This document shows positions 1-64,000 of a DNA stretch of 64,000 nucleotides, one piece after another. The number at the start of each line of letters is the position of its first letter. The stretch's first letter is position 1. Where the stretch lies: NCBI GenBank assembly GCA_032718475.1, contig JAUCBJ010001598.1:62001-126000 (forward strand), written 5' to 3'. Both the position numbers and the translations under genes were made by a program. The notes beneath the pieces are model-generated. The model ran no database searches. It saw only the letters and a list, made by a program, of their open reading frames with translations, and had not been told where the DNA came from. This stretch comes from Nemertoderma westbladi (Eukaryota; Animalia; Xenacoelomorpha).

Positions 1-3000
1 TTCCCAGGCACCCTGTTGAGTCTGTACTATTCTACGCTATCATTTGTTTCCCAGGCACCCCGTTGAGTCTGTCTGTACTATTCTACGCTATCATTTGTTT
101 CCCAGGCACCCCGTTGAGTCTGTACTATTCTACGCTATCATTTGTTTCCCAGGCACCCCGTTGAGTCTACAATTCTACGCTATCATTTGTTTCCCAGGCA
201 CCCCGTTGAGTCTGTACTATTCTACATTATCATTTGTTTCCCAGGCACCCCGTTGAGTCTACTATTCTACATTATCATTTGTTTCCCAGGCACCCCGTTG
301 AGTCTGTACTATTCTACGCTATCATTTGTTTCCCAGGCACCCCGTTGAGTCTGTACTATTCTACGCTATCCTTTGTTTCCCAGACACCCCGTTGAGTCTG
401 TACTATTCTACGCTATCATTTGTTTCCCATGCACCCCGTTGAGTCTACAATTATACGCTATCATTTGTTTCCCAGGCACCCTGTTGAGTCTGTCTGTACT
501 ATTCTACGCTATCATTTGTTTCCCAGACACCCCGTTGAGTCTGTACTATTCTACGCTATCCTTTGTTTCCCAGACACCCCGTTGAGTCTGTACTATTCTA
601 CGCTATCATTTGTTTCCCATGCACCCCGTTGAGTCTACTATTCTACGCTATCATTTGTTTCCCAGGCACTCCGTTGAGTCTGTACTATTCTACGCTGTCA
701 TTTGTTTCCCAGGCACGCCGTTGAGTCTGTACTATTCTACGCTATCATTTGTTTCCCAGGCACCCCGTTGAGTCTGTACTATTCTACGCTATCATTTGTT
801 TCCCAGGCACCCTGTTGAGTCTGTCTGTACTATTCTACGCTACCATTTGTTTCCCAGGCACCCCGTTGAGTCTACAATTCTACGCTATCATTTGTTTCCC
901 AGGCACCCCGTTGAGTCTGTACTATTCTACATTATCATTTGTTTCCCAGGCACCCCGTTGAGTCTACTATTCTACATTATCATTTGTTTCCCAGGCACTC
1001 CGTTGAGTCTGTCTGTACTATTCTACGCTATCATTTGTTTCCCAGGCACCCTGTTGAGTCTGTCTGTACTATTCTACGCTACCATTTGTTTCCCAGGCAC
1101 CCCGTTGAGTCTACAATTCTACGCTATCATTTGTTTCCCAGGCACCCCGTTGAGTCTGTACTATTCTACATTATCATTTGTTTCCCAGGCACCCCGTTGA
1201 GTCTACTATTCTACGCTAGCATTTGTTTCCCAGACACCCCGTTGAGTCTGTACTATTCTACGCTATCCTTTGTTTCCCAGACACCCCGTTGAGTCTGTAC
1301 TATTCTACGCTATCATTTGTTTCCCATGCACCCCGTTGAGTCTACTATTCTACGCTATCATTTGTTTCCCAGGCACTCCGTTGAGTCTGTACTATTCTAC
1401 GCTGTCATTTGTTTCCCAGGCACGCCGTTGAGTCTGTACTATTCTACGCTATCATTTGTTTCCCAGGCACCCTGTTGAGTCTGTCTGTACTATTCTACGC
1501 TACCATTTGTTTCCCAGGTACCCCGTTGAGTCTGTACTATTCTACGCTATCATTTGTTTCCCAGGCACTCCGTTGCGTCTACTATTCTACGCTATCATTT
1601 GTTTCCCAGGCACCCTGTTGAGTCTGTACTATTCTACGCTATCATTTGTTTCCCAGACACCCCGTTGAGTCTGTACTATTCTACGCTATCATTTGTTTCC
1701 CAGGCACTCCGTTGAGTCTACTATTCTACGCTATCATTTGTTTCCCAGGCACCCCGTTGAGTCTACTATTCTACGCTATAATTTGTTTCCCAGGCACCCC
1801 GTTGAGTCTACTATTCTACGCTATCATTTGTTTCCCAGGCACCCCGTTGAGTCTGTACTATTCTACGCTAGCATTTGTTTCCCAGGCACCCCGTTGAGTC
1901 TACTATTCTACGCTATCATTTGTTTCCCAGGCACTCCGTTGAGTCTGTACTATTCTACGCTATCATTTGTTTCCCAGGCACCCCGTTGAGTCTGTACTAT
2001 TCTACGCTATCATTTGTTTCCCAGGCACCCCGTTGAGTCTACTATTCTACGCTATCATTTGTTTCCCAGGCACCCCGTTGAGTCTGTACTATTCTACGCT
2101 AGCATTTGTTTCCCAGGCACCCCGTTGAGTCTACTATTCTACGCTATCATTTGTTTCCCAGGCACTCCGTTGAGTCTGTACTATTCTACGCTGTCATTTG
2201 TTTCCCAGGCACGCCGTTGAGTCTGTACTATTCTACGCTATCATTTGTTTCCCAGGCACCCTGTTGAGTCTGTCTGTACTATTCTACGCTACCATTTGTT
2301 TCCCAGGTACCCCGTTGAGTCTGTACTATTCTACGCTATCATTTGTTTCCCAGGCACTCCGTTGCGTCTACTATTCTACGCTATCATTTGTTTCCCAGGC
2401 ACCCTGTTGAGTCTGTACTATTCTACGCTATCATTTGTTTCCCAGACACCCCGTTGAGTCTGTACTATTCTACGCTATCATTTGTTTCCCAGGCACCCCG
2501 TTGAGTCTACTATTCTACGCTATCATTTGTTTCCCAGGCACCCTGTTGAGTCTACTATTCTACGCTATCATTTGTTTCCCAGGCACCCCGTTGAGTCTGT
2601 ACTATTCTACGCTATCATTTGTTTCCCAGACACCCCGTTGAGTCTGTACTATTCTACGCTATCATTTGTTTCCCAGGTACCCCGTTGAGTCTGTACTATT
2701 CTACGCTATCATTTGTTTCCCAGGCACCCCGTTGAGTCTGTACTATTCTACGCTATCATTTGTTTCCCAGGTACCCCGTTGAGTCTGTACTATTCTACGC
2801 TATCATTTGTTTCCCAGGTACCCCGTTGAGTCTGTACTATTCTACGCTATCATTTGTTTCCCAGACACCCCGTTGAGTCTGTACTATTCTACGCTATCAT
2901 TTGTTTCCCAGGTACCCCGTTGAGTCTGTACTATTCTACGCTATCATTTGTTTCCCAGGCACCCTGTTGAGTCTACTATTCTACGCTATCATTTGTTTCC

Positions 3001-6000
3001 CAGGCACCCCGTTGAGTCTGTACTATTCTACATTATCATTTGTTTCCCAGGCACCCCGTTGAGTCTGTACTATTCTACGCTATCATTTGTTTCCCAGACA
3101 CCCCGTTGAGTCTGTACTATTCTACGCTATCATTTGTTTCCCAGACACCCCGTTGAGTCTGTACTATTATACGCTATCATTTGTTTCCCAGGCACCCTGT
3201 TGAGTCTACTATTCTACGCTATCATTTGTTTCCCAGGCACCCCGTTGAGTCTGTACTATTCTACGCTATCATTTGTTTCCCAGACACCCCGTTGAGTCTG
3301 TACTATTATACGCTATCATTTGTTTCCCAGGCACCCTGTTGAGTCTACTATTCTACGCTATCATTTGTTTCTCAGGCACCCCGTTGAGTCTGTACTATTC
3401 TACGCTATCATTTGTTTCCCAGGCACCCCGTTGAGTCTGTACTATTATACGCTATCATTTGTTTCCCAGGCACCCCGTTGAGTCTACTATTCTACGCTAT
3501 CATTTGTTTCCCATGCACCCCGTTGAGTCTACTATTCTACGCTATCATTTGTTTCCCAGACACCCCGTTGAGTCTGTACTATTATACGCTATCATTTGTT
3601 TCCCAGGCACCCTGTTGAGTCTACTATTCTACGCTATCATTTGTTTCCCAGGCACCCCGTTGAGTCTGTACTATTCTACATTATCATTTGTTTCCCAGGC
3701 ACCCCGTTGAGTCTGTACTATTCTACGCTATCATTTGTTTCCCAGGCACCCTGTTGAGTCTGTACTATTCTACGTTATCATTTTTTTCCCAGGCACCCTG
3801 TTGAGTCTGTCTGTACTATTCTACGCTATCATTTCTTTCCCAGGCACCCTGTTGAGTCTGTACTATTCTACGCTATTATTTGTTTCCCAGGCACCCCGTT
3901 GCGTCTGTCTGTACTATTCTACGCTACCATTTGTTTCCCAGGCACCCCGTTGAGTCTACAATTCTACGCTATCATTTGTTTCCCATGCACCCCGTTGAGT
4001 CTGCCTGTACTATTCTACGCTATCATTTGTTTCCCAGGCACCCTGTTGAGTCTGTACTATTCTACGCTATCATTTGTTTCCCAGGCACCCCGTTGAGTCT
4101 GTCTGTACTATTCTACGCTACCATTTGTTTCCCAGGCACCCCGTTGAGTCTGTACTATTCTACGCTACCATTTGTTTCCCAGGCACCCCGTTGAGTCTGT
4201 ACTATTCTACGCTATCATTTGTTTCCCAGGCACCCCGTTGAGTCTGTACTATTCTACGCTATCATTTGTTTCCCAGGCACCCCGTTGAGTCTGTCTGTAC
4301 TATTCTACGCTATCATTTGTTTCCCAGGCACCCTGTTGAGTCTGTCTGTACTATTCTACGCTATCATTTGTTTCCCAGGCACCCTGTTGAGTCTGTCTGT
4401 ACTATTCTACGCTATCATTTGTTTCCCAGGCACCCCGTTGAGTCTGTACTATTCTACGCTATCATTTGTTTCCCAGGCACCCCGTTGAGTCTGTCTGTAC
4501 TATTCTACGCTATCATTTGTTTCCCAGGCACCCCGTTGAGTCTGTCTGTACTATTCTACGCTATCATTTGTTTCCCAGGCACCCTGTTGAGTCTGTCTGT
4601 ACTATTCTACGCTATCATTTGTTTCCCAGGCACCCCGTTGAGTCTGTACTATTCTACGCTATCATTTGTTTCCCAGGCACCCCGTTGAGTCTGTACTATT
4701 CTACGCTATCATTTGTTTCCCAGGCACCCCGTTGAGTCTACAATTCTACGCTATCATTTGTTTCCCAGACACCCCGTTGAGTCTACAATTCTACGCTATC
4801 ATTTGTTTCCCAGGCACCCCGTTGAGTCTGTCTGTACTATTCTACGCTATCATTTGTTTCCCAGGCACCCTGTTGAGTCTGTCTGTACTATTCTACGCTA
4901 TCATTTGTTTCCCAGGCACCCCGTTGAGTCTGTACTATTCTACGCTATCATTTGTTTCCCAGGCACCCCGTTGAGTCTGTACTATTCTACGCTATCATTT
5001 GTTTCCCAGGCACCCCGTTGAGTCTGTACTATTCTACGCTATCATTTGTTTCCCAGGCACCCCGTTGAGTCTGTACTATTCTACGCTATCATTTGTTTCC
5101 CAGGCACCCCGTTGAGTCTGTCTGTACTATTCTACGCTATCATTTGTTTCCCAGGCACCCTGTTGAGTCTGTCTGTACTATTCTACGCTATCATTTGTTT
5201 CCCAGGCACCCCGTTGAGTCTGTACTATTCTACGCTATTATTTGTTTCCCAGGCACCCCGTTGAGTCTGTACTATTCTACGCTATCATTTGTTTCCCAGG
5301 CACCCCGTTGAGTCTACAATTCTACGCTATCATTTGTTTCCCAGACACCCCGTTGAGTCTACAATTCTACGCTATCATTTGTTTCCCAGGCACCCCGTTG
5401 AGTCTGTCTGTACTATTCTACGCTATCATTTGTTTCCCAGGCACCCCGTTGAGTCTGTACTATTCTACGCTATCACTTGTTTCCCAGGCACCCCGTTGAG
5501 TCTGTACTATTCTACGCTATCATTTGTTTCCCAGGCACCCCGTTGAGTCTGTACTATTCTACGCTATCATTTGTTTCCCAGGCACCCCGTTGAGTCTGTA
5601 CTATTCTACGCTATCATTTGTTTCCCAGGCACCCCGTTGAGTCTGTACTATTCTACGTTAGCATTTGTTTCCCAGGCACCCCGTTGAGTCTGTACTATTC
5701 TACGCTATCATTTGTTTCCCAGGCACCCCGTTGAGTCTGTACTATTCTACGCTATCATTTGTTTCCCAGGCACCCCGTTGAGTCTGTACTATTCTACGTT
5801 AGCATTTGTTTCCCAGGCACCCCGTTGAGTCTGTACTATTCTACGCTATCATTTGTTTCCCAGGCACCCCGTTGAGTCTGTACTATTCTACGCTATCATT
5901 TGTTTCCCAGGCACCCCGTTGAGTCTGTACTATTCTACGTTAGCATTTGTTTCCCAGGCACCCCGTTGAGTCTGTACTATTCTACGCTATCATTTGTTTC

Positions 6001-9000
6001 CCAGGCACCCCGTTGAGTCTGTACTATTCTACGCTATCATTTGTTTCCCAGGTACCCCGTTGAGTCTGTACTATTCTACGCTATCATTTGTTTCCCAGAC
6101 ACCCCGTTGAGTCTGTACTATTCTACGCTATCATTTGTTTCCCAGGCACCCCGTTGAGTCTGTACTATTCTACGCTATCATTTGTTTCCCAGGCACCCCG
6201 TTGAGTCTACAATTCTACGCTATCATTTGTTTCCCAGGCACCCCGTTGAGTCTGCCTGTACTATTCTACGCTATCATTTGTTTCCCAGGCACCCTGTTGA
6301 GTCTGTACTATTCTACGCTATCATTTGTTTCCCAGGCACCCCGTTGAGTCTGTCTGTACTATTCTACGCTATCATTTGTTTCCCAGGCACCCCGTTGAGT
6401 CTGTACTATTCTACGCTATCATTTGTTTCCCAGGCACCCCGTTGAGTCTACAATTCTACGCTATCATTTGTTTCCCAGGCACCCCGTTGAGTCTGTACTA
6501 TTCTACATTATCATTTGTTTCCCAGGCACCCCGTTGAGTCTACTATTCTACATTATCATTTGTTTCCCAGGCACCCCGTTGAGTCTGTACTATTCTACGC
6601 TATCATTTGTTTCCCAGGCACCCCGTTGAGTCTGTACTATTCTACGCTATCCTTTGTTTCCCAGACACCCCGTTGAGTCTGTACTATTCTACGCTATCAT
6701 TTGTTTCCCATGCACCCCGTTGAGTCTACAATTATACGCTATCATTTGTTTCCCAGGCACCCTGTTGAGTCTGTCTGTACTATTCTACGCTATCATTTGT
6801 TTCCCAGACACCCCGTTGAGTCTGTACTATTCTACGCTATCCTTTGTTTCCCAGACACCCCGTTGAGTCTGTACTATTCTACGCTATCATTTGTTTCCCA
6901 TGCACCCCGTTGAGTCTACTATTCTACGCTATCATTTGTTTCCCAGGCACTCCGTTGAGTCTGTACTATTCTACGCTGTCATTTGTTTCCCAGGCACGCC
7001 GTTGAGTCTGTACTATTCTACGCTATCATTTGTTTCCCAGGCACCCCGTTGAGTCTGTACTATTCTACGCTATCATTTGTTTCCCAGGCACCCTGTTGAG
7101 TCTGTCTGTACTATTCTACGCTACCATTTGTTTCCCAGGCACCCCGTTGAGTCTACAATTCTACGCTATCATTTGTTTCCCAGGCACCCCGTTGAGTCTG
7201 TACTATTCTACATTATCATTTGTTTCCCAGGCACCCCGTTGAGTCTACTATTCTACATTATCATTTGTTTCCCAGGCACTCCGTTGAGTCTGTCTGTACT
7301 ATTCTACGCTATCATTTGTTTCCCAGGCACCCTGTTGAGTCTGTCTGTACTATTCTACGCTACCATTTGTTTCCCAGGCACCCCGTTGAGTCTACAATTC
7401 TACGCTATCATTTGTTTCCCAGGCACCCCGTTGAGTCTGTACTATTCTACATTATCATTTGTTTCCCAGGCACCCCGTTGAGTCTACTATTCTACGCTAG
7501 CATTTGTTTCCCAGACACCCCGTTGAGTCTGTACTATTCTACGCTATCCTTTGTTTCCCAGACACCCCGTTGAGTCTGTACTATTCTACGCTATCATTTG
7601 TTTCCCATGCACCCCGTTGAGTCTACTATTCTACGCTATCATTTGTTTCCCAGGCACTCCGTTGAGTCTGTACTATTCTACGCTGTCATTTGTTTCCCAG
7701 GCACGCCGTTGAGTCTGTACTATTCTACGCTATCATTTGTTTCCCAGGCACCCTGTTGAGTCTGTCTGTACTATTCTACGCTACCATTTGTTTCCCAGGT
7801 ACCCCGTTGAGTCTGTACTATTCTACGCTATCATTTGTTTCCCAGGCACTCCGTTGCGTCTACTATTCTACGCTATCATTTGTTTCCCAGGCACCCTGTT
7901 GAGTCTGTACTATTCTACGCTATCATTTGTTTCCCAGACACCCCGTTGAGTCTGTACTATTCTACGCTATCATTTGTTTCCCATGCACCCCGTTGAGTCT
8001 ACTATTCTACGCTATCATTTGTTTCCCATGCACCCCGTTGAGTCTACTATTCTACGCTATCATTTGTTTCCCAGACACCCCGTTGAGTCTGTACTATTAT
8101 ACGCTATCATTTGTTTCCCAGGCACCCCGTTGAGTCTGTCTGTACTATTCTACGCTATCATTTGTTTCCCAGGCACCCTGTTGAGTCTGTCTGTACTATT
8201 CTACGTTATCATTTTTTTCCCAGGCACCCTGTTGAGTCTGTCTGTACTATTCTACGCTACCATTTGTTTCCCAGGCACCCCGTTGAGTCTGTACTATTCT
8301 ACGCTATCATTTGTTTCCCAGGCACCCCGTTGAGTCTACAATTCTACGCTATCATTTGTTTCCCAGGCACCCCGTTGAGTCTGTACTATTCTACATTATC
8401 ATTTGTTTCCCAGGCACCCCGTTGAGTCTGTACTATTCTACGCTATCATTTGTTTCCCAGGCACCCTGTTGAGTCTGTACTATTCTACGTTATCATTTTT
8501 TTCCCAGGCACCCTGTTGAGTCTGTCTGTACTATTCTACGCTACCATTTGTTTCCCAGGCACCCCGTTGAGTCTGTACTATTCTACGCTATCATTTGTTT
8601 CCCAGGCACCCCGTTGAGTCTACAATTCTACGCTATCATTTGTTTCCCAGGCACCCCGTTGAGTCTGTACTATTCTACATTATCATTTGTTTCCCAGGCA
8701 CCCCGTTGAGTCTGTACTATTCTACGCTACCATTTGTTTCCCAGGCACCCCGTTGAGTCTGTACTATTCTACGCTATCATTTGTTTCCCAGGCACCCCGT
8801 TGAGTCTACAATTCTACGCTATCATTTGTTTCCCAGGCACCCTGTTGAGTCTGTACTATTCTACGTTATCATTTTTTTCCCAGGCACCCTGTTGAGTCTG
8901 TCTGTACTATTCTACGCTACCATTTGTTTCCCAGGCACCCCGTTGAGTCTGTACTATTCTACGCTATCATTTGTTTCCCAGGCACCCCGTTGAGTCTGTA

Positions 9001-12000
9001 CTATTCTACGCTATCATTTGTTTCCCAGGCACCCCGTTGAGTCTGTACTATTCTACGCTATCATTTGTTTCCCAGGCACCCCGTTGAGTCTGTACTATTC
9101 TACGCTATCATTTGTTTCCCAGGTACCCCGTTGAGTCTGTACTATTCTACGTTAGCATTTGTTTCCCAGACACCCCGTTGAGTCTGTACTATTCTACGCT
9201 ATCATTTGTTTCCCAGGCACCTCGTTAAGTCTGTACTATTATACGCTATCATTTGTTTCCCAGGCACCCTGTTGAGTCTGTCGGTACTATTCTACGCTAT
9301 CATTTGTTTCCCAGGCACCCCGTTGAGTCTGTACTATTCTACGCTATCATTTGTTTCCCAGGCACCCCGTTGAGTCTGTACTATTCTACGCTATCATTTG
9401 TTTCCCAGGCACCCCGTTGAGTCTGTACTATTCTACGCTATCATTTGTTTCCCAGGCACCCCGTTGAGTCTGTACTATTCTACGCTATCATTTGTTTCCC
9501 ATGCACCCCGTTGAGTCTACTATTCTACGCTATCCTTTGTTTCCCAGGCACCCCGTTGAGTCTACTATTCTACGCTATCATTTGTTTCCCATGCACCCCG
9601 TTGAGTCTACTATTCTACGCTATCATTTGTTTCCCAGACACCCCGTTGAGTCTGTACTATTCTACGCTATCATTTGTTTCCCAGGCACCCCGTTGAGTCT
9701 GTCTGTACTATTCTACGCTATCATTTGTTTCCCAGGCACCTCGTTGAGTCTGTCTGTACTATTCTACGCTATATCATTTGTTTCCCAGGCACCCTGTTGA
9801 GTCTACTATTCTACGCTAGCATTTGTTTCCCAGGCACCCCGTTGAGTCTGTACTATTCTACGTTATCATTTTTTTCCCAGGCACCCTGTTGAGTCTGTCT
9901 GTACTATTCTACGCTACCATTTGTTTCCCAGGCACCCCGTTGAGTCTGTACTATTCTACGCTATCATTTGTTTCCCAGGCACCCCGTTGAGTCTGTACTA
10001 TTCTACGTTAGCATTTGTTTCCCAGACACCCCGTTGATTCTGTACTATTCTACGCTATCATTTGTTTCCCAGGCACCCTGTTGAGTCTACTATTCTACGC
10101 TATCATTTGTTTCCCATGCACCCCGTTGAGTCTACTATTCTACGCTATCATTTGTTTCCCAGGCACTCCGTTGAGTCTGTACTATTCTACGCTATCATTT
10201 GTTTCCCATGCACCCCGTTGAGTCTACTATTCTACGCTATCCTTTGTTTCCCAGACACCCCGTTGAGTCTGTACTATTCTACGCTATCATTTGTTTCCCA
10301 TGCACCCCGTTGAGTCTACTATTCTACGCTATCATTTGTTTCCCAGACACCCCGTTAAGTCTGTACTATTATACGCTATCATTTGTTTCCCAGGCACCCT
10401 GTGGAGTCTGTCGGTACTATTCTACGCTATCATTTGTTTCCCAGGCACCCCGTTGAGTCTACTATTCTACATTATCATTTGTTTCCCAGGCACCCCGTTG
10501 AGTCTGTACTATTCTACGCTATCCTTTGTTTCCCAGACACCCCGTTGAGTCTGTACTATTCTACGCTATCATTTGTTTCCCATGCACCCCGTTGAGTCTA
10601 CTATTCTACGCTATCATTTGTTTCCCAGGCACTCCGTTGAGTCTGTACTATTCTACGCTATCATTTGTTTCCCATGCACCCCGTTGAGTCTACTATTCTA
10701 CGCTATCCTTTGTTTCCCAGACACCCCGTTGAGTCTGTACTATTCTACGCTATCATTTGTTTCCCATGCACCCCGTTGAGTCTACTATTCTACGCTATCA
10801 TTTGTTTCCCAGGCACTCCGTTGAGTCTGTACTATTCTACGCTATCATTTGTTTCCCATGCACCCCGTTGAGTCTACTATTCTACGCTATCCTTTGTTTC
10901 CCAGACACCCCGTTGAGTCTGTACTATTCTACGCTATCATTTGTTTCCCATGCACCCCGTTGAGTCTACTATTCTACGCTATCATTTGTTTCCCAGGCAC
11001 TCCGTTGAGTCTGTACTATTCTACGCTATCATTTGTTTCCCAGGCACCCCGTTGAGTCTGTACTATTCTACGTTAGCATTTGTTTCCCAGGCACCCCGTT
11101 GAGTCTGTACTATTCTACGCTATCATTTGTTTCCCAGACACCCCGTTGAGTCTGTACTATTCTACGCTGTCATTTGTTTCCCAAGCACCCCGTTGAGTCT
11201 ACAATTCTACGCTATCATTTGTTTCCCAGACACCCCGTTGAGTCTACAATTCTACGCTATCATTTGTTTCCCAGGCACCCCGTTGAGTCTGTCTGTACTA
11301 TTCTACGCTATCATTTGTTTCCCAGGCACCCCGTTGAGTCTGTACTATTCTACGCTATCACTTGTTTCCCAGGCACCCCGTTGAGTCTGTACTATTCTAC
11401 GCTATCATTTGTTTCCCAGGCACCCCGTTGAGTCTGTACTATTCTACGCTATCATTTGTTTCCCAGGCACCCCGTTGAGTCTGTACTATTCTACGCTATC
11501 ATTTGTTTCCCAGGCACCCCGTTGAGTCTGTACTATTCTACGTTAGCATTTGTTTCCCAGGCACCCCGTTGAGTCTGTACTATTCTACGCTATCATTTGT
11601 TTCCCAGGCACCCCGTTGAGTCTGTACTATTCTACGCTATCATTTGTTTCCCAGGCACCCCGTTGAGTCTGTACTATTCTACGTTAGCATTTGTTTCCCA
11701 GGCACCCCGTTGAGTCTGTACTATTCTACGCTATCATTTGTTTCCCAGGCACCCCGTTGAGTCTGTACTATTCTACGCTATCATTTGTTTCCCAGGCACC
11801 CCGTTGAGTCTGTACTATTCTACGTTAGCATTTGTTTCCCAGGCACCCCGTTGAGTCTGTACTATTCTACGCTATCATTTGTTTCCCAGGCACCCCGTTG
11901 AGTCTGTACTATTCTACGCTATCATTTGTTTCCCAGGTACCCCGTTGAGTCTGTACTATTCTACGCTATCATTTGTTTCCCAGACACCCCGTTGAGTCTG

Positions 12001-15000
12001 TACTATTCTACGCTATCATTTGTTTCCCAGGCACCCCGTTGAGTCTGTACTATTCTACGCTATCATTTGTTTCCCAGGCACCCCGTTGAGTCTACAATTC
12101 TACGCTATCATTTGTTTCCCAGGCACCCCGTTGAGTCTGCCTGTACTATTCTACGCTATCATTTGTTTCCCAGGCACCCTGTTGAGTCTGTACTATTCTA
12201 CGCTATCATTTGTTTCCCAGGCACCCCGTTGAGTCTGTCTGTACTATTCTACGCTATCATTTGTTTCCCAGGCACCCCGTTGAGTCTGTACTATTCTACG
12301 CTATCATTTGTTTCCCAGGCACCCCGTTGAGTCTACAATTCTACGCTATCATTTGTTTCCCAGGCACCCCGTTGAGTCTGTACTATTCTACATTATCATT
12401 TGTTTCCCAGGCACCCCGTTGAGTCTACTATTCTACATTATCATTTGTTTCCCAGGCACCCCGTTGAGTCTGTACTATTCTACGCTATCATTTGTTTCCC
12501 AGGCACCCCGTTGAGTCTGTACTATTCTACGCTATCCTTTGTTTCCCAGACACCCCGTTGAGTCTGTACTATTCTACGCTATCATTTGTTTCCCATGCAC
12601 CCCGTTGAGTCTACAATTATACGCTATCATTTGTTTCCCAGGCACCCTGTTGAGTCTGTCTGTACTATTCTACGCTATCATTTGTTTCCCAGACACCCCG
12701 TTGAGTCTGTACTATTCTACGCTATCCTTTGTTTCCCAGACACCCCGTTGAGTCTGTACTATTCTACGCTATCATTTGTTTCCCATGCACCCCGTTGAGT
12801 CTACTATTCTACGCTATCATTTGTTTCCCAGGCACTCCGTTGAGTCTGTACTATTCTACGCTGTCATTTGTTTCCCAGGCACGCCGTTGAGTCTGTACTA
12901 TTCTACGCTATCATTTGTTTCCCAGGCACCCCGTTGAGTCTGTACTATTCTACGCTATCATTTGTTTCCCAGGCACCCTGTTGAGTCTGTCTGTACTATT
13001 CTACGCTACCATTTGTTTCCCAGGCACCCCGTTGAGTCTACAATTCTACGCTATCATTTGTTTCCCAGGCACCCCGTTGAGTCTGTACTATTCTACATTA
13101 TCATTTGTTTCCCAGGCACCCCGTTGAGTCTACTATTCTACATTATCATTTGTTTCCCAGGCACTCCGTTGAGTCTGTCTGTACTATTCTACGCTATCAT
13201 TTGTTTCCCAGGCACCCTGTTGAGTCTGTCTGTACTATTCTACGCTACCATTTGTTTCCCAGGCACCCCGTTGAGTCTACAATTCTACGCTATCATTTGT
13301 TTCCCAGGCACCCCGTTGAGTCTGTACTATTCTACATTATCATTTGTTTCCCAGGCACCCCGTTGAGTCTACTATTCTACGCTAGCATTTGTTTCCCAGA
13401 CACCCCGTTGAGTCTGTACTATTCTACGCTATCCTTTGTTTCCCAGACACCCCGTTGAGTCTGTACTATTCTACGCTATCATTTGTTTCCCATGCACCCC
13501 GTTGAGTCTACTATTCTACGCTATCATTTGTTTCCCAGGCACTCCGTTGAGTCTGTACTATTCTACGCTGTCATTTGTTTCCCAGGCACGCCGTTGAGTC
13601 TGTACTATTCTACGCTATCATTTGTTTCCCAGGCACCCTGTTGAGTCTGTCTGTACTATTCTACGCTACCATTTGTTTCCCAGGTACCCCGTTGAGTCTG
13701 TACTATTCTACGCTATCATTTGTTTCCCAGGCACTCCGTTGCGTCTACTATTCTACGCTATCATTTGTTTCCCAGGCACCCTGTTGAGTCTGTACTATTC
13801 TACGCTATCATTTGTTTCCCAGACACCCCGTTGAGTCTGTACTATTCTACGCTATCATTTGTTTCCCATGCACCCCGTTGAGTCTACTATTCTACGCTAT
13901 CATTTGTTTCCCATGCACCCCGTTGAGTCTACTATTCTACGCTATCATTTGTTTCCCAGACACCCCGTTGAGTCTGTACTATTATACGCTATCATTTGTT
14001 TCCCAGGCACCCCGTTGAGTCTGTCTGTACTATTCTACGCTATCATTTGTTTCCCAGGCACCCTGTTGAGTCTGTCTGTACTATTCTACGTTATCATTTT
14101 TTTCCCAGGCACCCTGTTGAGTCTGTCTGTACTATTCTACGCTACCATTTGTTTCCCAGGCACCCCGTTGAGTCTGTACTATTCTACGCTATCATTTGTT
14201 TCCCAGGCACCCCGTTGAGTCTACAATTCTACGCTATCATTTGTTTCCCAGGCACCCCGTTGAGTCTGTACTATTCTACATTATCATTTGTTTCCCAGGC
14301 ACCCCGTTGAGTCTGTACTATTCTACGCTATCATTTGTTTCCCAGGCACCCTGTTGAGTCTGTACTATTCTACGTTATCATTTTTTTCCCAGGCACCCTG
14401 TTGAGTCTGTCTGTACTATTCTACGCTACCATTTGTTTCCCAGGCACCCCGTTGAGTCTGTACTATTCTACGCTATCATTTGTTTCCCAGGCACCCCGTT
14501 GAGTCTACAATTCTACGCTATCATTTGTTTCCCAGGCACCCCGTTGAGTCTGTACTATTCTACATTATCATTTGTTTCCCAGGCACCCCGTTGAGTCTGT
14601 ACTATTCTACGCTACCATTTGTTTCCCAGGCACCCCGTTGAGTCTGTACTATTCTACGCTATCATTTGTTTCCCAGGCACCCCGTTGAGTCTACAATTCT
14701 ACGCTATCATTTGTTTCCCAGGCACCCTGTTGAGTCTGTACTATTCTACGTTATCATTTTTTTCCCAGGCACCCTGTTGAGTCTGTCTGTACTATTCTAC
14801 GCTACCATTTGTTTCCCAGGCACCCCGTTGAGTCTGTACTATTCTACGCTATCATTTGTTTCCCAGGCACCCCGTTGAGTCTGTACTATTCTACGCTATC
14901 ATTTGTTTCCCAGGCACCCCGTTGAGTCTGTACTATTCTACGCTATCATTTGTTTCCCAGGCACCCCGTTGAGTCTGTACTATTCTACGCTATCATTTGT

Positions 15001-18000
15001 TTCCCAGGTACCCCGTTGAGTCTGTACTATTCTACGTTAGCATTTGTTTCCCAGACACCCCGTTGAGTCTGTACTATTCTACGCTATCATTTGTTTCCCA
15101 GGCACCTCGTTAAGTCTGTACTATTATACGCTATCATTTGTTTCCCAGGCACCCTGTTGAGTCTGTCGGTACTATTCTACGCTATCATTTGTTTCCCAGG
15201 CACCCCGTTGAGTCTGTACTATTCTACGCTATCATTTGTTTCCCAGGCACCCCGTTGAGTCTGTACTATTCTACGCTATCATTTGTTTCCCAGGCACCCC
15301 GTTGAGTCTGTACTATTCTACGCTATCATTTGTTTCCCAGGCACCCCGTTGAGTCTGTACTATTCTACGCTATCATTTGTTTCCCATGCACCCCGTTGAG
15401 TCTACTATTCTACGCTATCCTTTGTTTCCCAGGCACCCCGTTGAGTCTACTATTCTACGCTATCATTTGTTTCCCATGCACCCCGTTGAGTCTACTATTC
15501 TACGCTATCATTTGTTTCCCAGACACCCCGTTGAGTCTGTACTATTCTACGCTATCATTTGTTTCCCAGGCACCCCGTTGAGTCTGTCTGTACTATTCTA
15601 CGCTATCATTTGTTTCCCAGGCACCTCGTTGAGTCTGTCTGTACTATTCTACGCTATATCATTTGTTTCCCAGGCACCCTGTTGAGTCTACTATTCTACG
15701 CTAGCATTTGTTTCCCAGGCACCCCGTTGAGTCTGTACTATTCTACGTTATCATTTTTTTCCCAGGCACCCTGTTGAGTCTGTCTGTACTATTCTACGCT
15801 ACCATTTGTTTCCCAGGCACCCCGTTGAGTCTGTACTATTCTACGCTATCATTTGTTTCCCAGGCACCCCGTTGAGTCTGTACTATTCTACGTTAGCATT
15901 TGTTTCCCAGACACCCCGTTGATTCTGTACTATTCTACGCTATCATTTGTTTCCCAGGCACCCTGTTGAGTCTACTATTCTACGCTATCATTTGTTTCCC
16001 AGGCACGCCGTTGAGTCTACTATTCTACGCTATCATTTGTTTCCCAGGCACTCCGTTGAGTCTGTACTATTCTACGCTATCATTTGTTTCCCAGGCACCC
16101 CGTTGAGTCTACTATTCTACGCTATCATTTGTTTCCCAGGCACTCCGTTGAGTCTGTACTATTCTACGCTATCATTTGTTTCCCATGCACCCCGTTGAGT
16201 CTACTATTCTACGCTATCCTTTGTTTCCCAGACACCCCGTTGAGTCTGTACTATTCTACGCTATCATTTGTTTCCCATGCACCCCGTTGAGTCTACTATT
16301 CTACGCTATCATTTGTTTCCCAGACACCCCGTTAAGTCTGTACTATTATACGCTATCATTTGTTTCCCAGGCACCCTGTGGAGTCTGTCGGTACTATTCT
16401 ACGCTATCATTTGTTTCCCAGGCACCCCGTTGAGTCTACTATTCTACATTATCATTTGTTTCCCAGGCACCCCGTTGAGTCTGTACTATTCTACGCTATC
16501 CTTTGTTTCCCAGACACCCCGTTGAGTCTGTACTATTCTACGCTATCATTTGTTTCCCATGCACCCCGTTGAGTCTACTATTCTACGCTATCATTTGTTT
16601 CCCAGGCACTCCGTTGAGTCTGTACTATTCTACGCTATCATTTGTTTCCCATGCACCCCGTTGAGTCTACTATTCTACGCTATCCTTTGTTTCCCAGACA
16701 CCCCGTTGAGTCTGTACTATTCTACGCTATCATTTGTTTCCCATGCACCCCGTTGAGTCTACTATTCTACGCTATCATTTGTTTCCCAGGCACTCCGTTG
16801 AGTCTGTACTATTCTACGCTATCATTTGTTTCCCATGCACCCCGTTGAGTCTACTATTCTACGCTATCCTTTGTTTCCCAGACACCCCGTTGAGTCTGTA
16901 CTATTCTACGCTATCATTTGTTTCCCATGCACCCCGTTGAGTCTACTATTCTACGCTATCATTTGTTTCCCAGGCACTCCGTTGAGTCTGTACTATTCTA
17001 CGCTGTCATTTGTTTCCCAAGCACCCCGTTGAGTCTACTATTCTACATTATCATTTGTTTCCCAGGCACGCCGTTGAGTCTGTACTATTCTACGCTATCA
17101 TTTGTTTCCCAGGCACCCCGTTGAGTCTACTATTCTACGTTATCATTTGTTTCCCAGGCACCCCGTTGAGTCTGTCTGTACTATTCTACGCTATCATTTG
17201 TTTCCCAGGCACTCCGTTGAGTCTGTACTATTCTACGCTGTCATTTGTTTCCCAGGCACCCTGTTGAGTCTGTCTGTACTATTCTACGCTATCATTTGTT
17301 TCCCAGGTACCCCGTTGAGTCTGTACTATTCTACGCTATCATTTGTTTCCCAGGCACTCCGTTGCGTCTACTATTCTACGCTATCATTTGTTTCCCAGGC
17401 ACTCCGTTGAGTCGGTACTATTCTACGCTATCATTTGTTTCCCAGGCACCCCGTTGAGTCTGTACTATTCTACGCTATCATTTGTTTCCCAGGCACCCCG
17501 TTGAGTCTGTACTATTCTACGCTATCATTTGTTTCCCAGGCACCCTGTTGAGTCTGTCTGTACTATTCTACGCTACCATTTGTTTCCCAGGTACCCCGTT
17601 GAGTCTGTACTATTCTACGCTATCATTTGTTTCCCAGGCACCCCGTTGAGTCTACTATTCTACTCTACCATTTGTTTCCCAGGCACCCCGTTGCGTCTAC
17701 TATTCTACGCTATCATTTGTTTCCCAGGCACCCTGTTGAGTCTGTACTATTCTACGCTATCATTTGTTTCCCAGACACCCCGTTGAGTCTGTACTATTCT
17801 ACGCTATCATTTGTTTCCCAGGCACCCCGTTGAGTCTGTACTATTCTACGCTATCATTTGTTTCCCAGGCACCCCGTTGCGTCTACTATTCTACGCTATC
17901 ATTTGTTTCCCAGGCACCTCGTTGAGTCTGTACTATTCTACGCTATCATTTGTTTCCCAGACACCCCGTTGAGTCTGTACTATTCTACGCTATCATTTGT

Positions 18001-21000
18001 TTCCCAGGCACCCCGTTGAGTCTACTATTCTACGCTATCATTTGTTTCCCAGGCACCCCGTTGAGTCTGTACTATTCTACGCTATCATTTGTTTCCCAGG
18101 CACCCTGTTGAGTCTGTACTATTCTACGTTATCATTTTTTTCCCAGGCACCCTGTTGAGTCTGTCTGTACTATTCTACGCTACCATTTGTTTCCCAGGCA
18201 CCCCGTTGAGTCTGTACTATTCTACGCTATCATTTGTTTCCCAGGCACCCTGTTGAGTCTGTACTATTCTACGTTATCATTTTTTTCCCAGGCACCCTGT
18301 TGAGTCTGTCTGTACTATTCTACGCTACCATTTGTTTCCCAGGCACCCCGTTGAGTCTGTACTATTCTACGCTATCATTTGTTTCCCAGGTACCCCGTTG
18401 AGTCTGTACTATTCTACGTTAGCATTTGTTTCCCAGACACCCCGTTGAGTCTGTACTATTCTACGCTATCATTTGTTTCCCAGGCACCCCGTTGAGTCTG
18501 TACTATTCTACGCTATCATTTGTTTCCCAGGCACCCCGTTGAGTCTACAATTCTACGCTATCATTTGTTTCCCAGGCACCCCGTTGAGTCTGTACTATTC
18601 TACATTATCATTTGTTTCCCAGGCACCCCGTTGAGTCTGTACTATTCTACGCTATCATTTGTTTCCCAGGCACCCTGTTGAGTCTGTACTATTCTACGTT
18701 ATCATTTTTTTCCCAGGCACCCTGTTGAGTCTGTCTGTACTATTCTACGCTACCATTTGTTTCCCAGGCACCCCGTTGAGTCTGTACTATTCTACGCTAT
18801 CATTTGTTTCCCAGGCACCCTGTTGAGTCTGTACTATTCTACGTTATCATTTTTTTCCCAGGCACCCTGTTGAGTCTGTCTGTACTATTCTACGCTACCA
18901 TTTGTTTCCCAGGCACCCCGTTGAGTCTGTACTATTCTACGCTATCATTTGTTTCCCAGGTACCCCGTTGAGTCTGTACTATTCTACGTTAGCATTTGTT
19001 TCCCAGACACCCCGTTGAGTCTGTACTATTCTACGCTATCATTTGTTTCCCAGGCACCTCGTTAAGTCTGTACTATTATACGCTATCATTTGTTTCCCAG
19101 GCACCCTGTTGAGTCTGTCGGTACTATTCTACGCTATCATTTGTTTCCCAGGCACCCCGTTGAGTCTGTACTATTCTACGCTATCATTTGTTTCCCAGGC
19201 ACCCCGTTGAGTCTGTACTATTCTACGCTATCATTTGTTTCCCAGGCACCTCGTTAAGTCTGTACTATTATACGCTATCATTTGTTTCCCAGGCACCCTG
19301 TTGAGTCTGTCGGTACTATTCTACGCTATCATTTGTTTCCCAGGCACCCCGTTGAGTCTGTACTATTCTACGCTATCATTTGTTTCCCAGGCACCCCGTT
19401 GAGTCTGTACTATTCTACGCTATCATTTGTTTCCCAGGCACCCCGTTGAGTCTGTCTGTACTATTCTACGCTATCATTTGTTTCCCAGGCACCTCGTTGA
19501 GTCTGTACTATTCTACGCTATCATTTGTTTCCCAGGCACCTCGTTGAGTCTGTCTGTACTATTCTACGCTATATCATTTGTTTCCCAGGCACCCTGTTGA
19601 GTCTACTATTCTACGCTAGCATTTGTTTCCCAGGCACCCCGTTGAGTCTGTACTATTCTACGTTATCATTTTTTTCCCAGGCACCCTGTTGAGTCTGTCT
19701 GTACTATTCTACGCTACCATTTGTTTCCCAGGCACCCCGTTGAGTCTGTACTATTCTACGCTATCATTTGTTTCCCAGGCACCCCGTTGAGTCTGTACTA
19801 TTCTACGCTATCATTTGTTTCCCAGGCACCCCGTTGAGTCTGTACTATTCTACGCTATCATTTGTTTCCCAGGCACCTCGTTGAGTCTGTACTATTCTAC
19901 GCTATCATTTGTTTCCCAGGCACCTCGTTGAGTCTGTCTGTACTATTCTACGCTATATCATTTGTTTCCCAGGCACCCTGTTGAGTCTACTATTCTACGC
20001 TAGCATTTGTTTCCCAGGCACCCCGTTGAGTCTGTACTATTCTACGTTATCATTTTTTTCCCAGGCACCCTGTTGAGTCTGTCTGTACTATTCTACGCTA
20101 CCATTTGTTTCCCAGGCACCCCGTTGAGTCTGTACTATTCTACGCTATCATTTGTTTCCCAGGCACCCCGTTGAGTCTGTACTATTCTACGTTAGCATTT
20201 GTTTCCCAGACACCCCGTTGAGTCTGTACTATTCTACGCTATCATTTGTTTCCCAGGCACCTCGTTAAGTCTGTACTATTATACGCTATCATTTGTTTCC
20301 CAGGCACCCTGTGGAGTCTGTCGGTACTATTCTACGCTATCATTTGTTTCCCATGCACCCCGTTGAGTCTACTATTCTACATTATCATTTGTTTCCCAGG
20401 CACCCCGTTGAGTCTGTACTATTCTACGCTATCCTTTGTTTCCCAGACACCCCGTTGAGTCTGTACTATTCTACGCTATCATTTGTTTCCCATGCACCCC
20501 GTTGAGTCTACTATTCTACGCTATCATTTGTTTCCCAGGCACTCCGTTGAGTCTGTACTATTCTACGCTGTCATTTGTTTCCCAGGCACGCCGTTGAGTC
20601 TGTACTATTCTACGCTATCATTTGTTTCCCAGGCACCCCGTTGAGTCTGTACTATTCTACGCTATCATTTGTTTCCCAGACACCCCGTTGAGTCTGTACT
20701 ATTCTACGCTATCATTTGTTTCCCAGGCACCCCGTTGAGTCTACTATTCTACGCTATCATTTGTTTCCCAGACACCCCGTTGAGTCTGTACTATTCTACG
20801 CTATCATTTGTTTCCCAGGCACCCTGTTGAGTCTGTCTGTACTATTCTACGCTACCATTTGTTTCCCAGGTACCCCGTTGAGTCTGTACTATTCTACGCT
20901 ATCATTTGTTTCCCAGGCACTCCGTTGCGTCTACTATTCTACGCTATCATTTGTTTCCCAGGCACTCTGTTGAGTCTGTACTATTCTACGCTATCATTTG

Positions 21001-24000
21001 TTTCCCAGACACCCCGTTGAGTCTGTACTATTCTACGCTATCATTTGTTTCCCAGGCACCCCGTTGAGTCTGTAGTATTCTACGCTATCATTTGTTTCCC
21101 AGACACCCCGTTGAGTCTGTACTATTATACGCTATCATTTGTTTCCCAGGCACCCTGTTGAGTCTACTATTCTACGCTATCATTTGTTTCCCAGGCACCC
21201 CGTTGAGTCTGTACTATTCTACATTATCATTTGTTTCCCAGGCACCCCGTTGAGTCTGTACTATTCTACGCTATCATTTGTTTCCCAGGCACCCTGTTGA
21301 GTCTGTACTATTCTACGTTATCATTTTTTTCCCAGGCACCCTGTTGAGTCTGTCTGTACTATTCTACGCTACCATTTGTTTCCCAGGCACCCCGTTGAGT
21401 CTGTACTATTCTACGCTATCATTTGTTTCCCAGGCACCCCGTTGAGTCTGTACTATTCTACGCTATCATTTGTTTCCCAGGTACTCCGTTGAGTCTGTAC
21501 TATTCTACGTTAGCATTTGTTTCCCAGACACCCCGTTGAGTCTGTACTATTCTACGCTATCATTTGTTTCCCAGGTACTCCGTTGAGTCTGTACTATTCT
21601 ACGTTAGCATTTGTTTCCCAGACACCCCGTTGAGTCTGTACTATTCTACGCTACCATTTGTTTCCCAGGCACCCCGTTGAGTCTGTACTATTCTACGCTA
21701 TCATTTGTTTCCCAGGCACCCCGTTGAGTCTGTACTATTCTACGCTTCCCATGCACCCCGTTGAGTCTACTATTCTACGCTACCATTTGTTTCCCAGGCA
21801 CTCCGTTGCGTCTACTATTCTACGCTATCATTTGTTTCCCAGGCACCCCGTTGAGTCTGTACTATTCTACGCTATCATTTGTTTCCCAGGTACTCCGTTG
21901 AGTCTGTACTATTCTACGTTAGCATTTGTTTCCCAGACACCCCGTTGAGTCTGTACTATTCTACGCTATCATTTGTTTCCCAGGCACCCCGTTGAGTCTG
22001 TACTATTCTACGCTATCATTTGTTTCCCAGGTACTCCGTTGAGTCTGTACTATTCTACGCTACCATTTGTTTCCCAGGCACCCCGTTGAGTCTGTACTAT
22101 TCTACGCTATCATTTGTTTCTCAGGCACCCCGTTGAGTCTGTACTATTCTACGTTAGCATTTGTTTCCCAGGCACCCCGTTGAGTCTGTACTATTCTACG
22201 CTATCATTTGTTTCCCAGGCACCCCGTTGAGTCTGTACTATTCTACGCTATCATTTGTTTCCCAGGCACCTCGTTGAGTCTGTCTGTACTATTCTACGCT
22301 ATCATTTGTTTCCCAGGCACCCCGTTGAGTCTGTCTGTACTATTCTACGCTATCATTTGTTTCCCAGGCACCCCGTTGAGTCTGTACTATTCTACGCTAT
22401 CATTTGTTTCCCAGGCACCCCGTTGAGTCTGTCTGTACTATTCTACGCTATCATTTGTTTCCCAGGCACCCCGTTGAGTCTGTCTGTACTATTCTACGCT
22501 ATCATTTGTTTCCCAGGCACCCCGTTGAGTCTGTACTATTCTACGCTATCATTTGTTTCCCAGGCACCTCGTTGAGTCTGTCTGTACTATTCTACGCTAT
22601 ATCATTTGTTTCCCAGGCACCCTGTTGAGTCTACTATTCTACGCTAGCATTTGTTTCCCAGGCACCCCGTTGAGTCTGTACTATTCTACGTTATCATTTT
22701 TTTCCCAGGCACCCTGTTTAGTCTGTCTGTACTATTCTACGCTACCATTTGTTTCCCAGGCACCCCGTTGAGTCTGTACTATTCTACGCTATCATTTGTT
22801 TCCCAGGCACCCCGTTGAGTCTGTACTATTCTACGTTAGCATTTGTTTCCCAGACACCCCGTTGAGTCTGTACTATTCTACGCTATCATTTGTTTCCCAG
22901 GCACCTCGTTAAGTCTGTACTATTATACGCTATCATTTGTTTCCCAGGCACCCTGTGGAGTCTGTCGGTACTATTCTACGCTATCATTTGTTTCCCAGGC
23001 ACCCCGTTGAGTCTGTACTATTATACGCTATCATTTGTTTCCCAGGTACTCCGTTGAGTCTGTACTATTCTACGCTATCATTTGTTTCCCAGGCACCTCG
23101 TTAAGTCTGTACTATTATACGCTATCATTTGTTTCCCAGGCACCTCGTTAAGTCTGTACTATTATACGCTATCATTTGTTTCCCAGGCACCTCGTTAAGT
23201 CTGTACTATTATACGCTATCATTTGTTTCCCAGGCACCTCGTTAAGTCTGTACTATTATACGCTATCATTTGTTTCCCAGGCACCTCGTTAAGTCTGTAC
23301 TATTATACGCTATCATTTGTTTCCCAGGCACCCTGTGGAGTCTGTCGGTACTATTCTACGCTATCATTTGTTTCCCAGGCACCCCGTTGAGTCTGTACTA
23401 TTATACGCTATCATTTGTTTCCCAGGTACTCCGTTGAGTCTGTACTATTCTACGCTATCATTTGTTTCCCAGGCACCCCGTTGAGTCTGTACTATTCTAC
23501 GCTATCATTTGTTTCCCAGACACCCCGTTGCGTCTACTATTCTACGCTATCATTTGTTTCCCAGGCACCCCGTTGAGTCTGTACTATTCTACGCTATCAT
23601 TTGTTTCCCAGACACCCCGTTGCGTCTACTATTCTACGCTATCATTTGTTTCCCAGGCACCCCGTTGAGTCTGTCTGTACTATTCTACGCTATCATTTGT
23701 TTCCCAGGCACCCCGTTGAGTCTGTCTGTACTATTCTACGCTATCATTTGTTTCCCAGGCACCCCGTTGAGTCTGTACTATTCTACGCTATCATTTGTTT
23801 CCCAGGCACCCCGTTGAGTCTGTACTATTCTACGCTATCATTTGTTTCCCAGGCACCCCGTTGAGTCTGTCTGTACTATTCTACGCTATCATTTGTTTCC
23901 CAGGCACCCCGTTGAGTCTGTACTATTCTACGCTATCATTTGTTTCCCAGGCACCCCGTTGAGTCTACTATTCTACGCTATCATTTGTTTCCCAGACACC

Positions 24001-27000
24001 CCGTTGAGTCTGTACTATTCTACGCTAGCATTTGTTTCCCAGGCACCCCGTTGAGTCTACTATTCTACGCTATCATTTGTTTCCCGCAGGCACCCCGTTG
24101 AATCTGTACTATTCTACGCTATCATTTGTTTCCCAGGCACCCCGTTGAGTCTGTACTATTCTACGCTATCATTTGTTTCCCAGGCACCCCGTTGAGTCTG
24201 TACTATTCTACGCTATCATTTGTTTCCCAGACACCCCGTTGAGTCTGTACTATTCTACGCTATCATTTGTTTCCCAGACACCCCGTTGAGTCTGTACTAT
24301 TCTACGCTATCATTTGTTTCCCAGGCACCCCGTTGAGTCTGTACTATTCTACGCTATCATTTGTTTCCCAGACACCCCGTTGAGTCTGTACTATTCTACG
24401 CTATCATTTGTTTCCCAGGCACCCCGTTGAGTCTGTACTATTCTACGCTACCATTTGTTTCTCAGGCACCCCGTTGAGTCTGTACTATTCTACGCTATCA
24501 TTTGTTTCCCAGGCACCCCGTTGAGTCTGTACTATTCTACGCTATCATTTGTTTCCCAGGCACTCCGTTGCGTCTACTATTCTACGCTATCATTTGTTTC
24601 CCAGGCACCCCGTTGAGTCTGTACTATTCTACGCTATCATTTGTTTCCCAGGCACCCCGTTGAGTCTGTACTATTCTACGCTATCATTTGTTTCCCAGGC
24701 ACCCCGTTGAGTCTGTACTATTCTACGCTATCATTTGTTTCCCAGGCACCCCGTTGAGTCTGTACTATTCTACGCTAGCATTTGTTTCCCAGGCACCTCG
24801 TTGAGTCTACTATTCTACGCTATCATTTGTTTCCCAGGTACCCCGTTGAGTCTGTACTATTCTACGCTATCATTTGTTTCCCAGGCACCCTGTTGAGTCT
24901 GTACTATTCTACGCTATCATTTGTTTCCCATGCACTCCGTTGAGTCTGTACTATTATACGCTATCATTTGTTTCCCAGGCACCCCGTTGAGTCTACTATT
25001 CTACGCTATCATTTGTTTCCCAGACACCCCGTTGAGTCTGTACTATTCTACATTATCATTTGTTTCCCAGGCACCCCGTTGAGTCTGTACTATTCTACGC
25101 TATCATTTGTTTCCCATGCACCCCGTTGAGTCTACTATTCTACGCTATCATTTGTTTCCCAAGCACCCCGTTGAGTCTACTATTCTACGCTATCATTTGT
25201 TTCCCAGGCACCCCGTTGAGTCTGTACTATTCTACGCTATCATTTGTTTCCCAGGCACCCCGTTGAGTCTACTATTCTACGCTATCATTTGTTTCCCAGG
25301 CACCCCGTTGAGTCTGTACTATTCTACGCTATCATTTGTTTCCCAGGCACCCCGTTGAGTCTGTACTATTCTACGCTATCATTTGTTTCCCAGGCACCCC
25401 GTTGCGTCTACTATTCTACGCTATCATTTGTTTCCCAGGCACCCCGTTGAGTCTACTATTCTACGCTATCATTTGTTTCCCAGGCACGCCGTTGAGTCTG
25501 TACTATTCTACATTATCATTTGTTTCCCAGGCACCCCGTTGCGTCTACTATTCTACGCTATCATTTGTTTCCCAGGCACGCCGTTGAGTCTGTACTATTC
25601 TACATTATCATTTTTTTCCCAGGCACCCTGTTGAGTCTGTCTGTACTATTCTACGCTATCATTTGTTTCCCAGGCACCCCGTTGAGTCTGTACTATTCTA
25701 CGCTAGCATTTGTTTCCCAGGCACCCTGTTGAGTCTGTCTGTACTATTCTACGCTATCATTTGTTTCCCAGGCACCCCGTTGAGTCTACTATTCTACGCT
25801 ATCATTTGTTTCCCAGGCACCCTGTTGAGTCTGTCGGTACTATTCTACGCTATCATTTGTTTCCCAGGCACCCCGTTGCATCTACTATTCTACGCTATCA
25901 TTTGTTTCCCAGGCACCCCGTTGAGTCTGTACTATTCTACGCTATCATTTGTTTCCCAGGCACCCCGTTGAGTCTACTATTCTACTCTACCATTTGTTTC
26001 TCAGGCACCCCGTTGAGTCTGTACTATTCTACGCTATCATTTGTTTCCCAGGCACCCCGTTGAGTCTGTACTATTCTACGCTATCATTTGTTTCCCAGAC
26101 ACCCCGTTGAGTCTGTACTATTCTACGCTAGCATTTGTTTCCCAGACACCCCGTTGAGTCTGTACTATTCTACGCTATCATTTGTTTCCCAGGCACCCCG
26201 TTGAGTCTGTACTATTCTACGCTATCATTTGTTTCCCAGGCACCCCGTTGAGTCTACTATTCTACGCTATCATTTGTTTCCCAGACACCCCGTTGAGTCT
26301 GTACTATTCTACGCTACCATTTGTTTCTCAGGCACCCCGTTGAGTCTGTACTATTCTACGCTATCATTTGTTTCCCAGGCACTCCGTTGCGTCTACTATT
26401 CTACGCTATCATTTGTTTCCCAGGCACCCCGTTGCGTCTGTACTATTCTTACGCTATCATTTGTTTCCCAGGCACCCCGTTGAGTCTACAATTCTACGCT
26501 ATCATTTGTTTCCCAGGCACCCCGTTGAGTCTGTACTATTCTACGCTAGCATTTGTTTCCCAGGCACCCCGTTGAGTCTGTACTATTCTACGCTATCATT
26601 TGTTTCCCAGGCACCCCGTTGAGTCTACTATTCTACGCTATCATTTGTTTCCCAGACACCCCGTTAAGTCTGTACTATTCTACGCTACCATTTGTTTCTC
26701 AGGCACGCCGTTGAGTCTGTACTATTCTACCCTATCATTTGTTTCCCAGGCACTCCGTTGCGTCTACTATTCTACGCTATCATTTGTTTCCCAGGCACCC
26801 CGTTGAGTCTGTACTATTCTACGCTATCATTTGTTTCCCAGGCACCCTGTTGAGTCTACTATTCTACGCTATCATTTGTTTCCCAGGCACCCCGTTGAGT
26901 CTGTACTATTCTACGCTATCATTTGTTTCCCATGCACCCCGTTGAGTCTACTATTCTACGCTATCATTTGTTTCCCATGCACCCCGTTGAGTCTACAATT

Positions 27001-30000
27001 CTACGCTATCATTTGTTTCCCATGCACCCCGTTGAGTCTACTATTCTACGCTATCATTTGTTTCCCAGGCACCCCGTTGAGTCTGTACTATTCTACGCTA
27101 TCATTTGTTTCCCATGCACCCCGTTGAGTCTACAATTCTACGCTATCATTTGTTTCCCATGCACCCCGTTGAGTCTACTATTCTACGCTATCATTTGTTT
27201 CCCATGCACCCCGTTGAGTCTACTATTCTACGCTATCATTTGTTTCCCATGCACCCCGTTGAGTCTACAATTCTACGCTATCATTTGTTTCCCATGCACC
27301 CCGTTGAGTCTACTATTCTACGCTATCATTTGTTTCCCAGGCACCCCGTTGAGTCTGTACTATTCTACGCTATCATTTGTTTCCCAGGCACCCCGTTGAG
27401 TCTACTATTCTACGCTATCATTTGTTTCCCAGGCACCCCGTTGAGTCTGTACTATTCTACGCTATCATTTGTTTCCCAGGCACCCCGTTGCGTCTACTAT
27501 TCTACGCTATCATTTGTTTCCCAGGCACCCCGTTGAGTCTGTACTATTCTACGCTATCATTTGTTTCCCAGGCACCCCGTTGCGTCTACTATTCTACGCT
27601 ATCATTTGTTTCCCAGGCACCCCGTTGAGTCTGTACTATTCTACGCTATCATTTGTTTCCCAGGCACCCCGTTGAGTCTACTATTCTACGCTATCATTTG
27701 TTTCCCAGGCACCCCGTTGAGTCTGTACTATTCTACGCTATCATTTGTTTCCCAGGCACCCCGTTGCGTCTACTATTCTACGCTATCATTTGTTTCCCAG
27801 GTACCCCGTTGAGTCTACTATTCTACGCTAGCATTTGTTTCCCAGGCACCCCGTTGAGTCTACTATTCTACTCTACCATTTGTTTCCCAGGCACCCCGTT
27901 GAGTCTACTATTCTACGCTATCATTTGTTTCCCATGCACCCCGTTGAGTCTACTATTCTACGCTAGCATTTGTTTCCCAGGCACCCCGTTGAGTCTACTA
28001 TTCTACTCTACCATTTGTTTCCCAGGCACCCCGTTGAGTCTGTACTATTCTACGCTAGCATTTGTTTCCCAGGCACCCCGTTGAGTCTACTATTCTACTC
28101 TACCATTTGTTTCTCAGGCACCCCGTTGAGTCTGTACTATTCTACGTTAGCATTTGTTTCCCAGACACCCCGTTGAGTCTGTACTATTCTACGCTAGCAT
28201 TTGTTTCCCAGGCACCCCGTTGAGTCTACTATTCTACTCTACCATTTGTTTCTCAGGCACCCCGTTGAGTCTGTACTATTCTACGTTAGCATTTGTTTCC
28301 CAGGCACCCCGTTGCGTCTACTATTCTACGCTATCATTTGTTTCCCAGGCACCCCGTTGAGTCTGTACTATTCTACGCTATCATTTGTTTCCCAGGCACC
28401 CCGTTGCGTCTACTATTCTACGCTATCATTTGTTTCCCAGGCACCCCGTTGAGTCTGTACTATTATACGCTATCATTTGTTTCCCAGGCACTCCGTTGCG
28501 TCTACTATTCTACGCTATCATTTGTTTCTCAGGCACCCCGTTGAGTCTGTCTGTACTATTCTACGCTACCATTTGTTTCCCAGGTACCCCGTTGAGTCTG
28601 TACTATTCTACGCTATCATTTGTTTCCCAGGCACGCCGTTGAGTCTGTACTATTCTACGCTATCATTTGTTTCCCAGGTACCCCGTTGAGTCTACTATTC
28701 TACGCTATCATTTGTTTCCCAGGCACCCCGTTGAGTCTGTACTATTCTACGCTATCATTTGTTTCCCATGTACCCCGTTGAGTCTACTATTCTACATTAT
28801 CATTTGTTTCCCAGACACCCCGTTGAGTCTGTACTATTCTACGCTATCATTTGTTTCCCAGGCACCTCGTTAAGTCTGTACTATTATACGCTATCATTTG
28901 TTTCCCAGGCACCCTGTTGAGTCTGTCGGTACTATTCTACGCTATCATTTGTTTCCCAGGCACCCCGTTGAGTCTGTACTATTCTACGCTATCATTTGTT
29001 TCCCAGGCACCCTGTGGAGTCTGTCGGTACTATTCTACGCTAGCATTTGTTTCCCAGGCACCCCGTTGAGTCTGTACTATTCTACGCTAGCATTTGTTTC
29101 CCAGGCACCCCGTTGAGTCTACTATTCTACGCTATCATTTGTTTCCCATGCACCCCGTTGAGTCTACTATTCTACGCTAGCATTTGTTTCCCAGGCACCC
29201 CGTTGAGTCTGTACTATTCTACGCTAGCATTTGTTTCCCAGGCACCCCGTTGAGTCTACTATTCTACGCTATCATTTGTTTCCCATGCACCCCGTTGAGT
29301 CTACTATTCTACGCTAGCATTTGTTTCCCAGGCACCCCGTTGAGTCTGTACTATTCTACGCTAGCATTTGTTTCCCAGGCACCCCGTTGAGTCTGTACTA
29401 TTTTACGCTAGCATTTGTTTCCCAGGCACCCCGTTGAGTCTGTACTATTCTACGCTATCATTTGTTTCCCAGGCACCCTGTGGAGTCTGTCGGTACTATT
29501 CTACGCTAGCATTTGTTTCCCAGGCACCCCGTTGAGTCTGTACTATTCTACGCTAGCATTTGTTTCCCAGGCACCCCGTTGAGTCTACTATTCTACGCTA
29601 TCATTTGTTTCCCATGCACCCCGTTGAGTCTACTATTCTACGCTAGCATTTGTTTCCCAGGCACCCCGTTGAGTCTGTACTATTCTACGCTATCATTTGT
29701 TTCCCAGGTACCCCGTTGAGTCTGTACTATTCTACGCTAGCATTTGTTTCCCAGGCACCCCGTTGAGTCTGTACTATTCTACGCTAGCATTTGTTTCCCA
29801 GGCACCTCGTTGAGTCTGTACTATTATACGCTAGCATTTGTTTCTCAGGCACCCTGTTGAGTCTACTATTCTACGCTATAATTTGTTTCCCAGGCACCCC
29901 GTTGAGTCTACTATTCTACGCTATCATTTGTTTCCCAGGCACGCCGTTGAGTCTGTACTATTCTACGCTATCATTTGTTTCCCATGCACTCCGTTGAGTC

Positions 30001-33000
30001 TACTATTCTACGCTATCATTTGTTTCCCAGGCACCCCGTTGAGTCTGTACTATTCTACGCTAGCATTTGTTTCCCAGACACCCCGTTGAGTCTGTACTAT
30101 TCTACGCTAGCATTTGTTTCCCAGGCACCTCGTTGAGTCTGTACTATTATACGCTATCATTTGTTTCCCAGGCACTCCGTTGCGTCTACTATTCTACGCT
30201 ATCATTTGTTTCCCAGGCACCCCGTTGAGTCTGTACTATTCTACGCTAGCATTTGTTTCCCAGGCACCTCGTTGAGTCTGTACTATTATACGCTATCATT
30301 TGTTTCCCAGGCACTCCGTTGCGTCTACTATTCTACGCTATCATTTGTTTCCCAGGCACCCCGTTGAGTCTGTACTATTCTACGCTATCATTTGTTTCTC
30401 AGGCACCCCGTTGAGTCTACTATTCTACGCTATCATTTGTTTCCCAGGCACCCCGTTGAGTCTGTACTATTCTACGCTAGCATTTGTTTCCCAGGCACCT
30501 CGTTGAGTCTGTACTATTATACGCTATCATTTGTTTCCCAGGCACTCCGTTGCGTCTACTATTCTACGCTATCATTTGTTTCCCAGGCACCCCGTTGAGT
30601 CTGTACTATTCTACGCTATCATTTGTTTCTCAGGCACCCCGTTGAGTCTACTATTCTACGCTATCATTTGTTTCCCAGGCACCCCGTTGAGTCTGTACTA
30701 TTCTACGCTAGCATTTGTTTCCCAGGCACCTCGTTGAGTCTGTACTATTATACGCTATCATTTGTTTCCCAGGCACTCCGTTGCGTCTACTATTCTACGC
30801 TATCATTTGTTTCTCAGGCACCCCGTTGAGTCTACTATTCTACGCTATCATTTGTTTCCCAGGCACCCCGTTGAGTCTGTACTATTCTACGCTATCATTT
30901 GTTTCTCAGGCACCCCGTTGAGTCTGTACTATTCTACGCTATCATTTGTTTCCCAGGCACTCCGTTGCGTCTACTATTCTACGCTAGCATTTGTTTCCCA
31001 GGCACCTCGTTGAGTCTGTACTATTATACGCTACCATTTGTTTCCCAGGTACCCCGTTGAGTCTGTACTATTCTACGCTATCATTTGTTTCCCAGGCACT
31101 CCGTTGCGTCTACTATTCTACGCTAGCATTTGTTTCCCAGGCACCTCGTTGAGTCTGTACTATTATACGCTACCATTTGTTTCCCAGGTACCCCGTTGAG
31201 TCTGTACTATTCTACGCTATCATTTGTTTCTCAGGCACCCCGTTGAGTCTGTACTATTCTACGCTATCATTTGTTTCCCAGGCACTCCGTTGCGTCTACT
31301 ATTCTACGCTAGCATTTGTTTCCCAGGCACCTCGTTGAGTCTGTACTATTATACGCTATCATTTGTTTCCCAGGCACCCCGTTGAGTCTGTACTATTCTA
31401 CGCTAGCATTTGTTTCCCAGGCACCTCGTTGAGTCTGTACTATTATACGCTATCATTTGTTTCCCAGGCACTCCGTTGCGTCTACTATTCTACGCTATCA
31501 TTTGTTTCCCAGGCACCCCGTTGAGTCTGTACTATTCTACGCTATCATTTGTTTCTCAGGCACCCCGTTGAGTCTACTATTCTACGCTATCATTTGTTTC
31601 CCAGGCACCCCGTTGAGTCTGTACTATTCTACGCTATCATTTGTTTCTCAGGCACCCCGTTGAGTCTGTACTATTCTACGCTATCATTTGTTTCCCAGGC
31701 ACCCCGTTGAGTCTACTATTATACGCTATCATTTGTTTCCCAGGCACTCCGTTGCGTCTACTATTCTACGCTATCATTTGTTTCCCAGGCACCCCGTTGA
31801 GTCTGTACTATTCTACGCTAGCATTTGTTTCCCAGGTACCCCGTTGAGTCTGTACTATTCTACGCTAGCATTTGTTTCCCAGGCACCCCGTTGAGTCTGT
31901 ACTATTCTACGCTAGCATTTGTTTCCCAGGTACCCCGTTGAGTCTGTACTATTCTACGCTATCATTTGTTTCCCAGGCACCCCGTTGAGTCTGTACTATT
32001 CTACGCTATCATTTGTTTCCCAGGCACTCCGTTGAGTCTGTACTATTCTACGCTATCATTTGTTTCCCAGGCACTCCGTTGAGTCTGTACTATTCTACGC
32101 TACCATTTGTTTCCCAGGTACCCCGTTGAGTCTGTACTATTCTACGCTATCATTTGTTTCCCAGGCACCTCGTTGAGTCTGTACTATTCTACGCTATCAT
32201 TTGTTTCCCAGGCACTCCGTTGAGTCTGTACTATTCTACGCTACCATTTGTTTCCCAGGTACCCCGTTGAGTCTGTACTATTCTACGCTACCATTTGTTT
32301 CCCAGGTACCCCGTTGAGTCTGTACTATTCTACGCTATCATTTGTTTCCCAGGCACCTCGTTGAGTCTGTACTATTCTACGCTATCATTTGTTTCCCAGG
32401 CACTCCGTTGAGTCTGTACTATTCTACGCTACCATTTGTTTCCCAGGTACCCCGTTGAGTCTGTACTATTCTACGCTATCATTTGTTTCCCAGGCACTCC
32501 GTTGAGTCTGTACTATTCTACGCTACCATTTGTTTCCCAGGTACCCCGTTGAGTCTGTACTATTCTACGCTATCATTTGTTTCCCAGGCACCTCGTTGAG
32601 TCTGTACTATTCTACGCTATCATTTGTTTCCCAGGCACTCCGTTGAGTCTGTACTATTCTACGCTACCATTTGTTTCCCAGGTACCCCGTTGAGTCTGTA
32701 CTATTCTACGCTATCATTTGTTTCCCAGACACCCCGTTGAGTCTGTACTATTCTACGCTATCATTTGTTTCCCATGCACCCCGTTGAGTCTACTATTATA
32801 CGCTATCATTTGTTTCCCAGGCACTCCGTTGCGTCTACTATTCTACGCTATCATTTGTTTCCCAGGCACCCCGTTGAGTCTGTACTATTCTACGCTATCA
32901 TTTGTTTCCCAGGCACCCCGTTGAGTCTGTACTATTCTACGCTATCATTTGTTTCCCAGGCACCCTGTTGAGTCTGTACTATTCTACGCTAGCATTTGTT

Positions 33001-36000
33001 TCCCAGGCACTCCGTTGAGTCTGTACTATTCTACGCTATCATTTGTTTCCCAGGCACCCCGTTGAGTCTGTACTATTCTACGCTAGCATTTGTTTCCCAT
33101 GCACCCCGTTGAGTCTACTATTATACGCTATCATTTGTTTCCCAGGCACTCCGTTGCGTCTACTATTCTACGCTATCATTTGTTTCCCAGGCACCCCGTT
33201 GAGTCTGTACTATTCTACGCTACCATTTGTTTCCCAGGTACCCCGTTGAGTCTGTACTATTCTACGCTACCATTTGTTTCCCAGGCACCCCGTTGAGTCT
33301 GTACTATTCTACGCTATCATTTGTTTCCCAGGTACCCCGTTGAGTCTGTACTATTCTACGCTAGCATTTGTTTCCCATGCACCCCGTTGCGTCTACTATT
33401 CTACGCTATCATTTGTTTCCCAGGCACCCCGTTGAGTCTGTACTATTCTACGCTATCATTTGTTTCCCAGGCACTCCGTTGCGTCTACTATTCTACGCTA
33501 TCATTTGTTTCCCAGGTACCCCGTTGAGTCTGTACTATTCTACGCTACCATTTGTTTCCCAGGTACCCCGTTGAGTCTGTACTATTCTACGCTACCATTT
33601 GTTTCCCAGGCACCCCGTTGAGTCTGTACTATTCTACGCTATCATTTGTTTCCCAGGTACCCCGTTGAGTCTGTACTATTCTACGCTAGCATTTGTTTCC
33701 CATGCACCCCGTTGAGTCTGTACTATTCTACGCTATCATTTGTTTCCCATGCACCCCGTTGAGTCTGTACTATTCTACGCTATCATTTGTTTCCCAGGCA
33801 CGCCGTTGAGTCTGTACTATTCTACGCTACCATTTGTTTCCCAGGTACCCCGTTGAGTCTGTACTATTCTACGCTATCATTTGTTTCCCAGGTACCCCGT
33901 TGAGTCTGTACTATTCTACGCTAGCATTTGTTTCCCATGCACCCCGTTGAGTCTACTATTATACGCTATCATTTGTTTCCCAGGCACTCCGTTGCGTCTA
34001 CTATTCTACGCTATCATTTGTTTCCCAGGCACCCCGTTGAGTCTGTACTATTCTACGCTAGCATTTGTTTCCCAGGCACCCCGTTGAGTCTGTACTATTC
34101 TACGCTATCATTTGTTTCCCAGGCACTCCGTTGAGTCTACTATTCTACGCTATCATTTGTTTCCCAGGCACCCCGTTGAGTCTGTACTATTCTACGCTAG
34201 CATTTGTTTCCCAGGCACCCCGTTGAGTCTGTACTATTCTACGCTATCATTTGTTTCCCAGGCACTCCGTTGAGTCTGTACTATTCTACGCTATCATTTG
34301 TTTCCCAGGCACCCCGTTGAGTCTGTACTATTCTACGCTATCATTTGTTTCCCAGGCACTCCGTTGAGTCTGTACTATTCTACATTATCATTTGTTTCCC
34401 AGACACCCCGTTGAGTCTGTACTATTCTACGCTAGCATTTGTTTCCCAGGCACCCCGTTGAGTCTGTACTATTCTACGCTATCATTTGTTTCCCATGCAC
34501 TCCGTTGAGTCTACTATTCTACGCTATCATTTGTTTCCCAGGCACCCCGTTGAGTCTACTATTCTACGCTATCATTTGTTTCCCAGACACCCCGTTGAGT
34601 CTGTACTATTCTACGCTAGCATTTGTTTCTCAGGCACCCCGTTGAGTCTGTACTATTCTACGCTATCATTTGTTTCCCAGGCACTCCGTTGCGTCTACTA
34701 TTCTACATTATCATTTGTTTCCCAGGTACCCCGTTGAGTCTGTACTATTCTACGCTAGCATTTGTTTCCCAGACACCCCGTTGAGTCTGTACTATTCTAC
34801 GCTATCATTTGTTTCCCAGGCACCCCGTTGAGTCTGTACTATTCTACGCTATCATTTGTTTCCCAGGCACCCCGTTGAGTCTGTACTATTCTACGCTATC
34901 ATTTGTTTCCCAGGCACCCCGTTGAGTCTGTACTATTCTACGCTAGCATTTGTTTCCCAGGCACCCCGTTGAGTCTGTACTATTCTACGCTATCATTTGT
35001 TTCCCAGGCACCCCGTTGAGTCTGTACTATTCTACGCTAGCATTTGTTTCCCAGGCACCCCGTTGAGTCTGTACTATTCTACGCTATCATTTGTTTCCCA
35101 TGCACCCCGTTGAGTCTACTATTCTACGCTATCATTTGTTTCCCATGCACCCCGTTGAGTCTACAATTCTACGCTATCATTTGTTTCCCATGCACCCCGT
35201 TGAGTCTACTATTCTACGCTATCATTTGTTTCCCAGGCACCCCGTTGAGTCTGTACTATTCTACGCTATCATTTGTTTCCCAGGCACCCCGTTGAGTCTG
35301 TACTATTCTACGCTATCATTTGTTTCCCAGGCACCCCGTTGAGTCTACAATTCTACGCTATCATTTGTTTCCCATGCACCCCGTTGAGTCTACTATTCTA
35401 CGCTATCATTTGTTTCCCAGGCACCCCGTTGAGTCTGTACTATTCTACGCTATCATTTGTTTCCCAGGCACCCCGTTGAGTCTGTACTATTCTACGCTAT
35501 CATTTGTTTCCCAGGCACCCCGTTGAGTCTGTACTATTCTACGCTAGCATTTGTTTCCCAGGCACCCTGTTGAGTCTACTATTCTACGCTATCATTTGTT
35601 TCCCAGGCACCCCGTTGAGTCTGTACTATTCTACGCTATCATTTGTTTCCCAGGCACCCCGTTGAGTCTGTACTATTCTACGCTATCATTTGTTTCCCAG
35701 GCACCCCGTTGCGTCTGTACTATTCTACGCTATCATTTGTTTCCCAGGCACCCCGTTGCGTCTACTATTCTACGCTATCATTTGTTTCCCAGGCACCCCG
35801 TTGAGTCTGTACTATTCTACGCTATCATTTGTTTCCCAGGCACCCCGTTGCGTCTACTATTCTACGCTATCATTTGTTTCCCAGGCACCCCGTTGAGTCT
35901 GTACTATTCTACGCTATCATTTGTTTCCCAGGCACCCCGTTGAGTCTGTACTATTCTACGCTATATCATTTGTTTCCCAGGCACCCCGTTGAGTCTGTAC

Positions 36001-39000
36001 TATTCTACGCTATCATTTGTTTCCCAGGCACCCCGTTGAGTCTGTACTATTCTACGCTATCATTTGTTTCCCAGGCACTCCGTTGAGTCTGTACTATTCT
36101 ACGCTACCATTTGTTTCCCAGGCACCCCGTTGAGTCTGTACTATTCTACGCTATCATTTGTTTCCCAGGTACCCCGTTGAGTCTGTACTATTCTACGCTA
36201 GCATTTGTTTCCCAGGCACCCCGTTGAGTCTACTATTCTACGTTATCATTTGTTTCCCAGGCACTCCGTTGCGTCTACTATTCTACGCTATCATTTGTTT
36301 CCCAGGCACCCCGTTGAGTCTGTACTATTCTACGCTAGCATTTGTTTCCCAGACACCCCGTTGAGTCTGTACTATTCTACGCTATCATTTGTTTCCCAGG
36401 CACCTCGTTGAGTCTGTACTATTCTACGCTATCATTTGATTCCCAGGCACCCCGTTGAGTCTGTCTGTACTATTCTACGCTATCATTTGTTTCCCAGGCA
36501 CCCCGTTGAGTCTACTATTCTACGCTATCATTTGTTTCCCAGGCACCCCGTTGAGTCTGTACTATTCTACGCTATCATTTGTTTCCCATGCACCCCGTTG
36601 AGTCTACTATTCTACGCTATCATTTGTTTCCCATGCACCCCGTTGAGTCTACTATTCTACGCTATCATTTGTTTCCCAGGCACCCCGTTGAGTCTGTACT
36701 ATTCTACGCTATCATTTGTTTCCCATGTACCCCGTTGAGTCTACTATTCTACGCTATCATTTGTTTCCCAGGCACCCCGTTGAGTCTGTACTATTCTACG
36801 CTATCATTTGTTTCCCAGGCACCCCGTTGCGTCTACTATTCTACGCTATCATTTGTTTCCCAGGCACCTCGTTGAGTCTGTACTATTCTACGCTATCATT
36901 TGTTTCCCAGGCACCCCGTTGCGTCTACTATTCTATGCTATCATTTGTTTCCCAGGCACCCCGTTGAGTCTACTATTCTACGCTATCATTTGTTTCCCAG
37001 GCACGCCGTTGAGTCTGTACTATTCTACGCTATCATTTGTTTCCCAGGCACCCCGTTGCGTCTACTATTCTATGCTATCATTTGTTTCCCAGGTACCCCG
37101 TTGAGTCTGTACTATTCTACGCTAGCATTTGTTTCCCAGGCACCCCGTTGAGTCTGTACTATTCTACGCTAGCATTTGTTTCCCAGGCACCCCGTTGAGT
37201 CTGTACTATTCTACGCTAGCATTTGTTTCCCAGGCACCCCGTTGAGTCTGTACTATTCTACGCTATCATTTGTTTCCCAGGCACCCCGTTGAGTCTACTA
37301 TTCTACTCTACCATTTGTTTCCCAGGCACCCCGTTGAGTCTACTATTCTACTCTACCATTTGTTTCCCAGGCACCCCGTTGAGTCTGTACTATTCTACGC
37401 TATCATTTGTTTCTCAGGCACCCCGTTGAGTCTGTACTATTCTACGCTATCATTTGTTTCCCAGGCACCCCGTTGAGTCTGTACTATTCTACGCTATCAT
37501 TTGTTTCCCAGGCACGCCGTTGAGTCTGTACTATTCTACATTATCATTTGTTTCCCAGGCACTCCGTTGCGTCTGTACTATTCTACGCTATCATTTGTTT
37601 CTCAGGCACCCCGTTGAGTCTGTACTATTCTACGCTAGCATTTGTTTCCCAGGCACCCCGTTGAGTCTGTACTATTCTACGTTAGCATTTGTTTCCCAGA
37701 CACCCCGTTGCGTCTACTATTCTACGCTATCATTTGTTTCTCAGGCACCCCGTTGAGTCTGTACTATTCTACGCTATCATTTGTTTCCCAGGCACCCCGT
37801 TGAGTCTGTCTGTACTATTCTACGCTATCATTTGTTTCCCAGGCACGCCGTTGAGTCTGTACTATTCTACATTATCATTTGTTTCCCAGGCACCCCGTTG
37901 AGTCTGTACTATTCTACGCTAGCATTTGTTTCCCAGGCACCCCGTTGAGTCTGTACTATTCTACGCTAGCATTTGTTTCCCAGGCACCCCGTTGAGTCTG
38001 TACTATTCTACGCTATCATTTGTTTCCCAGGCACCCCGTTGAGTCTACTATTCTACTCTACCATTTGTTTCCCAGGCACCCCGTTGCGTCTACTATTCTA
38101 CGCTATCATTTGTTTCCCAGGCACCTCGTTGAGTCTGTACTATTCTACGCTATCATTTGTTTCCCAGACACGCCGTTGAGTCTGTACTATTCTACGCTAT
38201 CATTTGTTTCCCAGGCACCTCGTTGAGTCTGTACTATTCTACGCTATCATTTGTTTCCCAGACACGCCGTTGAGTCTGTACTATTCTACGCTATCATTTT
38301 TTTCCCAGGCACCCTGTTGAGTCTGTACTATTCTACGTTAGCATTTGTTTCCCAGACACCCCGTTGAGTCTGTACTATTCTACGCTATCATTTGTTTCCC
38401 AGGCACCTCGTTAAGTCTGTACTATTATACGCTATCATTTGTTTCCCAGGCACCCCGTTGAGTCTGTCTGTACTATTCTACGCTATCATTTGTTTCCCAG
38501 GCACGCCGTTGAGTCTGTACTATTCTACATTATCATTTGTTTCCCAGGCACTCCGTTGCGTCTACTATTCTACGCTATCATTTGTTTCCCAGGTACCCCG
38601 TTGAGTCTGTACTATTCTACGCTATCATTTGTTTCCCAGGCACCCCGTTGAGTCTGTACTATTCTACGCTATCATTTGTTTCCCAGGCACCCCGTTGAGT
38701 CTGTACTATTCTACGCTATCATTTGTTTCCCATGCACCCCGTTGAGTCTACAATTCTACGCTATCATTTGTTTCCCAGGCACCCCGTTGAGTCTACTATT
38801 CTACGCTATCATTTGTTTCCCAGGCACGCCGTTGAGTCTGTACTATTCTACCCTATCATTTGTTTCCCAGGCACTCCGTTGCGTCTACTATTCTACGCTA
38901 TCATTTGTTTCCCAGGTACCCCGTTGAGTCTGTACTATTCTACGCTATCATTTGTTTCCCAGGCACCCCGTTGAGTCTGTACTATTCTACGCTATCATTT

Positions 39001-39557
39001 GTTTCCCATGCACCCCGTTGAGTCTGTCTGTACTATTCTACGATATCATTTGTTTCCCAGGCACCCCGTTGAGTCTGTACTATTCTACGCTATCATTTGT
39101 TTCCCAGGCACGCCGTTGAGTCTGTACTATTCTACGCTATCATTTGTTTCCCAGTCACCCCGTTGAGTCTGTACTATTCTACGCTATCATTTGTTTCCCA
39201 GACACCCCGTTGAGTCTGTACTATTCTACGCTATCATTTGTTTCCCAGGCACCCCGTTGAGTCTACTATTCTACGCTATCATTTGTTTCCCAGGCACCCC
39301 GTTGAGTCTGTACTATTCTACGCTACCATTTGTTTCCCAGGCACTCCGTTGCGTCTACTATTCTACGCTATCATTTGTTTCCCAGGCACCCCGTTGAGTC
39401 TGTACTATTCTACGCTATCATTTGTTTCCCAGGCACCCCGTTGAGTCTGTACTATTCTACGCTATCATTTGTTTCCCAGGCACCCTGTTGAGTCTACTAT
39501 TCTACGCTAGCATTTGTTTCCCAGGCACCCCGTTGAGTCTGTACTATTCTACGCTAT
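1..39557 (+). repeat. Intronic satellite, 47-bp monomer (45- and 51-bp variants), about 840 copies in window, open at the left edge; monomer = 3' splice site + first 33 nt of the beta-catenin exon at 39525
   Basis: Monomer catttgtttcccag-gcaccccgttgagtctgtactattctacgctat repeats head-to-tail from position 1. The last copy (39511-39557) runs into unique coding sequence (...GCT ATT ATA ACT CTA CAC AAC). Copy number is estimated as 39.5 kb / ~47 bp. Confidence 0.98.
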
Positions 39558-39726
39558 TATAACTCTACACAACCTGCTTCTGCACCTCGATGGCTCCAAG
39601 ATGGCAGTCCGACAGGCTGGAGGCCTACAGAAGATGGTCGCTTTACTGAGTCGTAACAACGTTAAGTTTCTCGCTATAACCACGGATTGCCTCCAAATCC
39701 TGGCCTATGGGAATCAGGATAGCAAG
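39525..39726 (+). CDS. CTNNB1: Beta-catenin/armadillo coding exon ([67 protein letters not shown]), 202 nt
   Basis: Translation matches the beta-catenin arm-repeat segment [41 protein letters not shown]...[21 protein letters not shown]. Acceptor tttcccAG at 39523-39524; donor AAG|GTGGGT at 39727. Starts in phase 2, ends in phase 0. Confidence 0.97.
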
Positions 39727-40969
39727 GTGGGTGTCCCCAGTAAATCATTCGCACTCTGCGTTACCAATAAATAACGCATTTATATTATGTTAAAATATTA
39801 AACGAACGGATGAAGTGGTAGGAATATACATTCACTACCGGTAACACAGTGTGTGATTGATAACTATAAGGTTTAATGGGGATTACCTGGTATTCCTCAT
39901 TAAAACTTATAATTATATAGACCCTATCTTCTCTTCCTGTGCCACAATATAGTCTGATGTCTTTTACTATCTTTAAATAATATCATATAATGATTATAAT
40001 CATATAACGACCACCCTCAACACTTTATTTTATTTGTATCATTCATACGCTATATGACACAATGAAATTTGAACATTTATCATTTAAATGTTATCATATG
40101 CGATTGTCTTGAATAATGCCTTGTTAAGGCTGTAGTGGTACCAGGCCTTTTAAACGGAGACTAGATTCACGATAATTTCATTTTTTTTTAATTTATCTTT
40201 ATTAAGTGTTTTATAGTGCTTAATTTTCTGTTATAACCTGTTTTTAATACAGATACTAATTCGTTTATTGTTTTGGTTAGAATCTTCTATAACCAGGGTT
40301 TTTAGTGGAAAACAAAAGAAAGTCTGACATACTTAACATAGGGGCCCATATTCTGGCATTAAATACCCTCCCGCAATTTGGGAGGAGTGCTAATTATTAT
40401 TTTATTTTATAATTAACTATAACAGATCGGAGCTCCGAGGTTTTATATACCGAGCGAGGCGAGGCGAGGTTAATAAAGAATCGAGAACTTGGTGACTCAT
40501 TATTAACCATGCAATAAATAATTATTACCATACTGTTGTTGTAACTGCAATAAAAACATTACTATATTATAAAAAAATAAAGCTAATAATTGACCATTAA
40601 GTTAACATAATGTAACAAAATTTCTTACATCATTGTCTGAGTAGAGCACATTCATCGTTACAGATGTCGGTTTATTTATGTTAAACATCCCTACATGCGC
40701 TCGCTCGCTACAATAAAGTGCGCGTGTTGTAGAGCTGGAAAGTGATGATTTGTACACAATAATTTTAATAATATCCAATAATATACTTTATTTCTCTTTA
40801 TTGAATAAATCAAGTCGTTACACTATACTAATTATTACACATTATCTCTCTCACTTAACTTCTCAGACGCACAATCAATTATTTTCACCTGATTTCTCTA
40901 TTTCCATTTTGCACTGCACATTTCTTAACTACTAACTCTATTGATGATTGGTTTAATTTATTAACTTAT

Positions 40970-42493
40970 TTAACAGACCTATTTGTCCGGGGGCGGGGGG
41001 GGGGGGGGGGGGGGGGGGTGTCATTTTATACATTTTTTGTAATTCATCTGTGTATCGTTGAGTCAGGTTTGTTGGGAAACCGAGATTTTGTGGCTTTTCC
41101 TAAAATGGGCTATCCAACAGAGCAAACGCCATTTACATGGCTATGTTAGTTTTCTTGCTGTGGTCCCTTTCTGGCACCCATCTTCCAGTATTTTCGTGCT
41201 AAAATTTTCAAAAGTTTTTATGGCTCACTAAAATTAATTTATTTGAGATATATAGCTGTTTTTTGGATGCCTCAAATATTTTATATAACTCAAATATTAC
41301 ATTCAAGAACATTTTTGGTAATTTTGAATGTGCCCCCTTGGGCACGAAAAAAACAAGTAGTGGAAATATGATAATGAAAAATAACCACAAAATCAAATTG
41401 ATTTTATGACCATATATGATTGTTGGGATGCTGATCACGAATATGAAACTGAAATATATCGTACATTGTTTATTAGGGAATGTTTGGATACGTGTCAATC
41501 TGTCAATGTGAGGCACGAAAAATAAAAGAAGCACAAATTTGATATCCAAAAATCATTACCAAGTCAACCTGATTGTAAGACATTATGGGTTTTCTGGGAC
41601 TCTGATCACGAATATGACACTCAAAAATATTTAAAAAAATAATATACTTCTATTTTTCGTCCCACCAGCCCAGACAAGCACCAAAAGCGATAGTTGTGTT
41701 ATCACGGATGATTTTTAACGATTTGTTTCGTGATCAGCGACCTTGAAAACCAGTATGGCGTCAGAATTACCAAACCAAAGGCAAAATGTTACAGTTTGTA
41801 ATTTTATGCTACTTGTATTTTTCTTTCTGGGGCACCAGAATGGCACCAAAATTTTATTTGCATTACCAGAAATATTTATAACTAGTTTCATCGTGATCAG
41901 CGACCTCGATAACCCACCTTCAGGGTGCTTATAAGCATTATGCTTGTTGCCCAATTGGGTGGGGTCAGAGTAAAACGCGGATCCGGATCCGGATTCTACA
42001 TTTAACATTGTCCGGTACGGAAGTCGATTTTTTTTACATTTTTATAACTCCCAAAAATAAAACTATAGCCTGTTCTATTGACTTTAGTTTATTGTTTTGT
42101 TTAAAATAACGTGACACTGTAACCTGCTCCTTTCCCTTAATTGATCATTTTGGAATCCGGATCCGCGTTTTACACCTACCCAATTGGGTGAACTTCGATG
42201 TTCAATAAAATAAATATTAAACTAAACCTTTACAGAAGTTTCAAACCAATCACAAAACTTTTTAGTTTGAGATTTATTTACTTGTACTTTTCGTCCTGGG
42301 GGACCAAAATACCACAAAAATGAATGTTGCATTTCTGGAATATATTTTTAACAAGTATTATCGTTATCAGCGACCTCTAAAACAGTTATACCATCAAAAT
42401 TGAAATTTTGAGTCAAGATCTAAAAAATTTCTAAAAATGACCCACCCCCAGGGCCAATTACGAGGTGAAATAGCCCGTGCCAGATACGGTTAA
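40970..42493. mobile_element. Probable degenerate non-autonomous DNA transposon with TTAA at both ends and internal inverted subrepeats; hosts the nested MITE at 41962-42181
   Basis: The left end ttaacagacctatttgtccgggg loosely resembles the reverse complement of the right end (cccgtgccagatacggttaa). Internal motif ctgatcacgaatatga (~41431, ~41602) faces tcgtgatcagcgacct (~41728, ~41891; variant ~42361). Boundaries are approximate. Confidence 0.4.
41962..42181. mobile_element. 220-bp MITE with ~26-bp TIRs and 9-bp TSD (Mutator/MULE-like)
   Basis: Left TIR gggtcagagtaaaacgcggatccgga; right end tccggatccgcgttttacacctaccc. Identical 9-bp flanks aattgggtg at 41953-41961 and 42182-42190. Confidence 0.85.
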
Positions 42494-42591
42494 ACTAGCC
42501 TATTCTATGGACAGCCATGGCTAAACGTTAAACTGTATGTACCTTACAGCACTTACTATATGGTCCTTCCTCCCTACTTTGTTACTTTACA

Positions 42592-43650
42592 CCTTACTAT
42601 TGTATTAGCTAATTTACCAGACTAGCTTCCCCACCCTACTATGGTATTGGCTAGTTTACCAGAATAGTTTCCCCGCCCTCATATTGTATTAGCTAATTTA
42701 CCAGACTAGTTTCCCGCCCTCCTATTGTATTAGCTAATTTACCAGACTAGTTTCCCGCCCTCCTATTGTATTAGCTAGTTTACCAGACTAGTTTCCCCGC
42801 CCTCCTATTGTATTAGCTAGTTTAACAGACTAGTTTATCCGCCTTACTATGGTATTGGCTAGTTTAACAGACTAGACCAGACTAGTTTCCTCGCCCTCCT
42901 ATTCTACTGGCTAGTTTCACAGACTAGTTTCCCCGCCCTACTAATTGTATTAGCTAGTTTAACAGACTAGTTTATCCGCCTTACTATTGTATTAGTTAGT
43001 TTACCAGACTAGTTTCCACGCCCTACTATTGTATTGGCTAGTTTACCAGACTAGTTTCCCCTCCCTACTATTGTATTAGCTAGTTTAACAGACTAGTTTA
43101 TCCGCCTTACTATTGTATTGGCTAGTTTACCAGACTAGTTTCCACGCCCTACTATTGTATTGGCTAGTTTACCAGACTAATGTCCCCGCCCTACTAATTG
43201 TATTAGCTAGTTTACCAGACTAGTTTCCTCGCTCTCCTATTCTACTGGCTAGTTTGCCAGACTTTCTTCGCCCTACTATTGTATTGGTTAGTTTACCTGA
43301 ATGAATAGTTTCCCCGCCCTACTATTGTATTGGTTAGTTTACCTAAATAGTTTCCCCGCCCTACTATTGTATTAGTTAATTTACCAGACTAGTTTCCCCG
43401 CCCTACTATTGTATTGGTTAGTTTACCAGACTAGTTTCTCCACCTTACTACTGTATTATATAATTTACCAGACTAGTTTCCACGCTAGTTTCCCCGCCCT
43501 ACTATTCTACAGGCTAGTTTACCAGACTAGTTTCCCTACCCCCCCACCCCCATCCTACTATTTTATTGGCTAGTTTAATTTCCCTTGTATTAACTAGTTT
43601 ACTCGACTATCGTCTACCTCCTATTGTATTGTATTGGTTAGTAGTTTACT
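42592..43650 (+). repeat. Degenerate 42-bp minisatellite (~25 copies) immediately upstream of the 43677 exon
   Basis: Unit ctactattgtattggctagtttaccagactagtttccccgcc; period 42 seen e.g. from 43021 to 43063. Confidence 0.93.
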
Positions 43651-43676
43651 TGTATTATTTAACTTACATACTACAG

Positions 43677-43821
43677 CTGATTCTATTGGCTAGTGGCGGT
43701 CCGCAGGAACTTTTGCGTATAATGCAGAGCTACTCGTACGAGAAGCTACTCTGGACTACGTCCCGAGCACTCAAAGTTCTCAGTGTTTGTCCCAATAATA
43801 AACCGGCAATTGTCACAGCAG
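43677..43821 (+). CDS. CTNNB1: Beta-catenin coding exon ([49 protein letters not shown]), 145 nt
   Basis: Matches [49 protein letters not shown]. Acceptor ctacAG at 43675-43676; donor G|GTTAGT at 43822. Phase 0 to 1. Confidence 0.97.
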
Positions 43822-44534
43822 GTTAGTGTTGGAGCAGCTGTTTTATTGACCTATAAGTATTTGGCTCTATAGATATGTCCTCAGGTAAGTTTATTGAGGT
43901 TCGCTCTTGAAACTCAAGGTGAGTCATTCCCTTATCGCCATGCTTCACCCTTATCGACTGCTATTATCTCATTTTCTCCTGCCTGTTTGAACTTTCTCCT
44001 TTCCCCGACTGTCTGCTTTCTACTCTTCTTGCATGGACATTTTTCTTGCTAGTGTTTCTATCGTTATTTTCATGTTGTATTTGTTCTCTCAAATCTTCCC
44101 AACTTCTAGACTGGGATCTTCCAATGCGGTGGTATTGAGTATCTTGTTGACATCGTTCGTGGGGCCAAGTACGAGAAACTTCTGTGGACATCGAGTCGTG
44201 TTCTTAAAGTACTCAGTGTCGACGGTGACTGTAAAGCAGCCATCGTTCGATTAGGTAATATTAGTACCACGGTCTCTATGGTATGGTATGTGTTACGCCG
44301 TGTCGGTGTGTGTAAATTTTTAGACAGATTGGAAAATGTATATACGTAACCTGGATTTACCTTGGAATTACCTGGGATATAGGGGAGATTCCAATGTTTC
44401 CCAGGTTTTTCGCACGACGCGAGTCTATTTTGTCACTAAGTTATTTTATAAAGTTACTAACTAAGATACGTTATTCGATAAAAAAAAGGTGAGGAAACTG
44501 ATGGTCTATTTCATTAAGTTTAATCCTTCCTTAC

Positions 44535-44660
44535 TTGGTCTGTCTGTCTCTGAATATGTATGTCTGTCTCTGAATATGTCTGTATGTCTTCATCTATGTA
44601 TTTATGTCTGTTTCTATGTATAGGATTTATGTCTGTATGTTTGTATGACTGTCTGTATAA
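44535..44660. repeat. Degenerate (TGTC/TGTA)n tetranucleotide low-complexity tract
   Basis: gtctgtctgtctc...tatgtatgtctgtctc...atgtctgtatgtttgtatgactgtctgtat. Confidence 0.7.
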
Positions 44661-45381
44661 TTAAAATGTTTATCATCTGCTGCTATGAATTCGCTTCAAC
44701 AAAACTTTGTTGGCATAATATTGAGAGAACGTATATGTATTGATCTTAATCTTTTGCTAAATATATCAAAACGCTTAATTAAAATCGACTACGCTTACGT
44801 TTTGCTTTAATTTTCCTCGAAAGTGCTTTGACTGTCCTTCCTGTACATTGTCCATATTCGTTGTCCAGTTGTCCATTGCTTCTATAAGTGCGTAAATGTT
44901 GAAAAAAAAATGGACGATAAGTAAGTTTGGAAGTTTATAACAACGTCTGGAGCGTAAGTGATATAAATGGTTCTTACTCAGGTTGAACTTAGGTAAGTTT
45001 ATGTTAATCTGGTAGGATTAATAAATTATTGTTAATTTAGTTTATAAAAACGATTTGTATTTTATAATTTGTCTTGACAAATGTGAATTTTTTAATCTTT
45101 GTAATCAGTACTGTGTGTACATGATTTGCAGTGTCTTGAGTTTTCGAACCATCTTCACATTTGTTTGTGAGGTCTGAATAAAACAGATTTAAACACGTAA
45201 TAAATAATACCATTTCGTCTTTCCTTTCAATGTCATAATAAAATTGAAAGAGAAACCTTAAAACGTGTGTTTATTAAATCTCAGTCACAAATCTTAACTA
45301 ACTGCAGCAGCTCGGTAGATAGACTTTCACTGCCGTCACCCATTTCTTTATAATGTTTAACCATCCATCTGCTATCTTTAG

Positions 45382-45521
45382 GGGGGATGCAGGCCCTTGG
45401 AGACCATCTGGATCACCCAAGTCACAGACTCGTACAGAACTGTCTGTGGACTCTGCGAAACCTTTCCGATGCCGCTACTAGGGAGGATAACCTAGATAAC
45501 TTACTCTACCGACTTGTATTG
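45382..45521 (+). CDS. CTNNB1: Beta-catenin coding exon ([46 protein letters not shown]), 140 nt
   Basis: Contains the hallmark [18 protein letters not shown]. Acceptor ctttAG at 45380-45381; donor TTG|GTAGGT at 45522. Phase 1 to 0. Confidence 0.95.
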
Positions 45522-45908
45522 GTAGGTTATCATCTACATAATAATAAACTACACAAACTTTTATTTATATTTGTATTCGGTTTGAATTATGTGTTTTTAT
45601 TAACTTGTAGTAGATACAATCTCCGGCAGTTAGTTAGTACTACCAAGGGGAACTTCATTTATTAACAGTTACCATTTAAGGATACAAGGCAGAGATGCGC
45701 TTTGGCTAGTCCCTTTAAATAATTAGTATCTAATTAAAAACTTTTTTTCTGTACATTTTTTCTAATTCGATCTTTGATTTTTATAATTTGTTGTGCAATA
45801 GTGGTATGGGAACGATTCGCCAACATTATCTGAATGGCTAAGTAATTATCAGCCTGCAACTTAATTATCGACTGTACTCCTATATCTTGTTTCATTATAA
45901 ATCTACAG

Positions 45909-46106
45909 ATGTTGAAGAGCCCCGATAGCAACGTCGTCACTTGCGCATGCGGCGTCCTTAGCAACCTCACGTGTAACAACTCGCGTAACAAGATGGTTGT
46001 CGTACAGTCTGGTGGGATCCCGAGTCTGGTAAAGATAATGTTCGGTAACGACAGAGCCGGGGACCCTAACGAAGCCCGAGCCCAGTCCGATACTATCGAA
46101 CCCGCT
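45909..46106 (+). CDS. CTNNB1: Beta-catenin coding exon ([66 protein letters not shown]), 198 nt
   Basis: Matches [21 protein letters not shown]. Acceptor ctacAG at 45907-45908; donor GCT|GTGAGT at 46107. Phase 0 to 0. Confidence 0.96.
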
Positions 46107-46453
46107 GTGAGTTCATTGTTGTGGCCCTAACTCAATATAGACCTAATAGGCATTATCATATTGTTACATTATACATTAATTATACAAATTGTAATTTATA
46201 ATAATAATGCTTAATATTAATATTTACTTAAAGATTACTTTCACGAAGTTACTTAAAATGACAAAAGAAAATATTGTCAGCAAAAATTTACCTAACTCAA
46301 CACAACATAGTTTGCAGATTATTTTCATAGCCTGGAGGATTAACGTTCGACTTTTTTTTTTAGAAAAATCAGTACCAGAATTGGTTTTAAAATTGATCAG
46401 TACATTATAATGATATTTTCATTGTATAATTTAATTTTAACCTGTTCCACTAG

Positions 46454-46699
46454 GTGTGCGCCCTCCGCCATCTCACATCCCGTCACCAGCTGGCCGAGAG
46501 AGCGCAAAACGAAGTCCGGGAACATTACGGACTCCCCGTACTGATTAAAGTCCTACAGCCTCCTAGCAACCGTTGGCCAATCATCAAGGCGGTTATCGGC
46601 CTTATACGCAACTTGGCTTTGTCCCAGGCCAATCACGCCCCCTTGCGGGAGCACGGGGTATTGCCTCGTCTAGTACAACTGCTCCAGAAAGCATACCAG
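46454..46699 (+). CDS. CTNNB1: Beta-catenin coding exon ([82 protein letters not shown]), 246 nt
   Basis: Matches [27 protein letters not shown]...[29 protein letters not shown]. Acceptor cactAG at 46452-46453; donor CAG|GTTCGT at 46700. Confidence 0.97.
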
Positions 46700-46877
46700 G
46701 TTCGTCCGGTAACTATATCGCACTATGTTACACCGAATGCAGCGTCGGGTCTGATAGATAAACAATAATTGCATTACTAATACCAATAATGTTAAAAAAT
46801 TTATTTTAGTTACCAAGACAAATTTCCGTCTATTCATACTACCCAACAAGTAGTTTTATCTCTACTATTTCCACGTT

Positions 46878-47995
46878 GTCCACTATTTTTTTCCTTTTCA
46901 CAGTGTCCACTAATTTCACCCTCTCCACCGTGTTCACTAATTCCTCCCTTTCACTATGTCCACTAATGCCACCCTTGTCACCGTGTCCATTAGTTCACCC
47001 TTCCCCCGTGTCCACTAATTCCTCCCTTTTCACTATGTCCACTAATGCCGCCCTTTTCACCGTGTCCACTAATTCCTCCCTTTTCACTATGTCCACTAAT
47101 GCCGCCCTTTTCACCGTGTCCACTAATGCCGCCCTTTTCACCGTGTCCACTAATGCCACCCTTGTCACAGTGACTATTGATTCACCCTTCCCCGTGCCAC
47201 CTAATTCCTCCCTTTTCACTATGTCCACTAATGCCGCCCTTTTCACCGTGTCCACTAATGCCGCCCTTTTCACGGTGTCCACTAATGTCACCCTTGACAC
47301 AGTGACTATTGATTCCCCCTTTCCCCATGCCCACTAATTCCTCCCTTTTCACTATGTCCACTAATGCCACCCTTTTCACAGTGACCATTAATTCTCCCTT
47401 TCCCCGTGTCCACTAATTCATCCCGTTTCACTGCCTCCACTAGTTTCACCCTTTTCACCGTGTCCATTAGTTCACCCTTCCCCCGTGTCCACTAATTCCT
47501 CCCTTTTCACTATGTCCACTAATGCCGCCCTTTTCACCGTGTCCACTAATGCCACCCTTGTCACAGTGACTGTTGATTCACCCTTCAACCTAGTCCACTA
47601 ATTCCTCCCTTTTCACTATGTCCACTAATGCCGCCCTTTTCACCGTGTCCACTAATGCCGCTCTTTTCACCGTGTGTCCACTAATGCCACCCTTGTCACA
47701 GTGACTATTGATTCACCCTTCCCCGTGCCACCTAATTCCTCCCTTTTCACTATGTCCACTAATGCCGCCCTTTTCACCGTGTCCACTAATGCCGCCCTTT
47801 TCACCGTGTCCACTAATGTCACCCTTGACACAGTGACTATTGATTCCCCCTTTCCCCATGCCCACTAATTCCTCCCTTTTCACTATGTCCACTAATGCCG
47901 CCCTTTTCACCGTGTCCACTAATGCCGCCCTTTTCACAGTGTCACTAATTCATCACTTTTACCCAGTGTCCACTAATTTGCGCCATTTTCACTTT
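46878..47995 (+). repeat. 27-bp minisatellite (~40 copies) ending at the acceptor of the 48009 exon
   Basis: Unit tccactaatgccgcccttttcaccgtg (reads as STNAALFTV in the ORF track). Contains an internal block duplication with ~531 bp offset (47337 vs 47868). Confidence 0.95.
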
Positions 47996-48008
47996 GTCAC
48001 TTTATTAG

Positions 48009-48173
48009 GAACGCCGTTCTAACAATGTCGGACAGCTACCGGCTCTTTACGAGGGTATCAGCATGGACGATATTATCGAAGGTACCGTGGGCGCGCTGCA
48101 TCAGTTAGCGAGAGATAAACACAACCGAGCCTACATCCGCCAGTTACAGTACACCATACCTATATTCGTAGAG
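48009..48173 (+). CDS. CTNNB1: Beta-catenin coding exon ([55 protein letters not shown]), 165 nt
   Basis: Matches [40 protein letters not shown]. Acceptor ttattAG at 48007-48008; donor GAG|GTTAGT at 48174. Phase 0 to 0. Confidence 0.93.
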
Positions 48174-48377
48174 GTTAGTGGTTCTGTACTAGTAGAGATA
48201 AACACAACCGAGCCTACATCCGCCAGTTACAGTACACCATACCTATATTCGTAGAGGTTAGTGGTTCTGTACTAATAAAGATAAACACAACCGAGCCTAC
48301 ATCCGCCAGTTACAGTACACCATACCTATATTCGTAGAGGTTAGTGGTTCTGTACTAATAGAGATTACAACCGAGCC
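48111..48377 (+). repeat. 83-bp tandem triplication (plus partial fourth copy) of the exon 3' end and donor site
   Basis: Units start at 48111, 48194 and 48277, with a partial unit at 48360. Each full unit has 63 nt of exon plus GTTAGTGGTTCTGTACTA(G/A)T. Donor GT at 48174, 48257 and 48340. Confidence 0.97.
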
Positions 48378-48466
48378 AGTTGTATTTAGTTCATATTACC
48401 CATTTTCTGCTTTCTGATCCTCATTTTCCCTAGTAACATAATGATATTATGTTATTTGTTATGCAG

Positions 48467-48623
48467 TTGATCTACATTTACAAGAACAACGATAACATCC
48501 TCCGCGTAACCACGGCAGTTCTCTGCGAGCTGAGTCAGGATAAAGAGGGGGCAGATTATATTGAACAGCAGAATGCTACCCCGGCGATTACAGACCTACT
48601 ACATTCGAAGAACGAAGGAATAG
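48467..48623 (+). CDS. CTNNB1: Beta-catenin coding exon (LIYIYKNNDNILRVTTAVLCELSQDKEGADYIEQQNATPAITDLLHSKNEGI-A), 157 nt
   Basis: Matches [44 protein letters not shown]. Acceptor atgcAG at 48465-48466; donor G|GTAAGT at 48624. Phase 0 to 1. Confidence 0.96.
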
Positions 48624-49085
48624 GTAAGTAGCCAGTATATTTATTCCATTAAAGGATAACATCTTAAATTGATCTGAAAATCCCTCCCTAACGACAACCT
48701 GACAACAACACACGACATTATCGGTCCCTATAATCGAAATACTCTCGGTTCTCGCGCATTTAAATACGCCGTGGGTTTTAACCATAGGTGTACTAAATAA
48801 CAGGTCATGCAGCGAGCTGATTGCTGAAATTAGCGTGGGCCGATCGTTTCCCTATTTATGACACTATTTTCATAATATTTTCTTAGAAACCTCTCTTATG
48901 CAACTTTGGTTAGGTGGATATGATGACTAGGGTTCATAGAAATGTAATAAAATGTCTTTCTGGAATTTTTATCTTGTAGTTGCCAAGGTAACCGGGTGCA
49001 AAGTTCAAATTTCGAGCGCCTGTAATTCAAGACGACAAGGGATTCTTTTCTTGAGATTTGGTATATGAGTAAAGGGAATAAAAGC

Positions 49086-49534
49086 CTATCAAAATATTTT
49101 ACATTTAATTTATTTTTCAATCCCGTTTCCATGGTGACGGGAATTCCAATAATTGACCACCAGATTGAAATTGGGCTACTATTTACTACTTATATAATTT
49201 TCAACAAACATGCCTGGTCTGGTGGCTGTCCTTTATTTCTAATAATTGCTAACCGAAATTTATTATTCTGGAATGTCACAATCATGCTATCACAGGTCTT
49301 GCTCTCTGATTGGACAGTTTGGTTTATTTGCAAATATTGACTTTTAAAAATATGATTCACACTTGACGAATTATAAAATAAAATGTTGGCAATTTTAACT
49401 TATTATTTAGACTTGACAAACCGAATAAAAATGGTGTTTTATAGAATTGGTAGACAATTTTTAAAATTTTTCATTCTACTTATTTCCATGGCAACGGGAA
49501 TGTAAACAAATTCAAATGTTAAATATTTTGATAG
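49086..49534. repeat. Imperfect ~50-bp inverted repeat pair (probable foldback/MITE remnant) containing ccatgg(c/t)(a/g)ac motifs
   Basis: ctatcaaaatattttacatttaatttatttttcaatcccgtttccatgg (49086-49134) aligns with the reverse complement of ccatggcaacgggaatgtaaacaaattcaaatgttaaatattttgatag (49486-49534). Confidence 0.7.
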
Positions 49535-50051
49535 ACAAGTTTCTGCAAATATATAACATACCTATGTGATCATCATATAATTTACAGTTCAGTAAAACTA
49601 CTTGCATTACATTAGCATCGATTTTATCGAGACAGGAAACCCAAGTATAAAGTATAAGGAAATTCTACTTCTTTACATAAAAAAATTATATCTTGAAATT
49701 TCAGTATTATATTTCACATATAATTTTTCTATACTAAAATTTTATGCTCTATTCGGTGGAACCATCCGGTTATGTTTCCAAGACTACCTATAGTGTTAGG
49801 CTTCATATGCATTAAGTGTCATATTTTTAATGAAATGTAGTTTGGCTACAGGAGCTAGAATTTCCAAGAGACTATCATAAAATAAGTAGTCTTACTTGCC
49901 AAATATTGAGTGGTTTTGTCCATAAATATGGTAGTCTTGTAACAATGCCTTCGTGAATACTGTATATAAATTATTGTTAGACCAGTATACATATTTTCTT
50001 GACAAAATAGGTTACATATAAATTGCGTAACTTGTCAACATTTAATAGTCC

Positions 50052-50434
50052 AATAGGCGTACGGGATTGGGGGGGGGGGGGGGGGGGGGGGTGGCAGGGC
50101 AGGGCAGGGCAGGGAGGGCAATAATTGCCCATCCAACAAATGTCTATGGGGCGAATTTACAGGCATAAATAATGAAGGGCGACATTTTTGAGTATTACAA
50201 CTTTTTTTCAAAAATTACTGCAGAGGTTTATGTCCGCTGTTATACCAACCGGTAATGTAAAAGCGTTAGTTTTAACAATGTATTACTGTATTATATTGTT
50301 TAAAAAGTTTGTTTTAAATGTGCAAAATCTCAACATTGTTTAAAAAAATTTCACTCGTTGCGCTCGCTTGTTCCCACCCCCCCCCCCCCCCCCCCCTCCC
50401 CCCTCCCAGTGGAAATACTTCCCGTACGCTTATG
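50052..50434. mobile_element. 383-bp MITE with ~15-bp TIRs, subterminal poly-G/poly-C and 8-bp TSD (hAT-like)
   Basis: Left end aataggcgtacggga, right end tcccgtacgcttatg. Identical flanks aatagtcc at 50044-50051 and 50435-50442. A G-run at ~50069-50091 mirrors a C-run at ~50377-50407. Confidence 0.85.
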
Positions 50435-52915
50435 AATAGTCCCGTAGCCTTGTCCAGATAATTAAATTAATAATTACAGGGTTGTATTGTGACGGGACTG
50501 ACGGAGTTGACAGTATCAGCTCCCGACCGGTGTAGGTTGTACGCGTTATTGCGTCGCTGGCTAATTGCTGGATATGTTAGGCCGAAGGCCGTTGAAGAAC
50601 AGAGAGTTAAATTCTCAGTGTTGATAATCACATCAAGTCTGAATATGATAATATGCAATGCACAGTAACAGTATTAATTGTAACGACAATAACAACGACG
50701 ATCAAAAACTATGCCGGTCTCACAACCGTAAGGGAATCAACTAACCGGTAATCAGTAGTTGCAATGATTATATAATTGACACATATTAGTTTTAGCCCTA
50801 CACTACTGTGCGGCCTCTGGTATCCAATGGATGCGCTCGTATCCTCCCCAATCTGCTTCCCTGCCAACTATTGGCCTAACTATTAGTTGTCACTTCGCCA
50901 CTCCCTGTTGGTGTTTCCCCTTGGTGCTAGCTTGCCTCACTTAGCTGGTTTCCCCCTCTGAGGTGGTTTGACCTCTCACCTCTCTCTGTGGCTACGGCGT
51001 GTGTCGCCCCCCCCCCCCCCCCCCCCGTTGGTTATGAGGTGAGATTATTATTGGTAATCACACATCGCCAACTATATTGGTAAAATGCCACTAGTCCCAT
51101 TTTAGGTGGGTAATGTACGGAATTGAATCCGCTTACATGTATATGTATAGGCATGATTTACTTACTTTGTGATCGTGGATTAGGCCTACGGATATCACAG
51201 TGCATCTCGTTCTAGAGGTTAGGGACATAATATAAAAGGAGCCTGTTTGCACTATTAATTGTCCTGCGGTTGAAGGCCTAATATCGAAATTATGTAATTT
51301 AGTTTGATTGTTAATCAATTTTATATAAATGTAAACGTAATTCTGTAATGTATATATTTTGAATGTTTGGATATTGAAAGATCTATCTATACTGAAAGCA
51401 GATTTCATTATGTCGTATCATTTATGTAGAGCTCTGTAGAGTTCCGTAAGTATATATAGTGTGTGTTTAATAATCAAACTTGGGCAACTTAATGCCCCTG
51501 TTGAAGGATAACCTTCCACTACTGCACCATTTAAATATAACCCACTGACATACAGCACAATATAAACAAAAGTACACTACACATACAGTACATAATTCAA
51601 TATTACAGTAGTTAGTTAGTTAAACTGCATAAACCAAATAGAATATTAGATATCTGCTTCTTACAATGCAACGGCACGTAGTTTAAACGCGTGAAAAATA
51701 TACCTGGCAATATCCAAAATTACATTTGGCGTTTTTGTACCCATTGGCTCAGTATATTTAAAAATACTCGGGTAGACCGTATATCTTCTACCTATAAATA
51801 CCTGCATCGCAGGTAATAACCTGCATAATGGCTACAAACTAAAATAGTTAGCTATAATTGTTGGATTTAGGCTCATCAATAATAGTGTTAGTGAATGAAC
51901 AGTTAGGTACGTAACGTAGGGCTTAAAGATGAAATACTCTGTACCTTAAATGAAGCGATGAATTTTTAACTTTTATATGTAGTACCTTACCGTGTTAACA
52001 CCGTTCACATTATCTGAGGATCATAATAAATCTTAATTAATGATAATGATGAATTATAATAATATAAACTTCATGATGCTCGTGTCATTCATCTTTTGTC
52101 TTTTATGGGCCATGTGACATTCCTAGATAACATATTTTGGGAAATAAGCAAGTTTCCAAGGTTACAATGTAGTCTTGGAAGTTGTACAAGACTACAAAAT
52201 AACTAACAAACGATAGTACATGTATTTAATATTTTGAAGTAGGGAAGAATATTAATTGAATTAACTGAATCATTTCAATGTTTTTGTTCAAACATTTAAA
52301 CAATTTCACAAGGGGGGGGGGGGGGGGGGGGGGTATCAGGAAGCTTAAAAAAACAAAACAACCTGTAAATTACTTAATGAGTTATTATGTTAATTATATA
52401 CTATGATATTTACATTATTCATATTCATACATCAGAAAAACTTATTATTTTTATTCGAATTTCAACAACATAAGCTCCGGATTGGCTCCGGGTTAATTTG
52501 CCCGGAGCCGGAGCCGGAGCTGGAGCATCCCTAGTCCGCATTAACGGTAATGTTTGAAATGCGCTCCGGTGCTCATTTAGTGCTTAACGTGTTAAAGGAC
52601 TTGTTCAACATTATAACACGACAATAATTAACACGTGCTTTCAAATCATTTATCCGATTAAATTTTCTGTCCATTTTTGTTTTAGCCTGTTTAAAGTTTT
52701 CCGTATTATTATAAATCTACTTTAAACAAGTCAGAGGACTCCATTTCTGGAGTGTTTCAAAAATTTTAATTAACAAATTTTAATAAGTTATTGTGACTGC
52801 AAGGTTATTGTGCAGCACTTTGGTTGTGACTTGTGAACCATGTGGCTCGTGTTCTAGAAGGTTACCATGTAGGGCATTCCATATTACTAATTATTTGTTT
52901 ATTTAATCTCCATAG

Positions 52916-53164
52916 CAACCTACGCCGCTGCAATCCTATTCCGTATGTCGGAAGATAAGCCGAACGACTACCGTAAGCGACTGAGCGTAGAGCTATCGAG
53001 CAGTTTAACCCGGGGCGACGAGTGGGGTGGAGACGCGGGTATGGATCAAGGGGGCTTCCCGCCTGGCCCCCCCGAGGAAGGTATGTGGAGTGGGGCGACG
53101 GCTGCCTCTCCAGCCGATACTAAACACCACCACCTACACGGTACACCGCACACACCTGCTTCAG
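52916..53164 (+). CDS. CTNNB1: Beta-catenin coding exon, end of the arm domain and start of the C-terminal tail ([41 protein letters not shown]...); 3' end either 53080 or 53164
   Basis: Matches [33 protein letters not shown]. Acceptor ccatAG at 52914-52915. Two phase-1 donors: G|GTATGT at 53081 and G|GTGAGC at 53165. Confidence 0.93.
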
Positions 53165-54038
53165 GTGAGCTAATAGTTTCTTTGCACCTTTCGTTTCTTC
53201 ACTAAACTAATTGTGTACTGTTTGCATTAATTTGTTGTTTTTGTATTTCGTATAATATTGTATAATCTGTATCTCTATTGAATTATAATTGTTGTCGCTA
53301 TTGTCTGTTTTGTAATTCGATTACGCGATTCAATTGAATATTCGATTGGGAATCTCAATGTAGCTAAACAGAACCAAAAGTTATCCTTCGATTCCTATAA
53401 ATCTTCAATTACTTTAAGAAATAATTTTGAAATTTAGATCAAAAGTGCAATTTGAATTAAAAATAATAATATTAAAACACACAGCCTAGCAAAAGTTTCA
53501 CTATGGAGGTCAGTTTTGATGTTTTCGAAAGACGAAAGATGAATTGTAGTCTGTCTATCTGTAAGGAAACATTTTTTTTATGTAAAATTGATTTTTTCTG
53601 CAAACATGCTCATAATAAAATCATCATTATCACTAAATATGTTGAGAAGCAATGATTTACATATTCGGTTTTGCCTCTAAATTCTGTACAAAAAGTGACC
53701 AAAAAAGTTTTTTGAATTTTTTTACCTTTCTTTTGAGAGTAACATTTTCCACTGTGAATATAATAATATATTGAAGTTTTAACGACCCGGCCACATTGAA
53801 TCTCATATCTGGACCACAACAATGACACTTTCAATATCAATATCGGAAATTCTATATAGTCAGTAAGAGTTCTAATCAAATCACAATAAAACTGAAACTT
53901 TAGTGTCACTATAACGTGGCCAGACTTTTTAGGGTCTTAACCTTCCAATTAATATCATTATCTGATACTTTAGTGTAAATCCAAGTACTCTTTTAATCTC
54001 ATTATATTATCTTTATAGGCCATTCTAGCATTAACTCG

Positions 54039-57000
54039 TCTCATTATCCGATCCAGGCCACTATCATTAACCCATTGTATCTCATTATCCGATCCAGGCC
54101 ACTACCATTAACCCATTGTATCTCATTATCGGATCCAGGCCACTACCATTAGCCCATTGTATCTCATTATCCGATCCAGGCCACTATCATTAACCCATTG
54201 TATCTCATTATCCGATCCAGGCCACTATCATTAACCCATTGTATCTCATTATCCGATCCAGGCCACTACCATTAGCCCATTGTATCTCATTATCCGATCC
54301 AGGCCACTATCATTAGCCCATTGTATCTCATTATCCGATCCAGGCCACTATCATTAACCCATTGTATCTCATTATCCGATCCAGGCCACTATCATTAACC
54401 CATTGTATCTCATTATCCGATCCAGGCCACTATCATTAACCCATTGTATCTCATTATCCGATCCAGGCCACTATCATTAACCCATTGTATCTCATTATCC
54501 GATCCAGGCCACTACCATTAGCCCATTGTATCTCATTATCCGATCCAGGCCACTATCATTAACCCATTGTATCTCATTATCCGATCCAGGCCACTACCAT
54601 TAGCCCATTGTATCTCATTATCCGATCCAGGCCACTACCATTAACCCATAGTATCTCATTATCCGATCCAGGCCACTACCATTAGCCCATTGTATCTCAT
54701 TATCCGATCCAGGCCACTATCATTAACCCATTGTATCTCATTATCCGATCCAGGCCACTACCATTAACCCATTGTATCTCATTATCCGATCCAGGCCACT
54801 ATCATTAACCCATTGTATCTCATTATCCGATCCAGGCCACTACCATTAACCCATTGTATCTCATTATCCGATCCAGGCCACTACCATTAACCCATTGTAT
54901 CTCATTATCCGATCCAGGCCACTATCATTAACCCATTGTATCTCATTATCCGATCCAGGCCACTACCATTAACCCATTGTATCTCATTATCCGATCCAGG
55001 CCACTATCATTAACCCATTGTATCTCATTATCCGATCCAGGCCACTACCATTAACCCATTGTATCTCATTATCCGATCCAGGCCACTACCATTAACCCAT
55101 TGTATCTCATTATCCGATCCAGGCCACTATCATTAACCCATTGTATCTCATTATCCGATCCAGGCCACTACCATTAACCCATTGTATCTCATTATCCGAT
55201 CCAGGCCACTATCATTAACCCATTGTATCTCATTATCCGATCCAGGCCACTACCATTAACCCATTGTATCTCATTATCCGATCCAGGCCACTATCATTAA
55301 CCCATTGTATCTCATTATCCGATCCGTGCCACTACCATTAACCCATTGTATCTCATTATCCGATCCAGGCCACTACCATTAACCCATTGTATCTCATTAT
55401 CCGATCCAGGCCACTACCATTAACCCATTGTATCTCATTATCCGATCCAGGCCACTACCATTAACCCATTGTATCTCATTATCCGATCCAGGCCACTATC
55501 ATTAACCCATTGTATCTCATTATCCGATCCGTGCCACTATCATTAACCCATTGTATCTCATTATCCGATCCAGTCCACGACCATTTACCCGTTGTATCTC
55601 ATTATCCGATCCAGGCCACTATCATTAACCCATTGTATCTCATTATCTGATCCAGGCCACTACCATTAACCCATTGTATCTCATTATCCGATCCAGGCCA
55701 CTATCATTAACCCATTGTATCTCATTATCCGATCCAGGCCACTATCATTAACCCATTGTATCTCATTATCCGATCCAGGCCACTATCATTAACCCATTGT
55801 ATCTCATTATCTGATCCAGGCCACTACCATTAACCCATTGTATCTCATTATCCGATCCAGGCCACTACCATTAACCCATTGTATCTCATTATCCGATCCA
55901 GGCCACTATCATTAACCCATTGTATCTCATTATCCGATCCAGGCCACTATCATTAACCCATTGTATCTCATTATCCGATCCAGTCCACTACCATTTACCC
56001 GTTGTATCTCATTATCCGATCCAGTCCACTACCATTTACCCATTGTATCTCATTATCCGATCCAGTCCACTACCATTTACCCATTGTATCTCATTATCCG
56101 ATCCAGGCCACTACCATTAACCCATTGTATCTCATTATCCGATCCAGGCCACTATCATTAACCCATTGTATCTCATTATCCGATCCGTGCCACTATCATT
56201 AACCCATTGTATCTCATTATCCGATCCAGTCCACTACCATTTACCCGTTGTATCTCATTATCCGATCCAGGCCACTATCATTAACCCATTGTATCTCATT
56301 ATCTGATCCAGGCCACTACCATTAACCCATTGTATCTCATTATCCGATCCAGGCCACTATCATTAACCCATTGTATCTCATTATCCGATCCAGGCCACTA
56401 TCATTAACCCATTGTATCTCATTATCCGATCCAGGCCACTATCATTAACCCATTGTATCTCATTATCTGATCCAGGCCACTACCATTAACCCATTGTATC
56501 TCATTATCCGATCCAGGCCACTACCATTAACCCATTGTATCTCATTATCCGATCCAGGCCACTATCATTAACCCATTGTATCTCATTATCCGATCCAGGC
56601 CACTATCATTAACCCATTGTATCTCATTATCCGATCCAGTCCACTACCATTTACCCGTTGTATCTCATTATCCGATCCAGTCCACTACCATTTACCCATT
56701 GTATCTCATTATCCGATCCAGTCCACTACCATTTACCCATTGTATCTCATTATCCGATCCAGTCCACTACCATTTACCCGTTGTATCTCATTATCCGATC
56801 CAGTCCACTACCATTTACCCATTGTATCTCATTATCCGATCCAGTCCACTACCATTTGCCCATTGTATCTCATTATCCGATCCAGTCCACTACCATTTAC
56901 CCATTGTATCTCATTATCCGATCCAGTCCACTACCATTTACCCATTGTATCTCATTATCCGATCCAGTCCACTACCATTTGCCCATTGTATCTCATTATC

Positions 57001-60000
57001 CGATCCAGTCAACTACCATTAACCCATTGTATCTCATTATCCGATCCAGGCCACTGCCATTAACCCATTGTATCTCATTATCCGATCCGGGCCACTATCA
57101 TTAACCCATTGTATCTCATTATCCGATCCAGGCCACTATCATTAACCCATTGTATCTCATTATCCGATCCAGTCCACTACCATTAACCCACTGTATATCA
57201 TTATCTGATCCAGGCCACTACCATTAACCCATTGTATCTCATTATCCGATCCAGGACACTACCATTTGCCCATTGTATCTCATTATCCGATCCATGTCAC
57301 TACCATTAACCCACTGTATCTCATTATCCGATCCAGGACACTACCATTTGCCCATTGTATCTCATTATCCGATCCAGGCCACTACCATTAACCCATTGTA
57401 TCTCATTATCCGATCCAGGACACTACCATTTGCCCATTGTATCTCATTATCCGATCCATGTCACTACCATTAACCCACTGTATCTCATTATCCGATCCAG
57501 GACACTACCATTAACCCATTGTATCTCATTATCCGATCCAGACCACTACTATTAACCCATTGTATCTCATTATCCGATCCAGACCACTACCATTAACCCA
57601 TTGTATCTCATTATCCGATCCAGACCACTACTATTAACCCATTGTATCTCATTATCCGATCCAGACCACTACTATTAACCCATTGTATCTCATTATCCGA
57701 TCCAGACCACTACCATTAACCCATTGTATCTCATTATCCGATCCAGACCACTACTATTAACCCATTGTATCTCATTATCCGATCCAGTCCACTACCATTT
57801 ACCCGTTGTATCTCATTATCCGATCCAGGCCACTATCATTAACCCATTGTATCTCATTATCTGATCCAGGCCACTACCATTAACCCATTGTATCTCATTA
57901 TCCGATCCAGGCCACTATCATTAACCCATTGTATCTCATTATCCGATCCAGTCCACTACCATTTGCCCATTGTATCTCATTATCCGATCCAGTCCACTAC
58001 CATTTGCCCATTGTATCTCATTATCCGATCCAGTCCACTACCATTTACCCATTGTATCTCATTATCCGATCCAGTCCACTCCCATTTACCCATTGTATCT
58101 CATTATCCGATCCAGTCCACTACCATTTACCCATTGTATCTCATTATCCGATCCAGTCCACTACCATTTGCCCATTGTATCTCATTATCCGATCCAGTCA
58201 ACTACCATTAACCCATTGTATCTCATTATCCGATCCAGGCCACTGCCATTAACCCATTGTATCTCATTATCCGATCCAGGCCACTATCATTAACCCATTG
58301 TATCTCATTATCCGATCCAGGCCACTATCATTAACCCATTGTATCTCATTATCCGATCCAGTCCACTACCATTAACCCACTGTATCTCATTATCTGATCC
58401 AGGCCACTACCATTAACCCATTGTATCTCATTATCCGATCCAGGACACTACCATTTGCCCATTGTATCTCATTATCCGATCCATGTCACTACCATTAACC
58501 CACTGTATCTCATTATCCGATCCAGGACACTACCATTAACCCATTGTATCTCATTATCCGATCCAGACCACTACTATTAACCCATTGTATCTCATTATCC
58601 GATCCAGACCACTACCATTAACCCATTGTATCTCATTATCCGATCCAGACCACTACTATTAACCCATTGTATCTCATTATCCGATCCAGTCCACTACCAT
58701 TTACCCGTTGTATCTCATTATCCGATCCAGGCCACTATCATTAACCCATTGTATCTCATTATCTGATCCAGGCCACTACCATTAACCCATTGTATCTCAT
58801 TATCCGATCCAGGCCACTATCATTAACCCATTGTATCTCATTATCCGATCCAGGCCACTATCATTAACCCATTGTATCTCATTATCAGATCCAGGCCACT
58901 ATCATTAACCCATTGTATCTCATTATCTGATCCAGGCCACTACCATTAACCCATTGTATCTCATTATCCGATCCAGGCCACTACCATTAACCCATTGTAT
59001 CTCATTATCCGATCCAGGCCACTATCATTAACCCATTGTATCTCATTATCCGATCCAGGCCACTATCATTAACCCATTGTATCTCATTATCCGATCCAGT
59101 CCACTACCATTTACCCGTTGTATCTCATTATCCGATCCAGTCCACTACCATTTACCCATTGTATCTCATTATCCGATCCAGTCCACTACCATTTACCCAT
59201 TGTATCTCATTATCCGATCCAGTCCACTACCATTTACCCGTTGTATCTCATTATCCGATCCAGTCCACTACCATTTGCCCATTGTATCTCATTATCCGAT
59301 CCAGTCCACTACCATTTACCCATTGTATCTCATTATCCGATCCAGTCCACTACCATTTACCCATTGTATCTCATTATCCGATCCAGTCCACTACCATTTG
59401 CCCATTGTATCTCATTATCCGATCCAGTCAACTACCATTAACCCATTGTATCTCATTATCCGATCCAGGCCACTGCCATTAACCCATTGTATCTCATTAT
59501 CCGATCCAGGCCACTATCATTAACCCATTGTATCTCATTATCCGATCCAGGCCACTATCATTAACCCATTGTATCTCATTATCCGATCCAGTCCACTACC
59601 ATTAACCCACTGTATCTCATTATCTGATCCAGGCCACTACCATTAACCCATTGTATCTCATTATCCGATCCAGGACACTACCATTTGCCCATTGTATCTC
59701 ATTATCCGATCCATGTCACTACCATTAACCCACTGTATCTCATTATCCGATCCAGGACACTACCATTAACCCATTGTATCTCATTATCCGATCCAGACCA
59801 CTACTATTAACCCATTGTATCTCATTATCCGATCCAGACCACTACCATTAACCCATTGTATCTCATTATCCGATCCAGACCACTACTATTAACCCATTGT
59901 ATCTCATTATCCGATCCATGTCACTATCATTAACCCACTGTATCTCATTATCCGATCCAGGCCACTACCATTAACCCACTGTATCTCATTATCCGATCCA

Positions 60001-63000
60001 GGCCACTACCATTAACCCACTGTATCTCATTATCCGATCCAGGCCACTATCATTAACCCATTGTATCTCATTATCAGATCCAGGCCACTACCATTAACAC
60101 ATTGTATCTCATTATCCGATCCAGACCACTACTATTAACCCATTGTATCTCATTATCCGATCCAGGCCACTACCATTAACCCATTGCATCTCATTATCCG
60201 ATCCAGGCCACTATCATTAACCCATTGTATCTCATTATCCGATCCAGGCCACTACCATTAACCCATTGTATCTCATTATCCGATCCAGGCCACTACTATT
60301 AACCCATTGTATCTCATTATCCGATCCAGGCCACTACCATTAACCCATTGTATCTCATTATCCGATCCAGGACACTACTATTAACCCATTGTATCTCATT
60401 ATCCGATCCAGGCCACTAGCATTAACCCATTGTATCTCATTATCCGATCCAGGCCACTATCATTAACCCATTGTATCTCATTATCCGATCCAGGCCACTA
60501 GCATTAACCCATTGTATCTCATTATCCGATCCAGGCCACTATGATGAACCCATTGTATCTCATTATCCGATCCAGGCCACTAGCATTAACCCATTGTATT
60601 TCATTATCCGATCCAGGCCACTATCATTAACCCATTGTATCTCATTATCCGATCCAGGCCACTAGCATTAACCCATTGTATCTCATTATCCGATCCAGAC
60701 CACTGCCATTAACCCATTGTATCTCATTATCCGATCCAGGCCACTATGATGAACCCATTGTATCTCATTATCCGATCCAGGCCACTACCATTAACCCATT
60801 GTATCTCATTATCCGATCCGTGCCACTATCATTAACCCATTGTATCTCATTATCCGATCCAGGCCACTACCATTAACCCATTGTATCTCATTATCCGATC
60901 CAGGCCACTACCATTAACCCATTGTATCTCATTATCCGATCCAGGCCACTATCATTAACCCATTGTATCTCATTATCCGATCCAGACCACTGCCATTAAC
61001 CCATTGTATCTCATTATCCGATCCAGGCCACTATCATGAACCCATTGTATCTCATTATCCGATCCAGACCACTACCATTAACCCATTGTATCTCATTATC
61101 CAATCCAGGCCACTATCATTAACCCAGTGTATCTCATTATCCGATCCAGGCCACTATCATGAACCCATTGTATCTCATTATCCGATCCAAGCCACTACCA
61201 TTAACCCATTGTATCTCATTATCCGATCCAAGCCACTACCATTAACCCATTGTATCTCATTATCCGATCCAGGCCACTACTATTAACCCATTGTATCTCA
61301 TTATCCGATCCAGACCACTACTATTAATTAACCCATTGTATCTCATTATCCGATCCAAGCCACTACCATTAACCCATTGTATCTCATTATCCGATCCAGG
61401 CCACTACTATTAACCCATTGTATCTCATTATCCGATCCAGACCACTACTATTAATTAACCCATTGTATCTCATTATCCGATCCAGGCCACTACCATTAAC
61501 CCATTGCATCTCATTATCCGACCCACACCACTACCATTTGCCCATTGTATCTCATTATCTGATCCAGACCACTATCATTAACCCATTGTATCTCATTATC
61601 CGATCCAGGCCACTACCATTAACCCATTGTATCTCATTATCCGATCCAGACCACTACCATTAACCCATTGTATCTCATTATCCGATCCAGGCCACTATTA
61701 TTAACCCATTGTATCTCATTATCCGATCCAGACCACTACCATTTAACCCACTGTATCTCATTATCTGATCCAGACCACTATCATTAACCAATTGTATCTC
61801 ATTATCCGATCCAGGCCACTACCATTAACCCATTGTATCTCATTATCCGATCCAGACCACTACCATTAACCCATTGTATCTCATTATCCGATCCAGGCCA
61901 CTATTATTAACCCATTGTATCTCATTATCTGATCCAGGCCACTATCATTAACCCACTGTATCTCATTATCTGATCCAGGCCACTACCATTAACCCATTGT
62001 ATCTCATTATCCGATCCAGGCCACTACCATTTACCCGTTGTATCTCATTATCTGATCCAGGCCACTACCATTAACCCATTGTATCTCATTATCTGATCCA
62101 GGCCACTACCATTAACCCATTGTATCTCATTATCCGATCCAGACCACTACCATTAACCCATTGTATCTCATTATCCGATCCAGGCCACTATTATTAACCC
62201 ATTGTATCTCATTATCTGATCCACGCCACTATCATTAACCCACTGTATCTCATTATCTGATCCAGGCCACTACCATTAACCCATTGTATCTCATTATCCG
62301 ATCCAAGCCACTACCATTAACCCATTGTATCTCATTATCTGATCCAGGCCACTATCCTTAACACACTGTATCTCATTATCTGATCCAGGCCACTACCATT
62401 AACCCATTGTATCTCATTATCCGATCCAGGCCACTACCATTTACCCGTTGTATCTCATTATCTGATCCAAGCCACTACCATTAACCCATTGTATCTCATT
62501 ATCTGATCCAGGCCACTATCATTAACCCACTGTATCTCATTATCTGATCCAGGCCACTACCATTAACCCATTGTATCTCATTATCCGATCCAGACCACTA
62601 CCATTAACCCATTGTATCTCATTATCCGATCCAGGCCACTATTATTAACCCATTGTATCTCATTATCTGATCCAGGCCACTATCATTAACCCACTGTATC
62701 TCATTATCTGATCCAGGCCACTACCATTAACCCATTGTATCTCATTATCCGATCCAGGCCACTACCATTTACCCGTTGTATCTCATTATCTGATCCAGGC
62801 CACTACCATTAACCCATTGTATCTCATTATCTGATCCAGGCCACTACCATTAACCCATTGTATCTCATTATCCGATCCAGACCACTACCATTAACCCATT
62901 GTATCTCATTATCCGATCCAGGCCACTATCATTAACCCATTGTATCTCATTATCTGATCCAGGCCACTACCATTTACCCGTTGTATCTCATTATCTGATC

Positions 63001-64000
63001 CAGGCCACTACCATTAACCCATTGTATCTCATTATCCGATCCAGGCCACTACCATTTACCCGTTGTATCTCATTATCTGATCCAGGCCACTACCATTAAC
63101 CCATTGTATCTCATTATCCGATCCAGGCCACTACCATTAACCCACTGTATCTCATTATCTGATCCAGGCCACTACCATTAACCCATTGTATCTCATTATC
63201 CGATCCAGACCACTACCATTAACCCATTGTATCTCATTATCCGATCCAGGCCACTATTATTAACCCATTGTATCTCATTATCCGATCCAGACCACTACCA
63301 TTTAACCCACTGTATCTCATTATCTGATCCAGACCACTATCATTAACCAATTGTATCTCATTATCCGATCCAGACCACTACCATTAACCCATTGTATCTC
63401 ATTATCCGATCCAGGCCACTATTATTAACCCATTGTATCTCATTATCTGATCCAGGCCACTATCATTAACCCACTGTATCTCATTATCTGATCCAGGCCA
63501 CTACCATTAACCCATTGTATCTCATTATCCGATCCAGGCCACTACCATTTACCCGTTGTATCTCATTATCTGATCCAGGCCACTACCATTAACCCATTGT
63601 ATCTCATTATCTGATCCAGGCCACTACCATTAACCCATTGTATCTCATTATCCGATCCAGACCACTACCATTAACCCATTGTATCTCATTATCCGATCCA
63701 GGCCACTATTATTAACCCATTGTATCTCATTATCTGATCCACGCCACTATCATTAACCCACTGTATCTCATTATCTGATCCAGGCCACTACCATTAACCC
63801 ATTGTATCTCATTATCCGATCCAGGCCACTATTATTAACCCATTGTATCTCATTATCTGATCCACGCCACTATCATTAACCCACTGTATCTCATTATCTG
63901 ATCCAGGCCACTACCATTAACCCATTGTATCTCATTATCCGATCCAAGCCACTACCATTAACCCATTGTATCTCATTATCTGATCCAGGCCACTATCCTT
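54039..64000 (+). repeat. 41-bp satellite, about 240 copies in window, open at the right edge
   Basis: Unit tctcattatccgatccaggccacta(t/c)cattaacccattgta repeats head-to-tail with almost no length variants. Higher-order blocks are offset by 656, 1189 and 1230 bp (16, 29 and 30 monomers). Confidence 0.98.

Follow-up and report, generated by a model that had tools for sequence, protein, structure and literature searches.

Giant tandem arrays built from intron/exon borders in a beta-catenin-like gene of Nemertoderma westbladi

Results

A beta-catenin-like gene bordered by two giant arrays

The window, a 64,000-nucleotide stretch of a Nemertoderma westbladi contig, carries eight exons of a beta-catenin-like gene on its forward strand: exon 1 (39525..39726, 202 nt, with its donor at 39727), exon 2 (43677..43821, 145 nt), exon 3 (45382..45521, 140 nt), exon 4 (45909..46106, 198 nt), exon 5 (46454..46699, 246 nt), exon 6 (48009..48173, 165 nt), exon 7 (48467..48623, 157 nt) and exon 8 (52916..53164, 249 nt). 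Joined at their AG/GT ends, with all 16 splice ends intact, they yield 500 codons without a stop, and the N- and C-terminal ends of the protein fall outside the window. The original prediction had claimed eight intact exons and homology to beta-catenin, and both hold: exon 1 matches solved beta-catenin structures (E = 4e-35), and the joined protein, whose armadillo-repeat region is homologous to beta-catenin, is 68% identical to Chaetopterus beta-catenin over 490 columns. Identity to 47 relatives is 63 to 74%, compared with 72 to 94% for the Chaetopterus protein against the same set, and a quick tree leaves the window protein unplaced on an end branch of 0.94. The exon sizes of 202 and 145 equal those of human CTNNB1 exons 6 and 7; the intron position thus looks old, and the possibility that the array intron was newly created by duplication was rejected.

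Upstream of exon 1, TRF on the 64-kb window finds a period-47 tandem array at 1-39557 (842.9 copies, 92% matches) that continues past the left window edge, so that 39.5 kb is a minimum and the left end of the array lies outside view. The size first given, more than 39 kb with about 840 decoys, stands, except that the array ends at 39557 rather than at 39726. As predicted, the commonest unit is an intron/exon junction, composed of the last 14 intron bases and the first 33 exon bases at 39525. The terminal unit (39511..39557, forward strand), which holds the real acceptor (AG at 39523-39524) and the first 33 bases of the exon, is itself the most frequent of 121 unit types, 186-187 of 841 units being identical over -14..+33, itself included. 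The description of the acceptors as locally identical therefore applies to this span; over the wider -20..+33, just 11 of 841 units match the real site. An intact AG was expected in most copies and is present in 769 of 841 (68 have AT, three AA and one GC). The upstream copies (1..39510, forward strand) comprise 840 motifs, 768 with AG, all intronic and of high multiplicity in the DNA runs X1, X2 and X3 described below.

Divergence among the units averages 1.15 substitutions per unit (2.4%), and 49 of the 121 types are singletons. Length variants of 45 and 51 bp recur; the penultimate unit (39466..39510, forward strand) is a 45-bp variant, at which splicing would be in frame but would meet a TAG after nine codons. 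At a lag of 125 units, 101 consecutive units are identical, and such nested repeat structure is typical of tandem turnover. An ancient coding match beside a young array sets the direction of origin as gene to satellite, as was originally proposed.

Further arrays at the borders of the same gene

A second giant acceptor array, with a 41-bp unit, occupies 54039..64000 on the forward strand. Its unit consists of 33 intron bases and eight bases from the start of the following exon, itself outside the window; because the array reaches the window end at 64000 and continues, its ~10 kb and 243 units are minimum values. AG is present in 223 of these units, and AG together with a YTRAY motif in 183. 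A diverged edge copy precedes the array, with its AG at 54017-54018. At the donor side of exon 6, the last 63 exon bases and the first 20 intron bases form an 83-bp triple (48111..48359, forward strand), with donors after 48173, 48256 and 48339. The original prediction had overlooked both the 41-bp array and this repeated donor.

Two older arrays, also on the forward strand, adjoin acceptors. One, of 21 copies of 42 bp (42595..43485, 83% matches), resembles the acceptor region of exon 2 (43677); the other, of 41 copies of 27 bp (46893..47992, 74% matches), ends 16 nt before the 48009 acceptor and resembles its intron end. In each case the adjacent acceptor was the best of 16 junction probes, with z = 4.1 and z = 4.0, respectively, and 1 of 200 shuffles for either array. 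A short 20-bp repeat and poly-G runs sit mid-intron.

Sequencing runs and a spliced contig

X1 and X2 represent two DNA samples, X2 and X3 come from one sample, and S3, a third sample, was the source of X4; this run is labelled "DNA?", and we infer its RNA nature from its spliced contig. The fork between the 47-bp array and the exon occurs in both X1 and X2 (contigs start at 39528), as does the left junction of the 41-bp array. In X1, the contig of the consensus 47-bp unit has a depth of 5282, against 4.7 for the flank. The presumed reality of the 47-bp array is thereby upheld, with the array, its variants and its exon junction recovered from two independent DNA samples. Array depth differs among runs, by ~60-fold relative to an interspersed repeat between X2 and X3, which share one sample; depth is therefore unusable for array length, and the 1,600-3,300 or so 47-bp units that X1 depth would imply are unreliable. 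Among contigs aligned to the 41-mer, none of 31 in X1 and none of 33 in X2 extends by at least 20 unlike letters.

The X4 contig (2031 nt, depth 698) is spliced and holds all eight exons at their predicted lengths. Its match begins at 39524 and covers exon 1 end to end with 0 differences, and exon 8, the other exon aligned, has two; the overhang at the 39525 junction is only 16 letters, under the 31-letter bridging rule. Between 39726 and 53164 the contig measures 1300, the sum of exons 2 to 8, and by this length arithmetic it fits use of the first of the three donors in the 83-bp triple. A loose end before 52912 equals the end of exon 7. Behind 53165, a further 511 letters run on into an exon that the window does not contain, the first eight bases of which are the exon part of the 41-bp unit; a candidate next exon starting at 54019 was ruled out by this loose end. 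The major X4 contig is thus normally spliced, in a sample whose own array genotype was not observed and with rare isoforms hidden, as contigs drop them; for the same reason, the lack of X4 cover on the 47-bp and 41-bp arrays is not evidence.

Choice among several hundred acceptors

That the last acceptor is used, as originally predicted, is borne out at 39525 as far as one spliced contig shows. The mRNA likely skips the array copies and splices to the exon-adjacent acceptor. Because X4 reads into a next exon that opens with the exon bases of the 41-bp unit, no fewer than 223 AG copies of that array, all closer to the upstream donor, are passed over in the mRNA. Exon definition would be the likeliest rule for choosing the last copy, but alone it does not obviously separate the 202-nt exon from the 247- and 294-nt exons of the next copies.

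The decoys themselves are well preserved. All ten of the nearest upstream 47-mer copies keep AG, and retention near the exon (48/50) is similar to that far from it (677/740), so that no selection against near decoys was seen. Each of the 768 AG copies upstream, if used as the acceptor, would lead to a premature stop (768/768). YTRAY occurs three times in the 47-bp array overall and never in the 47-mer unit, leaving the branch point of the real 39525 acceptor unexplained, although TACTA at -26, derived from exon sequence, is a candidate; among the seven other acceptors of the gene, six have YTRAY within 50 nt. The 47-bp units contain 706 GT..GT sites, and a 12-nt microexon arising from such a site was rejected next to the exon, where the contig base at -1 is G and not A.

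Discussion

Junction-spanning tandem repeats are already a named kind, the "mirage" minisatellites of amphioxus (lancelet) (PMC3087553), which the accessible parts of two reports place in Adh3, the globins BflGb6 and BflGb9, troponin C and PGBD5 (PMC3087553, PMC3902484). Like the arrays here, they repeat intron/exon borders on the acceptor or donor side, keep many splice signals and occur several to a gene. In amphioxus the mRNA is normal, to which the major X4 contig may be a counterpart. Mirages also vary in length among alleles or cells; here, array depth differs among runs, including two runs of one sample. The three border units of the window likewise span a host boundary (14 + 33 for the 47-bp unit, 33 + 8 for the 41-bp unit, 63 + 20 for the 83-bp unit), with AG in many but not all units (769/841 and 223/243). 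Turnover also appears concerted within the cluster and excludes edge units, given the nested blocks and lag-125 duplication of the 47-bp array and the diverged copy left of the 41-bp array. Amphioxus units, as far as those portions of the reports go, measure 10-160 bp and number 2-7; here, units of 47, 41 and 83 bp occur, and the two acceptor arrays have no fewer than 842 and 243 units, cover 39.5 and 10 kb and show higher-order structure, at satellite scale. The structure is therefore known and the scale new, at ~40 times or more the copy numbers in the reports cited here (2-20). A junction-born satellite had been called highly unusual, which is correct for its size and incorrect for its kind.

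Human minisatellites spanning donors offer a parallel: F7 IVS7 (37 bp, 5-9 units), CBS IVS13 (15-20), LMNB2 (10-15) and PDGF (16-18) present identical pseudo-sites of which the exon-adjacent one is preferred, and the 83-bp triple is arranged alike (PMC1557585). They differ in lying on the donor side and in having 40-170 times fewer copies, and CBS also uses two pseudo-sites (PMC1557585). On the acceptor side, CBS 844ins68 duplicates an acceptor and exon start, and the distal, exon-adjacent site is selected (PMC11017215, PMC1802585); it has two copies only, and selection is attributed to runs of G, a feature absent from the 47-bp unit.

At the level of whole introns, transcription through large satellites has precedent. 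The gigantic introns of Drosophila Y genes consist of simple satellites, not of the gene's own splice sites. In the parts of the literature available, these satellite-filled introns reach up to a megabase in spermatocyte-expressed genes, and, as here, satellite DNA is transcribed within a working gene (PMC6508621, PMC11207136).

We consider it probable that the locus holds giant mirages, produced by neutral, runaway amplification of exon borders, wholly intronic and likely removed in one step with the last copy chosen. A single short duplication across the junction, without effect on the mRNA, would have come first, and slippage and unequal exchange could then have multiplied it; selection would spare only junction-spanning or intronic duplications, and the last copy would stay unchanged because it is coding. 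The last copy would win if, as is likely, the spliceosome matches an acceptor across the exon to the closest donor downstream, and decoy use would yield premature stops, such rare errors being cleared by nonsense-mediated decay. The same process would have struck at least two further borders of the gene, the 41-bp acceptor and the 83-bp donor. Runaway repeats may be tolerated because the copy adjoining the exon body is likely chosen; the arrays are probably harmless, and array function becomes unnecessary.

A different origin, with the same splicing outcome, is possible but rather doubtful: a splicing or transcription process (pausing, R-loops or RNA-templated repair) might seed duplications at borders, making splice sites the satellite nurseries of the genome. 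The window has five arrays of more than 200 bp, and each spans or adjoins an exon border. Of the gene positions outside arrays, only 12% have a border no more than 50 nt away, and 32% have one no more than 200 nt away; with the array that drew attention excluded, the probability for the remaining four is ~5e-4. This enrichment comes from a single gene, the window having been picked for an array of this kind; of the five links, two are weak (1/200 shuffles, best of 16 probes), the 20-bp repeat and poly-G runs lie mid-intron, and composition also changes at borders. We are equally tentative about the broader proposition that splice junctions actively seed satellites, some reaching tens or hundreds of kilobases, and that the spliceosome ignores perfect acceptors by the hundred, those of the 41-bp array with their branch motif included, by a strict exon-side proximity rule, even where the true acceptor no longer has its native branch point. 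Dosage tuning, either through destruction of some decoy-spliced transcripts or through a delay in expression imposed by over 50 kb of additional intron, is unlikely. Every upstream AG copy does lead to a stop, and the penultimate copy is of a rarer type (TAG end in 17 of 222 45-bp units) that closes an otherwise open in-frame insertion, but chance alone should place stops in repeats of this sort, AG retention is alike near (48/50) and far (677/740), and the major contig is spliced normally.

The stepwise removal suggested by the original prediction did not hold up. A recursive-splicing ratchet point is an acceptor followed directly by a strong donor. Although AG|GT occurs in 50 of the 768 AG copies upstream, these continue as GTACCC or GTACTC, none with the +5 G found in 8/8 real donors of the gene; GTRAGT is absent from both giant arrays, and the 41-bp array contains zero GT..GT donor-like sites. 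We thus regard recursive splicing of the 47-bp-array intron as very improbable. We give as little credence to a silent or dispensable paralogue with an unconstrained array: the long branch and 63-74% identity fit a relaxed or divergent copy, but 500 stop-free codons, 16 intact splice ends and the spliced X4 contig (depth 698; no difference in one aligned exon and two in the other) make the silent version unlikely. Least credible is an assembly artefact. The near-duplicate 125-unit block could reflect over-expansion, yet the consensus unit exceeds its flank in X1 (5282 versus 4.7), the array, its variants and both junctions recur in the independent sample X2, and variant recurrence patterns are unlike read errors.

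If the arrays are neutral, as giant mirages would be, they represent ordinary repeat turnover at unusual size; if junction seeding were true, exon borders would act in such genomes as a general source of satellites and giant introns. Either way, the locus shows how an ordinary exon border can turn into satellite DNA, and it puts 3' splice-site choice to a natural stress test: first-come scanning from the upstream donor predicts the first copy, and the spliced contig passes more than 200 nearer acceptors. The two giant arrays contrast in that the 41-bp unit has a branch motif and the 47-bp unit has none, a difference through which the roles of exon definition, proximity and the branch point can be tested directly. 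For gene predictors and read aligners, these arrays are a warning.

Structure and origin of the 47-bp array

Tandem Repeats Finder resolved a single array at 1-39557 with a period of 47 and 842.9 copies, and splitting by motif gave 841 acceptor motifs, 769 of which keep their AG, in line with the original prediction of some 840 mostly intact acceptor copies. Motif spacings are 47 (518), 45 (222), 51 (91) and others (9). The terminal unit (39511-39557), which joins 14 intron bases ending in AG to the exon's first 33 bases, is the most frequent of 121 unit types (186/841 identical, itself counted). Substitutions average 2.4%, with no gradient along the array among the 841 units compared, and variants come back in nested blocks. 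One block of ~125 units (5.9 kb) is almost duplicated within 4755-16500, with 101 identical units in succession, and a third, partial copy lies at the window start. The top substitution is C>T at one CpG (95/841), with G>A at the other in 36; these changes may reflect methylation, although amplified variants are not independent of each other.

The exon at 39525-39726 matches solved beta-catenins (E = 4e-35). Joined at their AG/GT ends, the eight visible exons yield 500 codons without a stop, with 68% identity to Chaetopterus beta-catenin, so that the predicted intact frames and splice sites held. The array is young and this coding match ancient, which makes the gene the origin of the array, as proposed. 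Identity to 47 relatives (of 120 proteins) is 63-74%, against 72-94% for the Chaetopterus protein; its terminal branch has a length of 0.94, the median being 0.064, and the N. westbladi protein could not be placed among the 47 by a quick tree. The gene may come from a fast-evolving lineage or be a divergent paralogue. Relative to Chaetopterus beta-catenin, 45909-46106 carries a seven-codon insertion in the armadillo region, and exons 5-7 hold more small insertions.

Contigs from sequencing runs, of which six exist for one organism, were compared with the window over 39466-40665 (four runs, X1-X4) and 52880-54140 (three runs). In X1, possibly the window's source, depth reaches 5282 for the consensus-unit contig and 4.7 for the flank. 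X2, from a different sample and study, is likewise rich in the unit and its variants, and X3, which shares its sample with X2, contains the unit. Flank contigs begin at the identical position in X1 and X2, 39528, the pattern predicted where a path into further array and a path into the exon diverge. The array is real and very unlikely to be an assembly artefact, its length being that of the assembly. Run depth is unusable as array copy number because X2 and X3 differ ~60-fold, measured against an interspersed repeat. In the intron after exon 1, high-copy interspersed elements occupy 40180-40305 and 40586-40665. Each of the four runs covers them far more deeply than the flank, and an opposite-strand joint there suggests inverted ends. 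Exon 8 differences at 53062 and 53100, common to X4 and X1 contigs and one also in X2, are allelic variation.

Acceptor use in a spliced contig

Run X4, labelled "DNA?", contains a contig of 2031 letters at depth 698 that matches 39524-39726 and 52912-53165 and, within the stretches compared, lacks the adjoining unique intron. Its unmatched sequence preceding 52912 corresponds to the 3' part of exon 48467-48623, and between 39726 and 53164 the contig measures 1300, precisely the summed length of exons 2-8; we infer that it is mRNA. Penultimate-acceptor use would make the contig match 39480-39524, whereas its match begins at 39524. Sixteen letters past 39524 are unmatched to the array; as this unread overhang falls below the 31-letter threshold for bridging a junction, use of the 39525 acceptor by the mRNA is likely but short of proof. 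Contigs lose rare isoforms, and X4 shows the major product in a sample other than those in which arrays were detected. The predicted splicing at 39525 fits this major product. An extra AG at 39509-39510 (-16/-15), common to 89/840 copies, is not used by the contig. Close to the exon there is no depletion of decoy AG, which is retained in 10/10 and 48/50 of the nearest copies.

A transcript spliced at any of the 768 AG copies upstream would run into a stop, reached after 9 codons from the penultimate copy. Exon definition and nonsense-mediated decay are established pathways. Beyond the array structure, stops and major spliced product established here, exon definition with proximity would select the acceptor copy adjoining the exon body, and nonsense-mediated decay would remove mis-spliced products. 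Stepwise, recursive removal, raised originally as an alternative, is unsupported because the copies lack proper donors: AG|GT occurs in 50 upstream copies, all of them without the +5 G present in 8/8 real donors. The missing YTRAY stands as a puzzle against a simple account of acceptor choice. With only 14 intron bases, the unit has no YTRAY, and the whole 39.5 kb holds three, whereas a YTRAY lies within 50 nt of six of the gene's other seven acceptors. The working acceptor's branch point must lie in exon-derived repeat sequence, perhaps at the TACTA at -26, found in 738/768 AG copies.

Other arrays and possible origins

The X4 contig continues 511 letters past 53165 into an exon absent from the window, whose ten visible codons are open by eye. 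Its first 8 bases are the exon part of the 41-bp unit at 54039-64000 (243 motifs, 223 with AG, 183 with AG and YTRAY), making this a second giant acceptor repeat within one gene. Its real exon presumably lies past 64000, and the mRNA, from a third sample while the arrays come from the window, skips all copies nearer the upstream donor. An 83-bp triple repeats the donor of exon 48009-48173 together with the 63 bases at the exon's end; the total of 1300 agrees with use of its first donor, and splicing from either of the others would yield stops.

Tandem repeats spanning exon-intron boundaries are known, so the kind of repeat is familiar and its scale is new. Published cases comprise amphioxus "mirages" with units of 10-160 bp, including BflGb6 (3 and 6 units; splicing undisturbed, mechanism called unclear) (PMC3087553); PGBD5 (2-7 units) and troponin C mirages (PMC3902484); human repeats of 5-20 units across F7, CBS, LMNB2 and PDGF (PMC1557585); selection of the distal acceptor in CBS 844ins68 (PMC11017215, PMC1802585); and satellite-filled giant introns (PMC11207136, PMC6508621). 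The 47-bp array shares the border-spanning unit of mirages but has 842.9 copies against the 2-7 units described for them, and hundreds against the 5-20 of the human repeats. A title-level survey, with subscription papers mostly outside it, turned up no description of a junction repeated hundreds of times; of the claim "highly unusual", the scale survives and the kind does not.

The repeats probably grew neutrally and are tolerated because splice sites are chosen from the exon side. An active seeding of satellites by splice junctions is rather doubtful. All five arrays >200 bp in the window touch exon borders; of the positions outside arrays, 12% are within 50 nt of such a border. The older 42- and 27-bp arrays are most like their own adjacent acceptors (z ~4, 1/200 shuffles, best of 16 probes). 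Neither the poly-G runs nor a short 20-bp repeat touches an exon border. Five intronic poly-G/poly-C runs of ~20-30 bases lie at 40989-41018, ~50070, 50380, 51010 and 52310.

Follow-up and report, generated by a model that had tools for sequence, protein, structure and literature searches.

Minisatellites that straddle splice junctions have been described in amphioxus under the name of mirages. In the part of PMC3087553 considered here, the repeat units lay on either the donor or the acceptor boundary, splicing was normal, the arrays were unstable in length and the mechanism that generated them was unclear. The genes concerned were Adh3 and the globins BflGb6 and BflGb9, to which PGBD5 and troponin C were added by PMC3902484 in the part considered. 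Donor-side VNTRs of 5-25 copies were reported for human genes, namely F7 IVS7 (37 bp), CBS IVS13, 6-16, LMNB2 and PDGF, in the considered part of PMC1557585. Giant introns composed of tandem repeats rather than transposons were reported for kl-3 and kl-5 of Drosophila in the considered parts of PMC6508621 and PMC11207136; these genes are Y-linked, their introns contain up to megabases of satellite DNA, and those parts do not mention an origin from splice junctions.

The arrays analysed here represented a giant variant of the class already described. They were found in the window, a 64-kb stretch of Nemertoderma westbladi DNA, of which tandem arrays made up ~81%. As in the amphioxus genes (PMC3087553, part considered), the repeat unit spanned an exon boundary (47-, 83- and 41-bp arrays), many copies of the AG or GT were kept and splicing was apparently normal. 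Amphioxus units of 10-160 bp vary in copy number; here the units were 27-83 bp long, and a hint of instability came from relative contig depth. The amphioxus globin arrays reach 3-6 copies, whereas at least 840 and at least 243 copies were counted here, in introns longer than 39 kb and 10 kb, respectively. The human VNTRs in the considered part of PMC1557585 resembled the 83-bp array of this locus, as the authentic donor lies in the first copy and later copies are mostly silent. However, they occur on the donor side only, while acceptor arrays were also present here, and CBS and 6-16 also make use of decoys close by, a use which in the present locus could escape the contigs. The likeness to kl-3 and kl-5 was in the very long introns built from tandem repeats. 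What appeared new was the array size, the hint of a length difference between samples and a pair of duplicated exons, E2a and E2b. A narrow exact-phrase search of open-licence literature found no published genome-wide test of mirages and no array this large.

Nine coding exons of one beta-catenin gene were located on the + strand, in the unique part of the window at 39.5-54.0 kb; all exon and array coordinates below refer to this strand. All introns were of the GT..AG type, and the reading frame ran through the exons without a stop, provided that one of the two second exons was chosen. Exon E1 (39525..39726, 202 nt) was defined by the exon model and spliced contigs, E2a (43677..43821, 145 nt, canonical beta-catenin sequence) by the exon model and comparison with homologs, and its diverged paralog E2b (44110..44254, 145 nt) by spliced contigs. 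E3 (45382..45521) and E4 (45909..46106) were taken from the exon model and agreed with the length sum of one spliced contig, and E5 (46454..46699) was placed by the model, the same contig and a match to solved beta-catenin structures (E = 2e-35). E6 (48009..48173), whose donor was the first 83-bp copy, was seen in two spliced contigs, E7 (48467..48623) in the exon model and a spliced contig, and E8 (52916..53164) was joined in a contig to an exon outside the window. A second possible donor of E8 was noted at 53081, in the same phase as the one at 53165; the longer form was used in the contig. The protein was divergent, with identity of E5 not exceeding 79% to the best 120 of 901 matches and ~69% identity over the whole beta-catenin region. 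In a quick tree (30 of 82 rows) the sequence lay on a long branch and joined no supported group. The lengths of E1 and E2 were those of human CTNNB1 exons 6 and 7. E4 carried ~9 residues (46050-46100) in excess of usual beta-catenin, in an armadillo-repeat loop.

Splicing was read from assembled contigs, for which five (X1-X5) of six listed runs were compared, with X4 and X5 representing two samples from two studies. The latter two were on record as 'DNA?' and were taken as transcript-derived, because their contigs skipped GT..AG introns, unlike those of X1 and X2. The comparison of read contigs covered the window outside 40301-47995 and outside the interiors of the long arrays. The length of the X4 contig fitted the sum of E2, E3, E4 and E5 (727 nt). 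Assembled contigs drop rare splice forms, so minor use of decoys could go unseen.

Tandem arrays were called with TRF over the 64-kb window. The largest was a 47-bp acceptor array (1..39557, 842.9 copies by TRF; at least 840, open at the left window edge). Its unit consisted of the last 14 nt of the intron and the first 33 nt of E1, and the commonest unit (179/839) agreed with the functional junction in 46 of its 47 nt. The AG was kept at 769 of 840 anchors, and in both the X4 and X5 contigs the upstream exon was spliced to the last acceptor. Since only 14 nt of intron-derived sequence precedes this acceptor, its branch point probably lies within exon-derived repeat. The nearest decoy acceptor (39480-39524) was in frame, 45 nt upstream, but a TAG variant was present in that copy. 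Unit lengths of 45 or 51 nt, hence frame-preserving, were observed for 312 of 839 units. In 50 of 839 copies (1-39500) a C>T change created AG/GT, as at recursive splice sites but with a weak-looking donor, and recursive splicing at these copies was considered as something that the sequence might allow.

The 83-bp donor array (48111..48365, 3.1 copies by TRF) had a unit made of the last 63 nt of E6 and the first 20 nt of the intron. All three donors were identical, and the two spare ones led to a stop. The first donor was spliced in both X4 and X5, the joint skipping 293 nt with GT..AG ends. The 41-bp array (54039..64000) was open at the right window edge and contained at least 243 copies (TRF 54039-63995, 242.6 copies). 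Its unit held CAG followed by 8 nt identical to the start of the exon that follows E8 in the X4 contig and is absent from the window. As the same 8 nt follow CAG in the unit and open the next exon, the array was taken as a copy of an acceptor, and it would end at the acceptor of that exon beyond the window. All 243 visible copies were skipped in the X4 contig (one contig from one run). AG stood at the site in 223 of 243 copies and AG/G in 156 of 243, and splicing to a copy would meet a stop after four codons. No match to the 41-bp unit was found in metagenome contigs.

The remaining two arrays were more diverged. The 42-bp array with its degenerate tail occupied 42595..43660 (TRF 42595-43485, 21.0 copies), and its regular part stopped ~190 nt before the E2a acceptor. 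A 15-nt motif of E2a (+4..+18) recurred 18 times with up to 2 mismatches, exclusively in this array and its decayed tail. When the profile of the array was run over 11,902 positions, E2a came first at 15 nt, 11th at 19 nt and 58th at 22 nt. The intron side of the unit did not match the junction (rank 8,758 of 12,213). In the first alignment of unit against junctions the E1 acceptor and the E3 donor scored like E2a, which was singled out only by the 15-nt exon-side test. The array is probably an old one derived from an acceptor. The pyrimidine-rich 27-bp array (46893..47992, 41.3 copies by TRF) stopped 10-16 nt before the E6 acceptor. Its consensus lacked an acceptor AG. The unit agreed with the start of E6 at 14 of 19 nt, a score equalled by 24 of 2,000 shuffles and 5 of 793 windows; an origin from that exon head is suggestive only.

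It had been stated in the preliminary description that five unrelated arrays abut, overlap or mimic splice sites of one gene. All five did lie in introns of one beta-catenin gene, and the 47-, 83- and 41-bp units spanned junctions; the 42-bp unit agreed with E2a on the exon side but not on the intron side, and the claim was weakest for the 27-bp unit, which had no AG in its consensus and only a weak likeness to E6. That the 47- and 83-bp units combine exon sequence with the splice dinucleotide was confirmed by direct comparison of unit and junction. On the basis of such comparisons, the units were shown to derive from splice junctions, directly for 47 and 83 bp and through shorter matches for 41 and 42 bp. 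The proposed series of copy numbers held for 3, 41, at least 243 and at least 840 copies, with the 42-bp array corrected from 25 to ~21. No motif common to the five unrelated units was found.

The functional copy had been said to be the last in the acceptor array and the first in the donor array, and for the 47- and 83-bp arrays, respectively, both the sequence and the spliced contigs agreed. Overall, spliced contigs indicated use of the genuine sites at three of the five arrays (47, 83 and 41 bp). A premature stop was met with all eight decoys tested (6/6 of the nearest 47-bp and 2/2 of the 83-bp copies). The use of this polarity as evidence on the mutational mechanism was rejected. It is forced by geometry, because the remaining exon is adjacent only to the last acceptor copy or the first donor copy, and since the tested alternatives all give a premature stop, polarity cannot separate mutational models.

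Intron interiors were said to hold MITEs rather than arrays, and this was borne out in part: two MITE-like elements were recovered, but tandem repeats occurred in the interiors too. The elements, at 41962-42181 and 50052-50434, had target-site duplications of 9 bp and 8 bp, respectively, and imperfect 15-nt terminal inverted repeats. They were returned by a looser TIR/TSD scan, which gave 0-1 elements across 20 shuffles, whereas a strict scan returned none. A further inverted pair was noted at 49086-49534, inside a high-copy stretch; depths in the thousands were recorded at 48.6-49.6, 50.8-51.2 and 52.1-52.7 kb. The interior tandem repeats comprised a degenerate 20/69-bp array (44535-44690) and, within the intron between E1 and E2a, a decayed 171-bp tandem pair (41341-41630). 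The interior of the same intron also contained a 150-bp repeat of 74% identity (41762-42383). Five poly-G/poly-C runs of 20-35 nt were observed in introns (40989, 50069, 50373, 51007 and 52312), two of which faced each other within the element at 50052-50434.

Mutually exclusive exons can arise by tandem exon duplication. E2a and E2b resembled this class, as both were 145 nt long, homologous and in the same phase, and inclusion of both would shift the frame. They are probably a mutually exclusive pair within the armadillo repeats of beta-catenin. Identical residues were found at 23 of 48 positions, and in 14 of these 23 codons the two exons differed silently, which points to an old divergence with selection acting on both. 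Mean identity to 101 homologs was 79% for E2a and 55% for E2b. The spliced contigs of X4 and X5 joined E1 to the diverged E2b, and the 727-nt sum left room for exactly one E2 copy in the X4 contig. No E2a-containing transcript was seen in the spliced contigs of X4 and X5, which drop minor forms; its conservation suggests that E2a may be used in some transcripts. Narrow protein searches found no E2b-like relative, the best non-artefact matches reaching ~60-70% over part of the exon and being ordinary catenins where inspected. The top match, a sturgeon model that contains a duplication, was set aside as an artefact. Narrow searches of proteins and, by exact phrase, of open-licence literature gave no report of a mutually exclusive pair in beta-catenin. 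Given how conserved beta-catenin is, an assembled transcript with a diverged copy of a core armadillo-repeat exon is unusual.

The lengths of the two giant arrays were compared between samples by relative depth. For the 47-bp array, the ratio of array contig depth to that of the adjacent unique contig was 1,117 in X1 and 29 in X3, and for the 41-bp bin the relative depth was ~70 in X1 and 8 in X2; contig depth is not copy number, the flank depth was only 3-5 for the 47-bp array, and possibly X1 is itself the source sample. Sample S2 was ~39-fold lower than S1 for the 47-bp array and ~9-fold lower for the 41-bp array in relative depth. A nearby dispersed repeat showed the opposite trend to the 47-bp array, being deeper in X3 than in X1. 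The data hint at a large (~40-fold) polymorphism of array length between samples. Another reading would be that the 47- and 41-bp arrays are real but shorter, and that their giant lengths arose in part by over-expansion during assembly. An exact duplicate of 4,817 bp (at 5300 and 11185, spanning 5300..16001) and an exact block of 1,702 bp present three times (at 1, 6282 and 12167) lie within the first 16 kb of the 47-bp array, and together with the far lower relative depth of S2 (~29 for that array) they would suit such an artefact. However, the array contained 122 distinct unit types, the longest exact repeats among those listed were below 500 bp past ~17 kb, and the depth ratio of X1 exceeded 1,000, with the caveat on source sample and depth already given; over-expansion as an explanation of the giant lengths was considered improbable. 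The exact blocks were spaced by 5,885 and 6,281 bp, and autocorrelation of the array peaked at lags of 125, 133 and 258 units. The multi-kilobase blocks themselves fit either a recent block duplication by unequal exchange or a local over-expansion of the assembly.

It was proposed, with a probability of about 0.6, that the arrays are splice-junction minisatellites produced by ordinary local duplication and minisatellite turnover, with no dedicated targeting of junctions. Local duplication, by slippage or repair, would seed each array. Exon definition would favour the single copy that is contiguous with the remaining exon, and mis-spliced products would meet premature stops and be cleared by nonsense-mediated decay, so that the spare copies would be close to neutral. 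Copy number would then change through unequal exchange and the duplication of blocks, with arrays reaching tens of kilobases, while in older arrays, such as those of 42 and 27 bp, the resemblance to the junction would fade. That the arrays cluster at exon edges may be due to ancestral introns having been short, to a genome prone to repeats and to the window having been picked because it is striking. In favour of this origin, a like unit structure, spare copies silent in splicing and unstable lengths were reported for the amphioxus (PMC3087553, PMC3902484) and human (PMC1557585) genes. What speaks against ordinary turnover is that all five large arrays are linked to junctions, when those in the interiors are small and decayed. 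This pattern would instead be expected if tandem duplications arise preferentially at exon-intron boundaries in this lineage, through a putative mutational bias that might stem from breaks coupled to splicing or transcription, from the edges of nucleosomes or from recombination where exons are richer in GC. Exon sequence was present in four of the five large arrays and the fifth abutted an acceptor. Under a null of random seeding in the present collapsed introns this gave P = 1.6e-4 (4 of 5 arrays) or 1.8e-3 (4 of 7), the count of four including the 42-bp array, for which derivation from a junction is less certain, and the values referring to a single locus in a window picked for being striking. 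In a sixth duplication an entire exon was copied (E2a/E2b), and in amphioxus the generating mechanism was considered unclear and possibly general in cephalochordates (PMC3087553, part considered). On the other hand, P rose to 0.012 (4 of 5) and 0.086 (4 of 7) when short ancestral introns of 350 nt were assumed, tandem repeats were present in intron interiors too, and the single locus was selected post hoc out of a very large scan. The locus suggests a junction bias without establishing it, and such a bias in this lineage was judged doubtful.

The alternative offered in the preliminary description, that junction-spanning duplications are simply those which selection tolerates, failed as a sole explanation: intron interiors should tolerate duplications no less well, so tolerance cannot by itself make arrays more frequent at junctions than there. 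Selection could also act by keeping the arrays for the tuning of splicing or timing, for example if the 42-bp array lowered the use of E2a to the benefit of E2b, or if long introns delayed the output of beta-catenin. The absence of E2a, which lies behind that array, from both spliced contigs would agree with such a role. However, the apparent ~40-fold difference in length between samples suits neutrality better, and the five unrelated units had no common motif that we found; maintenance by selection was regarded as very improbable. We retained ordinary duplication and turnover as the preferred origin of the arrays. A more far-reaching version of the junction bias, in which a genome-wide process seeds duplications at junctions and so creates hypervariable introns of tens of kilobases in an essential developmental gene, with one acceptor used among more than 700 intact ones, was thought unlikely.

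Irrespective of how the arrays arose, this intron, 39 kb or more in length and composed almost entirely of intact acceptor copies, lends itself to testing how a 3' splice site is chosen. Because the last of the 47-bp copies is used, scanning for the first AG is insufficient as an explanation, and exon definition can account for the choice. If individuals differ ~40-fold in the length of the array, the effect of decoy number on splicing fidelity would be directly measurable.
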